Source: Mobula hypostoma
Taxonomy: Eukaryota
Direction of reading: 5' to 3'
Assembly (NCBI RefSeq): GCF_963921235.1
Contig: NC_086109.1
Location: 12,400,001-12,464,000, forward strand
DNA: 64,000 bases
Shown here piece after piece: positions 1 to 64,000 of the stretch. The position numbers were made by a program, and so were the translations under genes. How positions within the stretch are numbered: position 1 is the first letter of the stretch; each line of letters starts with the position of its first letter. The notes under the pieces are model-generated. The model did not search any database. It saw only the letters and a list, made by a program, of their open reading frames with translations, and had not been told where the DNA came from.

Positions 1-621
1 AATTAGCTTGTTTATTTCGGCTTTTTTCTTAAAGATGTGCTGGGTGCGTCCCGGCTACCGCGGTACCCCTGCATGCTTCACGGATCGGTATCGGTTCGCT
101 GCCCGGAGGGTGGGGGCCACTGCACCACCCCAAGCACCGACGACTCAGCCTAACACACCATCATCAGTGTGCTCGCTGTCGTCCCGATTCCTGTAAGTGA
201 TACTACGCTATACATACATTATTTCTACTTTATATAGGCTGCGTATTTTTACGTGTTATTTGGTATGATTTGGTAGCTTCATAGCTTAAAGGTTACTGGA
301 GAGCGCTTGTGCCGTGTTTCTGTGGAGAACGCTTGCGTGAGATTTTCGTTGCGGAGAACGGTGCGGCAATGATTGTGGAAAAGTATTTCTACTTTATATA
401 GGCTGTGTATTCATCATATCATTCCTGCTTTTACTATATGTTACTATTATTTTAGGTTTTATGTGTTATTTGGCATGATTTGGTAGGTTATTTTTGGGTC
501 TGCGAACGCTCACAAATTTTTCCCATATAAATTAATGGTAATTGCTTCTTCGCTTTACGACCTTCTGGCTTACGAACCATTTCATAGGAACTCTCTACCT
601 TTGGATGGCGGGGGAAACCTG
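1..621. mobile_element. Right-hand part of a Tigger/pogo-like DNA transposon remnant
   Basis: Ends in ...gcggggggaaacctg, which resembles a Tigger-type TIR; internal duplicated motif tatttctactttatataggctg. Confidence 0.4.
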
Positions 622-3430
622 TGTATGGTTGCCTCTCTGACTGGAGGCCTGTGACTAGTGGTGTCCTTCAGGGATGGAAGCTGGGTCCTTTGTTGTTTGT
701 CATCTGTATCAATGATCTGGATGATAACATGGTTAACTGGATCAGCAAAATTGTGGACAACACCAAGACTGGCGGTGTAGCGGGTAGTGAGGAAGGCTAT
801 CAGGGCTTGCAGAGGGATTGCATAAGCAGGAAAAATGCGCTGAAAAATGGCAGATGGAATTTAATACAGACAAAGAGGACAAGAAAATTTTTAATTGGGG
901 AAAGGCAAATTATGAGGCTATAAGGCTAGAACTTGCGGGTGTGAATTGGGATGATGTTTTTGCAGGGAAATGTACTATGGACATGTGGTCGATGTTTAGA
1001 GATCTTTTGCGGGATGTAAGGGATAAATTTGTCCCAGTGAGGAAGATAAAGAATGGTAGGGTGAAGGAACCATGGGTGACAAGTGAGGTGGAAAATCTAG
1101 TCAGGAGGAAGAAGGCAGCATACATGAGGTTTAGGAAGCAAGGATCAGATGGGTCTATTGAGCAATATAGGGAAGCAAGAAAGGAGCTTAAGAAGGGGCT
1201 GAGAAGAGCAAGAAGGGGGCAGGAGAAGGCCTTGGCGAGTAGGATAAAGGAAAACCCCAAGGCATTCTTCAATTATGTGAAGAAAAAAAGGATGACAGGA
1301 GTGAAGGTAGGACCGATTAGAGATAAAGGTGGGAAGATGTGTCTGGAGGCTGTGGAAGTGAGCGAGGTCCTCAATGAATACTTCTCTTCGGTATTCACCA
1401 ATGAGAGGGAACTTGATGATGGTGAGGACAATATGAGTGAGGTTGATGTTCTGGAGCATGCTGATATTAAGGGAGAGGAGGTGTTGGAGTTGTTAAAATA
1501 CATTAGGACAGATAAGTCCCCAGGGCCTGACGGAATATTCCGCAGGCTGCTCCACGAGGCGAGAGAAGAGATTGCTGAGCCTCTGGCTAGGATCTTTATG
1601 TCCTCGTTGTCCACGGGAATGGTACCGGAGGATTGGAGGGAGGCAAATGTTGTTCCCTTGTTCAAAAAAGGTAGTAGGGATAGTCCGGGTAATTATAGAC
1701 CAGTGAGCCTTACGTCTGTGGTGGGAAAGCTGTTGGAAAAGATTCTTAGAGATAGGATCTATAGGCATTTAGAGAATCATGATCTGTTCAGGGACAGTCA
1801 ACATGGCTTTGTGAAGGGCAGATCGTGTCTAACAAGCCTGATAGAGTTCTTTGAGGAGGTGACCAGGCATATAGATGAGGATAGTGCAGTGGATGTGATC
1901 TATATGGATTTTAGTAAGGCATTTGACAAGGTTCCACACGGTAGGCTTATTCAGAAAGTTAGAAGGCATGGGATCCAGGGAAGTTTGGCCAGGTGGATTC
2001 AGAATTGGCTTGCCTGCAGAAGGCAGAGGGTGGTGGTGGAGGGAGTACATTCAGATTGGAGGATTGTGACTAGTGGTGTCCCACAAGGATCTGTTCTGGG
2101 ACCTCTACTTTTTGTGATTTTTATTAATGACCTGGATGTGGGGGTAGAAGGGTGGGTTGGCATGTTTGCAGCCGACACAAAGGTTGGTGGTGTTGTAGAT
2201 AGTGTAGAGGATTGTCAAAGATTGCAGAGAGACATTGATAGGATGCAGAAGTGGGCTGAGAAGTGGCAGATGGAGTTCAACCCGTAGAAGTGTGAGGTGG
2301 TACACTTTGGAAGGACAAACTCCAAGGCAGAGTACAAAGTAAATGGCAGGATACTTGGTAGTGTGGAGGAGCAGAGGGATCTTGGGGTACATGTCCACAG
2401 ATCCCTGAAAGTTGCCTCACAGGTGGATAGGGTAGTTAAGAAAGCTTATGGGGTGTTAGCTTTCATAAGTCGAGGGATAGAGTTTAAGAGTCGTGATGTA
2501 ATGATGCAGCTCTATAAAACTCTGGTTAGGCCACACTTGGAGTATTGTATCCAGTTCTGGTCACCTCACTATAGGAAAGATGTGGAAGCATTGGAAAGGG
2601 TACAGAGGAGATTTACCAGGATGCTGCCTGGTTTAGAAAGTACGCATTATAATCAGAGATTAAGGGAGCTAGGGCTTTACTCTTTGGAGAGAAGGAGGAT
2701 GAGAGGAGACATGATAGAGGTGTACAAGATAATAAGAGGAATAGATAGAGTGGATAGCCAACGCCTCTTCCCCAGGGCACCACTGCTCAATACAAGAGGA
2801 CGTGGCTTTAAGGTAAGGGGTGGGAAGTTCAAAGGGGATATTAGAGGAAGGTTTTTTATTCAGAGAGTAGTTGGTGCGTGGAATGCACTGCCTGAGTCAG
2901 TGGTGGAGGCAGATACACTAGTGAAGTTTAAGAGACTACTAGACAGGTATATGGAGGAATCTAAGGTGGGGGCTTATATGGGAGGCAGGGTTTGAGGGTT
3001 GGCACAACATTGTGGGCCAAAGGGCCTGTACTGTGCTGTACTATTCTATGTTCTATATTCTATGTTCTAAGTGCAACGCTTTGCATGTCGGTAGGACCGA
3101 CCAGGGTAGGTTTTACACAGTGAATGGTAGGGCAATGAGAGTATGGTAGAACAAAGGGATCTGGGAATACAGGTACATAATTTGTTGAAAGTTGTGTCAC
3201 AGGTAGATAAGGTTGTAAAGAAAGCTTTTAGCACATTGGCCTTCATAAATCAATGAGTACAGAAGATGTTGAAGTTGAGGCCTAATTTAGAGTATTGTGT
3301 GCAGCTTTGGTCGGCTATCTGCAGGAAAGATGTAAACAAGGTTGCAGAGAAAATTTCCAAGGATGTTGCTGGGTCTGAAGGACCTGTGTTACAGGGAAAG
3401 TCTGAATAGGTTAGCACTGTATTCTTCAGA
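621..3430 (+). mobile_element. Older CR1 LINE RT fragment (621-873 and 3070-3430), split by a younger CR1
   Basis: WRPVTSGVLQG..LGPLLFVI.INDLD; ...tttaatacagacaa resumes as gtgcaacg... after the younger element. Confidence 0.8.
874..3069 (+). mobile_element. Young 5'-truncated CR1 LINE, ORF2 (RT to C-terminus)
   Basis: ORFs 818-2287 and 2297-2995 are in one frame separated by a TAG at 2285-2287; YMDFSKAFDKVPH, GVPQGSVLGP motifs; (TTCTATG)n-like tail. Confidence 0.95.
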
Positions 3431-4621
3431 ACGTAGAAGATTACTAACTTCTGGCACGATGGTGGCGCAGCTGATCGCAGCGGCCTCTATGGGCTCAACA
3501 AAAGGTGCTACTGTTGTACTTAAATGTACATCTAATGATCACAAGATTCTGCTATATGTTAAGAACTCGAAGGCCTGCAGGTCTACAGCATCAGCGAGTT
3601 GCTCACTGGCACAGATAATGAAGGAGCCACGCAAGGTGCTGCTGCCTGAGTCAATGGAGGCTTCCAGTCAAATAGCGAGTAGCCGTCACGGTCACTTTTC
3701 TTGTGAGAGCAAGACCCCTTTGGACATTGTACATTTGCTACGCCATAAGTTCTATTCGCTGACTTATTGGATATGAGCAGCGGCGGATTGGGCGGGGGCA
3801 GTTCTTTGGTCATAACTAGGACTAGGCCTGAAACCGTGGTGTCCCCTGTTTGCAGCCACTGGGAACGAGGGAACAAAGCTGGTGCAATTCGCCGGGGGTG
3901 GTGTGGCACAGTGTCCAGAATGGCTGCCCTCTGCTCTCCCAGGGTTTCGCTCTGCAGAAGACAAGCTCTGGTGCAGCTAACTGCAGATCTTTTAGTGGCA
4001 CTGATTGGGCTTGGGCCTCAAGCTGCATGTCTCTTGATTTTCGGCCATCGGAGTTGAGGCGATCGAGACACTGAGCTTCTGGGGGTGGTGTAGCTCAGTT
4101 GTGGTGATGGAAGATTTAAAATGGACTGAGGGGTCTGGACGATATACATTTATATTTGTCTGGTTGTGTTTTGTATATGCGAGGACTGGGTCTCAAAGCC
4201 ACAGATTCACCTACTGGGAGTTGGGTATCAGGACGAGGACTGGGCCTTAAAGCCACAGTGTCACTAGCGGGTGTTGGGGGCCTGTCAACAGATGATATCA
4301 GTGGGTTGCGGTGTCTGAACTTTTAAAAGACATTTAGATCGGGGCATGAATGTGGAGAAAATCAAAGGATATTGATATTGTGCAGGCAGAAGGGATGTTT
4401 AGTTGGCCATTTGATTACTAATCTAATTGGTTCAGCACAATATCATAGGCTGAAGTACTGTTCTATGTTCTATTTGATCTCCTTACAGTCTTTTTCTGAC
4501 CCACTAGCCATCCAAATGCCCCTGGGGTGAAAATCTTTCCTTCTTCCTGTCAATCACCTAGTCAATTTCACCCCATCTGTTGGTATCGTCACCTCATACC
4601 CTGCATTTGAATCTACATTGT

Positions 4622-5075
4622 CTTCTTTTCTTTATTAATCTTTTTATTGATTTAAAAGGAACATAAATACAAACAAGAGGAGAATTATCTCAAATATATA
4701 TATATCAATAACAATACAAACCGAGATTGAAATAGACATTATCAACATCATACATGTTAAGCTAATATATAGAATATAATAAAAAAAACAGAAATTCTCC
4801 TCTTATCAATTCATAAAGAGGAAAGAAAAACTTTGGATTTTAAATGAAGAAAAAAAAACCCACTACACTATACGAAAAAAACGGGAAAAAAAGGGACTGA
4901 GCAATCCATTCTGAGGATACGACCAAAAAAAAAAGAAAAACTTTCTGATCAAATCAAAAACTTCCAGAGAAAAAAAATTGGAAGTGTAATAAATCAAATT
5001 AAATGAAAATATTGAATAAAAGGTTGCCAGTATATTGTCAATGAGTACTGAACATCATCGAATCTCACAAGCAAT
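4622..5075 (-). mobile_element. L1-type LINE 3' end fragment
   Basis: Minus-strand WQPFIQYF-like ORF2 C-terminus, A/T-rich 3' UTR, AATAAA and A-rich tail. Confidence 0.6.
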
Positions 5076-6099
5076 CATATCCCCCAAATGCTACTATGTT
5101 GATGGCATTCTTTAAGTGGGGCAATGAATGTTCAAGGAAAATATTCATCAAAATCCCTAAATGAGCTCTACAAACATCCCCACCTGGAATTACTCGGTAA
5201 AACAATGAACAAAGACAATAAATGCTGACACTGAGCCTCTGTAGGGAGAACGTCCATAACAAGCTTTTTAAAAAATGAGTAAAAGGAAATAAAAAATACT
5301 GGATGCTGATGAGTAAAACAAATGTTCACAGTTGGAGGAAGAGCCTGAGAAGGAAATGGATTCTGAGTGCAAGATCAGCCCTCAGCCCACACAGAAGTGA
5401 AGAACAGGATATTTCAATATCGGGAACAACTATCAAACGGAGACAACTTATTTTTCATGTATTATTCTCATGCTGCTTTTAGTGAGCAAAAGGCAGCATT
5501 AAAATGATATCTTATGAATGAATTTTACAGTGCAAACTTTTACAAATTAATGCTTATGCATTATCCTCAACACTGCCATGATTATCCTCAATGCTGGTGC
5601 CAGACCAGGACTTGTACACAGCTCTCTACACTCCTCATGCACACCCACAACTCCCCACCCCCTCCCCCGCCAGCCCCGATGCAGAGTTTTCAACTGGAAC
5701 ACCTTTTGCCTCCATAGATACTGCTGGACCCATACAACTCTTCCAGCATTTTGTCTGTGATCCACACCCCAAACTGTTGAACAAATTTATGGAGTATTTT
5801 CTGTCTTTGCATAACTGCACATATTTTACCACCTCTGTTACAGAAACAATGCACTAGATCCAAATTAACACTGATCATTTGAATGAACAAGTAAACGACA
5901 GATGTTGGAAATCTGAGACAAAAACAGAACGTGCTGGGAATACTGCGTATGTCAGGCTGAAACTCTGGGAAGTGAAACAAGGTTAAAGGGTCTTGGGTCT
6001 GAAACATTCACTGTTTCATTTCCACGGGTACAGCCTGACCTGCTGAGTATTTCCTGTATTTACCAGTATCTGTAATGTCTCGTGCCAGCGGTCACTCAC

Positions 6100-6136
6100 C
6101 AGGCAGTGAACAGATGAGAAGAATCAGAATCCACAT
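6100..6136 (-). CDS. Leader exon of CD300/MDIR-like gene X (MWILILLICSLP-G)
   Basis: ATG, 12 hydrophobic codons, phase-1 G|gtgagt donor; 37 nt, same as paralogs at 34317 and 51970. Confidence 0.75.
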
Positions 6137-7009
6137 TGTTCTGTTGACAGTGACGGACTGGGCAGCACTTGTCTGTTGCTCAGCTCTTCGCTCTAAGAAC
6201 TAAGTAACAGACTAAACCAAATGGGACATGGAAGTTGAAAGAGAAAAAGAAATCAGGAAGTTCAGTTGTGAAACCACTGTGAGCCAGACGCTAAAAGTGA
6301 ATGCCTTAGAATCTGAGGCACTCTTGGTTAAACTAAACAGATGAATCAAATCAAATTTTAACTATCTGATTGAAATGGTGAAGTATAGTTACTGTCAGTA
6401 AAACAATCTGACTGAGAAGTTAATGGTGACTGTGTCAAAAATACTGCTATCACTTGAGTTGATTATGATGTTCTCCTTATTCCCTTTATGGAGAAACACC
6501 TTTGCACAACTTTGTTTAACATAGGGAGGCTGATACACAGACAAAGTCTTTGCCAGATTGGTGTCAGGGTCCAGTGTTGTGGAACCTTATCTGCTGCAGC
6601 CTTCCTCCATTGTGAAATATCAGCATCTTCTGCCAGCTCCACTGTTGGCTCTTTGTCTGGAAGGGCCCCTTTGACCATACTGCAATTGGTGACCGACCCG
6701 GAACCAAGCTGATGATAACATTGCTCTCGGGATCTCAGGTAATCACAAGCCACTCAGTTGCAATGAGGTTACTATCCTCAGAGAAGGGTAATGTGTCTGT
6801 TCGGAGGGATTTGCTTCAGTCGGCGATACTCCAGAGAGCTTACCTGTGGCTTGCACAAAAATCAAAACATGTTCTGCCTAGCCAGGCTTTCCTGGGTCTT
6901 CTGATTGGGGCAATAATAGGGAGTAGTGCTTTGGTGTCTCCAAGCTCGTTCACAGGCCAGGGCTCTGTGTAGAACGTAAGTATAGTCCGAAACTTAACTG
7001 GGAATTACA

Positions 7010-8646
7010 GTCACAATTACGACAGAGAAAGTACTGAGGAAGCTGAATAGTCTAAGGGTTGATAAATCTCCTGGACCAGATGGAATGCACCCTCGTGTTC
7101 TGAAGGAAGTAGCTGTCGAGATTGCGGAGGCATTAGCGATGATCTTTCAAAAGTCGATAGATCCTGGCATGGTTCTGGAGGATTGGAAGACTGCAAATGT
7201 CATTCTGCTATTTAAGAAGGGGGCAAGGAAGCAAAAAGGAAATTATAGACCTGTTAGCTTGACATCAGTGATTGGGAAGTTGTTGGAGTCGATTGTCAAG
7301 GATGAGGTTACGGAGTACCTGGAGGCATATGACAAGATAGGCAGAACTCAGCATGGATTCCTTAAAGGAAAATCCTGTCTGCCAAACCTATTGCAATTTT
7401 TGGAGGAAATTACAAGTAGGCTAGACAAGGGAGATGCGTTGGATGTTGTATATTTGGATTTTCAGAAAGCCTTTGACAAGGTGCCACACATGAAGCTGCT
7501 TAACAAGATAAGAGCTCATGGAATTACGGGAAAGATACATACATGGATAGGGCGTTGGCTGATTGGCAGGAAACAGAGAGTGGGAATTAAGGGATCCTAT
7601 TCTGGTTGGCTGCCAGTGGTGTTCCACAGGAGTCCGCGTTGGGGCCGCTTCTTTTTACGTTGTACATCAACGATTTGGATTATGGAATAGATGGCTTTGT
7701 GGCTAAGTTTGCTGATGATACAAAGATAGGTGGAGGAGCCGGTAGTGCTGAGGAAACAGAGAGTCTGCAGAGAGACTTGGATAGATTGGAAGAATGGGCA
7801 AAGAAGTGGCAAATGAAATACAATGTTGGAAAGTGTATAGTTATGCACTTTGGCAGAAGAAATAAATGGGCAGACTATTAATTAAATGGGGAGAGAATTC
7901 AAAGTTCTGAGATGCAACGGGACTTGGGAGTCCTCGTACAGGATACCCTTAAGGTTAACCTCCAGGTTGAGTCGGTGGTGAAGAAGGCGAATGCAATGTT
8001 GGCATTCATTTCTAGAGAAATAGAGTATAGGAGCAGGGATGTGATGTTGAGGCTCTATAAGGCGCTGGTGAGACCTCACTTGGAGTACTGTGGGCAGTTT
8101 TGGGCTCCTTATTTAAGAAAGGATGTGCTGACATTGGAGCAGGTACAGAGAAGATTCACTAGAATGCTTCCGGGAATGAGAGGGTTAACATATGAGGAAC
8201 GTTTGTCCGCTCTTGGACTGTATCCCTTGGAGTTTAGAAGAATGAGGGGAGACCTCATAGAAACATTTCGAATGTTGAAAGGCATGGACAGGGTGGATGT
8301 GGCAAAGTTGTTTCCCATGGTGGGGGAGTCTAGTACAAGAGGGCATGACTTAAGGATTGAAGGGTGCTCATTCAGAACAGAGGTGTGAAGAATTTTTTTT
8401 AGCCAGAGGGTGGTGAATTTATGGAAGTTGTTGCCGCGGGTGGCAGTGGAGGCCAAGTCATTGGGTGTATTTAAGGCAGAGATCGATAGGTATCTGATTA
8501 GCCAGGACAGCAAAGGTTATAGTGAGAAGGTGGGGGAGTGGAACTAAATGGGAGAATGGATCAGCTCATGATAAAATGGCAGAGAAGACTCGATGGGCCG
8601 AATGGCCGACTTCTGCACCTTTGTCTTATGGTCTTATGGTCTTATG
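7010..8646 (+). mobile_element. CR1 LINE ORF2 fragment, frameshifted
   Basis: ORFs 7085-7690, 7606-7881, 7912-8388 carry RT motifs; (TTATGGTC)n tail. Confidence 0.9.
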
Positions 8647-9964
8647 GGAACACGTTCATTTATGGACTGAGTGAGTACAGTTGAGTGGGGGGGAATTGCA
8701 ATCAGTGTTTTTATCCCAACACTGAAGAGCTTCCACAACCTATGGACTCACTTTCAAGGACTCTTCATCTCATGCTCTTGATAATTAATATTTGTTTATT
8801 GTTATTATTTTGTTTTTTTTGTGTTTGCAGAATTTGTTGTCTTTTGCATATTGGTTGGTTGTCTATTTTGAGTGTGTTTTTTCATTGAATCTCTGGTGTT
8901 TATTTGTATTTACTGCGAATCTGTCACAGAAAATTTCTTTAAAGAAGAGGAGATTTTTTTTCAGTTAGTATGTGGGTTGTATTTTTTCAGTGTCACCTCG
9001 TGGGTATGCGGTTTTCCTTAGATTGTTTGCTTTTTATGTCTAATTGTTTGTCTGGACAATCTAGGTTTCTCACTTTGTGTTGCAGGTGTCTCATTTGGGA
9101 TCGTGGGGATTTTTGAGCTGTCTATGTATTTATCACTTTTATTCGATTTGGGATCATTTAATTAGCACGGTATTGTCAATATCTTGCATTGGAGTTGTTG
9201 CCTTTGGGGATTATAGCTTTGTGTGGAAACCTATGTTGTCTGATTGGCACTGAATTCCTACGGGTTCCAGAGTGTATTTTAAGGGTGCATGCCAATACCC
9301 CTTTGCTTGGTCATTGTGGATTCTTGCCTGGTGAAACTCAGACCGAGTTCTTCTCTGTATCAGGTCATTTCAGTTCTTCAAGATTCTCTGTAGTGTGCCT
9401 GAGTTCCTGCTAACGTTTTGCTGGTCCATTTCTGGAATAAGTCTCTTGTTTTGTTTGGATTGTTGAAATCACTGTGATTCCTGCATTTGAATTCGCTAGT
9501 GACCCTTTCAGAATGCCCACAAGAAAGTGAACCTCAGAGCTATATACTGTAACAGAAATGCACTTTGATGCTAAATTTATTTTGAACTTTAAAATCCTTC
9601 CCATTTGAACAAGACATTCCCATGGGAACAAATTCCATCTGAAGTCCAAGGCTCAGAAAGCCCACCAGTGAGGACAAAGCTGGACAATGAGAACAAGCCC
9701 CACTCACGAGGAGAAGCCTCGTCCATGACCTCGGCCCTGCTCATGCCTACAGTTTTCAGCCATCGTAAGTCCCTCTCCTGATCTGTTCCCTGTCCACCGG
9801 CCATCAGAGAGTCAGGTGAGGTACTATGCTGTCTGCCACGGGGATCCCTGCAGCCAACATTGAGCCTACACGTGGCAGAGCCAGCAACAGGAAAGGTCAG
9901 CATCAAGGAATTACTTAATGGGTTTGAAAAGTTTGTGCCCTTCCATCCTAATTGATGTTAACTT

Positions 9965-10140
9965 TACCGTGTAGCGGCTATCATAACACTATTACAGCGC
10001 CAGTGACCCAGGTTCAATTCCCACCACTGTCTGTAAGGAGTTTGTACATTCTCCCCGTGACTGTGTGGGTTTCCTCTGGGTGCTCCAGTTTCCTCCCACA
10101 TTCCAAAGACACACGGGTTAGCAGGTTAAATAGGCAGTGA
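9965..10140 (+). mobile_element. V-SINE (HE1-like)
   Basis: tRNA-like B box ggttcaattcc then the V-domain core ttctccccgtg..gtgggtttcctctgggtgctccagtttcctcccaca. Confidence 0.7.
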
Positions 10141-11751
10141 ATTCTTGTTGGGCGGGATATATCCCTAAATAAAATCAAATCAAAAATAAAAATTGTCCAG
10201 CTGAGAGTGCGCAATGCCTCCTGAGACACTAGATGTTCTGCTAGTGGTTTTGGACACCTCACATTGAAAGGTCCCAATCCAAAACATCAACTTGCTATTT
10301 CTCACTGTAGACACTGTCTGGTCTGCTGAGTTCCTGAAGCAGTTTGTGTGTGGTTCTGGTTGTGGGCAGGGGCCGGGAAAGGAGGAATTTCCCAGAGTGG
10401 GCAGGTCCCTGCAGCAATTGGGACGTCCCACTGGCTGAGCAGATTCAGCAGAGTGGGAAGACTTTGAAGAAATTTACTGAGTGCCTGTGTACAAGAACCA
10501 GCTTTGACAACAATCATGAACTTTACATGAACTCCAACTGTGAGTTCAGGTGTTCGTCCACTGTCAACAAGCCCTGTGCTAACTGCTTCATCTGTGGCTC
10601 TTATTTCCATCTCCTTTGCTTCTGGAAGTAGTTTCATCTGATTCTCAACAGGTCATCTTTTCTGACACAGCCCACAAATCACCAGGATCCCCTCACTTGA
10701 GTATTATCACTCAGTCCTGCTAACATTTTAACACTCTCAACAAATTTCTATCATTTGCTGAAAATTAGATAGATAGATACCTTATTGATTCCAAAGGAAT
10801 CAATCCCAGTGTCACAGTTGCATTACAAGTGCACAGATATAAATATTAAAACAGAAGTAAAATTTAAAAAAAAGTTACCACGAACAGTCTAACAGGAGGG
10901 CTTCATCACTTCCCCAGCTATAGGTTGACTCATTATAGAGCCTAATACCGAGGGTAAGAATGACCTCATATAGTGCACTTTGTGCAGTGCAGTTGTCTTA
11001 GTCTATTACTAAATGTGCTCCTCTGTTCAGCCAGAATGCCATGCAGCATGTACTGTTTTTTGTTTCATGTACTTCACAAACTCAATCATTTGGATGTCTG
11101 ATATCATCAACTGACTCACTGATTTCTAATCTGTCTTCCTTCTGCATAATTCCTCATTTATATTCTAAGGAAACATTTCATTTCAGACAACTATTTAGGC
11201 AATGAAAAGTAAGACCTGGGTGACGGGTGACAGGTCTGCTCTGAACAAAGCTCAGCACTGTGGCGGTCACACTTGGTGACCCTGAGCTCTGCAAGAAATC
11301 GGTTCATGACCTTTATAAAGTAATCGGCAATGCCAAGAGACAAATCCAGTCCATAACTGATTCTCAGACTGGCTGTCAGATGTGGCAGGGTTTAATTGTG
11401 ATAATAGGCTGCAATATGAAGCAGTATGTTTGATCACACCACATTCCTTCCCAATGAACCTTATGCATTCTAAGCATGTTTTCAACAGAAAGAGTGTGGA
11501 ATGTCATCACTTGCCCTGACAGCCTCCAAATGCTCCTGAACCTACAGTCACCATTGCAGACCTCCAGTAAGTCTTGAGACTGAACCCACAGAATGCACCT
11601 GGACCTGCTGGGGGGCCCTGTGGTCAGCATGGAGAGACTGGGCCGAAAGGCCTTTATCCACGCTGTATTACTCTGTAACTCTACGAGATGGTTGTGAGTG
11701 CTGAACTGAGTCACATGGACACTGAACGTATGAGATACAAAAGAACTTTAC

Positions 11752-11819
11752 CCTGCCTCATTGTTTCAAGTGTGGGGAAGATCTGTATAAACAACATTTT
11801 CTTCCAATGTGGTCATTTC
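11752..11819 (-). CDS. Candidate cytoplasmic exon with ITIM (EMTTLEENVVYTDLPHT*)
   Basis: tttatttcag acceptor, VVYTDL fits [ILVS]xYxx[LV], TGA at 11766-11768, GG|gtaaag donor at 11752. Confidence 0.5.
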
Positions 11820-11929
11820 CTGAAATAAAAAAATAAATTTCAAGATCTATTATATGACTGATGAATGTGAAAGGTGAGGGTATGAAAAGTTAAAAACTTT
11901 TATTAGATAATAAACCTGATTAGCCCCAA

Positions 11930-12130
11930 CCCAATCATGGGACAATTTATAGTGACCAATTAACCTCCCCGGTATGTATTTGGACTGTGGGAGGAATCCA
12001 GAGTACCTGGGGAAAACCCACGCATTCCACAGGGAAGATGTACAGACTCCTTACAGAATTGAACACCAAACTCCAAAATGCCCAAACTGTAATTGCTTCA
12101 CTCTAACCTCTACGCCACCATGGTGCCCAT
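11930..12130 (-). mobile_element. V-SINE fragment
   Basis: Reverse-complement of the V-SINE core (gggaggaatccagagtacctggggaaaacccacgca). Confidence 0.6.
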
Positions 12131-12185
12131 CTCAGGATCATCTCAATAAAACAGACCCATGACTTAATCTACAGTAACTTTGACT

Positions 12186-13836
12186 AGATTTAGATTAGAT
12201 TAGATTATGAGGACACTCAGTCCTCATTTATTGTCATTTAGAAATGCATGCATTAAAAAAATGATACTGTCACCTTGGGGGGTGTTGATGGTGGACCCAA
12301 ATGCAAGACACAGACACTGAAGTACAAGGAACAGGACTTGACTAGAGCAGGGAGGTGACAGGATACAGTCAAGGAGCAGGGACAAGAACACAGACTTGGG
12401 CTTGGATCCCGAGCCAGAAACTGGACAAGGACCCAGAATCTGGGTCTTGCCTCCGGCTCGGGCCCCAGAACCAGGCATGGACATGACTGCAGGACTGGAG
12501 GCTGGGGTCTTGAGGCTTGGAGACAGGCTTGGGGTCTTGAGGCTGGAGGCTTGGAGACAGGCTTGGGGTCTTGAGGCTTGGAATGCAGAGGCTGATAACT
12601 CGGAGGCTGGAGCTCAGATACAGACTGGGAACTGTACATCAACATGGAGCCAGGACTTATCCTTCGTAAAGCCAGGACTCATCTTCAACACGACACCAAC
12701 ATGAGATAGGACAGTACATAGACACAGAGCTGGGACTTATACTTAGCCAAGCTGGGGCTCAACTTCATCTCCACACCAAGGTGGGACAGGACCATCCGTC
12801 AGGTAATGGCAGAACGGCCAGACTTACCCAACAGAGGCAAAGACAAGACAAGACAAGACAAGTCCCCCCCGCAGGGCAACAGCAGAACGGCCTGACTTAC
12901 CCCACAGAGGTGAGGACAAGACAGATCCCCCCTCAGGGCAACGGCAGAACGGCCTGACTTACCCCACGGAGGCGAGGACAAGAAGAGACAAACACCGAAG
13001 AACAACAGACAGTTCCATCTCTGCATTGGCGATTGAACTAGATGGAGAGTCAGGTGAGGTATCCAGGCAGACAGTCAGACAAGGGGGGAAAAGACAGGGA
13101 GGGGAACAGGACAGTCTAGCAGGAAATCCCTGGTTTGCAGAGGTATTTATGTCTCAGCCCCAAAACGAGAATCACGTGCCTACAACAGAAACTGGGGAAA
13201 ACTAGAAACCCTGGAATAAGGAACTATGGACCGGACCGTGAACTGGAATACGGACTTCACAGACCGGACCATGACAGATACAACATTCCTCCAGAATGAT
13301 ATCACAAGAAAATAGAGGACAAACCAAGACTAAAACTGACAAAACCACATAATTATAACATATAGTTACAACAGTGCAAAGCAATACCATAATTTGATAA
13401 AGAGCAGACCATGGGCACAGTAAAAAAGAGTTTCAATGTCCCGATAGCCCCATCATCTCACGCAGCAGCACCATTGGAAGCACCCAACTGCAGCAGACTC
13501 TGAGTCCATCCGAAAACTTCGAGTCTCCGACTAGCCCCTCCGACACAGCCTCTCCGAGCACCATCCTCTGCCGAGCATTTCAACCTCGTCCCGGCCGCCG
13601 AGCAACAAGCAAAGCCGAGGACTTGGGGCCTTCTCCTCCGGAGATTCTGGACCACACAGTAGCAGCAGCAGCGAAGCGGGCATTTCAGAAGTTTCACCAG
13701 ATGTTCCTCCGTGCTCTCACGTCCGTCTCCATCAAATCAGAATTGCACACGGCACCCTACTTGACAAATAACAGACATCACCACCGCAGTGGCTGCTGTG
13801 AGCTGCGTCGCGTCGCCATCTTCTCCTCCCACATGT
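12186..13836 (-). mobile_element. Non-autonomous retroelement with (AATCT)n tail, interrupted by a solo LTR
   Basis: Same family as 46155-46780 and 50228-50905; plus-strand start tagattagattatgaggacac, end gccatcttctcctcc. Confidence 0.75.
12268..13276 (-). mobile_element. Solo LTR with 5-bp TSD (GATAC)
   Basis: TGTCA...TGACA termini; gatac at 12263-12267 and 13277-13281; empty site visible in paralog at ~50296; internal tandem repeats. Confidence 0.9.
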
Positions 13837-13941
13837 ATAATGAAAGCAGGGAATTTTCTCCAGTGGTATGCAGTGAGTGGTCGAGAGGTAAAAGATACAC
13901 CTGACCTTTTTTTGAGAATTATATGAAAGTATGATTTTACA

Positions 13942-14290
13942 TACGGGGGTGATTGATAAGTTTGTGGCCTAAGATAGCAGGAGTCACTTTTAGAAAACCT
14001 AGCACATTTATTTTTCAACGTAGTCCCCTCCTACATTTACACATTTAGTCCAGCGGTCGTGGAATATATGGATCTTGGACCTCCAGAAAGTGTCCACAGC
14101 ACAGCTGATTGATAAGTTCATGGCCTAGGGTAGAAGGAGATGAATTATACAGCTGTCGTTACATGCACATGCAGGTCAACTCTTTGAGTGATTATGCAGA
14201 AAGTTTGAAGTTAATAACTCATCAGGGTTGATTGATAAGTTCGTGGTCTAAGGTAGAAGGAGATGAGTTATTAACTTAAAATTTTCTGCA
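13942..14290. mobile_element. Mariner-like non-autonomous element remnant
   Basis: Three copies of gattgataagtt.(g/a)tgg.cta.g.tag.aggag (~13950, 14107, 14229). Confidence 0.55.
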
Positions 14291-14431
14291 TAATTTCATT
14301 CTCTGAAAGGTGGTGACAACATACACTCCATGCTCCTGAGTGAAGTTCCAACAACACAATATCCAGCACACATCAATCATTCAGTTGTACTCCATTGACC
14401 ATCATAAAGAATCAAACCCTGCACCACTTAC

Positions 14432-14749
14432 CCGTGCTGTTGACTTCAATCACATTTCTGCAGGGGCTGACACTGTTGGAGATGGATACATTAAGTACTT
14501 CACTGGACTTCTCTTCATTAGCATTTGAGGCTTTGCAATAATAAAGATAATTTTTGTATTTTAAGGATTGACAATGTAGATCCAGTTTATTGGTATCAGA
14601 GATCATTGAATCCACAGATGGGGTCTTTTCATACCATGAGTACTGAATGGGAAGGGATCCATGGACAGACTCACAGGACACTGACACGGAGTCCGCACAA
14701 CTTGAGCCATTTGGTGGTGAAAATCGAAGCAAAGGAACAGACACGGGTT
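14432..14749 (-). CDS. C2-type Ig exon of gene A
   Basis: cttttccacag acceptor, G|gtaagt donor, phase 1/1, 318 nt open; VSVSCES..GSLPIQYSWY...YYCKASN. Confidence 0.9.
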
Positions 14750-15239
14750 CTGTGGAAAAGAATCAGTGAACATCTGAAAATCAAACACACTGAAGATTTC
14801 AGCAGCTCTGTATCTCGACCAGAACCCACCAGTTTGGAATCTCAGCAGCTCAGCTGTCTCTCTTTGTCACTGTATCCCCGCATCTGCCTGAACTGCCATG
14901 TTTGCCAGTGTCACTGAACAGAGCAGGTCTCCAGATCAGGACAGCAGTGATGACACTGAGTATGTGTCAGTGTGAAAGTCAGAGTTACAATCTCTCTCAG
15001 CAGCAAGGAAACAGTCTAAGGTGGCACCCAACAGTTTGACTTTGGAATGGCAGTATTTCTGGGTGTCCTAGAAACCTCTACAGAATATCAAAGCAGGAAA
15101 TTGTCAGATATGTACAAAATAAATGGTGACTTTAGGGAGAGAGTATAATTGTGATTGGTTTCAGTGACCTGCAGCAGGAAGGGATCCCATTACTATTGAT
15201 ATCTATATGAAGCCAACAGGGAATCATATGAGACTGGAG

Positions 15240-15870
15240 AACCAGAAAACCATAGACCATAAGGCCTAAGACACAGGAACAGAATTAGGCCATTCAATCT
15301 GCTCCATCGTGGCTGATTTATAATCCCTCTTAATTAATCTATTCTTCTGCCTTCTCTCTGCAACCTTTGATGCCCTTACTAAGCAAAAGCCTATCAACCT
15401 CTGTCTTAAATAAACCCAATGATTTGACCTCCAGAGCTGCCTTTAACAAAAAATTCCACAGATTCACCAGCATCTGGCCAAACAAATTTCTCCTCATCTT
15501 TCTTTCAAAGGGATGTCCTACTATTCTGAAACTGTGCCTTCTGGGCTAGACATCTAGCAAGTACAGGCCCAGAGCCTTCAAACACTTCTCATATGTTGGA
15601 GCAGTTTGACTTCACTTGGAATTTAATAGCCAGATCCCTTTAGAATTGATATACAGAGATTTCTTGGGGTACAAGTCCATTGTTCCATGAGGATGGCAAC
15701 ACAAGTGGATATAATGGTAATGAAAGCATTCAGCACGCCTGGCTTCTTCATTCTACATGTTGGAGACTAAAGCTGACAAGTTATTTTGTAGCTTCATGAA
15801 ACTTTGGTTAGGGCTCATTGGGAACATAAAATGCATTTCTGGTTGTAACCTTATGGAAAGGATGTGGAGC
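15240..15870. mobile_element. CR1 remnants (minus ~15240-15590; plus ~15600-15870)
   Basis: CR1 3' end in reverse, then a TLVRAHWEH..GKDVE-like plus-strand piece paralogous to 44540-44790. Confidence 0.75.
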
Positions 15871-16183
15871 TCAGATACTTGTAGATGCACGTCAAACTCT
15901 GGAAGATTGCCAGATGTTGTAATTCCACATCTGTAAAGTCCTGTATCATTAGAGACAAGATTCTCCATAGTAACAGTAAATATTCCCTGGGATGTGTTAT
16001 CTCTGATTGCCACTCTTCCATACTGCTCATTTGTCCCAATTGTATTCACTAACGATGTGCATTGACGATCCCACATGCGGCACAAATACTTTGTGTGTGA
16101 ACGGTACATTGGTGCATAGTGACAATCGATTGTGATCGCTCTTCCCACAGCTCCTCTTACTTCATCTTCTGCCCATAAAGCAC
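15753..16183 (-). CDS. V-set Ig exon of gene A (CD300/pIgR/TREM-like); donor lost, reads into antisense CR1 to a TAG
   Basis: tttcag acceptor; VRGAVGRAITIDCHY..KYLC..QC..IFTVTMENLVSNDTGLYRCG; four Cys; homology to V-B ends at 15871. Confidence 0.9.
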
Positions 16184-16693
16184 CTGAAACTGAGGGAGAA
16201 ATTTTTCAGAAAATACACAGGTAAAATCAAATCAACACAGGGAGATTCAAGATTCAAGATTGTTTAATGTCATTTCCTGTACAAAAGTGTAGAGGAGAGT
16301 GAAATCATTGTTACTCGATTCAATGCAGCACCAAAAAAAATACGAAAGATAAAGAACATAATAATAATAAAAGAAGATGCTTTATTTAAAGTTGTGTTCC
16401 CCAGTGGCAGTGTGCCCTTGTCTATTGGTACAATTGAAGTCCATATAGACTGAGAAGACAACAGCATCGTCCCTCATCATGTGCTCACAACTCTTCACAA
16501 GTAATGACTTTTATTTGATTGGAGTCATCCTTGTCACTGCCCACTAATGATTCAGCTGGAGGCAATTGTGCAAGACATGATCTACCTGAATTTGCAAAGG
16601 CAAGATCTGATTGAGATAGTCAACATAATTTTGAGCATGGGAAATCCTCTCTCAAAAGAATTTGACTGACTTTTTTTGAAGAGATGACCGCAG

Positions 16694-17517
16694 TGTTACA
16701 TACCCCGTAACTGGGTTGCCAAACCAGCAGAAATGGACCACTCGTTGGAGTCTGGATTGCTGGGATCTAATGAAGTTTTATTAAAGAAATAAGTAACACA
16801 GTACTCTAATCGTAAGGATATAAATGCAACAGGTTAGCAATGATAAAACACACATATACACAGAACTAGGATAATAGGAATCCACCAAGCTCTATCGCAG
16901 TCTAGGGGTAAAATGTTCAGTCTCAAGTGACGCAGAGTTCAGTTCAGCTTAGTACAGTTCACAGTAATCGCTGTTGTGCAGTTGGAGAGAGAGAGAGAGA
17001 GATGCAAATTTTGATTCAAGCAGACCTTTGATGTTCTTCGCAGTTGGCTTTCGGGCGGACCCTTTTATGTCTTCTATCCCACTGTGGTCACCGACTGTGA
17101 CCCCTCCGTTCCGGATCCGACCGTTCTTCCGCAGTGAACGAAGCACCCAGGCAAGGGCAGACACACACACACCAGGTTCCCGCCGATTGTACCTTTTCAC
17201 CCTGTCCGAACCGGACCTCCAAATTCTCACCAACTTGTGGGGGCACACCGCTCTTCCAGGGTCTCGTTATCTCGTGATCTCGTGGTGTGTGTCGTGCCTT
17301 AGCGAACCTGTTCTTTTTATCCCCCTGCTGGGGTATCGCCTGTCCATCAAACTTCAAACAGTTCAGGTTCAAAGCAATCGGTCTGTCAATATTCTGAATT
17401 GTGTTTCTTTTCCGTTATCTCTCTCCTCTCTCATTAACATTTGAACGTTTCTCCATTTGTCTCCCTTATCTCTCTCTCATTAGCATCAATCTTCTGATAA
17501 CTTGGTTTGTCATCACA
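16694..17517 (-). mobile_element. Solo LTR (Gypsy-like) with 4-bp TSD (GCAG)
   Basis: TGT...ACA termini; gcag at 16690-16693 and 17518-17521; absent from the paralogous intron at ~47780; strand inferred from a minus-strand AATAAA-like motif near 16780. Confidence 0.85.
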
Positions 17518-19696
17518 GCAGGAACTGATGAGAACGGGGCAGTAGCGTTTAGCACATGAGTTTAGCAAGGCTTATGGCAAGATCTTGTATAGTAGATTGA
17601 TCTGCAATGTGAGATCTCATGGTAAGCTAGCTGGATAGATACTGAATAGGCTTGGTGGAAGGAGTCAGACTGTGGTAGTGGAGTGTTGGTTTTCTGACAA
17701 CATCTGACTTTACCACCAGTGGTGTGCCATCGGGATTGGTGCTGTTATTTGTTAACCACTGTCATTTGTCATCAATATTAATAATTTGGAATGAAAATGT
17801 AGGTGGTATAAGTAATAAGCTACGCGTATCACTGTAGTGTGGTGGACAGTGGAAAGAGTTGTCTAAGTTTACAAAGGGACCTGGAAAATGAACCAGCGTT
17901 CAGCTGCATTACTCTGTGTCAGCAAGATCCCCCCACCCTGAGCCTGTTCCATAGACCTGCGTCTGACCCATCTCCCTCTCTCCTTGGTACTACCTTCAGG
18001 CGGAAGGTGCAGGAGCCTTGGGGCCCATGCTGCAGAGTTCATCAACAGTTGATGCCCTGCAACTATCGCGCTCCTGGATTGGTTTCACTCACCTCAGCAC
18101 AGAGCTGACTCTGAAACTGTGGACTCACTTTCGGGGACTCCGTGACTCATGCTATATGTACTACTTGTTTACATCTTTTTAATTATTTGCACGATTCATC
18201 CTATTTTGCGTGTTGATGTTTGTCAGACTTTGTTGTGTGTGGCTTGTCGTGGGTTCTATTGTTTCTTTGTTTTGTGGGTATCTGCAAGAAGATGAATCTT
18301 GAGGTTGTTTATGGAACACATACTTTGATAATAAATTTACTTTGAACTTTCAACTAGGAAAGTGGTCAGTGGAACGACTGATGGAATTGAACTCAGGCAG
18401 TGTGAAGTGATGCATTTTAGGAAATTAAACAAAGGCACAACTTAAAGATGTTGACCAGACCTCACCTTGACTACCCTGTGCAGTACTGTAGACCTGATGT
18501 TCCCTCTTATCAGCCTCCAGGGGATTTCTCCAGCTGGACATATTCTCCCCCCACCTGGCTCCACACTAGCCCCCTTTCCTCCTGATCTGTTTCCACCTCT
18601 CACCCATCTCCAAAATCCACCCCATTTTCTCCCCATTCCATTTGCCTGTCGTGCTTCAACTCCCCACCCCCTAGTCCCCGACCACCTAGTGCATCCAGTT
18701 TCACACCTCCCTCTCTCCTGTTCACACTATCTCCCTCTCCACTCACTATTGATGCAGGGTCTCAATTGAAATGTTGACATTTCCCCTCCTCCCGTCCGTT
18801 TAACTGAACAATGTTAATTGTTCACTCTTAATTTCATTGTAAGCGCAACCATTCTGCAGATACTAAAGATCCAAAGCAACACGGAAAACTGCTAGAGGAA
18901 CTCAACAGGTCAGACGGCATCTATGATAATGAATAGGTTGTCGATGTTTCTGGCCAACACCCTTTTTCAGGACTGAGAAGGAAGTGGGAAATTGTTGGAA
19001 TAAAAAGATGGAAGAGGGGACGGTGGCTATCTGGAAGGTGATCGGTGAAGCCAGGTGGGTGGGAAAAGTCAAGGACTGTAAAGAAAGAATCTGATAGGAG
19101 AGTAGAGTGGACCATAGAAGAAAGGAAAGGAGGAGGGGCCCAAGGGGGAGTAGCAGGCGGCTGAGAATGGTTTCTGCCTGAAACCTCGACTATCTATTCA
19201 TTTCCATAGATGCTGCCTGACCTGCTGAGGTCCTCCAGCATCTTCTGTGTGTTGCTCTTCATTTCATTGTAGTGTGAGTTTGAGGTGATCCAAGAAGGTA
19301 GCTAAATTATATTTTCCCGCATTTTTGTTTCTGGCTTTGCAATTGTTCATAAAAACTTAATTTCACATTGTATATAAATAGTTAAATGATAAAATAATTC
19401 AAGATACATGGAGAGCTTTTGTTACTTTGGGTTTGTTACATTTGCTTTAGGGAGAAACAGTGCAGTATATTTGCCGCGAATGTGTATCTGCTTAAATTCT
19501 GTACATTGTATAGTATGAGAGCTGACTCTATTGCATCAGTCACTGCTGTCATCTGTGTAATGTTCAACCTTAGTGAAGGATGTGGTCAGAACTTCTGTTT
19601 TCTTTGATTGTCTCTCCAGAGAGAATATAGAGAAGTAACAACAGATGCTACACATTGACAGATTGTTCTGGTCTCTTCCTGCATTGCCCATCACTT

Positions 19697-20408
19697 GGCA
19701 GGATACTTGGTGTGGAGGAGCAGAGGGATCTGGGGGTACATGTCCACAGATCCCTGAAAGTTGCCTCACAGGTAGATAGGGTAGTTAAGAAAGCTTATGG
19801 GGTGTTAGCTTTCATAAGTCAAGGGATAGAGTTTAAGAGTCACAAGGTAATGATGCAGTTCTATAAAACTCTGGTTAAGCCACACTTGGAGTACTGTGTC
19901 CAGTTCTGGTTGCCTCACTATAGGAAGGATGTGGAAGCATTGGAAAGGGTACAGAGGAGATTTACCAGGATGCTGCCTGGTTTAAAGAGTATGCATTATG
20001 ATTAGAGATTAAGGGAGCTAGGGCTTTACTCTTTGGAGAGAAGGAGGATGAGAGGAGACATGATAGAGGTGTACAAGATAATAAGAGGAATAGATAGAGT
20101 GGATAGCCAGTGCCTCTTCCCCAGGGCATCACTGCTCAATACAAGGGGACATGGCTTTAAGGTAAGGGGTGGGAAGTTCCAGGGGGATATTAGAGGAAGG
20201 TTTTTTACTCAGAGAGTGGTTGGTACGTGGAATGCACTGCCTGAGTCACTGGTGGAGGCAAATACACTAGTAAAATTTAAGAGACTACTAGAAGGTCTAT
20301 GGAGGAATTTAAGGTGGGGGGTATATGGGAGGGAGGGTTTGAGGGTGAGCACAACATTATGGGCCGAAGGGCCTGTAATGTGCTGTACCATTCTATGTTC
20401 TACGCTCT
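19697..20408 (+). mobile_element. Young CR1 3' fragment, same subfamily as 874-3069
   Basis: Near-identical sequence to ~2344-3060; atcactt duplicated at both flanks; empty site in paralog at ~24356. Confidence 0.9.
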
Positions 20409-20426
20409 ATCACTTCTTGAAAACTT

Positions 20427-21045
20427 CTCAACAACTATGGTTCAATAAGCTGATGAGAACAAGTGCAGAGATACTTACTTTCTTTTTCAAAATTTTTATT
20501 GATGTTATATAAATTACATGAATACAAATACAAAATTCATAATGATACGAGGAAATAATCCAGATTACATTACATTTAAATCACAGTAATATGATCACAA
20601 TATCCTATATTCCAAATGAATCATGTATAAAAAAGGATTGAATTATGAAATGAAATAGAATAAAATAATTGTATTTTATTAAAAAAAATCTACCCCTACT
20701 ACCGAAATGAGCTGGTTGGTAAAATAAAGAAGAAAAAAGAAGCTTACCTTACCATATAATATTACAATAATAATGGCTCAGATCCATACTTTAATAACAG
20801 TTCAAAAATTGTGAAAATAATTCAGAAAGGGTCCGCATAACATTAGAATATCATGTTTAGAATCAGAAATCGGGAACAACGAATCTTCCCTAGATCGAGG
20901 CACAACATAACGTCAGATAGCCATTGAACATGAGTGGGCGGGCCGGCCTCCTTCCACTTGAGCTAGAGCAGAGATACAAAGCACTTTCAGCAAAGCATTT
21001 CTGTTTCAGCAACTAGAACAGTGACAACAGTAACAATTTGGTGAA
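20427..21045 (-). pseudogene. Disrupted Lys-TM exon copy (RNALLKVLCISA[L1]LVLISLLNHSC*)
   Basis: Paralog of 56008-56117; acceptor AG absent; L1 inserted mid-TM. Confidence 0.65.
20475..20967 (-). mobile_element. 5'-truncated L1 with 10-bp TSD (GCAGAGATAC)
   Basis: LKWKEAGPPTHVQWLSDVMLCLDLGKIR ORF2 C-terminus; TSD at 20465-20474 and 20968-20977. Confidence 0.85.
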
Positions 21046-23389
21046 GAAAGGTGAAAAGGCCATTTAACCATTGTGTTTAAACCTAATCCCAATCCTGTGC
21101 ATAACCGTAAATACAACAGTGAGATTGTAAAGTGCTTTCCATTCAGTTGTTGGGAAGTTATCCAAGAACCGCAGCTCTATAAGATGGGATATTGGTCAGA
21201 CTGCACTTGGAATATGGCGAACAGTTTTGAGCCCCTTATCTATGAAAGGATGTGCTGTATTTGGAGAGGGTCCAGAGGAGTTTCCTGAGAATGATCTCAG
21301 AAATGAAACAGTTAATGTGTGAAGAATGTTTGATGGCTATGGGCCTGTACTCACTGGAGTTTAGAAGAACGTTGGTGGGGGTGGGGTAGCGATTCTCATT
21401 GAATTCCTCTTGAATAGTGAAGGGCCTAGAACCTAGATGGGGTATACGTGGAGAGAATGTTTCCTATCGTGGGCAAGTCTCTGACCAGATGGTGCTAATT
21501 CCATGGAATTCATTGTCACAGATGGCTGTGGAGGCCGAGTTATAGGGTATATTTAAAGCAGAGGTTGATTGTTTTTTTGATTAGTGAAGGTGTCAAAGGT
21601 TATGGGGAGAATGGGCTTGAGGGGAAAAGTTAATGAGCCATTGTAGAATGATGAAACAGACTCAAGGGGCTGAGTGGCCTAATTCTGCCCTATGATTCAT
21701 TGCTTTATGGTTTGAATTACTTAGGCAATGAAGGAAGAGGATGGAAAAGTTCATTTACATGAGGCGTTCATTTATTCTGTTTTGTCAGACAAGTAAAAAG
21801 CACTGAAGTTCTAACCATATCCTTTGAGAATTGCTTTGGGACAGGGAAAGGTTCTCTATCAGAATCACAACCAGGTTTAATTTCACTGTCTTCTGATGTG
21901 AAATTTGTTGTCTTGCAGCAGAAAAATCGAAGCAAGTTCTTGCCCTCAGACCATTAATGAGCTCAGGTTCAACAGGCCTAGGTTCACAAGTGGCACCACT
22001 GCATCTGGAATTATCTGCAGCTAATCAAATCCCATCAGATAACCTGACCTGAAGGGGTCAAGAGCTCCAAACAGTCTCTGGTGTTACTGCTTCACATCCT
22101 CACAGAGCAGGTGAAGATTATTATGTGATATTCCACGTTGTCAGTGGGGCATTTCAAGGTTCATTTCTCCCAGTACACAGGAGTCTTGCATAGTAGACTG
22201 GTGGTCCCATTCCATTCCGCAGTCTAAAGACAAACTGGGTACGTTAATTGATCTTTGTACATTGTCCTGTGATTAGAATATGGTTAATCAGGTTTGTCGA
22301 GGGTTGCTGGGCCGGGAAGTCCTACTGTGCACTCTTTTGGTAAAAAAAATAAAGGGATGACCTTGCATTCTGAGGCTGATTGTTCATGCAAGATTTCCCC
22401 ATGAGGAAACTATATTTTATCGTATACATCAAAGTATCCCAAATTCTTGTTCTTCATAATGGGCTCCAACATATTTCCAACCACTGAAGTCATACTAACC
22501 AGTTTACAATTTCCTTTTATTGCCTCCCTCCTTTCTTAAAGGGAGGAGTGACATTTCCAATTTTCCAGTCCTCTGGAACATTCCAGATTCTAGTTATTCT
22601 TGAAAGGTCACCACTAATGCCTCCACAATTTCTTTACTACCCCTTTCAGAACTTGGTGTGCAGTCTGTCTGGTCCAAGTGACTTATCTATATTCAGACCT
22701 CTCAAATTCTCAAGTACCTTCTCCTTATTAATAGCAACCATGCTCACTTCCGTCCCCTGACATTGCTAAATTTCTGTCATTCCCACTAATATTTACTATA
22801 TTATACGGCCTTCTTTTTGTTTTATGAAAAAACAACCCCATTTTGACATGAAATGGTTTGTGCATGCAGACAACCCCCGTAGTTTCTAGTCCTTATAGAA
22901 TCAGAGAGCACAGTGAATAGACAAATCACACTTGTCCAAGGAGAAGACATTCTTCTCTTACCTATCTCACCCACGTGGTTGCCGTGACATTTGACACTGC
23001 ATACCTTTGCTCAGATTCTCAGTTGCTAACTTCCCAGTTTCCCTGTTCACCTGGTTAGATCTTTCAATGTTAGTCAAAGTGTGATCCATCCAGATTCATG
23101 CTGTGTGATTCACTGGGGCAGATGAAGTCTGAGGAGAGCTTCAGTACAAGGGATAACAGCTCTCATGTGTCAGACATATTGGAGAAGTAATACAGAATCA
23201 GAAACACAATCAGGTTTAATGTCACCAGCACACTGTATACCGTGAAATTAGCTATTGCAGTCATAATCAGGAAAATTCGATGATTACTATAGGAGCTGTA
23301 TGCAGAACCAGGTAGGTCAGAAGAGTTAAAAGAAAGCACTTGGCCCAAAGACCCGTGTGGTTTCTGGGTCCTTTAAAAGAATAGAACCA

Positions 23390-23872
23390 TTGTACCCTGC
23401 CACACATGTCGTAAAAGGCGACTAAAGAGGGTTGGGCAGAGGGTTAGCAGCCCAATCCTGTAAAAATAATTATTGCTACAGAAACGTCAGCAGCATCAAA
23501 ACCAAGCCAGCCAGTCTTGGGAGATGTAGGGCCCCTTTTGGAGAGCCGTATGATGTGGAAGTGAAAGCCGAAGGAAGCTCCTTCACTGAAAAACCTACTG
23601 TCAACCAAGATTACCTCCACAATTGGCATCTGGAATGTGAGGACCCTGTATGAAGTTGGGAAAACTCTACAAGTGGAATCCTCAGGGCAAGCGAAATCGA
23701 GGTAGGCCCAGGTCCAAATGGCAGAGGGAAGTGTTAACCGACGCCAGGAGAGTGGGAATGACATGGTCACAGCTGGAGAGATATGCACAAGACAAGTTGA
23801 TCTGGAAAGAGGTTGTTGATGGCCTATGCTCACTAGTGAGTTGAAAGACGGAAGAAGAAGAAGAAGAAGAAA
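23390..23872 (+). mobile_element. RTE-clade LINE fragment
   Basis: WNPQGKRNRGRPRSKW...WKEVVDGLCS C-terminus; (GAA)n tail. Confidence 0.75.
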
Positions 23873-23949
23873 TGGCCCAAAACTTTGACTCTCTATTTAT
23901 TTCCATAGATTCTGCCTGACCTGCTGAGTTCCTCCAGTGGCTTGTGTGT

Positions 23950-25570
23950 GTTGCTTTTCATTTCATTGTAGCGTGAGGGTTGAGGTGATCCAAGAATGTG
24001 GTTAATTTTTGTTTCAAACTTTGCAATTGTTTGTAAACATTTAATTTCACATTGTGTAGAAATAGATAAATGATAAAATAATTCAGTATACACAGACAGC
24101 TTTTGTTACTTTGGGTTTGTTACATTTGTTTTAGGGGAAAACAGTGCAGTATATTAGCCGTGAATTTATATCTGCTTAAATTCTGTACATTGCGTAGTAT
24201 GAGTGCTGGCTCTATTGCATCAGTCACAGCTGTTCACTCTCAATGAAAGATGTGGTTAGAACTTCTCTTTTCTTTACTTGTCTTACAGAATTTAGAGAAT
24301 TGTCAATGTTTTGCTAAATTTTGACAGATTGTTCTGGTCTCTTCCTGAATAGCCCCATCACTTCTTGGAAAACATCTCAACAGCGGTGGGTCAATATGCT
24401 GGTGAGAGCGAGTGTAGAGATACAAAACATCTTCAGCAAAGCATTTCTGTTTCAGCCAGTAGATCACTGAACAACAATAAAAACTTTGTGAAGAAAAGTG
24501 AAAAGGCCATTTAGCCACTGTGTTGGAACCTAATCCCAAACGTGCACACGTGTAAATAGAACGGTGGGATTCTAAAACGTTTTCCATTCTGTTGTTGAGA
24601 AGTCATACAAAAACAGCAGCTTTGTAAGGTATTGGTCACACTGCAGGTGGAAATTGTTGAACAGCTTTAGGTGGCTTATCTTCAAAAAGATATGCTGTAT
24701 TTGGAAGGGTTCCAGAGGAGGGGCACGAGAATGATCCCAGGAATGCAAGTGTTAATGTGTGAGGAGTGTTTAACGGCGCTGGGTCTGTACTCACTGGAGT
24801 TTAGAAGAATGAGGGGTGGGTATTCTCTTTGAAACCTCTTGAATAGTGAAGGTCCTAGAAACTGGATGGAGTGTACGTGGAGAGGTTGTTTCCTCTGGTG
24901 GGAGAGTCCCTGACCAGAGAGCAATGATTCTATGGAATTAATAGTCACCGATGGTGGTGGAGGCCATTGGGTATATTTAAAGCAGAGGTTGATAGGTTTT
25001 TGGTTAGTAAGGGTGTCAAAACTTAAGGAGAGAAGGTTGTTGACGGGGATGATAAATGAGCCATTATGGAATAGTGCAACAGACTCAATGGGCTGAATGG
25101 CCTTCTTATGCCCTGATGACTCATTGTCTTATGGTCTGAAGTAACAGGTAATGCAGGAGAGGATGGTCAGTCTATTTACATGAGGCATCCATTGGCACTT
25201 CCCTGAACCCTGTTTTGAAGGACAAGTAAAGAGTACAGAAGTTCTACCATATCCTTTGAGAATGGCTTTGGGATATCCTGGGACAAGTAAAGTTCTCTTT
25301 CAGCATCAGAATCAGTCTTATTTTCACTGTAATCTGATGTGAAATATTTTGTTTTGCAGCAGTAAAAAACACAAAGCAAGCTCCTTCCCTCAGACCATTA
25401 ATGAGCTCAGGTTTAACAGGTCCAGATTCACAAGTGGGACCACTAGTTCTGGAGTTATCTGTAGCTAATCAACAGCCATCAGATAACCCTGAGCTGAAGG
25501 GGTCAAGAGCTGCAAACAGTCTCTGGTGTTACTACTTCACATCCTCACAGGGTATAATGTGATATTCCTC
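23950..25570 (-). repeat. Segmental duplicate copy 2 with degenerate Lys-TM exon (~24380-24490)
   Basis: RNALLKMFCISTLALTSILTHRC*; acceptor cacag changed to cacaa; 1 nt shorter than the 56-kb copy. Confidence 0.8.
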
Positions 25571-26276
25571 CTTGTCAGTTCAAACTTCAAAATTCAAATT
25601 ATATTTAATATCAAAATGCATATATGTAACAATATACTACCCTGATTATAATTGCAAAACTATAGTTCACCTTCTCTCATTTTCGAGACCCTTTATTGTA
25701 CATTCATGGGTTACGGTCACAAATCAGTACTGAGAAAAGTTACACCTTCTATTTGCAGATTCACACCCTGACGACCAATGCAAGCTCACTCAATGTCATC
25801 TGCAGTTCACTCATTTTATTCAGCATTCAACTTTTATTTCCATTGCCTGTTCTCATTTAAGACCTTTGTGCAGTGACTGGAAAATTTCATGCTACTGTAA
25901 TTCTGAAATTCTGAAAAGTTGAGAGGAATCAGAATCAGGGTTATTATCACCGGCATGTGATGTGAAATTTGATAACTTAGCAGCAGCAGCTCAATGCAAT
26001 ACATAATCTAGCAGAGAGAGAGAAAAAAATAAGTAAAATAGAATGTAATAATAAATAAACAAGTAAATCAATTAGATATATTGAATAGATTATTAAAAAA
26101 TGTGCAACAACAGAAATACTGTATATTAAAAAAAGTGAGGTAGTGTCCAAAGCTTCAAAGTCCATTCAGGAATTGGATGGCAGAGGGGAAGAAGCTGTTC
26201 CTGAATCGGTGTGTGTGTGCCTTCAGGCTTCTGTACCTCCTACCTGATGGCAAAAGTGAGAAAAGGGCATGCCTTG

Positions 26277-29087
26277 CATAGGCAGCCTTAAGCATCTGGG
26301 GGCCCGTTTCAAGAGTTAATGTGGGGCCCTATCCCCGCTTCCCAAAAAAAAGAAAGAAAAAAAGCAAATATTTAAACAACAGGAATATTCAAGTTGGTTT
26401 TCATCAATAATGGTATAATTTCGGACTTAAACATTGATGCACTATATGCACTTTCAGCATAATGAACAGACAGCTCATCATAATCCAAACAATTCTCTTA
26501 ATTAAAAACTGAAACAATGACATTTTTTGTTTTGGAGTGAGAAGCCTCGCCCTTTTCGGCAAATAGTCTGCATTGAATGGCACTATGTGTTAGGTATCAG
26601 AAAACATAAGAAAAACTTAAACAATTTCCATCTAATCAAATTAAAAACAAAAGCAATGTCATATTTAATGAAAATTCAGACTTTATTTATTCAATGAACA
26701 GCGTCTGAAAGTTAACTACTGGAAATTTACAACAAACTGCAACTCGCGCTCTTTCAGCACCATGGACAGCTCACGTAAGGCCTGCAGAGCGAACAGGAGG
26801 AGAGTGCGAGAGCGAGGGGACGTAAACGGGAGAGAGAAATTATGATTTCTGGAAACGCCTCCTAATCGCCTATACACATTTTGAGTAAAATACGTGGTTT
26901 ATTTTATTATTTTAATTATAAACTTTATTTCTGCTAAAAATGTGTTAAAAGACTTACCACTAGAATTTCACTACCCTCTTGTGCTTGAGTGCTGAGAATG
27001 CTTTAATGAGATCATCTTTGTCCAGCGATCTTGTTATTTCATGCTCAATTGATATCTGAGCAAGAGCTGACAGAAGCTCCTGGAGCATGGTTGTCCTCAG
27101 ATGCATTTTGATGAGCTTTAGCCTCGAAAAACTTCTCTCTCCTCTCGCTACAGTCACAGGCACTGTCAGCATGAGTCTTAGAGCAATGGTGAGGTTAGGA
27201 TACAGTTCAACCAGATTGTCGCTGTAAATGTAGCTCAGAATCTGCAGGCCAGTAGTTTCTTTTGCAGGCACGACACTGATAGCAGCCAGCACCTCACGCA
27301 AAAGGTCCTCAGCATCCACATCACCAAGTGTCCTCTCCATGTTTACACAGCTGTATTTCAGTGTGCGACTTTGGGTGGCTTTTTTCATTTCCCCTCTTCC
27401 GTAAATGAAGCCAAACAGACTGTAAAATGACTCCATCAGATTGAAATGCTCACTAATGCCTGTGATGGCAGAGTCCACAGGTGGAAGGAAAGCTTCTCTC
27501 TTGTACAGTTCCTCCGGTGCCACTGTCAGGAAAGGATCTGCACTTTGGGACTCGTACTGTAACTGGCATTTTGGTTTTCTGATTCGTGCAGCAGGAAAGA
27601 CCATTGGCATCCCTATCGCTTCAGCTATGTCTCTGGCATCTGTTTGGGCAGATGAAAGGCCGTCCTCTCTGTATTCCTTGAGAAATTTCAGAACATATTC
27701 CACCTCGCGCCGTAGCACATCGATTCCCACTTGTGGGCTCTGAAGCAGCTTGCTGACACGATTCACCTCGTAAAACGTTGTACCAGATGATAACAGTCAG
27801 CAGGAATTTCCATGACATGATCTCCCGTTCTAGGCCTCTGGCTGCAGATGCGGTTTCACTGTCACCTTTCTGTGTGGCCTGTTCAATCAGTGACAGGAGC
27901 GCATTGCCAACATCAGGAAGCTGGTAGCGCAGCACTTTCACACTTTCCACGCAGCACTCCCATCGCGTGTTGGATATGGCCTTGAGAGTCATCTGTGGCA
28001 CGTTCTCCTTGAAAAGCTCCCATCTCTGTGTCGATGAGCTGAATGGTGTGTATAGACGTGGCAGCACCCCAAAGAAGCTCACAGACCCCACTGTTGATTT
28101 TGCAGCATCGACAATGACTAGGTTTAGGCTGTGGCTGGCGCATGGCATGAACAGTGCCTTTTTGTTAATATCTAGCACCCTCTTCTGCACCCCACTATTT
28201 TCCCCCGTATATTGCTTCCATTATCATATGCCTGCCCCCTGCATTTTGAGATATCTAATCCTAACTTCTCCATATGCGTTAAGAAAATGTCGGTTAGGCC
28301 TGCACCTGTTGTGCCAGGCACTGGTAGGAAACCGACAAAATGCTCGCTAACAGTAGCTCCGACAATTACTTGGCATGTGACAATGCGCAGTGTCACAGAG
28401 AGCTGCTCTATGTGTGCAGCGTCAGTGATGCAGTCCATTATCACCGAGTAGTAACGTGATTGTTTTACTCTCTCTGTTATCGCTTCCAGTATCTTGTCTC
28501 CAATAAGTATGATTAACTCATTTTGTATGGTTTTTCCCATGTAGTGGTCAGCAATCTCATTTTTCTCTGCTCGTCTAACATGTTCGCTCATCACTGGGTC
28601 GAACTCGGCAAGCAGCTCCACCAGACCAAGAATGTTCCCATTATTTGGTTCATGTAGGGTGGAATTGTGGCCACGGAAAGCAAGGTTTCGTTCTGCAAGG
28701 TGACAGACTATGGCAATGAACTTCTTCATAACATCATTCCAGCGTTTTTTTTCCCCAGCATTTGCATTTCTTGGTACGTGCTGTTAATGGCACTGTGCGT
28801 TCTTAAGCGCGTTCCCAGCTCGTTAACTGGCCTGCTGCGTTCACCAGCAACTTTGATGTGTGTTGCTTCTTTGCTAGGAGCAATGTTTACAAGTGAAGTA
28901 AATATTTTAATGTATTTTCTCAGATGTCAGTCAGCGAGCGCCCATTGGTGGTTTGGCTGGCAATAGCAGAAGAATATTGTGGGGTCTGGGAGCTGTGCAT
29001 TAAATTTTTGCATGTCAGTCGGGGGCCCCTGGGAGGGCGGGGTCCGTTTCAGTTGAAACGGGTGAAACATAGCTAAGGCCACCTGTG
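26277..29087 (-). mobile_element. hAT DNA transposon (ZMYM1-like transposase, frameshifted, 5' part deleted)
   Basis: Imperfect TIR CATAGGCAGCCTTA / CACAGGTGGCCTTA; 8-bp TSD atgccttg at 26269-26276 and 29088-29095; LAFRGH, CRGQAYDNG, CASHSLNL, ERSFSRLKLIK motifs. Confidence 0.95.
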
Positions 29088-29639
29088 ATGCCTTGGGTGC
29101 TGGAGGTCTTTAATAATGGACGCTGTCTTTCTGAGACACCGCTCCCTAAAGATATCCTGAGTACTTTGTAGGCTAGTGCCCAAGATGGAGGTGACCAGAT
29201 TTACAATCTTCTACAGCTTCTTTCGGTCCTGTGCAGTAGCCCCCCCCCCCCCATACCAGACAGTGATGTAGCCTGTCAGAATGCTCTCCACAGTACAACT
29301 ATAGAAGTTTATCAGTGCATTTGTTGACATGCCAAATTGCTTCAAACTCCTAATAAAGTATAGCCACTGTCTTGCCTTCTTTATGACTACATCAATGTGT
29401 TGGGAATCAGGAGTTCATAACCAGGGACTGAACTGTATCACCTTTTATCTTACAAATCATTCCTCTGATCAGATCTTCTTTCTAAACTGACAGTGTTCCA
29501 CTTCTAATACAGATCTGAGGAGGGGTCCCTGACCTGAAAATGGGTTCAATGAAGAGTCTCAGCCCGAAATATTGCCGTTTATTCCTTTCCATAGATGCTG
29601 CCTGATCTGCTGAGTTCCTCCAGCATTTGTGTATGTTCA

Positions 29640-30200
29640 ATCAGCATGTAGGAGGAAAATTAAAAATCTGGCTGAATGGTGTCACAACAACTATCTCTCA
29701 CTCAACATCAGCAAAACCAAAGAGCTGATTATTGTCTACAGGAGAAGGTATCCAAAGGTCCATGAGCCAGTCCTCATCAGGGTATCAGAGATGGAAGGAG
29801 TCAGTAACTTTAAATTCCTTGGCATTATCATTTTAGAAAATCTATCCTGTGTCCAGCACAAAGAAAGCACAGCAGCACATTATTTATTCGGAAGTTTGTA
29901 AAGATCAAAATGTCATCTAGAATTTTTAAAAAGTACAACAGATCCTCAGTGGAGAGTATCCTGACTGGCTGCTTCAAGGCATGGTATAAAAACACCAATG
30001 CCCTTGAAAGGAAAAACTTACAAAAGGTCGTGAATCTAGCCCTGTCCATCACAGGTAAACCTCTCCTCACCGCTGAAAGCATTGTTGCACAAAAACAGCA
30101 TCCATCATCCAGGCCTTGTGCTCTTCTTGCTATTGCCGGCTGGAAGCAAGTACAGGAGCCTTAATTCCTACATCACCAGGTTCAGAAACAGATTTTACCC
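29640..30200 (+). mobile_element. Rex1/Babar-like LINE fragment
   Basis: WCHNNYLSLNISKTKELII, FKFLGI, VESILTGC..AWY motifs. Confidence 0.75.
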
Positions 30201-31450
30201 CTTAATCACTAAGCTCCTGAACCAGAGTGGAGAATTTCACCAACTACTGACCTGATTCCACAACCTACGGACGCACTTTCAAGGACTCTACAACTCATGT
30301 TCTCAAATAATTTTTAGTGCTTACTTACCTATTATTATTATTATTGGTATTTGCACATTTTTTTTTGTCTTTTAAACACTGGTTGTTTGTCTGTCTTTGT
30401 TCATGGGTAGTTTTTATTGATTCTATTGTGTTTCCTTGTATTTACATTGAATGCCCAAAAGTAAATGAATGTCAGGATAGTAACATGGTGACATATACAG
30501 TATGTACTGTAATAATAAATTTAAGCTTCTTTTCTGAGAATGATGCAACAATTTGATTAACATAAAAATAAAATTAATTGAAATTGGATATATTTCCAGT
30601 CAATATTAAAAATTCTTAAAGACAGATGAACAATAGAATTAAAAGTTGGGCGTTGAACAAAATGAGTGATTGCAGCTTGATGCAGTTTGCAATGGTCAAT
30701 GGGGTGTGAATCTGCAAATAGAAGTTGCTACTTTTCTCAGAGTTGATGTGTAACTGTAACCCGTGGATGTACAATTGGCCTCAGAGCTACTGCACGAAGG
30801 GAGTTGTTTGCAAATGTGAGAATCAACATGAAAAAACAGCGTTAGAAATATTAGAAGATTCTTTGTAATCAGATAATGAAGTAGTATAGCACAGATTTGT
30901 TCACACAGTGGATGAGGGAGAGAAGAAATTCTACCTAAGGCTGTTTATACATGGTAGATCACTCTTAACGCAAGTTTCAACATGGAATAAAACTGCTATC
31001 TACACAACAATTTTGAGCTTAGTTTAGTTGTATATCTTTCAAGATGATGTCATTTTCATTGATAAATTTGATTTAGAGGATTCATATTTTAATGCAACAA
31101 GTTTCAGTAAGTGACACTGTAGTTTCAAGATCAGGCTCCTGAATCAGCATGGATAACTTCACTCACTCAACACTGAACTGATCACTACACACAACCTATG
31201 GGCTCACTATCGAGGACTCCACAACTCATGTTATCAGTGTTTATTTGTTTGGAGATTCAGCACAGAACAGGCTCTTTAGGCCCAAAGAGCCACACCACCC
31301 AGTAACCCACCGATTTAACCCAGTTTAATCCCAGTACAGTCTTTACTAATTTGATTTGACACAAGAAGATGCATTTCGCTGTATGTTTCAATGTTTTCAT
31401 GTACATGTGACAAATAAGAAGCCAATCTTTTTAATAAAACTGAATATACA

Positions 31451-31640
31451 TGCAACATTTCCTTCCTGTCTATGTAGCCCGTTTGTTTCCACTAAAACTG
31501 AATATTGGTGACCAATATTCCATAGCACCAATACATTGTATGTGACTGGTTTACTGTTGCATAGGGGAATTTGATTGTGATCACTTTTCCAACAACTCCT
31601 CTTACCCCATCTCTCCATCTCCACAACTCCATGTCTCTCT
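31451..31640 (-). pseudogene. Degenerate, 3'-truncated V-set exon of gene C
   Basis: GVRGVVGKVITIKFPYATVNQSHTMYWCYG aligns to V-A/V-B; B-strand Cys lost, frameshift, second half missing. Confidence 0.75.
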
Positions 31641-32996
31641 GACCAAAAAGGAAACTGAAATTGAAAGCAAAATTCTTGAGGATCTGAAGACAATTCAGAA
31701 TGAGAGCGAATGAGGGTGAGAGACAACATGATAGAGATGTGCAAAATGATCAGAGGCATAGATCGAGTGGAGATTCAGAGAATATCTCAGGGCAGAAATG
31801 GCCAATGTGTGGGGGAATAATTTCAAGGTGATTGGAGGAAAGGATTGAGAGGGTGTCAGAGGTATGTTCTTTCCGCAGAGTGGTGGGAGCATGAAAAGCC
31901 TTTCCAGGAGTGATGGTAGAGGCAGGTACATTTAAAAAACTCTTAGATAGGCACATGGATAATAGGAAAGTTATAGAAGAAAAGGATTAGATTGATCTTA
32001 GTAACACACATGAAATGCTGGAAGAACTCAGCAGGCCAGGCAGCATCTATAGAAACGGGTACTGTCCACATTTTGACCAAGAACCTTCAGCATCCACTCC
32101 CTAAGTTTCAGGAACAGTTATTACCCTTCAAACAACAGACTCCTGACTGAGGTGGATAACTTCACTCACGTCAACTCTGAACTGATTCCACAACCCATGG
32201 ACTCAGACTCATTTTTAAGGATTCTGCAACCTGCACTCTCAGTATAAAAATCATTTATTAAAAATATGTAATTTTAAAATTTGCACTACAGTATTTGTCT
32301 TCTTTTGCACATTGGTTGCTTGTCAGTCTTAATGGGCTCGAATGGGCTGAACGGCTGACTTCTGCTCCTTTGTCTTATGGGCTTAACTTCTGTAGGTTTT
32401 CACAAATTCTATCACATTGCCTTTTTTTCTAAAAATCTGAAAGAAAATGAATCTCACAGTAGTATATGGTGACATAAATCTACTTTGATAAATAAATTTG
32501 CTTTGATTTTGACTGGTGTAGCACTTTGTCAATGGCCTTCTGAAAATCCAAGTAAACAACATCCACTAACAGACAAAGTCTCCTTTGTCTATCCAGCCTG
32601 TTACTTCCTTAAAAAAAATAACAGATTTTGCAGGGTAGATTTCTCCTGAAGGAAACCATCCTGATTTTGGCCTATTTTATCATCTGCCTCCTTGTACTCT
32701 GAACACTCATCCTGAATAATAGATTCTAACATCTTACCATATACTGAAGTAAGGATAATTGGCCTGTAATGTCCTGTGTTTTGTCTCCCTCCCTTCTTAA
32801 AGAGTGGAGTGACATTTGTAATTTTCCAGGCCTCTGGACAATAATAATGCCTCCACAATCTCTTCAGCTACCTTGTTCCGAATTCTGGGGTACATTCCAG
32901 GTAAGTTATCCTGTTTCACAGTGTCCCCTTTCCTATTTGTACTATCTTCCCTCCCCCTTCAGATTCAATGCAGAGTCTTGACCCAAACCATCGACA

Positions 32997-34160
32997 AATT
33001 GATTCCTAAGCTCCAGAATCTAGGTCTTAGCACTCAGATCTGCAGCTGGATCTTCAACTTCCTCACAGACAGGACCCAGGCTGTAAAAATAGGGGACAAG
33101 TTCTCCTCTACAATCACTCTGAGCACCGGTGCCCCACAAGGCTGTGTACTCAGCCCCCTGCTGTACTCACTGTACACCCATGATTGTGTAGCCAAGTTTC
33201 CATCCAACTCAATATATAAGTTTGCTGATGACACAACAATTGTAGGCTGTATCTCAGGTAATCACGAGTTTGAGTACAGAGAGGAAATTAAGAACCTGGT
33301 GGCATGGTGCGAAGACAATAACTTATCCCTCAACGTCAGCAAAATGAAGGAATTAGTTGTTGACTTCAGAAGGAGAAGCGGACCACACGACCCAATTTAT
33401 ATCGGTGGTGCGCAAGTGGAACAGCTCAAAAGCTTTAAGTTCCTCGGGGTCAATATCACGAATGACCTGACTTTCAAATGGTCTGACTTGGTCCAACCAA
33501 GCAGAGTTCACTGCCAAGAAGGCCCACCAGCGCCTTTACTTCCTGAGAAAACTAAAGAAATTTGGCCTGTCCCCTAAAACCCTCACTTATTTTTATAGAT
33601 GCACCGTAGAAAGCATTCTTCTAGGGTGCATCACAACCTGGTATGGAAGTTGTCCTGTCCAAGACCGAAAGAAGCTGCAGAAGATCCTGAACACGGCGCA
33701 GCACATCACACAAACCAATCTTCCGTCCGTGGACTCACTTTATACCGCACGCTGTCGGATCAGTGCTGCCAGGATAATCAAGGACACGACCCACCCAGCC
33801 AACAGACTTTTCATCCCTCTTCCCTCCGGGAGAAGGTTCAGGAGCTTGAAGACTCGTACGGCCAGATTTGGGAACAGCTTCTTTCCAACTGTGATAAGAC
33901 TGCTGAACGGATCCTGACCCGGATCTGGGCCGTACCGTCCAAATATCCAGACCTGCCTCTAGGTTTTTTTGCACTACCTTACTTCCCATTTTTATATTTT
34001 CTATTTTTGATTTATAATTTAAATTTTTAATATTTACTGATTTTAACTATTTTTAATATTTAATATTTGTAATCCAGGGAGTGTGAAGCGTAGAATCAAA
34101 TATCACTGTGATGTTTGTATGTTCTAGTACCAATTGTTTGGCGACAATGAAGTATAAAGT
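32997..34160 (+). mobile_element. Rex1/Babar-like LINE, 5'-truncated, in intron 1 of gene C
   Basis: [28 protein letters not shown]; interrupts sequence that is contiguous in the paralog at 51770-51810. Confidence 0.9.
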
Positions 34161-34316
34161 ATCTCTTCCCATGACAGATGCTGCTTGACCTGCTGAGGTC
34201 CTCCAGGAGTTTCTCTGAACTCCAGATTCTGATAGCTTTGGTGTCTGCACATAATCATGCACCGTTCTGCAAACTAACACTGATTATAAAAATGTCCCAT
34301 ACTGGTTTTCACTCAC

Positions 34317-34353
34317 CAGGTAGGAAACTAATCAGAAGAATCGAAATCCACAT
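34317..34353 (-). CDS. Leader exon of gene C (MWISILLISFLP-G)
   Basis: ATG, hydrophobic 12-mer, G|gtgagt donor, 37 nt. Confidence 0.8.
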
Positions 34354-35129
34354 TGTTTTATTCACAGAGACCCAGTCAGCACTTGTCTGTTCACAGAGTG
34401 AAATTACTGTCAAATAAAAATAAGGAAGAAGAGGGCAGGAAGTCTAATCAGAAACCACAGTGAGCCATCTTAGGCTGATGTGTGATCATATGAAAAGCAA
34501 CACACAGAAAATTCTGGAGGAACTCAGCAGGTCGGGGAGCATCTAGGTATGTGAACATACAGTCGATGTTTCGGACCGAGACCCTTTATCAGGACTGAAA
34601 AGGAAAGGGGAAGACACCAGATTGAAAAGGTGAGTTAAGGGGATGCAGGCTACCTGGAAGGTGGACGGTAAACCCAAGTGGGTGGGTAAGGTAAAGGGCT
34701 GGAGAGGAAGGAATCTCATGGGAGATGAAAGTGGACCATTGGAGAAAGGGAAGGAGGCAGACACCCAGGCAGAAGCGATAGGAAGGTGGGATGAGGTAAA
34801 AGACCAGAATATCAAAAGTTCTTAATTATATTTAGCAAAATAAAAGACAATTCCCAATGACTGATAGAAATTGTGAGAAAAATCAAATTGTGAGACACCA
34901 ACAACAGCAGATGTTATAATCTGGCACAAGAATAAATTGCTGGAGGTGTCATAAAGCAGGGGCTTAATCCAAAATGTTGACCACTCTGCATCTGCAGATG
35001 CTGTCTGACTTCCTAAGTTCCTCCAGAAGCTTTTTTTCTTGCCTGAGTTAAAATGTCAGCTGTGATAAGTCATCGAGGAAAGGGTTCATGGCAAAAAGTT
35101 AACTGAGGAAAAGAAAAGACATGATCTAA

Positions 35130-35560
35130 AGGTTCAGTGGTTGTTCTGAACAAACATCAGAATTGGCAAGAAATGCAATGTAAATGACTTTGGCTGCAGG
35201 ATGATTTTAGGTGCCAGATGAGGTAGTTTGAGTATCTCAGAAACAGGTGATCTCCTGGGTTTAGCACACATTACAGTTTCTAAAGTTACAGAGAATGAAA
35301 ACAAGTTTAAAAAACAATTTGTGAGTAGCAGCTCTGTGGGTGAAAATGTCTTGTTATTGAGGGAAGTTAGAGGAGAATGGTCAGACTGGTTCAAGTTGAC
35401 AGGAAGGTGACAGTATCTCAAATAACCATGTGATACCACGTGAAGAACATCTCTGAATGCACAGGACATTGAACATTGAATTGGACGGGCTACAACATTT
35501 GAAGACCACAAACATACAGTCAGTGGCCACTTTATCAAGTACTCCTGTTGAGGGTGTATT
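35130..35560. mobile_element. Tc1-like non-autonomous remnant
   Basis: agtatctcagaaac.g.tgatctcctggg motif and cagtggccacttta TIR-like sequence. Confidence 0.55.
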
Positions 35561-38159
35561 GAGTGTTATTTTGGATGTGAGTCGAGTAGTCGCCCCACCC
35601 GCCCCCTGTATGTTTTCAACAGTGTAGAGCATTTCAATTAAACCCACAGAAGTAGCAGCTGATGGAGAACTTATTCACTGAAACAGAGGGCTATATCATT
35701 TTGTAACATTGAACAATCATATTAATAATGATAAATTAGTTAAATGTTGAAATTTAGATGAATAAGTGAATACACATTTAAAGCAATTTAAACTTTTATG
35801 CAATCATGTCTAAATCAAATAACTAGCTCCAATTACCTCCTCCATGTGGCTGGTTTCTCCTGCTGATCCCTCTATCCTTGTACTGGTCATGGATTCCCCA
35901 TCAAAAAATGGGGTGGCCTTTGATCATCAGGTATCCGCGTGAGTGGTCAGAGATAAATGTTAATTCTGCTTCTGCACGGTTACCTAAAATGTGTATTATG
36001 AATGTCAGTAATGTTCTGCACTTGTTGTAAACTAGAGCCATGAAGTCAGAGTGTGAAAGCACGGAAAATCTCCATTTGAACAAATCATAAACGCGGTCTA
36101 CCTGCCTTCATTTTGCATTGATTGGAGTAGTCAACAAAATGTATATCATGCTTATGGTTAGTTAATAGAACATGAAACAGTAACGAACAGCATCATGTCT
36201 GCTCTAACTGTGGTGCCAAATAAACCTATTGAATCTGCCTGTATATGTCCCATATCACTCCATCCCTTGCATGTTCATGTACCTGGCCAATTGCCTCTTA
36301 AATGTCATTATCACATCTGCTCCTACTATCCAATCTAGCAGTGCATTCCAGGCACCTACAACCCTAAATTTCTCACTGGCAAATTTCTTTCGATTTCACC
36401 ACTCTCACCTCTCATATTCAGAATCAGAATCAGGTTTATTATCACCGGCATGTGTAGTGACATTTGTTAACTTAGCAGCAGCAGTTCAATGCAATCCATA
36501 ATATAGAAGAGAAAAAAGAATAAATAAATATGTAAATCAATTACAGTATATGTATATTGAATAGATTAAAGATAGTGCAAAAACATAAATAATATATATT
36601 ATAAAAGTGGTTGTATCATCAGCAATTTACAGATGGTATTTGAGCTATGCCTAGCCACAGAGTCATGGGTATAGAGAGAATGGAGTAGTGGATTTTGCTT
36701 TGTAGGAAGTAATGTCTTGCAGACCCTGCCAGAGTTGTTGTGCATCCGATGTTGCCTCCAACCTCATTCAAAATTGTCTCTTCGACTTTAAAATAGCCCA
36801 AGTCACATCTGGTTTTCTGGTGCAGACCTGGATCGCCAGACTTGAATGCCACAGATCTAGCCTTCGGCAGATGACATACCTCCTGGTTCATCCACAGCTT
36901 TTGGTTTGGGAATGTACAGCAAGCCACACTCATCCATACATGATTAGATCCTGGGGAAAGAGACTTTGAATCTCTGCCCCATCTATCTATGCTGCTTCTA
37001 ATTTCATTATCTTCCATCTGACATCCCTTCAGTCTCGAAAGAAAACAATCCTCGTTTGTACAACGTCTCCATACAGTTCATACGCTCTAATCCAGAGAAT
37101 TGACAGCTGAACCTCTTCTGCAGCCTGCCTCTGAGGAAAGAGCAGAGCAGAAAACAGCTGTGATGAAGAAAGGGCTTTTCATGCAATATTTGGCTTCTTT
37201 CCCTCTAAAGGCTGTGTCATTTCTTTGAGGCAACTGAAAAATTCACCCCTTCTGAAATATACTGTACTCCATTGGTCAGAGCAACTTCAAGAGCTAGGAT
37301 GGGATTTCACTTTACTTCAGTTCAATATTAGGGGGAAAATATTTGAATGGAATTACACATTCATGCACTGTGGTGACATGGATTTTATCACAGTTGTAAA
37401 ATCCATGTCGGTTCTGTTCTTGAACCCGATCAAATCCATTTAGACAGGAAATGGTCTGTGTAAGTCGCTTAAATATTTCTCATAGAATGATACAGAATAG
37501 AATTTGGACAGCACATGTATAGTATCTATCTACCCTTACCTCTGGCCCATCTTACCTTCACTCACTTTCTCAGCTAATGCAAGGTACCAATTCCACAAAA
37601 CACGAACACAAGAAATCCTGCAGATGCTGGGATTCCAAAGAAACGTGCACAAAGTGTTGGAGGATCTCAGCAGGTCAGACTATGGAAATGAATGAACAGT
37701 CGACGTTTCGGGAAGTGACCCTTCTTCAAGACTGGAGAGGAAAAGTTAAATTTATTATCAGATTGTATAAATGTCACCACATACAATCCTGAGATTTCTT
37801 TTCAGCGAGCATAGTTAACAAATTAATAGAACAGAAACTGTAAGTGGATCAATGGACAAGCTGCACAAATGCAAATATAAATAAATAGCAATAAATAACG
37901 AGCACAAAACAACAAGATAAAGAGTCCTTTAAGTGAGAGCATCGGCTGTGGGAAACCAGAAATAGTGTGAGTGTAGTTATCCCCTTTTGTTCAAGAGCCA
38001 GATGGTTGAGGGGTAGTAACTGTTCCGAAACCTGTGATTCCTGAAGCTCTTGTACCTTCCACATGATGGCAGCAGCGAGAAAGGAGCACGGCCTGGGCGG
38101 TGAGGATCTTTGACGATGGATGCTGCTTTTAGAACACAGAACATAGGACATAGAAATCT

Positions 38160-39300
38160 ACAGCACATTTACAGGCCTTTCAGCCCACAATATTGTGCCG
38201 ACCATGTAACCTAATCTAGAAACTGCTTAGAATTTCTCTACCGCATAGCCCTCTCTTTTTCTGAGCTCTATGTAGCTATCTAAAAGTCTCTTAAAAGACC
38301 CTATTGCATCTGCCTCTTACACCATAGCTGGCAATGCATTCCACACACTCACCACTCTCTGAGTGAAAAACTTACCCCTGACATCCCCTTGTGCCTACAT
38401 CCAAGCACCTTAAAGCTATACCCCCTTGTGTTAGCCATTTCTGCCCTGGGAAAAACAAACCTCTGGCTATCCACACGATCAATACCTCTCACTATCTTAT
38501 ACACCTCTATCAGGTCATCTCTCATCCTCTGTTGCTCCAAGGAGAAAAGGCCGAGTTCACTCAACATGTTCCCATAAGGCATGCTTCCCAATCCAGGGAA
38601 CAACCTTGTAAATCTCCTCTGTTCTCTCTCTATAGTATTCACTATAGAGAGAGTGGCCATTCAGCCATACTAGCCTACACTTAATGTAGATGGGCTCAAT
38701 GGTTGGGAGGGTTTTTACCATGATGTACTGAATCTATTACCTTTTGTAGGATTTTCTGCTCAAAGGCTTTGGTGTTCCCATACTGGGCCGTAATGCAGCC
38801 AGTCAGCACACTTTCCACCACACATCTATAGAAGTTTGCCAAGGTTTTTGATGTCATGCCGAATCTCCACAGATGCCTGAGTAAGCAGAGGTGCTGTCGT
38901 GCTTTCTTTGCAATTATATTTATAGGATGGGTCCAGGACAAGTCCTCTGAGATAGTGACACCCAGGAGTTTAAAGTTACTGACCCTCTCCACCTCTGATC
39001 CTTTAAGGATTGCTGGCTCATAGACCTCTGATTTCCCTCTCCTGAAGTCCACTATCTGTTCCCTGGTCTTATTGACATTGACTGAGAGGTTGTTACTATT
39101 ACACCACTCAGCCAAATTTTTCAATCTCCCTCCTCTCTTGCTGATTCATCACCAACTTTGATTCAGCCCACAATAGTACTGTCATCAGTAAACTTGTATC
39201 CGGTGTTGAAGCTGTACTTAGCCACACAGTCATAGGTGTAAAGCAAGTCAAGCAGGGTGCTCAGTATGCATCCCTGTGGTACTCCTGTGCTGATGGAAAT
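38160..39300 (-). mobile_element. CR1 3' fragment (38160-38640) and Rex1-like fragment (38690-39300)
   Basis: QRRFTRLFPGL..DLIEVYKI; WCNSNNLSVNVNKT..FKLLGVTISEDLSW. Confidence 0.8.
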
Positions 39301-40521
39301 TGCTGAGGATCAACACACATAAAATGCTGGAGGAACTCAGCAAGCCAGGCAGCATCTTTGCAAAAGGGTACAGTGGATGTTTCAGGCTGAGATTCTTCAT
39401 CAGGACTGCCGATTAGTAGTGAGTAATCTATGTTTTCTAACTTCTTGATTACAACAATGCAGTTCCCCTTCTGTCATTTTCAAAGAACGTGATTTATTGT
39501 ACAATCGTGGGCTACAGTCACAGATCGGCTTTGAGATAAACAATATCTCCTGTTTCTAATTTCACACTGCATTGACCGATACAAGCTGCAACGTGTGTGT
39601 GACTCATTTTATTCAGCTTCCTATACTGTATTAATTTCTATTGTTCTCTGTCCTTTAACACCCTTGTACAGTGACATCAATTGTACCCGTATTGAATAAT
39701 TCTTCACAGCAATCGATGTGTGCCAATATTTCCAAACACAAAAGCAAAATAAGATGGTTATTAATAAAATAAGATAAGAAAAAATAAGATGCGTGTTTGA
39801 TCATAGCAGCTTCTATGAGCTCAACTAAATGTGTTATTGTCCTTTTTAAATGTATTATTTTCAATCACATCTCCCTGCAAGATATTAAGAACTTAAAGTA
39901 CTGCAGGTCGACCCCGTCAGTGAGTTGCTTGTTGGTGGCGAAACTGAAAGAGCTGGACTTGGTGCGGACCGTGAAGCCGCCTGTGTCAGAGGGGCTTCGT
40001 TGCGCAAAGAAGGTGTGCAATCTAGCAGGAAGTTCACTGATTTATTGATGGACAGCAGAGGAGTTGTGTGGCCTCGGCTTCAAGCCACAGAGTTGCATGT
40101 TTCCAACCCCCCCGGAGAGAGGCATCAGAGCCGGTGCGCTCTGCCGCAGGCGGTGTGGTGCAGCGTTCAAACTGCAAGCGATGCTGCCCCCTAGTGTTCA
40201 CTCAGCCATATTGTATGAAACTGCAGATTTCCGCAACATCGTGATCTTTTGTTTGACGGTATTTTACTGATATCTTATATGTGCTTGCAATCTTACATGT
40301 ATTAGTTGTGTGACTATTGGTACCAGAGTAGTGCTGTTTTGTTTGGTTGTATTCATGCGTATTCATGTGTGGTTGAATGACAATGAAACTTGAACTATGA
40401 GCTATGAATATGTGCCTATCTGAAATGAAATCTGCGGATAATAGAGAGACCCAGAATGTCAGACAGCTTCGGAAGAGATAAAAGGAAAGCTAATACTTCA
40501 TAAATTTGTTCTGATGGAATA

Positions 40522-40565
40522 TCAGAATGAGTAATTAACTGTTTCCCTTTCCTGAACATTCACAG
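40522..40565 (-). CDS. Possible terminal cytoplasmic exon of gene B (VNVQERETVNYSF*)
   Basis: cttccctttgttgtcaacag acceptor, phase 1, Tyr motif; no clear upstream donor. Confidence 0.25.
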
Positions 40566-41262
40566 CTGTTGACAACAAAGGGAAGTCCAGGAGCCTGAAT
40601 GTGATCTATTCCCCATGAATGCATTTCAGTTCGAAACACAACCCGTTTTTGATAATATCAGTTTATGAAGAAGCATCTTAATTGATTATCATTCATCGGT
40701 TATGAGAATAAACAACATCTGCAGGCAATTGAATCCATAGAATGAGTTTAACAGTGTATAAGGGTATTAATCAGTTCACAGAAACAGTATGTACGGGTTA
40801 AAATACTTGCTGGGTGATGAAGGAAACATTGGGAAAACTGCTGTTATATTGATATCAATGAGGGTAAAATGTTGGAGAAGGAATTTCAAAAAATCAAAGT
40901 CACTGCCTTGAAGGATGACAGTGGGCAGAAGAATGAAAGTTTGATCTTGATGCAAAATTGAAGCACAGTCAGTGTAATCTGGGAGACTTCACGTTACCTC
41001 CTGGACCACCGTGCTGTGAGGATCAGATTCATCACGTCTCTGGAAAAGGCAATGGTCAACCCATCAGGTTCTTCGACAATGGGATCTCTGCTTTATTTCA
41101 GATGGCCACTCACAATGGAATTTTGTCTGAAACAAGCATTCCATACATTCACATCAAGCATTCTGCACACAAGAGAGCATGTCAAAGCCGAGTTGTATCA
41201 TCTGCATAAAGCTTGGTTTGACCATAGGATAAGAAAGTATTCATGTATTTAAATGTTTTTCT

Positions 41263-41404
41263 TCAAATGAACAGTATATTTGCAAGCAATTTATCTGACA
41301 TCCATAAGCCTATCTTAGTTTCGCTTGTAAACCATGAGACTGAACTCGTGCCGATCATCAGGAGAGCGAAGAGCAGCCAACGGCCCACCTTCCATATCAT
41401 GAAA
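41263..41404 (-). CDS. Transmembrane exon of gene B, Arg type (FMIWKVGRWLLFALLMIGTSSVSWF...)
   Basis: ctcttccattttgctcag acceptor, phase 2; open 47 codons to TGA; W-x-V-x-R-W-L-L-F hydrophobic helix. Confidence 0.8.
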
Positions 41405-41933
41405 CTGAGCAAAATGGAAGAGATATAGAATCAGTGCGAGGAAATGAGGTGGCTTTGTGTTTGAAACATTTGCCTCCTGTTTCAACTGTAATCTCAGTGG
41501 AGTGGAATGATGTAAACCAGCTGAGCTGGAAGGTTCAAAGTGGAGACTAAACTAGTGTTCGACTGAAAGCGAGAGAGAGTGAGAGAGACAGAGAGAAAAA
41601 AACATTTGATTATCTGTTACAGATCTAACTACTGGGACATGACTGCAGAAAAATGAGGACTGTGAATCGGAAATTGCAAAGTGAAAATAAATTTTGACAA
41701 GTAAGTGAAGGGCAGAGGTGAGACTATGATAAAGCAATACCATTGAAGGAAGTAGACACTGCCGTAAGGATAGATGTGATAGATAATAAATGATGCGTGA
41801 CTGATGGTGAAAGGGAGAAGGGACATGAAATATGCAGACAAATTAGAATGATTAATATAGGGTGGCAGAGTGGAGATACGTCTCTACCAAAGGAGGTGTA
41901 AGGCATTATTCCCTCTGCTGGCCTACAGGTCAC

Positions 41934-42030
41934 ATTTGGGCAAGGTTTAGCACCTGCTTAGCCTCCAGATGAGAGTCATATGAAGTCATGGGTGCAGGTG
42001 GGTAAATAGAAATTTGAACAGCTGGTGCAG
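41934..42030 (-). CDS. Candidate stalk exon of gene B (AAPAVQISIYPPAPMTSYDSHLEAKQVLNLAQ)
   Basis: catttccag acceptor, phase 1 matches the V donor; weak AT|gtgacc phase-2 donor matches the TM exon. Confidence 0.4.
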
Positions 42031-42189
42031 CTGGAAATGAAGCAGAGATCCCATTGTCGAGGAATCTGATGGGTTGACCATTTCCTTTTGCAGAGACGTG
42101 ATGAATCTGATCCTCAGAGCCTGGTTGCCGAGGAGACAAAGTAAATACTCCCAGATTATACTGACTATATTAGCATTTTGCATCAAAAA

Positions 42190-44490
42190 AATGAAATCAA
42201 ATCATTAGAAAGAGATGACATAAGGACAGAAGATGTTGAATCATTGTGGATAGAGTTAAGGAACTGCAAGGGTAAAAGGATCTTGATGGGAGTACTATAC
42301 ACACCCCCAAACAGTAGGAAGGATGTTGTCTACAAATTACAACGGGAAATAGCAATGCCAAAGGGCAATGTTACAATAGTCATGGGGGGCATCAATATGC
42401 AGGCAGATTGGGAAAATCAGGTTGGTGCTGGATTTCAGGAGAGGTAATTTTTAGAGTGCCTACAAAAATGCTTTTTCGAGCAGCTCGTGGCGGAGCCCAC
42501 TGGAGGATTGGGATTTGTATAATGTCAAAGCCAACATAACAGCGAAAGAAAGGCCATATAAGAGTGCAAAGATTAGTGGGAAGGTAGAAGATTGGAAAGC
42601 TTTTAAAGACCAATATAAGGCAACTAAAGAAGTCATTCAGAAAGTAAAGATAAAATATTGGCAAGTAAGCTCACCAATAACGTTAAAGAGGATACCAACA
42701 ATTTCTTCAGATATATAAAGTGTAAAATATAGGGAAGAGTGTATACTGGACCACTGGAAAACAATGCTAGAGAGGTAGTAATGGGGGAAAACAAAATAAC
42801 GAATGAACTAAATAAGTATTTTGCATCAGTCTTTGCTGTGGAAGACACGAGCATTATAGCGGAAATTTCAGGTATCAGGGGCATGAAGTGTGTGAACTAG
42901 AGAGAACACTCTTGGGAAACTGAAAGGTCTCAAGGTAGATAAGTCATATAGACCAGTTGGTGCACACCCCAGTTGTCATGGTCTGGTCTGTGAAGTCGGA
43001 ATTCTAGTTCACGGTCTGGTCTCCATGGACTCAGGACTCCGGGTCTTCCAGCTGTCCATCGTTTGGTTGAGTTAATCATAGGCACCTGATTCCCATCTTG
43101 GGGCTTGGAATATAAGAGGCCTTGGGGTTGAGTGTGGGCTGCTGGTTTGTCCTGTCAGTCCCCCTTGAAGCAACCTGCTGATGGAAGGCTAGTGAAACCA
43201 TTCGTGATCTCTGGGCCTGGTTGGAGGACCACTGCTTCATGGAGCCTTGTTGCCACTCATTGGAGTAGTCTTTGTGGTATGGATTTGGCTGTTTCCTGGA
43301 CCAGCTGAGTGGCCGTCAGCCACTCCGAACTAGGTAGGGATCCGGCTGTTTCCGTAGCCAGCAGAGGTTGTTGGCTGTAACTGTGACTTGGAGCAACCCT
43401 GAAGCAGAGATGGGACTGTTTGTTGTTCTTTGGTGTTTGTCTCTTCTTGTCCTTGCCTCTGTGGGGTAGTCAGGTGGTTTTGCTGTTGTCCTGTGGGGGG
43501 ATCTGTCTTGTCTTGTCCTTGCCTCTGTTGGGTAAGTCTGGCTGTTTTGCTCTTACCAAACAGGTGGACCTGTTCCACCTTGGTGTGGAGGGGTTTAGCC
43601 TGGCTTGTCTAAGTATAAGTCCTGGCTCTATGTCTATGTGCGATCCTGTCTCATGTTGGTGTTGTGTTAATGATGAATCCCGGCTGTTTGAAGGATAAGT
43701 CCTGGCTCAATGTTGATGTTCAGTTCCCAGTCTGCCTCTCAGCTCTAGTCTCTGAGTTATCAGCCTCGGCATTTCAAGACAAAGATCCCGCAGCCTCCAA
43801 GCTCCAAGGACCCAAGGCTCAACGCTCCTGCAGCCTCCAAGCTCACGACCCAAGGCCCCAGCCACATCCTGTCCTGAAGCCATGTCATGTCCTTGCCTGG
43901 TTCTGGGGTCCGAGTGCGAGGCAAGACCCAAGTTCTGGGTCCTTGTTAGTCTCGGGCTCAGAGTCGAAGCCTTGTCTCCTAGTCCATGGTTTCGAGTCCT
44001 GGTCCAGCCTTCCCTAGCCCAAGTCTACGTTCTTGTCCCTGCTGCTGGTCTGAATCCTGTCACGTCCCTACTCTAGTCAAGTCCTGTTCCTTGTACTGTA
44101 CTTCAGTGTCTGTGTCTCTCATTTGGGTCCATTCACAGCACCCCATTGTGACACCAGTGTTCTTAGAGGTTGCTGAAGAGATTGTGGAGGCATTAGTAAT
44201 GATCTTTCAAGAATCACTCAATTCTGGAATGGTTCTGAAAGACTGGAAAATTGCAAATGTCTCTCCACTCTTCAAGAAGTGACAGAGGCAGAAAAAGGAA
44301 ACTATAGATCAGTTAGTCTGACCACTATGGTTGGGAAGATGTTGAAGTCGATTACCAATAATGAGATCTCTGAGTATTTGGAGGCACATGATAAAATAGT
44401 CCACAGTGAACTATGGTCTGTAATGATTCCACAAGGGAAAATCTTGCCTGACAAATATGTTGGAATTTATCTCTCATTCTTCTAAACTCC
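42190..44490 (+). mobile_element. Degenerate CR1 ORF2 (endonuclease to RT), split by a solo LTR
   Basis: [36 protein letters not shown]. Confidence 0.85.
42974..44153 (+). mobile_element. Solo LTR with 5-bp TSD (CCAGT), same family as 12268-13276
   Basis: TGTCA...TGACA termini; ccagt at 42969-42973 and 44154-44158; TATA-like aatataag near 43090. Confidence 0.9.
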
Positions 44491-44539
44491 AGTGAGTACA
44501 GGCCCAGAGGTTTCAATCGCTCCTCATACATTAGGGAAA

Positions 44540-46140
44540 TTTGACATCATCTGGAGTTTAATAGTTAGATCCCTTTAGAATTGATATACAGAGAGTTTTT
44601 GGGGTACAAGTCCATTGCTCTCTGAATGTGGCAACACAAGTGGACATAATGGTAATGAAAGCATTCAGCATGTTTGCCTTCTTCATTCTACATGCTGGAG
44701 ACTAAGGCTGACAAGGCAACTTGTAGCCATGAAACTTTGTTAGGGCACATTTGGAACATAATGTACAGTTCTGTTTGCAACTATATAGAAAGGATGGAAA
44801 GGTTCTGGAGAAGGTAAAGAGCTTCACCAACATGTCACCTGGATTGGAGTATAGTAGCTATGGGGAGAAGTTGGACAAACTTGGATTGTTTTTGCTGGAG
44901 TGTAGGCTGAGGAGAGAACTGATAGAAGTTTATAAAGTTACAGAATCATAGATCAGGAAGATAATCAGGATCTATTTTCCAGGGTTAAAATAACAAATAA
45001 TGGTGAGCATGGTTTTAAGGCGATAAGGGGAAAATTTAAAGGAAGTTTGTTCACCGTTAACCTATGACCTCTGATCGTAGTCCCACCCAACCTCAGTGGA
45101 AAAAGCTTGCTTCCACTTGTCCTATCTATACCCCTCATAATTTCGTGCACCTCTATCAAATCTCCTTTTGTTCTTCTACGTTCTAAGGAATACAGTCCAA
45201 AGCTATTCAATCTTTCCTTATAACTAAGGTCTTCCAGATCTGGCAACATCCTTGTAAATTTTCTTTTCACTCTTTCAACTTTGTTTACATCTCTCCTGAA
45301 GGCAGGTGACCAAAACTGCGCACAATAATCCAAATTAGGCCTCACTATCTTATACAACTTCAACATATCATCCTATCTCTTACACTCAATACATTTTTTT
45401 ATGAAGGGCAATGTGCCAAAGTATTTCTTTACGACCCTATCTAACTGTGACACCACTTTCAACAAATTATGGATTAGTATTCCTTTTGTTCTACCACACT
45501 CCTCAGTGCCCTACTGTTCTCTTTGTAAGAACTACCCTGGTAGGTGCTTCCAGTGCAAAACCTCACACTTGACTGCATTAAATTCCATCTGCCAATTTTC
45601 AGCCCATTTTTCCAGCTTTTACAGATCCCTCTGCAAGTCATGAAAGCATTCCTCACTGTCCACTACACCCCCCAATCTTGGTGTCATCTGCAAACTTGCT
45701 GTTCTATTTAACCACATTATCATCCAGATCATTGATATAGATGCAAAGAACAACAGACTCAGTACCATACTCTGTGGAACTCCATGAGTCACAGGCCTCC
45801 AGTCAGAGAGGCAACCATCTACTACCACTCTCTGGCTTCTTCCACAAAGCTAATGTCTAATCCAGTTTGCTACCTCATCTTGAATGCCAAGCAACTGAAA
45901 CTTATTGACCTATCTCCAAAGCTGGTTTTCATCAAGTGCCTTGCTAATGTCTATGTAAACAACACCCACTGCCTTGTCTTCATCCACTTTCCTGGTAAAC
46001 TCTTCAAGAAACTTTATAAGATTGGTTGGACGTGAACTACCATGCCTGAAGCCATGCTGACTATCCTTAATCAGTCCATAGCTATCCAAATATTACATGT
46101 ATCTTAGAATGTGGCTCTTAGAACACATTCCAATAACTTT
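44540..46140. mobile_element. CR1 fragments (plus 44540-45045; minus 45050-46140)
   Basis: ORFs 44751-44951 (+), 44965-45366 (-) and 45619-45828 (-) carry CR1 motifs. Confidence 0.8.
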
Positions 46141-46154
46141 CCTACACTGATGTC

Positions 46155-46780
46155 AGACTTTATTTTTAGATTATGAGGACATGCAGTCATCTTTTATTGC
46201 CATTTAGTAATGCATGCATTAAGAAATAATACAATATTCCTCCGGAGTGATATCACAGATACACAGGACAGACCAAGACTGAAAAACTGACAAAAACCAC
46301 ATAATTATAACATATAGTTACAACAGTCCAAGCAGTACCGTAACTTGACGAAGAACAGGCCATTAGCACAGTAAAAAGTTCAAAGTCTCTCGGAAGTCCC
46401 ACATCTCACGCAGACGGGAGAAGGAAGAAAACTCTCCCTGCCATATCCGACCACAGTCCGACTCTGAGGTGTCCGAAAACTTCGAGCTCCGACCGGCCCT
46501 CCAGCACCGAGCACCATCTCTGCCAAACACTTCGACCCCGGCCCCGGCTGCCAGCAGCAGGCAAAGCCGAGGATTTTGTGGCCTTCCCTCCGGAGATTCT
46601 AGATCGCACGGTAGCAGCGGCAGCAAACCGGGCATTTCAGAAGTTACTCCAGATGTTCCTCTGTGCTCTCGTGGCTGAGTCCATCAAATCAGAATTGTTC
46701 ACGGCCCCTAGTTAACAATAACATATCACTTCACCGGAGAGGCTACGCGTGCTGCGACGCGCCGCCATCCTCTCCTTACC
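46155..46780 (-). mobile_element. (AATCT)n-tailed non-autonomous retroelement
   Basis: Homologous to 12186-13836 and 50228-50905. Confidence 0.75.
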
Positions 46781-47264
46781 GCTCTATAATTTCCTGTTTT
46801 ATGTTTAGAGCCATTTTTAAACAGCAGAACAACTGTGGTTATCCTCCAGTCCTCTGTCTTCTGTCACTAAGGATGATTTAAATACGTATGGCATGGCCCC
46901 AGTAATTTCTGCACTTGCCACCTATAGAGTCCAAGGGAAAAACTCAGCAGGCCCCGGCGATTTATCCACACTGATTTGCCTCAGGGCAGCAAATACTTTC
47001 TCCTCTGACAGGGTGACAATTCATGGAGTTCCGAGGCAGGAAAATGTGCTGAGCCTCCCACTGGAAATCAGTGTCCCGGCCCTGGGTCAGACCCTGCGCC
47101 GGGTGAGAGAATTATGAGTGGGATTTCTTTACCCTTGTCCACTCGCCACAGATCTCCGCACTGCTGTGGAGCCTCCGGATATTCCTGCTGCCCTGACTCT
47201 TTCCAGAGAAAACATGTATCAGGCATTTCAGTGGAGACATCAAGTCGAACAATGAGAAACCTAC

Positions 47265-47584
47265 CGTCAGATACTTGTAGATGCACATCACACACTGGAT
47301 GATTGCCAGATGTTGTAATTCCACACCTGTAAACTGCTGTATCATTAGAGACAAGGTTCTCCATAGTAACAGTAAATATTTGCTAGGATGTGTTACCTCT
47401 CACTGTCATTCTTCCATACTGCTCAGTTGTCCATCTGTATTCACTAACGATGTGCATTGACGACCCCACATGCGGCGCAAATACTTTGTGTGTGAACGGT
47501 ACATTGGTGCATAGTGACAATCGATTGTGATCACTCTTCCCACAACTCCTCTTACTTTATCATCTGGCCATAAAGCACCCAGAA
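47265..47584 (-). pseudogene. V-set exon of gene B, frameshifted
   Basis: Close paralog of V-A; 1-nt deletion near 47430 then TGA; KYLC changed to KYLR; acceptor tttcag changed to ttctgg; donor GAC G|gtaggt intact. Confidence 0.9.
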
Positions 47585-48529
47585 CTGAGGGAGAAAATCT
47601 TCAAAAAATAGACAGGTAAAATCAAATTTACACAAGCAGATTTAAGATTGCAGCTTGTTTAATGTTATTTCCTGTACAAACGTGTAAATAAGAATGAGAT
47701 CATTGTTATTCTGGATTTAATGCAGCACAAAAATACATAAAAGATATAGAACACAATATCTGAGTTTATTTGAGGAGTTGATCAAAGGAACTGCTGAGAA
47801 CAGGACAGTAGTGTTTAGCACATGAATTTAGCAAGGCATTTGACAAGATCTTGCTTTGTAGACTGATCTGTAATGTGAGATTACATGGTAAACTAGCCGG
47901 ATGGATACTGAATGGGCTTGGTGGAAGGAATCAAATTGTGGTAGTGGAGTGTTGGTTTTCTGACGAATTCAGACATTATCATCAGTCGTGTGCCATTGGG
48001 ATCAGTGCTGTTATTTGTTAATCTCTTTTACTTTTTATCAATATTAATAATTTAGAATGAAAATGTAGGTGACATGATAAGTAAGTTACAGGTGACAGTG
48101 TAGCGCTGTGGGCAGTGGAAAAAGTTGTCTAAGTTTACATGAGGATCTCAAAAATGAACCAGTGTTCATCCTCATTACTTTGTGCCAGCAAGATCCCCCC
48201 CACCAGAGCCCGTCCTGTCAGCTTGCATCGGACCCATCTCCCTCTCTTCTCGGTACTACCATCAGGTGGAAGGTGCAGGATTCTTGGGTCCCATGCTGCC
48301 GGGATCATCAGCAGTCGGTGCCCTGCAGCTATCGGGCTCCTGGATTGGTTTCACTCACCTCAACGCTGAACTGAGCCCGCAGCTGTGGACTCACTTTCAG
48401 GGACTCTGCCTCTCAAGTTCCATGTATTAATTGTTTACATATTTTTACGATGTGCACAATTTGTCTTCTTCTGCACATTGGATGTTTGTCGTGGATTCCA
48501 TTGTGTTTCTTTGTTTTGTGGGCAAAGGT

Positions 48530-49190
48530 ATGGTGGATGGTCACAGGCTTTATCCCAGAGTGGGTGTGTGGCCTCCGTCGGTCGTGGTTGACCATGGGTA
48601 CTGTGCCTCTGGTAGTCACTGAAGCGAAGCTGGACTGGCCTCTCCAGGGCGCAAGCCGGGGCAGAATTGATAAGAGATCCGTCTGTTGCCCATGCAGTGG
48701 GACCCCCTTCTCCATGCTGATGATAGGTGCAAAGGAACGACAAAAGTCGATACGGTTTGGTGCCAGCAGCATCGCAGGAGTTGCCGTGCCGGTGCTGGGT
48801 ACGACAGTCAGCCGCCTTCGGGACTCCGACTCTGGATTTTTCCTCGGGGTTTACTCCCAAAGCCTTTCCCGTGAGCGGGTATAGCCACAAGGCAGCGGAG
48901 GTTTGAAATCGGAGTTTTCCCTTTCCTAGATGAGCTGCCATCCGTGGTTAATGAGCCCCATCTGCCCGGAGCAACTGGTTTTAAGTGCCAGTGGCCCGCC
49001 TTTGCCCCTTCTCCTATCAGTGAGAACAGCTCCGCCGGGCATAAGAACTATGCCACATGTGAAGGCCAGGAGTTGGACTTGGTTGTCAGAGGCTGTTTGA
49101 GATGCATGCCATGAAGAGCATTTGTTTAGCAGTGGGAGCTCATCCTCACTACCACCCTTCGGCTATGACTATCCTTGGAGCCAAAAACTA
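48530..49190 (-). mobile_element. SINE-like or non-autonomous retroelement inserted in intron 1 of gene B
   Basis: GC-rich block absent from the paralogous intron at ~18250. Confidence 0.5.
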
Positions 49191-50227
49191 GAGAGCCGAG
49201 ACTGAAAGTGAGGGGGCAAAGTCTGAGAGGCGTTGGAGGGGCAGTGTTTTCCGCACAGAGCAGTGTGTATGTGGAGAAGTGCTAGAGATGGATACAAATA
49301 CGCTATTTAAAATACATTTGGGCAAGATCATATATAGGAAAGATTTAGATTGGTATGAGCCAAATGAAGGGAAATGGGAGAAGCTGAAGAAGACACCGTA
49401 GTCAGCATGGATGATTTGGGGTGAAGCTCCTGTTTCCATGACCTATAACTCTTTGACTCTGCAGCACCCTCTCTAAACTGGATCACACTTCTGAAAGTTT
49501 AAAGTCAGAATTCTATTCCATTGCATAGGTGTGGCAGCTTATAGACAATAGGTGCAGGAGTAGGCTATTTGGCCCTTTGAGCCAGCACTGCATTCACTGT
49601 GATCATGGCTGATCATCCACAATCAGTACCCCATTCCTGCCTTCTCCCCATATCCCTTGACTCTGCTGTCTTTAAGAGCTCTGTCTATTTCTTTCTTGAA
49701 AGCATCCAGAGAATTGGCCTCCACTGCCCTCTGAGGCAGAGCATTCCACAAAACCACAACTCTGTGTGAAAAAGATTTTCCTCAAGCTTATGGGGTCACC
49801 ACCAATCAGACTGCACTTCGATTTCAGATTTCAAAGTTCAAAGTACACTTATTATCAAATATATATATTATATACAACCTTGAGATTCGCCTCCTTACAG
49901 TCAGCCACAAATGAGAAGAAAATCAATAGAACTGACTAAAAAAAGATGCACTAACACCCAATGTGGTGAAGCTTTATGAGGCACTGGAGAGGCCTCACCT
50001 TGATTGTTGTGAGCAACTTTAGGTTCCTCGTTTCAGAAAAGATGAGTTGACATTGCAGAGGGTTCAGAGGAGGTTCACAAGGATGATTCCAGGAATGAAA
50101 GGGTTATCATACTCCGGCGTCCTGAGCAGGAACCCAGGGCCGACCTTCTAGTGCAGTACTGAGGGAGAGCCGCAGTGTTGAACTTACAGTTAACTCAGAT
50201 GTACACAAAGATCCCAGCTAATTTAGC

Positions 50228-50905
50228 TTAGATTTTAGATTATGAGGACACTCAGTCCTGGTTTATTTTCATTTAGAAATGCATGCGTTAAGAAATGATA
50301 CAATGTTCCTCCAGAGTGATATCACAAAAACAAGACAAATCAAAGACTAACTCTGACAAGACCACATAATTATAACCTATAGTTACAGCAGTGCAGAACA
50401 ATACCATATTTTGATAAAGAGCAGACCATGGGAACGGTTAAAAAAAAGTCTCAAAGTTACGATCAACTTCCGATAGTCCCGATAGCAGGCGGCAAAAGGG
50501 AGAATCTCTCCCTGCCATAAACCTCCAGGCGCCAACAACTGCCGATGCATTGGAAGCACCCGACCACAGCCGACTCTGAGTCCGTCCGAAAACTTCGAGC
50601 CTCCCACCAGCCCCTCCGATACAGCCTCCCGAGCACCATCCTCTGCCGAGCGCCTTAAACCCGCCCCGGCCGCCGAGCAACAAGCAAAGCCGAGGATTCG
50701 GAGCCTTCTCCTCTGGAGATTCTGGATCACACAGTAGCAGCGGCAACGAAGCAGGCATTTCAGAAGTTTCTCCAGATTTGACTGCGTGCTCTCACGTCTG
50801 TCTCCATCAAATCAGGATTGTGCATAGCACCCTACTTGACAGATAACAGATATCATTCACCGGAGTGGCCGCTGTGCGCTGCGTCGTGCCGCCATCGTCT
50901 CCTCC
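50228..50905 (-). mobile_element. (AATCT)n-tailed non-autonomous retroelement
   Basis: Homologous to 12186-13836 and 46155-46780. Confidence 0.75.
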
Positions 50906-51969
50906 CAAAATTTATTTGGGATTTGTGTGTATGTTTCGGATTCTGGGGAACTCCGGGGTTGAGTCGGGGGTTGGTAGGATCATTTGAGGTTATGTTTCAA
51001 TTCTCTCCATGATGCCAACGCCCTGAAATCCTCCTCATGTACAGACAAGTTTATAAACTGCAGAAAGAAACCCCTCATGATGTCTGAAACTGTGCCCTCT
51101 GGTTATGATGGAAATTTTATATTTTGTACCTGACCAGTATTTCTATGTGTAGTTAGAAAGTGGTGCAACAGTAGTCATTACCACTTTAGTATCTAGAAAT
51201 CCAGGTGTGACTTCAGTTTCTGTAAAGATACATTGAGAGTTTAAATCCAATGAATTATTTATGTCTGGAATACAAAAATCACATATCAATAATGATAAAG
51301 TTCAACTACTGGAATGTCAAAATCCCATTTGGATCGGAAAAGCATTTCAGGACAGAAATCTCTCCTCCCCACCCACCCTGGTTTACCTTTGACTCCGGAT
51401 CTAGTAATGTTCTTTACTAATTGCCCCGCTGAAATGGCCCAGGGAAGACACTGCTGTCAACACAATAATGCCGATTGTTGTAGTGATTCCTGCAGATTCC
51501 ACCAATGGTAGACCCGATGTTCCGGCTTAACAGCCTGCAGGAAATTTCTCCAGCTGGACATTTTCTCCCCCCACCCCCCCACCTTTCTACACACTATTCC
51601 CCTTTTCTCCTTATCTGCTTTCACTTCTCACTCACGTCCAAACCCCACCCCTTAACATTTGACTGTCGTGCTTCACCCCTCCTCAGTCCCCAACCACCTA
51701 GTGGACCCAGTCTCACGCCTCCCTCTCTTCTGTTTACACCCTCTCCCTCTCCACTCACACTTGAAGCAGAGTCTCGACCCAAACCATTAATATTTCCTCT
51801 CCATCTGACAGATGCTGCTTGATCCGTTGAATTCCTCCAGGATTGTACTCTGAACTCCAGTTTCTGACATCTTTAGTGTCTACAGATATTCAAGTACTGT
51901 TCTGAAAATGGTGTCTGACCCCCAAACCAACACTGATTATGGAAGTACCCAGTGCAGCTTGTTACTCAC

Positions 51970-52006
51970 CGGATAGAAAACCAGTCAGAAGAATCGAAGA
52001 CCACAT
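51970..52006 (-). CDS. Leader exon of gene B (MWSSILLTGFLS-G)
   Basis: ATG, G|gtgagt donor, 37 nt, paralogous to 6100 and 34317. Confidence 0.8.
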
Positions 52007-53917
52007 CTTTTTATTCACAGAGAAACAGCCAGGACCTATCTGTCCTCAGCGAGAAATAACTGAAATAAAAATGAGGAAGAAGGCAGCAGGAAGTTTGATC
52101 AAAAAAACAAGGATGACACAATTGGTGTGTGGTGTGTGACATCTGAAAGGCTGTCAGTTATATTTAGCAAGACAGGAATATTTAAGTATTTCCCAGACTG
52201 AACAAAATGGTGAGAAGAATTAAAATATTGGACACGACAGCAAGTGTTCTAATCTGAAACCACAGTAAGTGGTTCGAGGAAGCAGGGGATTAATCTGTAA
52301 TGTTGACCGCTCTGCCTCTGCAGATCCCACCTGATTCTCCAGATCTTCTATTTTTTGCTTGATTTAACATGTTAGCCGTGGTGAGTCATGTTGAATAGTT
52401 AATGGTAGAAAGGAAAAGAGCCTATGTGGAGCCGAGGAGCTGCTGGCGCCTAACGGTGACTCCTTTACTTGCATCTTCAGAAACAGCTCTATTTCTATCT
52501 TTAATACCTCTATTTTCCCCTTTCAGGGTTCTTTTGAAGACCCTGATCTGGAGTTACACGCTGACTTTGGTCCTTTGCAGAAATGCGACCTGCTCTCGGG
52601 GTCTCACGATTGGCCGCTATTTAATATTCCAAGGATGCGGCCTAGAAGATTAGCGTACCTTCAGGGTTCTGGGATTTCATGGCTCCGGAGGTGAGTGGAC
52701 TCAGGGTCAGTGCCACTGCCTGACGTGTAGTGGGATCACACGGAAGATCGAAAGCAGTGAATTGGCTGCTGCCTGTGTGCCCAGAGACCCGAGTTCTTTG
52801 GGCACAGAGCTCAAAAAAAGTGACGCAACAGACTTTTAACATCGTAAATCAGCGAGTTGTTTGTTATGTCTCCCCTCTCGCTGTGAAATGGGGACACCTC
52901 TTTTTCCCTTATTAGGGAGAGAGAGAGAGAGAGAGAGAGAGCCTTTGGTATGTCGAATTACTGATTGAATGAGTAGTCTTTGGGGTACTGCAAGCCTCTG
53001 TTCTTATGGATACTTTGCTGCACAGTTGAGTGCTCGGTGGGGGACGCCGATGATTTTTTTTGCTGGTGGGTGGGGGGTTGTTGCTTTGCTGCTGCTTATG
53101 CATGGGTGGGGGGTGCTGCGGGGGGGGGTGCTGTGGGTTTCCAATATTTAGCTGTCATTCATTCTTAGGGGCACTCCACTGTTTTTGTGGATGTTTGCGA
53201 AGAAAAAGAGTTTCAGGATGTATATTATACACATTTCTCTGACATTAAATGTACCTTTGCAACCTTTGAGTGTAGTTGTGAGTGTGAGTAGAAAGTTACG
53301 TCACCCCTAGCCCAACCAACAGGAGCATTTGATGGTTCTGAGTCTGTACTCACTGGAGATTTGAAGGACCAGGTGGAGATCTTATTGAAACCTATTAAAT
53401 ATTGAAAGACTTAGATGTGTATGTGCAGAGGATGTTTCCTGTAGTAGGGGAGTCTACAACCAGTGGGCACAGCCTCAGAACACAAGGATATTCCTTTAGA
53501 ACAGAGTTGAGGAGGAATTTCTTCAGACATAGGGTGGCGAATCCATGAATTCACTACCACAGATGGCTGTGGAGACCAAGTCATTGGATATATTTAAAAT
53601 GGAGGTTGATCGGTTCTTGATTATTGAAGGTGTCAAAGGTTATGGGGAGAAGGCAGGTGAATGGGGTTGAGAGGGTCTAATTTTGCACCTATGCCTTTTG
53701 GTCTTATGGTCCTCTAATACAGGCACCAATCTGGTGAATCTCTTCCACAACATGAATTCTTGAATGCTCAATGCTTGTCCTCTTTACCATCCCTCTCCGT
53801 TCCAAATCTCGGGGAGTTTAGGACTTGCACTCCAAGACCCGTACATCATTCTGGACCTTCCTTGGTGATAATTCAGTCAAATACGAGACACGAGAAAGAC
53901 ATGACATGAGACTTTTA

Positions 53918-54668
53918 GTCATTGTCATAGTCATACTTTATTGATCCGGGGGAAATTGGTTTTTGTTACAGTTGCTCCATAAATAATAATAGAACCATAA
54001 ATAGTTAAATAGTAATATGTAAATTATGCCAGTAAATTATGAAATAAGTCCAGGACCAGCCTATTGGCTCAGGGTGTCTGACCCTCCAAGGGAGGAGTTG
54101 TAAAGTTTGATGGCCACAGGCAGGAATGACTTCCTATGACGCTCTGTGTTGCATCTCGGTGGAATGAGTCTCTGGCTGAATGTACTCCTGTGCCCACCCA
54201 GTACATTATGTAGTGGATGGGAGACATTGACCAAGATGGGATGCAACTTAGACAGCATCCTCTTTTCAGACACCACCGTGAGAGAGTCCAGTTCCATCCC
54301 AACAACATCACTGGCCTTACAAATGAGTTTGTTGATTCTGTTGCTGTCTGCCACCCTCAGCCTGCTGCCCCAGCACACAAAAGCAAACATGATAGCACTG
54401 GCCACCACAGACTCGTAGAACATCCTCAGCATCATCCGGCAGATGTTAAAGGACCTCAGTCTTCACAGGAAATAGAGACGGTTCTGACTCTTCTTGTAGA
54501 CAGCCTCAGTGTTCTTTGACCAGTCCAGTTTATTGTCAATTCGTATACCCAGGTATTTGTAAACCTCCACCATGTCCACACTGACCCCCCTGGATGGAAA
54601 CAGGGATCACCGGTACCTTAGCTCTCCTCAGGTCTACCACCAGCTCCTTAGGCTTTTTCACATTAAGC
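53918..54668 (-). mobile_element. Rex1/Babar-like LINE 3' fragment
   Basis: MFYESVVASAIMFA.VCWG..RINKLI.KA..SFLPVAIKLYN. Confidence 0.85.
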
Positions 54669-56007
54669 TGGAAGGTCTTGGCCTGAAAAGTCAACTGTTT
54701 ACTCTATTCCATAGATTCTGCCTGGTCTAATAAGTTCTTCTAGCTTTTGTGTGCGTGTTGTGATATTTCCATCAAACCTGTTTCTGGGAACTTGCTACTG
54801 AGGAGGGAGCAAAGTAGGAGGTAAGTGTAGAGGCTTTTCATGCAAACTCAGCATACATGCTTGGCCTCATTCCATCTCTCTGAAGGCTGATTCCGCTCTT
54901 TGAAGGAACCTTGAAAGCTCACCTCTTCTGAGAATTATTCCACTGTTGAGGCAATTTCAAGAGCTTTGACGGGATTTCACTTTGCTTCAGTTAGATGCCA
55001 GGGGAAAAGCTACTGAATGGGATTACACAGTCACGATGGGTAAAATCCATGTCAGGTGTGTTCTGAAACAATCAACATTTTGACAGGAAATGGTCTATGT
55101 GAGTAGACAACCCCAGCTATTTCTATTTCTCAATGAATCATAGGGTACAGTAAATGAACAGTTCACACTTGTCCAAGGTGAAGACATTTCTATCTGACCT
55201 ATCTCACCCCCACGGTTGCTCTGACCCTTGACCATACCTTAGCTCATCTTCCCCATTGCTAGTTTCCCAATATACCTGTGATCGTGGTTAGATCTTGCAA
55301 AGTTAGTCGAAGTCTGATTCATGCTGTGTAATTCCCTGGGGTAGATGAGGTCTGAGGAGAGCTTCAGTACAAGGGATAACAATTCTTACGTGTCACACGT
55401 ATTGGAGAAGTAACACAGAATCAGGTCTCTATCATCGACATACTGTATGAGATTTGAATTAGCTTCAGGGCTCCAAAACCTCAACTATCTATTAATTTCC
55501 GTAGAAGCTGCCCAACCTGCTGAGTTTCTCCAGCATTTTGTGTGTGTTGTTTTGATTTCATTGTAGTGCGAGGGTTGAGGTGATCCAAGAATGTGGCTGA
55601 TTTATATTGTCCTGGATTTTAGTTGCTGACTTTGCAATTGTTTATAAGCACTTAATTTCACATTGTATATAAATACAAATGTAGGTAAATGATAAAATAA
55701 TTCAGTATACACAGAGAGCTTTTGTTACTTTGGGTTTGTTAAATTTGTTTTAGGGGAAAACAGTGCAGTATATTAGCCGTGAATGTACATCTGCTAAAAT
55801 TTTGTACATTGTGTAGTATAAGTGTTGTATCTATTGCATCAATCATTGCTGGCTTCCGTGTAAAGTTCACCCTCAGCGAAGGATGTGGTTTGAACTTCTC
55901 TTTTCTTGTTTTACTAAACAGAATATAGAGAAGTACCAATGGATGCTACACATTGACCTATTGTTCTAATCTCTTCCTACATTGCCCAATGCTTCTTGGA
56001 AAACTTC

Positions 56008-56117
56008 TCAATAACCATGGTGCAATATGCTGATGAGAACAAGTACAGAGATGCAAAACATCTTCAGCAAAACCTTTTTTGTTTCACCAACCAGATCGCT
56101 GAACGTCAATAACAATT
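56008..56117 (-). CDS. Lys-type TM/short-tail exon of upstream gene D (ELLLTFSDLVGETKKVLLKMFCISVLVLISILHHGY*)
   Basis: cttttcacttttcttcacag acceptor, phase 1, open 36 codons; stop at the same position in two paralogs. Confidence 0.6.
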
Positions 56118-57244
56118 CTGTGAAGAAAAGTGAAAAGGGCATTTAACCATTGCGTTTAAACCTGATCCCAATCCTGTGTGTGCCTGTAAATATAAAAGTG
56201 GGATTGTAAAACATTTTCCATTCGGTTATTGAGTAGCTATCTAAGAAGTGAGGCTTGTATAAGGCATTAGTCCGACTACAGTTGGAATATGGCGAACAAT
56301 TTTAGGCCTCTTATGTATTAAAGGATGTACTGTAATTGGAGAGGGTCCCAGGAATGAAAGGGTTAATGTATGAAGAGTGTTTGATGTGTGGGCCTGAACT
56401 CACTGGAGTTTAGAAGAATGAGGGGACTTATCATTGAAACCTCTTCAATAGTGAAGGGCTTAGAAACTAAATGGTGTGCATGTGGAGAGGATGTTTCCTA
56501 CAGCGCAGGAGTTCCGGACCGGTAGGCACAGCCTCAGAATGCAGGGACATTCTTTTAGAACAGAGTTGAAGAGGAATTTCTTTAGCCAGAGGGTAGTGAA
56601 TCATAGAATTCTTTGCTACAGATGACTGTGGAGGCCAAATCATTGGGTATATTTAAAACAGAGTTTGATAGGTTTTTGATCAGTAAGGGTGTCAAACATT
56701 ACGAGGCAAATGTGGTTGAGGAGGATAATAAATCAGCCATTAGAGAATAGTGGGGCAGAATGAATGGGCTGAATGGCCTAATTCTGTTTCTGTGTCTTTT
56801 TGTACTATGGTCTTCTGGTCTTAAGTGATGGAATAATGCAGGAAGAGGATGGAACAATTTGTTTACATGAGGCATTCATTTTTTCTTCCCTAAATTATGT
56901 TTTCTACGAAAAGAGAACACACGTTCCAGTCATATCCTTTGGGAATTGCTTTGGGATGTCCTCAGAAAGGGAAAGGGTCCCTTTCTGAATTAGAAGCAGG
57001 TTTATTTTCACTCTCTTCTGAGGTAAAATTTTCTGTTTTGTGGCAGAAATATCACAAGGCAAGTTCTTTCCCTCAGACCATTAACGAGCTCAGATTTAAC
57101 AGGTCCAGATTCACAAGTGGGATCTGGAATTATGTGCAGCTAATCAACACCCATCAGATAACCCTGAGCTGAAGGGGTCAAGAGTTCCAAACAGACTCTG
57201 GTGTTACTGCTTCACATCCTCACAGAGCAGGTGAAGATTATCAT

Positions 57245-59410
57245 GCCATATTCTATAAGACCATAAGATATAGGAACAGAATTAGGCTATTTGGCCTATT
57301 GAAACTGCTCTGTTATTTCATCATGTCTGATCCCAATTTTCCTCTCAGCCCCAATCTCCTGCCTTCTCCCTGTATCCCTTCATGCCCTGAACAATCAAAA
57401 ATCTATCAACCTCTGCCTTAAATATAAAGACTTGGCCGCCACAGATTCACCAACCTCTGTCAAAGGATATTCCTCCTCACCTACTTTCTGAGGCTGTGCC
57501 CTTTAGTCTATGACTCTCTCACCATAGGAAATATCCTCTTCACATCTACTTTATCGAGGTCTTTCACTATTCAATAGCTTTCAATTAGGTCATTCCTCAT
57601 TCTTCTGAATTCTAATGAATACAGGTCCAGAGCCATCAGATACTCTTCATATGACAACCCATTCAATCCTGGAATCGTTTTTGTGAACCTGCTTTGAACC
57701 CACTCCAGTTTCAGCACATCCTTTCTAAGATAAGGTGCCCAAACCTGCTCACGATACTCCAAGTGAGGCCTCATCAGTGCTTTATAAATTTTCAACATTA
57801 CATCCTTGCTTTTAAGTTCTAATCCTCTTGATATGAACGCTAACATTGAATTTGCCCCCTCCACCACGACTCAACCTACAAATTAATCTTTAAGGAATCC
57901 TGAACAAGGACTCCCAAGTCCCTTTGTGTCTCAGATTTTTGTATTTTCTCTCCACTTAGAAAATAGTCAACCTTTTCATTTCTTCTACCAAAGTGCATGA
58001 CCATACACTCCCCAGCACATTATTCCATCTGCCATTTCTTCACCCATTCACTGAATCTGTTTAAGTCCTTTAGCCTTTCTACTCCCTCAACACTACCTGA
58101 TCCTCTAGCTATCTTCACACCATCTGCGAACTTTGTGACAAAGCCATCAATTCCACCATCCAAATCATTGACATATGACGTAAGAAGAATCCCAACACAG
58201 AACCTTGTGGAACACCACTAGTCACCAGCAGCCAGCCAGAAAAGGCTCACATTTCCCACTCTTCGCTTTCTGCGAATCACTACTTTATCCATGTGAGATT
58301 TTTATCATAACACCATGGGCTCATAGCTTGTTAAGCACCCTCATGTGTGGCACTTGTCAAAGATCTTCTGAAAATACAAGTACACAGCATTAACCCACTC
58401 TCCTTTGTCTATTCTGCTTGTTATATCTTCAAAGAATTCCAACAGATTTGTCAGGCAAGATTTTTCCTTGAGGAAACCGTGCTGACTATTCCCTGCTTTT
58501 ACATGTGCCTCCAAGTACCCTGAGACCTCATCCTTAATAATTGGCTCCAACATCTTCCCAACCACTGAAGTCAGACTAACTGGCTGACAGTTTCTTTTCT
58601 TCTCCTCTCTTCCTTCTTGAAGAGTGGAGTGACATTTGCAACTTTCCAGTCTTCCGGAACCATTGCAGAATCTAGTGATTCTTGAAAGATCATTACTAAT
58701 GCCTCCATGATGTCTTCAGACACCTCTTTAAGAACCCTGGGTTGTATACCATCTGGTCCAGGTGACTTATCTGTCTTCAGACCTTTCACTTTCTCAAGAA
58801 CTTTCCCTCTAGTTATGTTAACTTCATACTCTCTGACACCTGGAACTTCCAGTATACTTCCAGTGTCTTCTACAGTGAAGACTGATACAAAATACTTATT
58901 CAGTTCATCTGCTATTTCTATGTCCCCTATTTCTACCTCTCCAGCATTATTTTCCAGCATTCCTATATCTACTCTCGCATCTCTTTTACACTTTATGTAT
59001 CTGTAGAAAGTTTTAGTGTCCTCGTTAATATTATTGACTAGCTTACTTTCGTGTTCCATCTTTACCTTTTTAATGACTTCTTTAGTAGCCTTCTGTTGGT
59101 TTTTAAAAGCTTACCTATCTTCCAACTTCCCACTGATCTTTGCTCTATTATATACCCTGTCTTGAGGTTTTATGTTGGCTTTGACTTCTCTTGTTAGTCA
59201 TGCTTGTGTCTTCTTTCCTTTAGAATACCTCTTCTTTTTTGGTATGTAAATATACTGTACCATGTGAGTTGCTTCTAGAAATTTCAGCCATTGCTGCTCT
59301 ACCGTCATACCTGCCAATATCTTTTCCAATCAATTCTGGCCAATTCCTCTTTCATACCTCTGTAATTCCATTTACTCCACTATAAAGCTGATACATCTGA
59401 CTTTAAGTAC
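57245..59410 (-). mobile_element. CR1 LINE ORF2 fragment
   Basis: ORFs 57571-57867, 58341-58565, 58571-59059; accataag-type tail. Confidence 0.9.
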
Positions 59411-60145
59411 CCGTCTGTCAATGAGGCATTTCAAAGTTCAAAGTTCAAATTAAATTGATATTCAAAGTGCAGTAAGTCACCATAGACTACCCTGATTATA
59501 ATGATAATAATGCAGTTCACCTTCTCTCATTTTCAAGACCCTTTATTGTCCATTCATGGGTTACAGTCACAGATCAGTACTGAGAAAAGTTACACCTTGT
59601 ATTTGCAGATTCATGTCCTGATGACCGATGCAAGTTGCAGTAATTTGCAGCACACTCATCTTGTTCAGCACCCAGCTTTTATTTCCATTCCTTGTTCTCC
59701 TTTAAGACCTCTGTACTGTGACTGGAAATGTTCATGCCGTGTCTCTTTCTCTCTTCCCTCCTACAAAGTATGTTACGAAAGGTCAGTAATCACACTCTTG
59801 TTAGTCATGGTTGTGCCATCTTTCCTTTAGAATACTTCTTCATTTTATTTTAATGTAGGTAGCCTGTGCCTAAATAGTCTTTTATCTGACACATCATTCC
59901 TCCCACCAGATCTGCTTCCTAAACTGTCACTCTTCCACTTTTAACCCAGATCTGAGGAGGGGTCCCTGACCTGAAACGGAGGTCAATGAACGGTCCCTGT
60001 TATAGTTTGTAGTTCAAAACAATAAATGAATTCAAAGGAAAACAAGAGAGCTGAGAAATGTGAATCTTATTTTGTATTTTTACTTTAAGTGATAGTATTA
60101 TGACATATGCAATTCAATTCTTTGCTTATAAACTGCAATGAATTG

Positions 60146-61397
60146 CAGGTCGACCTTCACTAATCCAGCACCATTGGGACCTGAGGAGTGCCGGATTAGT
60201 GAAAATGCCGAATTACAGAAGGATCACATTAAGCAATAGCTAACTGCCTCATTATACCTTTAAAATATCATGTAAATCAGTACAAGTTAGATAATGAAAC
60301 AGAAATATTAAATGAGTAGCAAGTGAAATTTTAATAAAGTAATACTGTACATGCACAGTTAAAATAAAGGGTACAGGTAAATGTACAGGAATTAACTTAT
60401 ACAGAGAAGTTGAGCACTTCCACTTCTAAAGTCAGACGTTTAATATACCTTCAGGCAAAGTTACATGTCTGCAAGTGTGGGGTTGTCAGGATCATCAGCA
60501 TTTTGTTAGCATGGTAAATTACAGGAAATTGCCTTATACCCTGTTGGTGATTCTGCATCTACTGTTGCTAGTGTTCTTCTTGGTGTACATCTCCAATACA
60601 GAGCAGTCTCATCGGCATTATACCCCTGCTCGGGGCTTAATTTTTCATCGGAGAGCAACTTGGCGAACTCGTCAACAAACTCCGCTGCTGCTTTCTTGTC
60701 ACCACACACTGCACAAAACTGTAAGCCCTTTCCTGCTTGAACTGATGAAGCCAGCCTTCACTATAGTTACACTCATAATCTAGTCCTAGTTCTTCATGAA
60801 ACAGTTTTGCTTGTTCCATCACCATATCTTCAGATAGTTCAACACCTTCACTTACACAAAGATTAAACCACATTATCAGCACTTTATCTAGTTCCAAACT
60901 TCTTCTGTCTTTCATTGTTTTTCTTACGCACCTCTGTTTCTTTGAGCCACTATCAGCAAAAATATGTAGCAGTTTTTCTTTCTGTTTCTTTATATTGTAC
61001 ACTGTGGAAGAACCAATGTTGAAACACTCGCACAAGCTTTTCACCGATACATCGCAGTCCAGTTTTTTCAAGAGTTCAATCTTACCTTTAAATGATAATG
61101 TGCGGTGTTTTCACTTCACAGCATGAGGTGCATTTCCTTTATTTATTGGGGACATAATTGGGGCTAGAAAAGGGCCAATGATATTAATAAAAGCAGGAAA
61201 ACAAGCAGGAATCACCTGTCTCTGCTTACAAGAGCGCGCCAACACGTGAAAGGTTCTGGCGCAACCACAACAATGCGCATCAGATTGGTACGGTGGCCCG
61301 GGAAATTTGAAATTACAGTTGCACGGAAAATTTGAAATCAGTACTGGATTATCAAAGGAACCGGATTACAGGTAGTTGGATTAGTGAAGATCGACTG
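60146..61397 (-). mobile_element. Tigger/pogo-like transposon, internally deleted (CENP-B HTH plus start of DDE)
   Basis: TIR cag(g)tcgaccttcactaatcc / ggattagtgaagatcgactg; IGSSTVYNIKK, SEGWL..FK, YNADETALYW. Confidence 0.9.
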
Positions 61398-61546
61398 TAT
61401 TTAAACAAACAAGCGTGCTTACTCAAACAATATTTACAATATTATTCAAATATTACTGAAATATTAAATACACAACACTCCTTCCTGCTTAGCTGTAAAC
61501 TTCAACTCAATATAGAATGCATCTCAACTATATACATAGTATACTA

Positions 61547-63009
<1,463 letters not shown>

Positions 63010-63259
63010 TATATCATACAACTAATATATGCAGACATCCACAGCATGGTAAATTTTAAAATTGTCCCATTCAGGCCTCAAGATTTAATCACTGTGGAGG
63101 ATTTCATGCTCTTGTGGGGTAACACCTTGACTGACAAGGGGGATCACTCTGCTTGGCAGGTAAGATGTGGCTGAGAAACTATCTCAGGTTCTGGGGCCTC
63201 CTGTGTGGCGGCTGTAGGAGCTGATGCTAAGACTGCAGGAAGTGGTTCTGACAGCTCTG

Positions 63260-63830
63260 GGCACTTCGCTTCTCCTTCCCCTTTCTTTCTCTTGTTTATG
63301 CATTTTGGTCTTGGGAAGATGCAGTTGGTTAATTGGAGTATTCTCTTATTAATCCTTCTAGTTCTCCCTTTATGATCTGATCTCTCCTCTTGGTTTCCTC
63401 ATCCACATCATCATCTGACGAAACGTCTGCTCTTGACTTCTCATTGACTCCTTTCCTTTCGACTTTCCATTAATCCAGCTGAGCTTTGGTCTTTACTTCT
63501 ATTTTTACGACGCTTTTTGTCTTCCACTTGAAATTCATGTAATAAGCATAATGCATACAGAGTAGGTTCTGGTTCTTTATACTCACAAAAGCAGAATACT
63601 TGCAACTTTCCTGAAGCTCCTTGAATTCTCTTACAGCTTAAGACCTAGACGTATTTCACACATAACTGACTGACTAACATGCCAGAAGCTTTCTTTTGAA
63701 ATATTTCCCACAAAAACTGTTGTAAATGGACCAGTGTTTTCGTGACTTTCACACTTCCTCTGATCAGCATGCTCCTTCCTTGGTCCAATATGCTTTCCAA
63801 CCAGAAGTACAGATATTGGCAGCAACACCT
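63260..63830 (-). pseudogene. RBM25: Processed pseudogene fragment of RBM25 (RRM region)
   Basis: Intronless, with stops and frameshifts: VGKHIGPRKEH..TTVFVGNISK, KRIQGASGKLQ.F.FCEYKEPE.TL.AL.LLH, KTKAQLD, DEETKRRDQ.IKG. Confidence 0.9.
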
Positions 63831-64000
63831 CTTAGTCCTCTTTTGGGCAATGGTTCATGTTGTTTGTCATGGAGACCATTGTGGCATCATCCAGTACCTT
63901 TCTCAATGTGTTTTCAGTTGGCTTCATCACAGGGGATATGGCGTGCAAATTATTTTACGGGTCTCCAATCAAGTAGAAGTTGTCTCAGCCAAGGATGTCT

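What the first reader, a model, noticed from the sequence alone, without database searches (positions are those of the whole stretch)
6100..56117. Tandem paired-receptor-like cluster (CD300/MDIR type) with three signalling modules
Seen: three leader exons, three four-Cys-type V exons (one degenerate), a C2 exon, an Arg-TM exon, a Lys-TM short-tail exon and an ITIM exon, all on the minus strand. Known: CD300/TREM/pIgR V domains have a second C-C' disulfide; charged TM residues pair with ITAM adaptors (DAP12, FcR-gamma); ITIMs recruit SHP phosphatases; skate MDIRs mix V and C2 modules. Inferred: an elasmobranch activating/inhibitory receptor family undergoing birth-and-death evolution.
Basis: partly seen in the sequence, partly recalled or inferred. 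Interest (0 to 1): 0.75.

Follow-up and report, generated by a model that had tools for sequence, protein, structure and literature searches.

The report
Decayed ray immune-receptor gene relics
This stretch of devil-ray DNA holds real but broken leftover exons of a known shark and ray immune-receptor family (MDIR, or CD300/pIgR-like), so it is an ordinary gene graveyard inside a larger receptor cluster, not a set of working paired receptors.

Summary
On the minus strand I mapped three leader exons, three CD300/pIgR-type V exons, one FCRL-like C2 exon, one Arg-TM exon with its short tail exon, and one ITIM exon. They belong to the chondrichthyan MDIR / "CMRF35-like / pIgR-like" family: skate MDIR2 and MDIR5 are hits, and the V-A model matches CD300lf at TM 0.93.

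No intact gene can be assembled from them:
- V-B has a 1-nt deletion, a TAG stop and a Cys-to-Arg change.
- V-C is truncated and frameshifted.
- V-A has an open frame and four Cys, but a deletion removed its splice donor.
- The Arg-TM exon's donor reads AT, not GT.
- The ITIM exon has a TGA three codons after VVYTDL.
- Stalk, uncharged-TM and distal tail exons are absent.

The "Lys-TM short-tail exon" (56011-56117) is a chance ORF in a dispersed repeat.

The window is almost certainly Mobula hypostoma. Only 59668-59760, the last exon of the neighbouring gene, matches RefSeq proteins of that species exactly. The scan has noted the same cluster before on nearby DNA of this genome.

Verdict: pseudogene relics of tandem duplicates in a known family. 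This fits birth-and-death evolution but is of low novelty.

The parts
51970..52006 (-). Leader exon B (MWSSILLTGFLS, phase-1 GTGAGT donor), intact
   Evidence: tblastn E 5e-5 to P0007; DNA; 78% nt identity to the leader C region
47265..47584 (-). V-B: V2-type V pseudo-exon. It has a 1-nt deletion in a G run (within 47422-47441), a CAG-to-TAG stop (within 47377-47393) and a C-strand Cys-to-Arg change (within 47469-47486). Acceptor and GT donor are kept.
   Evidence: 90.9% nt identity to V-A
41314..41404 (-). Arg-TM exon (FMIWKVGRWLLFALLMIG...ETK). The acceptor is fine; the donor reads AAG|ATAGGC, so GT has become AT.
   Evidence: tblastn E 3e-11 to P0038 and 84% identity to P0081; DNA; family TM motif
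40989..41039 (-). Short cytoplasmic tail exon (RRDESDPHSTVVQEVT, then stop), intact
   Evidence: matches the tails of P0025 and P0031
42091..42189 (+). Inverted duplicate of the tail exon (relic)
   Evidence: blastn 40947-41099 against 42186-42034 at 84%; tblastn; regex
34317..34353 (-). Leader exon C (MWISILLISFLP), intact
31452..31638 (-). V-C: relic of a V1-type (KYWC) V exon. The first Cys is Phe, there is a frameshift near 31520, and the D-G strand half is missing.
   Evidence: tblastn E 2e-9 to P0033, split into two frames; DNA
15869..16189 (-). V-A: V2-type V exon with an open frame, four Cys and a good acceptor. The phase-1 GT donor has been replaced by CTCCAC through a deletion relative to copy B.
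   Evidence: Pfam V-set 2.8e-11; PDB pIgR and CD300f hits; AlphaFold pLDDT 92 and TM 0.93 to CD300lf; donor loss; 85% aa identity to M. hypostoma P0091 V2
14432..14749 (-). C2 exon of the membrane-proximal, FCRL-like type; open frame, both splice sites intact, phase 1-1
   Evidence: tblastn 89% identity to P0044, E 1e-58; PDB FCRL5 hit, E 2e-26; DNA
11753..11819 (-). ITIM exon (EMTTLEENVVYTDLPHT, then TGA, then NNEA). Both splice sites are kept, but an in-exon stop follows the ITIM by three codons.
   Evidence: tblastn 65-70% identity to the ITIM exons of P0037, P0068, P0073 and P0091; DNA
6100..6136 (-). Leader exon D (MWILILLICSLP), intact. No Ig exon lies downstream of it inside the window.
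56011..56117 (-).

Best explanation
The window is a decaying stretch of the devil-ray (Mobula, most likely M. hypostoma) MDIR / CD300-pIgR-like receptor cluster.

Intact family members are type-I membrane proteins. They are built from exchangeable phase-1 Ig exons: a CD300/pIgR-type V domain and an FCRL-type C2 domain. These are followed by one of two signalling ends:
- a stalk, then a TM with a conserved WxVGRW arginine and a 15-25-residue tail. By analogy with CD300b/c/e, TREM and NKp44, I infer that this pairs with a DAP12- or FcRgamma-type adaptor.
- an uncharged TM (LLCYLKRKN) and a tail with one to four ITIM-like motifs. I infer that this recruits SHP phosphatases.

In this window, tandem segmental duplication produced at least two units.
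- Unit B: leader B, V-B, Arg-TM, tail.
- Unit A: leader C, V-C, V-A, C2, ITIM exon.
- A third leader (D) follows.

These units were then disabled by point mutations (nonsense, Cys loss, donor G to A), a 1-nt deletion, larger deletions (the V-A donor, half of V-C, and the stalk, uncharged-TM and distal tail exons) and many LINE and hAT insertions.

Shown: the exons, their family, the lesions and the duplication. Inferred: non-expression, and the signalling partners of intact relatives.
For: Family:
- Best hits are batoid CMRF35-like and pIgR-like proteins and skate MDIR2 and MDIR5.
- V-A and V-B fall in a subclade of seven stingray and devil-ray 'KYLCRMW' V2-type domains with SH-aLRT 100, inside a chondrichthyan clade separate from mammalian CD300.
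- PDB and fold matches to CD300lf, pIgR D1, CD300a/c, TREM2 and NKp44. The C2 exon matches FCRL5.

Lesions:
- V-B frameshift, TAG and Cys-to-Arg.
- V-A donor deleted; the only nearby GT is in phase 2 and gives a stop after about 26 codons in C2.
- TM donor reads AT.
- TGA inside the ITIM exon.
- V-C is split and truncated.
- V exons end in phase 1 while the TM exon starts in phase 2, so a stalk exon is needed. None was found.
- No stalk, uncharged TM or further ITIM exon at 6-14.4 kb.
- Both conceptual splicings hit stops.

Duplication: 15.5-22 kb matches 44.5-57 kb at 78-88%. The V exon is 90.9% identical against 84.3% for the adjacent intron. dN/dS between V-A and V-B is about 1.5, from 24 non-synonymous and 5 synonymous changes.

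Annotation: M. hypostoma RefSeq proteins match exactly only at 59668-59760. V-A, C2, TM and ITIM reach at most 85% identity to M. hypostoma proteins. No row in the three family searches was flagged as window-encoded.
Against: - V-A and C2 still have open frames, and C2 keeps both splice sites. The three leaders are also intact. So some exons could still be transcribed or spliced into an isoform.
- No RNA data were available.
- Proteins longer than 550 aa, and loci annotated as pseudogenes, could not be checked.
- The V-B indel lies in a G run and could be an assembly error, although the stop and the Cys loss would remain.
- Leader D may start an intact gene that continues beyond the window start.
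- dN/dS rests on only 29 changes.
Confidence: 0.8

Rival explanations
1. At least one working product still comes from these exons. One candidate is a secreted single-V protein: leader C spliced to V-A, reading through into the intron to the stop at 15756. Another is leader C spliced to C2 alone. A third is a gene starting at leader D and continuing beyond the window.
For: - The V-A frame is open for 150 codons with all four Cys and a good acceptor.
- The V-A model is confident, pLDDT 92.
- C2 is intact with both splice sites.
- Short, apparently TM-less family members are annotated in relatives, for example P0006 at 169 aa.
- The three leaders are intact.
Against: - Leader C to V-A would need an 18-kb intron full of LINE and hAT elements, and it would have to skip V-C.
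- Leader C spliced to C2 and then the ITIM exon goes out of frame and lacks a TM.
- No M. hypostoma protein among the hits of the three family searches (82-550 aa) matches these exons exactly.
- The V-A donor is lost, so a membrane form is impossible.
Confidence: 0.13
2. The lesions are assembly or sequencing artefacts, and the window really holds intact paired activating and inhibitory genes.
For: The V-B frameshift is a GGG-to-GG length change, a typical homopolymer error.
Against: - The other lesions are substitutions or large structural differences: TAG, TGC to CGC, donor G to A, TGA, a deletion of about 2.5 kb at the V-A donor, a half-missing V-C, and missing stalk and TM exons.
- The window has no N runs.
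- Independent lesions in five different exons are not plausible as errors.
Confidence: 0.04
3. The exons belong to an unrelated Ig family or are chance ORFs.
For: Only the Lys-TM ORF behaves this way.
Against: E-values from 1e-60 to 1e-4 against family proteins, conserved splice phases, the fold match and the tree placement.
Confidence: 0.01

Closest known systems
Modular domain immune-type receptors (MDIR) of the clearnose skate, and the RefSeq 'CMRF35-like molecule' / 'polymeric immunoglobulin receptor-like' / 'Fc receptor-like' gene models of rays and sharks (Cannon et al. 2006, cited in PMC3031540)
   Same: - Same V type (CD300/pIgR/TREM-like, two disulfides) and same C2 type.
- Same modular phase-1 exons.
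- Same two signalling classes: Arg-TM with a short tail, or uncharged TM with ITIMs.
- MDIR2 and MDIR5 are direct hits.
- M. hypostoma P0091 and M. birostris P0081 are intact paralogues, 77-85% identical to V-A, C2 and TM.
   Different: The copies in this window are broken: none has an open, spliceable frame. Their V2-type 'KYLCRMW' domain belongs to a stingray and devil-ray subclade in which no skate or shark sequence fell.
Mammalian CD300 (CMRF35/CLM) family
   Same: V fold and extra C-C' disulfide (TM 0.92-0.93 and 35-36% identity to CD300lf). Same logic of activating members with a charged TM and inhibitory members with ITIMs.
   Different: - CD300 proteins have a single V and no C2 domain.
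- The ray V domains form their own clade apart from the mammalian ones.
- The charged-TM motif WxVGRW is specific to this lineage.
- Orthology is not shown.
Polymeric Ig receptor (pIgR)
   Same: V-A gives its best PDB sequence score to pIgR (summed over D1-D5), with the four Cys aligned to D1.
   Different: pIgR is a chain of V-type domains with a long sorting tail. Here V domains alternate with FCRL-like C2 domains, and the tails are short or carry ITIMs. No evidence of Ig binding.
Pseudogene-rich paired-receptor clusters evolving by birth and death (for example KIR/LILR, Ly49, teleost NITR/NILT)
   Same: Tandem duplicates, orphan exons, nonsense, frameshift and splice lesions, TE-filled introns, and lineage-specific expansions in the tree.
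   Different: A different Ig family and a different host lineage. The comparison rests on general knowledge and was not tested here.

Membership tests
MDIR / chondrichthyan CD300-pIgR-like receptors | V domain of CD300/pIgR/TREM type with the canonical B-F disulfide plus a C-C' disulfide | tested here: met
   V-A has four Cys that align with pIgR D1 and CD300f. Its model has pLDDT 92 and TM 0.93 to CD300lf. V-B keeps only three Cys. V-C lost the first Cys.
MDIR / chondrichthyan CD300-pIgR-like receptors | Sequence kinship with skate MDIR proteins | tested here: met
   MDIR2 (P0048) and MDIR5 (P0088) are retrieved with relatives of the window exons at E 1e-81 and 1e-157. The window V domains sit inside the chondrichthyan clade that includes MDIR2.
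MDIR / chondrichthyan CD300-pIgR-like receptors | Modular mix of V and C2 exons with compatible splice phases | tested here: met
   The V and C2 exons are phase 1-1 (321 and 318 nt) and the leaders end in phase 1. C2 is of FCRL type.
MDIR / chondrichthyan CD300-pIgR-like receptors | Signalling end: charged TM with a short tail, or uncharged TM with ITIMs | tested here: inconclusive
   The Arg-TM and tail exons are present but the donor is mutated. One ITIM exon is present but carries a stop. No uncharged TM, stalk or distal tail exon was found.
MDIR / chondrichthyan CD300-pIgR-like receptors | Intact, expressible gene (functional member) | tested here: not met
   Both conceptual splicings contain stops. 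The V-A donor is deleted. No identical RefSeq protein was found. Expression itself was not testable.
Mammalian CD300 family (orthologue) | Single V ectodomain without C2, and orthology to the CD300 locus | tested here: not met
   Family members carry C2 domains. The ray V domains form a clade separate from the mammalian CD300-like outgroups. Synteny could not be tested.
pIgR | Tandem V-type domains only, with binding of polymeric Ig | tested here: not met
   The architecture alternates V with FCRL-like C2. Ligand binding cannot be tested with these tools.
Paired activating/inhibitory receptors | Near-identical ectodomains joined to opposite signalling modules | tested here: inconclusive
   V-A (near the ITIM exon) and V-B (near the Arg-TM exon) are 91% identical in nucleotides and 81% in residues. 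Both units are broken, and exon linkage in transcripts is unknown.

The most novel reading that the evidence does not exclude
The relic exons are not inert. One possibility is that V-A, the only V exon with an open frame and all four Cys, serves as a sequence donor for gene conversion into the working V2-type exons of neighbouring receptors. A hint is that synonymous divergence between V-A and V-B (0.07) is lower than intron divergence (about 0.17). The other possibility is that V-A is expressed from leader C as a secreted single-V decoy.
Probability: 0.07. Interest if true: 0.45.

Novelty: new member of a known kind. Interest (0 to 1): 0.15.

Why it matters
The finding mostly matters as annotation. 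It shows that part of the devil-ray MDIR / CD300-like cluster is a graveyard of orphan and broken exons. Exon counts from raw sequence therefore overstate the number of working activating and inhibitory receptors.

It gives a concrete example of birth-and-death turnover in a cartilaginous-fish innate receptor family: a duplicated V exon pair 91% identical, one beside an Arg-TM exon and the other beside an ITIM relic.

It also illustrates that rays carry receptors joining CD300/pIgR-like V domains to FCRL-like C2 domains. An older survey (PMC4016189) reported no pIgR or FcRL homologues in sharks.

None of this opens a new question: the family and its logic are already described.

Tried and rejected
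- The Lys-TM exon (56011-56117) was rejected. It is repeat-derived, its frame and acceptor are not conserved in the two sister copies I aligned, and it has no family homology.
- I searched 6-14.4 kb and 41.3-47.3 kb for stalk, uncharged-TM and further ITIM or tail exons. I used loose tblastn (word size 2, E up to 1000, PAM30) and regexes. Only noise came back.
- I searched for a fourth leader upstream of V-A. There is none, and copy A lacks the segment that holds leader B in copy B.
- I looked for an in-frame alternative donor for V-A. The read-through has no phase-1 GT, and the AAG|GTTACA site is in phase 2, which gives a stop in C2 (and reasoning).
- The look-up of encoding contigs for P0004 returned no DNA, and P0016 was not on record. 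I could therefore make no syntenic DNA comparison with other rays.
- The cluster look-up showed that all the Mobula proteins I asked about are singletons.
- The MDIR primary paper and review (PMC3701310, PMC2823954) are not held. MDIR features are cited second-hand from PMC3031540.
- Genome contigs and metagenome contigs were not used. The former holds only bacterial and archaeal genomes, and neither was expected to hold ray DNA.
Full report
**What is in the window.** The window has no N runs. It is dense with transposon remains: LINE reverse transcriptases, a broken hAT transposase and a Tc5/pogo fragment.

I collected 104 family proteins through three protein searches and ran them against the window with tblastn. 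This maps a set of Ig-receptor exons, all on the minus strand. I read their borders in the DNA. In 5' to 3' order of that strand:

| Exon | Coordinates |
|---|---|
| leader B | 51970-52006 |
| V-B | 47265-47584 |
| Arg-TM exon | 41314-41404 |
| tail exon | 40989-41039 |
| leader C | 34317-34353 |
| V-C | about 31452-31638 |
| V-A | 15869-16189 |
| C2 | 14432-14749 |
| ITIM exon | 11753-11819 |
| leader D | 6100-6136 |

An inverted copy of the tail exon lies at 42091-42189 on the plus strand.

**Family.**
- V-A reaches the Pfam V-set threshold.
- By sequence it hits pIgR, CD300f/CLM-1, CD300a/c, FcmuR, TIM, TREM2 and NKp44 in the PDB. Its four cysteines align to those of pIgR D1.
- A model built on a 40-sequence alignment has pLDDT 91.9. 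It superposes on CD300lf at TM 0.92-0.93 and on pIgR D1 at about 0.85.
- The C2 exon hits the Ig domains of human FCRL5 (E 2e-26).
- The closest proteins are RefSeq models from rays and sharks named CMRF35-like, pIgR-like or Fc receptor-like. Skate 'modular domain immune-type receptor' 2 and 5 are also hits. MDIRs are described as a multigene activating/inhibitory family with CD300/TREM/pIgR-like V domains (PMC3031540, citing Cannon et al. 2006).
- In a tree of 83 V domains, V-A and V-B sit in a group of seven stingray and devil-ray 'KYLCRMW' V2-type domains with SH-aLRT 100. That group lies inside a chondrichthyan clade separate from four mammalian CD300-like outgroups.
- Across 80 family proteins the membrane anchors fall into two classes: a WxVGRW arginine TM with a short tail, and an uncharged LLCYLKRKN TM with ITIM-bearing tails. 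No lysine-TM class was seen.

**Integrity of each exon.**
- The three leaders are intact.
- V-B has three lesions relative to V-A. A 1-nt deletion in a G run leads to a TGA in the original frame. A CAG has become TAG. The C-strand cysteine TGC has become CGC.
- V-C matches family V domains in two different frames. Phe replaces its first Cys, and it lacks the whole D-G half.
- V-A is open and complete. Where V-B and all relatives have G|GTAGGT, V-A reads C|TCCACA. The alignment shows that copy A continues there with sequence that in copy B lies 2.5 kb further on, so a deletion removed the donor. The read-through has no phase-1 GT. The one plausible GT (AAG|GTTACA) is in phase 2 and would put C2 out of frame.
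- C2 is intact with both splice sites.
- The Arg-TM exon has a good acceptor, but AAG|ATAGGC replaces the GT donor.
- V exons end in phase 1 and the TM exon begins in phase 2. A stalk exon is therefore required, and none is detectable.
- The ITIM exon keeps both splice sites and the motif VVYTDL. A TGA follows three codons later, where relatives continue into further tyrosine motifs.
- No stalk, uncharged TM or distal tail exon lies between 6 and 14.4 kb.
- Conceptual splicing of leader B, V-B, TM and tail runs into stops. So does leader C, V-A, C2 and ITIM.

**The Lys-TM exon.** It lies in a dispersed repeat with further copies at 24361-24539, 20969-21099 and 20413-20472. In the two copies I aligned across this stretch (24.4 kb and 21.0 kb), an indel breaks that frame and the acceptor AG is absent. 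It resembles no family TM, and it sits upstream of leader B. I reject it.

**Origin.** A self-comparison shows that 15.5-22 kb and 44.5-57 kb are segmental copies at 78-88% identity. The leader regions are also related.
- The V exon pair is 90.9% identical, against 84.3% for the adjacent intron.
- There are 24 non-synonymous and 5 synonymous differences, giving dN/dS of about 1.5 on small numbers.
- Unit A looks like the remnant of a multi-Ig gene of the L-V1-C2-V2-C2' kind, as in M. birostris P0081, with an ITIM exon relic behind it.
- Unit B looks like a short L-V2-TM(Arg)-tail gene.

**Species and annotation.** The peptide encoded at 59668-59760 is 31/31 identical to the C-terminus of two Mobula hypostoma RefSeq isoforms, P0016 (XP_062921369.1) and P0085. 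Their other exons are not in the window.
- This agrees with an earlier scan note of an eight-exon receptor gene just beyond the window's end.
- Other notes place further parts of the same cluster 29 kb and 184 kb before the window. So the scan has found this cluster before on nearby DNA.
- No M. hypostoma protein among the family hits returned by the three searches (82-550 aa) is identical to V-A, C2, TM or the ITIM exon. The best, P0091, an intact inhibitory paralogue, is 85% identical to V-A.
- No hit was flagged as window-encoded.

**Mechanism.** By analogy with CD300, TREM and NKp44, intact relatives should signal in one of two ways. One is through an acidic-TM adaptor paired with the TM arginine. 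The other is through SHP phosphatases recruited to the ITIMs. This is inference from established receptor biology and is not shown here. For the window itself, the best-supported reading (about 0.8) is that nothing functional is encoded. The exons are relics of duplicated receptors that were disabled by point mutation, deletion and transposon insertion.

**Rivals.**
- A residual secreted or partial product, or a gene starting at leader D and continuing outside the window: about 0.13.
- Assembly error: about 0.04.
- Unrelated family or chance: about 0.01.

**Novelty.** The finding is a known family in a species whose intact members are already in RefSeq. It adds unannotated pseudogene relics, so interest is low.

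Noticed in passing
window 59668-59760 (-): This is the terminal coding exon of the neighbouring upstream receptor gene. It is 31/31 aa identical to the C-terminus of M. hypostoma XP_062921369.1 (P0016) and P0085. The exon is itself repeat-derived, with copies at 25576-25892 and 30592-30775. It identifies the genome as Mobula hypostoma.
   Followed up: partly
window 14432-14749 (-) and 15869-16189 (-): The family joins a CD300/pIgR-type V domain to an FCRL5-like C2 domain (PDB 9loc, E 2e-26). A 2014 survey (PMC4016189) reported no pIgR or FcRL homologues in sharks, so these ray receptors bear on that claim.
   Followed up: partly
window 818-2995 (+) and 19696-20402 (+): LINE with a 489-aa RT-bearing ORF followed by a 232-aa ORF. 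A 93%-identical fragment lies 17 kb away, which suggests fairly recent LINE activity inside the receptor cluster.
   Followed up: no
window 26960-28729 (-): hAT-family transposase (DUF4371 plus the hAT dimerisation domain) split into three overlapping ORFs. It sits in the 15-kb gap between V-C and V-A.
   Followed up: no
window 60637-61071 (-): Tc5/pogo-type transposase DNA-binding fragment (HTH_Tnp_Tc5, CENP-B_N).
   Followed up: no
window 10267-10604 (-), 26164-26277 (-), 30082-30231 (+), 33735-33908 (+): Repeat or TE sequences here match the N- or C-terminal ends of RefSeq receptor models of relatives (Hypanus P0039 N-terminus, M. birostris P0019 C-terminus). Those gene models apparently include TE-derived terminal exons.
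   Followed up: no
window 13278-13827, 46229-46776, 50297-50907 (same orientation); 12411-12925 against 43959-43442 (inverted): Unclassified dispersed repeats at 77-88% identity flank the Ig exons in both units. They carry long spurious ORFs (Pro/Gln-rich or Cys-rich) that could be mistaken for exons.
   Followed up: no

Follow-up and report, generated by a model that had tools for sequence, protein, structure and literature searches.

Two decayed MDIR-family genes of Mobula hypostoma share a V2 cassette, and a LINE relic as the cause of a module swap is unproven

The window analyzed here, a 64-kb stretch of Mobula hypostoma contig NC_086109.1, contains two decayed genes, called A and B below (Table 1), that lie on the minus strand and belong to the batoid MDIR family. 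MDIR stands for "modular domain immune-type receptor"; these are paired activating and inhibitory receptors, annotated as "polymeric immunoglobulin receptor-like." The locus carries a CD300/pIgR-type V-set domain (A V2), a C2/I-type domain (A C2b), an Arg-containing transmembrane (TM) segment (B) and the ITIM VVYTDL (A), and three leader exons lie on one strand within 64 kb, as in a multigene cluster. The relationship to CD300 and pIgR is distant, with a Pfam match to V-set alone: A V2 scores above the cut-off, and the matches of A C2b to Ig_C17orf99, Ig_3, and Ig_2 all lie under the gathering cut-offs. Read contigs contain approximately 10–30 paralogous copies of the V and C2 exons. An intact open frame with canonical splice sites throughout, as expected of a functional receptor, is found in neither gene, and because each carries several inactivating lesions, both A and B are pseudogene relics.

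Table 1. Exons, repeats, and junctions of genes A and B (positions in the 64-kb window)
Feature	Position	Strand	Details
A leader exon	34317-34353	-	MWISILLISFLP; GTGAGT donor
A V1-type pseudo-exon	31350-31650	-	Frameshifts; first Cys replaced; first half alone recognizable
Upstream intron block common to A and B	A 17520-18224 = B 47786-48490	-	81.4% identity
A-specific insertion, very high-copy repeat	16364-17519		1.16 kb, in the intron upstream of V2; read depth 1e5-7e5
A V2-type V exon	15871-16189	-	ORF intact; Pfam V-set E 1e-11; ends 2 nt before canonical end; no GT donor
Junction J1 in A	15870-15871		V exon (…GTATCTGA) fused directly to LINE relic (GCTCCACATCC…); equals loss of 47266-44797 relative to B
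LINE-derived relic A (block 3)	15560-15870		Plus-oriented CR1-like RT fragment joined to minus-oriented CR1-like fragment
Rest of minus-oriented LINE fragment in A, to its own 3' end	15240-15559	-	~125-bp internal deletion versus other copies; very high read depth
A C2-type exon (C2b)	14432-14749	-	Intact ORF with AG acceptor and GT donor
A cytoplasmic ITIM exon (VVYTDL)	11752-11819	-	In-frame TGA at 11768-11766; relative P0010 reads on
B leader exon	51970-52006	-	MWSSILLTGFLS; GTGAGT donor
B V2-type pseudo-exon	47265-47584	-	Canonical donor ACG/GTAGGT kept
B-only 2.47 kb	44797-47264		Between V exon and relic
LINE-derived relic B (block 3)	44495-44802		Minus-oriented fragment ends ~44470 against LINE fragment 44157-44468
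Inverted duplicate of B tail-exon region	42034-42186	+	84% to 40947-41099; the two copies flank the TM exon
B Arg-transmembrane exon	41314-41404	-	SFMIWKVGRWLLFALLMIGTSSVSWFTSETK; donor position AT (41313-41312), not GT
B terminal exon	40989-41039	-	RRDESDPHSTVVQEVT, then stop

Gene A continues from its V2 exon to an intact C2-type exon, as the sequence-only reading of this DNA had stated, and then to an ITIM exon. Its leader lies 18 kb upstream, with the decayed V1 exon intervening. No C2a exon was found in A, nor was an inhibitory-type TM exon; the matches from a hydrophobicity scan and tblastn all fell inside a repeat, X. A is best explained as the relic of an inhibitory gene of the form L-V1-C2a-V2-C2b-TM-ITIM. 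Two further candidates were rejected: a leader exon near 18.8–19.1 kb, where an ATG-leader exon is lacking and the sequence resembles repeats that lie close to other leaders, and a cryptic V2 donor, AAG/GTTACA at 15850/15849, whose phase-2 ending would not fit the phase-1 C2b exon. RNA-type contigs from two small runs, compared with the exons of A only, are 85–96% identical to them and therefore come from paralogs; the V2-to-C2 splice contig in the same material has letters that are absent from A's genomic sequence.

Three lesions mark the V2 pseudo-exon of B: a 1-bp deletion near 47430 that shifts the frame, a TAG stop at 47386-47384, and, in KYLC, replacement of Cys by Arg (TGC to CGC, within 47472-47483). 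Lesions in B were read from the assembly, and the read contigs were mapped over A. The TM exon reads WKVGRWLLF… with Arg and is 77–84% identical to its counterparts in at least 12 relatives. B had been described as continuing to a stalk-like exon and an Arg-TM exon with no C2 exon; the Arg-TM exon is present, and 184 C2 queries gave no C2 remnant in B (best E = 0.065), but neither tblastn nor Smith-Waterman searches, run with stalks of four types, detected a stalk exon in B. B is best explained as what remains of an activating-type gene ending in Arg-TM and RRDES tail exons. The converse search, for an Arg-TM remnant in A, also found none (best E = 0.16).

Skate MDIRs reportedly alternate CD300/pIgR-like V domains with C2-type domains, and they are said to occur in activating (charged TM) and inhibitory (ITIM) forms in a large multigene cluster. 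The same domain subfamilies reportedly appear in varied combinations, in a description said to be cDNA based and without intron or LINE detail. Whereas the skate MDIRs are expressed cDNAs, A and B are pseudogene relics, seen here with their introns and LINEs. The MDIR of the clearnose skate are the subject of Cannon et al. (2006, Immunogenetics 58:362, as cited in PMC3031540). Sequence matches of the present genes include Rostroraja eglanteria MDIR3 (P0170) and MDIR5 (P0194), at 65–68% for V and 60–63% for C2 domains; A V2 shares 68% identity with the third V domain of MDIR3, and A C2b shares 63% with the C2b domain of the same protein. MDIR5 has the same WKVGRW Arg-TM segment as B and likewise a KRDESEP tail.

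Closer relatives are Myliobatiformes genes annotated as "polymeric immunoglobulin receptor-like" from Mobula birostris (P0167, P0171, and P0155), Hemitrygon akajei (P0010, P0003, and P0160), and Hypanus sabinus (P0154 and P0012), which are 86–89% identical to A in V2 and 85–91% in C2b. They include architectures like that of A (V2-C2b-ITIM) and like that of B (V2-Arg-TM), but these models are open reading frames, unlike A and B, and the stalk mini-exon (GREYSFTTVSSA) of P0003 and P0160 is lacking in B. Across the annotated relatives, V2 leads to C2b and ITIM, to C2b and Arg-TM, to a stalk and Arg-TM, or directly to ITIM. Modular pairing of V domains with different tails is already a hallmark of MDIR and is not new here. 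The proposal that one ligand-binding domain is attached to different signaling ends is correct in that a V-type exon precedes C2 and ITIM exons in A and Arg-TM and tail exons in B, but the V exons are damaged and the genes are not working. A and B were also put forward as a concrete route to modular receptors, which is hard to sustain for a dead pair in a family whose modularity has been described before.

The V exons of A and B are homologous on the minus strand, with 90.9% nucleotide identity. The intron upstream is shared over approximately 0.9 kb at 81–85% identity, beginning with a proximal block (16190-16363 in A and 47585-47758 in B; 84.9%). Downstream, the two LINE-derived relics are 83.4% identical over 305 bp. 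The common unit is best explained as the family's V2 cassette, in which the V2 exon is preceded by its intron and followed, within the next intron, by an old CR1-like LINE relic. A and B had been called colinear through intron 1, the V exon, and a CR1 piece; each block is indeed homologous, but B has 2,470 bp more between V and LINE, and the shared intron is intron 1 in B only. A V2 tree, one of the trees that had been suggested as a test for incongruence between modules, shows domains with different downstream partners intermixed; its 107 columns are too short to place A and B as sisters or not.

In B, the V exon and the LINE relic are separated by these 2,470 bp (47264-44797), whereas in A they abut at 15871/15870 (J1), and the V exon of A has lost its last 2 nt and the GT donor. 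J1 is real and not a mis-join: it is crossed, without gaps and with four differences, by a contig of 371 nt (15564-15934) that comes from a second DNA sample. A mis-join in long reads had been named as a refutation, and this contig favors the assembly. Contigs probably from the source sample match the segments flanking J1 exactly; short-read contigs are interrupted where the LINE sequence is high copy. The V-proximal part of the B-only segment (47264 to ~46967) is the conserved start of the family intron, followed by CR1-like RT fragments (~46966-45060) with the X repeat nested at 46776-46164 and, nearest the relic, by the 5' part of the plus-oriented LINE fragment (45050-44797). When conceptually translated, the first ~110 bp of B's intron match the read-through C terminus of Hypanus sabinus P0006 with a score of 90 (shuffles: mean 20.7, maximum 38). 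This match and B's canonical donor suggest that B keeps the ancestral donor side of V2 and that A is derived. The first discontinuity between the genes is J1 itself, where the deletion meets the 3' end of the V exon in A, and not, as had been supposed, a junction in CR1 remnants.

Homology does end where the earlier description put it: the motif GTACAGGCCCAGAG is exact at 15561 (A) and 44496 (B), the alignable sequence stops there, and the stop lies in LINE remnants. B's minus-oriented LINE copy is truncated 25 bp beyond this point, and the alignment stop at 15560/44495 results from that truncation and from the ~125-bp internal deletion in A's LINE. The LINE fragment at 44157-44468 in B lacks its own 3' end, which points to a rearrangement breakpoint rather than a retrotransposition boundary and leaves room for recombination at that point. 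The relics are 83% identical to each other and 60–63% identical to the other copies in the window, where fragments of the same LINE family are numerous. The junction of plus- and minus-oriented parts within the relic is private to A and B in the 64-kb window, and the divergence between the two relics equals that of the shared intron; judged by this sequence evidence, the relic is common to A and B by descent. About 11 variant copies of the relic occur in read contigs, a number comparable with that of the V and C2 exons and well short of what true high-copy repeats show. Since its copy number is close to that of the exons, the relic is probably a family-wide intron feature, and it looks like an old one rather than a private A/B crossover site.

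The explanation that we favor, with a probability of roughly 60%, is that the different downstream contexts arose through ordinary deletions and transposon turnover, specific to each lineage, as the copies were dying. In A, a deletion would have joined the V2 exon straight to the LINE relic and taken the splice donor with it; measured against present-day B, it would span 2.47 kb, and less if the CR1-like fragments and X repeat of B were inserted later. In B, the intron would have been kept as far as the relic, where it breaks off, with neither a C2b nor a stalk exon ahead of the TM exon. B probably lost exons rather than gaining a foreign tail. A decayed C2 exon in B or an Arg-TM remnant in A had been proposed as the mark of simple loss, and the absence of both, and of a stalk remnant in B, means that we infer loss by deletion rather than see it. 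As an account of the breakpoints, LINE-mediated recombination does no better than deletions and transposon turnover.

The sequence-only reading had attributed the different 3' halves to LINE-mediated unequal recombination. In that account, non-allelic recombination between CR1-like LINEs of inhibitory- and activating-type genes re-paired V2, and the products decayed later. We consider this unlikely. Homology does end within LINE fragments in both genes, and B's fragment does run into a LINE piece without a 3' end, as at a rearrangement junction, but A's LINE continues past its internal deletion to its own 3' end, so the alignment stop needs no crossover, and the other breakpoint, J1, lies in the last codon of the V exon and not in a LINE. 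The missing C2 remnant in B and Arg-TM remnant in A would suit an exchange, as would the repeated re-pairing of V2 with different tails in the MDIR family; however, B also lacks the stalk exon of canonical V2-to-Arg-TM genes, no reciprocal product was seen, and a relic in about as many variant copies as the exons is probably a general feature of the family's introns. A broader version, in which ray MDIR clusters have repeatedly recombined within the composite CR1-like relic, re-pairing V2 with C2b/ITIM or Arg-TM, with A and B as fossil products of one exchange, is a long shot.

If one LINE subfamily had inserted twice, independently, downstream of two V2 exons, the shared unit would shrink to V2 and its upstream intron, as a cassette duplication or a gene-conversion tract. 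The piece does consist of LINE sequence in a window rich in that family, and it lies 2.47 kb farther from the V exon in B than in A, but the composite junction found nowhere else in the window led us to reject this reading, and the identity values, higher between A and B than to other copies and matching that of the shared intron, also make it very improbable. That A's V/LINE junction or B's lesions are mis-joins or consensus errors is scarcely credible: the region is repeat rich, short-read contigs break in it, and B's lesions are known from the assembly, but the second-sample contig crosses J1, the flanks are matched exactly, and four independent lesions in B are unlikely from consensus error alone.

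The LINE relic as the cause of a module swap is unproven, and the case is an ordinary one. Mammals offer a comparison in the CD300 and KIR/LILR clusters, in which ectodomains are common to activating and inhibitory members and exons are reshuffled by unequal crossing-over between repeats. The MDIR locus resembles them in having similar ectodomain exons with an ITIM tail or a charged TM segment in a tandem cluster rich in transposable elements, but here a crossover is not demonstrable at A/B. If a LINE-templated exchange point were shown cluster-wide, it would provide a genomic mechanism by which ectodomains are exchanged between paired activating and inhibitory receptors in an early-diverging vertebrate lineage, and a relic acting as a recurrent substrate would, if true, be a transposon-templated exon-shuffling hotspot in a paired-receptor family. 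The present genes also advise caution, in that transposon fragments shared beside exons can mimic recombination junctions. For annotation, A and B should be called pseudogenes. What the locus mainly records is birth-and-death turnover within MDIR, a known family: both copies are dead, and a deletion has severed the V exon of A from its donor.

The V2 cassette shared by genes A and B and the different exons downstream of it are real. The Ig-like exons of the span 14432-47584, whose limits are exactly the end of the A C2 exon and the start of the B V exon, all lie on the minus strand. A regular-expression and ORF scan gave a single intact V-type exon at ~16.1 kb, which, compared with 1.8 billion representative proteins, retrieved a large multi-Ig family. 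Its members occur in stingrays, devil rays, skates, sawfish and sharks, and most bear the name "polymeric immunoglobulin receptor-like"; two matches, from Rostroraja eglanteria, are named Modular domain immune-type receptor (MDIR) 3 and 5. Family proteins were placed on the window by tblastn and exon boundaries then set from the sequence; A/B homologies come from self-comparison of the window plus exact identity calculation. A third family leader would have its downstream exons outside the window, past its start, and no V exon for it was found in positions 1-6100.

Exons of the MDIR relics and segments homologous between genes A and B
Feature	Position	Strand	State or identity
Gene A leader	34353-34317	minus	present, GTGAGT donor
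Gene A V1-type exon	31650-31350	minus	decayed
Gene A V2 exon	16189-15871	minus	intact ORF, without donor
Gene A C2b exon	14749-14432	minus	intact
Gene A ITIM exon	11819-11752	minus	TGA in frame
Gene B leader	52006-51970	minus	present, GTGAGT donor
Gene B V2 exon	47584-47265	minus	pseudo-exon
Gene B Arg-TM exon	41404-41314	minus	ORF present, AT at donor
Gene B terminal exon	41039-40989	minus	present
Third family leader exon (MWILILLICSLP)	6136-6100	minus	GTGAGT donor
V2 exon homology	A 16189-15871 = B 47584-47267	minus	90.9%
Proximal upstream intron homology	A 16190-16363 = B 47585-47758		84.9%
Distal upstream intron homology	A 17520-18224 = B 47786-48490		81.4%
LINE-derived piece homology	A 15560-15870 = B 44495-44802		83.4%

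Judged by their lesions, A and B are both pseudogene relics. The A V1 exon is frameshifted and its first Cys is gone, tblastn of family proteins on the window found no C2a exon, no TM exon was found between C2b and the ITIM exon, and the latter has its TGA at a point where the frame of P0010, a Hemitrygon relative, continues. The frame of A V2 is open, but the exon ends …GTATCTGA followed by GCTCCACATCC, whereas B preserves the canonical …GTATCTGACG followed by GTAGGT; two terminal exon bases and the donor have therefore been lost from A. As a substitute donor, the closest GT (15849-15848) was rejected because its phase is wrong for the phase-1 C2b exon. V2 of B has lost 1 bp near 47430, contains a TAG at 47386-47384 and shows a TGC>CGC change that abolishes a conserved Cys (KYLC>KYLR). 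At least 12 relatives have an Arg-TM exon with 77-84% identity to the B TM exon, every alignment stopping at …ETK, before the AT that replaces GT. An inverted duplication (40947-41099 and 42034-42186, 84%) covers the B terminal-exon region, its arms flanking the Arg-TM exon; the plus-strand copy at 42034-42186 still reads QRRDESDPQSLVAEETK.

The sequence-only reading had A and B colinear through intron 1, the V exon and a CR1 piece. The V exon, upstream intron and LINE piece are indeed homologous, but the spacing differs: V exon and LINE piece are 2,470 bp apart in B and abut directly in A (15871/15870, junction J1). In A, moreover, the intron in common is not intron 1: the A leader lies 18 kb upstream with the V1 pseudo-exon between, and none is present near 18.8-19.1 kb. 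In A, a very-high-copy 1.16-kb insertion (16364-17519) splits the two intron blocks; with depths of 1e5-7e5 among the contigs of both DNA samples, it ranks among the genome's most abundant repeats. The long V1-to-V2 interval of A also holds a ~3-kb tandem duplication (19181-22145 and 23880-25579, 78-80%), mostly LINE fragments, with a further match at 55473-57253 upstream of B.

B retains the canonical V2 donor, and conceptual translation of the ~110 bp at the start of its intron gives a match to the read-through C-terminus of a Hypanus sabinus protein (P0006) with a score of 90 (500 shuffles: mean 20.7, maximum 38). The start of the B intron is thus probably the family's normal sequence after V2; as it is absent in A, J1 would be a derived deletion there. 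Relative to present-day B this deletion is 2.47 kb, and smaller if B's CR1-like fragments with a nested X repeat (~46966-45060) came later. J1 has its left end within the exon rather than within a LINE, and GA is common to both sides, a 2-bp microhomology that is weak evidence. The X repeat, an unclassified ~0.6-kb element with an (AATCT)n-like tail, has three copies (12188-12267 plus 13277-13831; 46164-46776; 50221-50907), that in A interrupted by a nested ~1-kb insertion. It is also matched by the C-terminus (…GLCMNPYVTSDRYHSPERP…) of a Hypanus sabinus model, P0012, whose annotated tail thus probably stems from the repeat.

Four sequencing runs, all Logan contigs, were placed on the A region. 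The probable source sample (X1) has exact contig matches to several flanking segments. In a second DNA sample (X5, whose organism code differs), a contig of 371 nt extends over 15564-15934, ungapped and with 4 differences, which excludes a mis-join and shows J1 to be both real and shared. RNA-type contigs match the A exons at 85-96% identity and so derive from paralogs. In one of them the V end (15871) is linked to the C2 start through an additional letter, which restores the canonical …GAT G/AA CCC splice; that letter is missing from A's genome, so the contig reflects expression of a paralog rather than of A.

The LINE relic is composite. Its plus-oriented part encodes a reverse-transcriptase C-terminal region (ORF 44751-44951, …GEKLDKLGLFLLECRLRRELIEVYKV), and the minus-oriented part starts at …YEERLKPLGLYSLEFRRMR. 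We take SYEERL…LGL.SLE.RR.RGDLI to be the C-terminus of a CR1-clade ORF2, which makes "CR1-like" a reasonable label. Against the plus-oriented part of B, other window copies show just 60-63% identity, and they part from A and B at the joint of the two fragments; a 27-nt junction motif has just two occurrences in the window, 15603-15629 and 44538-44564. Both pieces thus descend from a single ancestral composite, not from independent insertions, and they have diverged as much as the shared intron. Of all repeat pairs in the window, the youngest (2344-3063 and 19696-20410, 93% over 720 bp) is a plus-oriented reverse-transcriptase fragment of the same family.

For the difference between A and B we favour an ordinary explanation, with a probability of about 0.62. 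The sequence-only reading proposed that LINE-mediated unequal recombination re-paired V with different ends, for which we find no support and which we consider unlikely. Several of its observations hold. The homology does stop at the motif it quoted, exact at 15561 and 44496, with a C2 exon beyond it in A and an Arg-TM exon in B. No trace of simple loss was seen: 184 C2 domains as queries found no decayed C2 in B (best E 0.065), and 19 Arg-TM tails no Arg-TM remnant in A (best E 0.16). Against recombination, one breakpoint is the exon-truncating deletion. At the other, alignment of the minus-oriented fragment with four further LINE copies gave a ~125-bp internal deletion in A, beginning at GTACT, after which A runs on to the LINE 3' end; an indel thus accounts for A's side. 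In B, by contrast, the fragment runs 25 bp longer and abuts another LINE fragment (44157-44468) without its own 3' end, a genuine rearrangement breakpoint. Variant letters of the relic occur in ~11 contigs, those of the V and C2 exons in about 7-16, and relic depth is 140-240 versus 1e4-7e5 for true nearby repeats. The relic thus resembles an intron feature that the whole family carries downstream of V2 exons. It probably predates the A/B split and occurs in many paralogs, which makes a private A/B crossover site less likely. The stalk-like exon proposed for B was not found there; lacking this and C2b, B resembles a deletion derivative more than a productive recombinant.

In 225 domain-parsed relatives, V2 domains like that of A (identity of 75% or more) are followed by A-like C2b and ITIM tails (P0010, P0152, P0167), A-like C2b and Arg-TM (P0154, P0171), stalk and Arg-TM directly (P0003, P0160, P0200), stalk/TM and ITIM directly (P0201, P0203, P0204) or another V (P0003, P0160). 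These partners do not cluster in a maximum-likelihood tree of 45 V2 domains, Arg-TM taking 3 changes for 3 rows; A's V2 groups with those of Hemitrygon P0160 (95/75), and B's is unplaced on a long branch, the backbone being weak at 107 columns. Skate MDIR5 has the WKVGRW TM and KRDESEP tail of B, and skate MDIR3 has ITIM tails, as in A. The MDIR reference is Cannon et al. 2006, as cited in PMC3031540.

A Mobula birostris model, P0007, has a V2 domain, half a C2b domain and then coiled-coil sequence, which we presume, as an impression, to resemble LINE ORF1; this points to further broken copies of the family that carry protein annotations. The MDIR name was reportedly given for modularity, and the A/B pattern is the known spectrum of MDIR architectures, in two dead copies.
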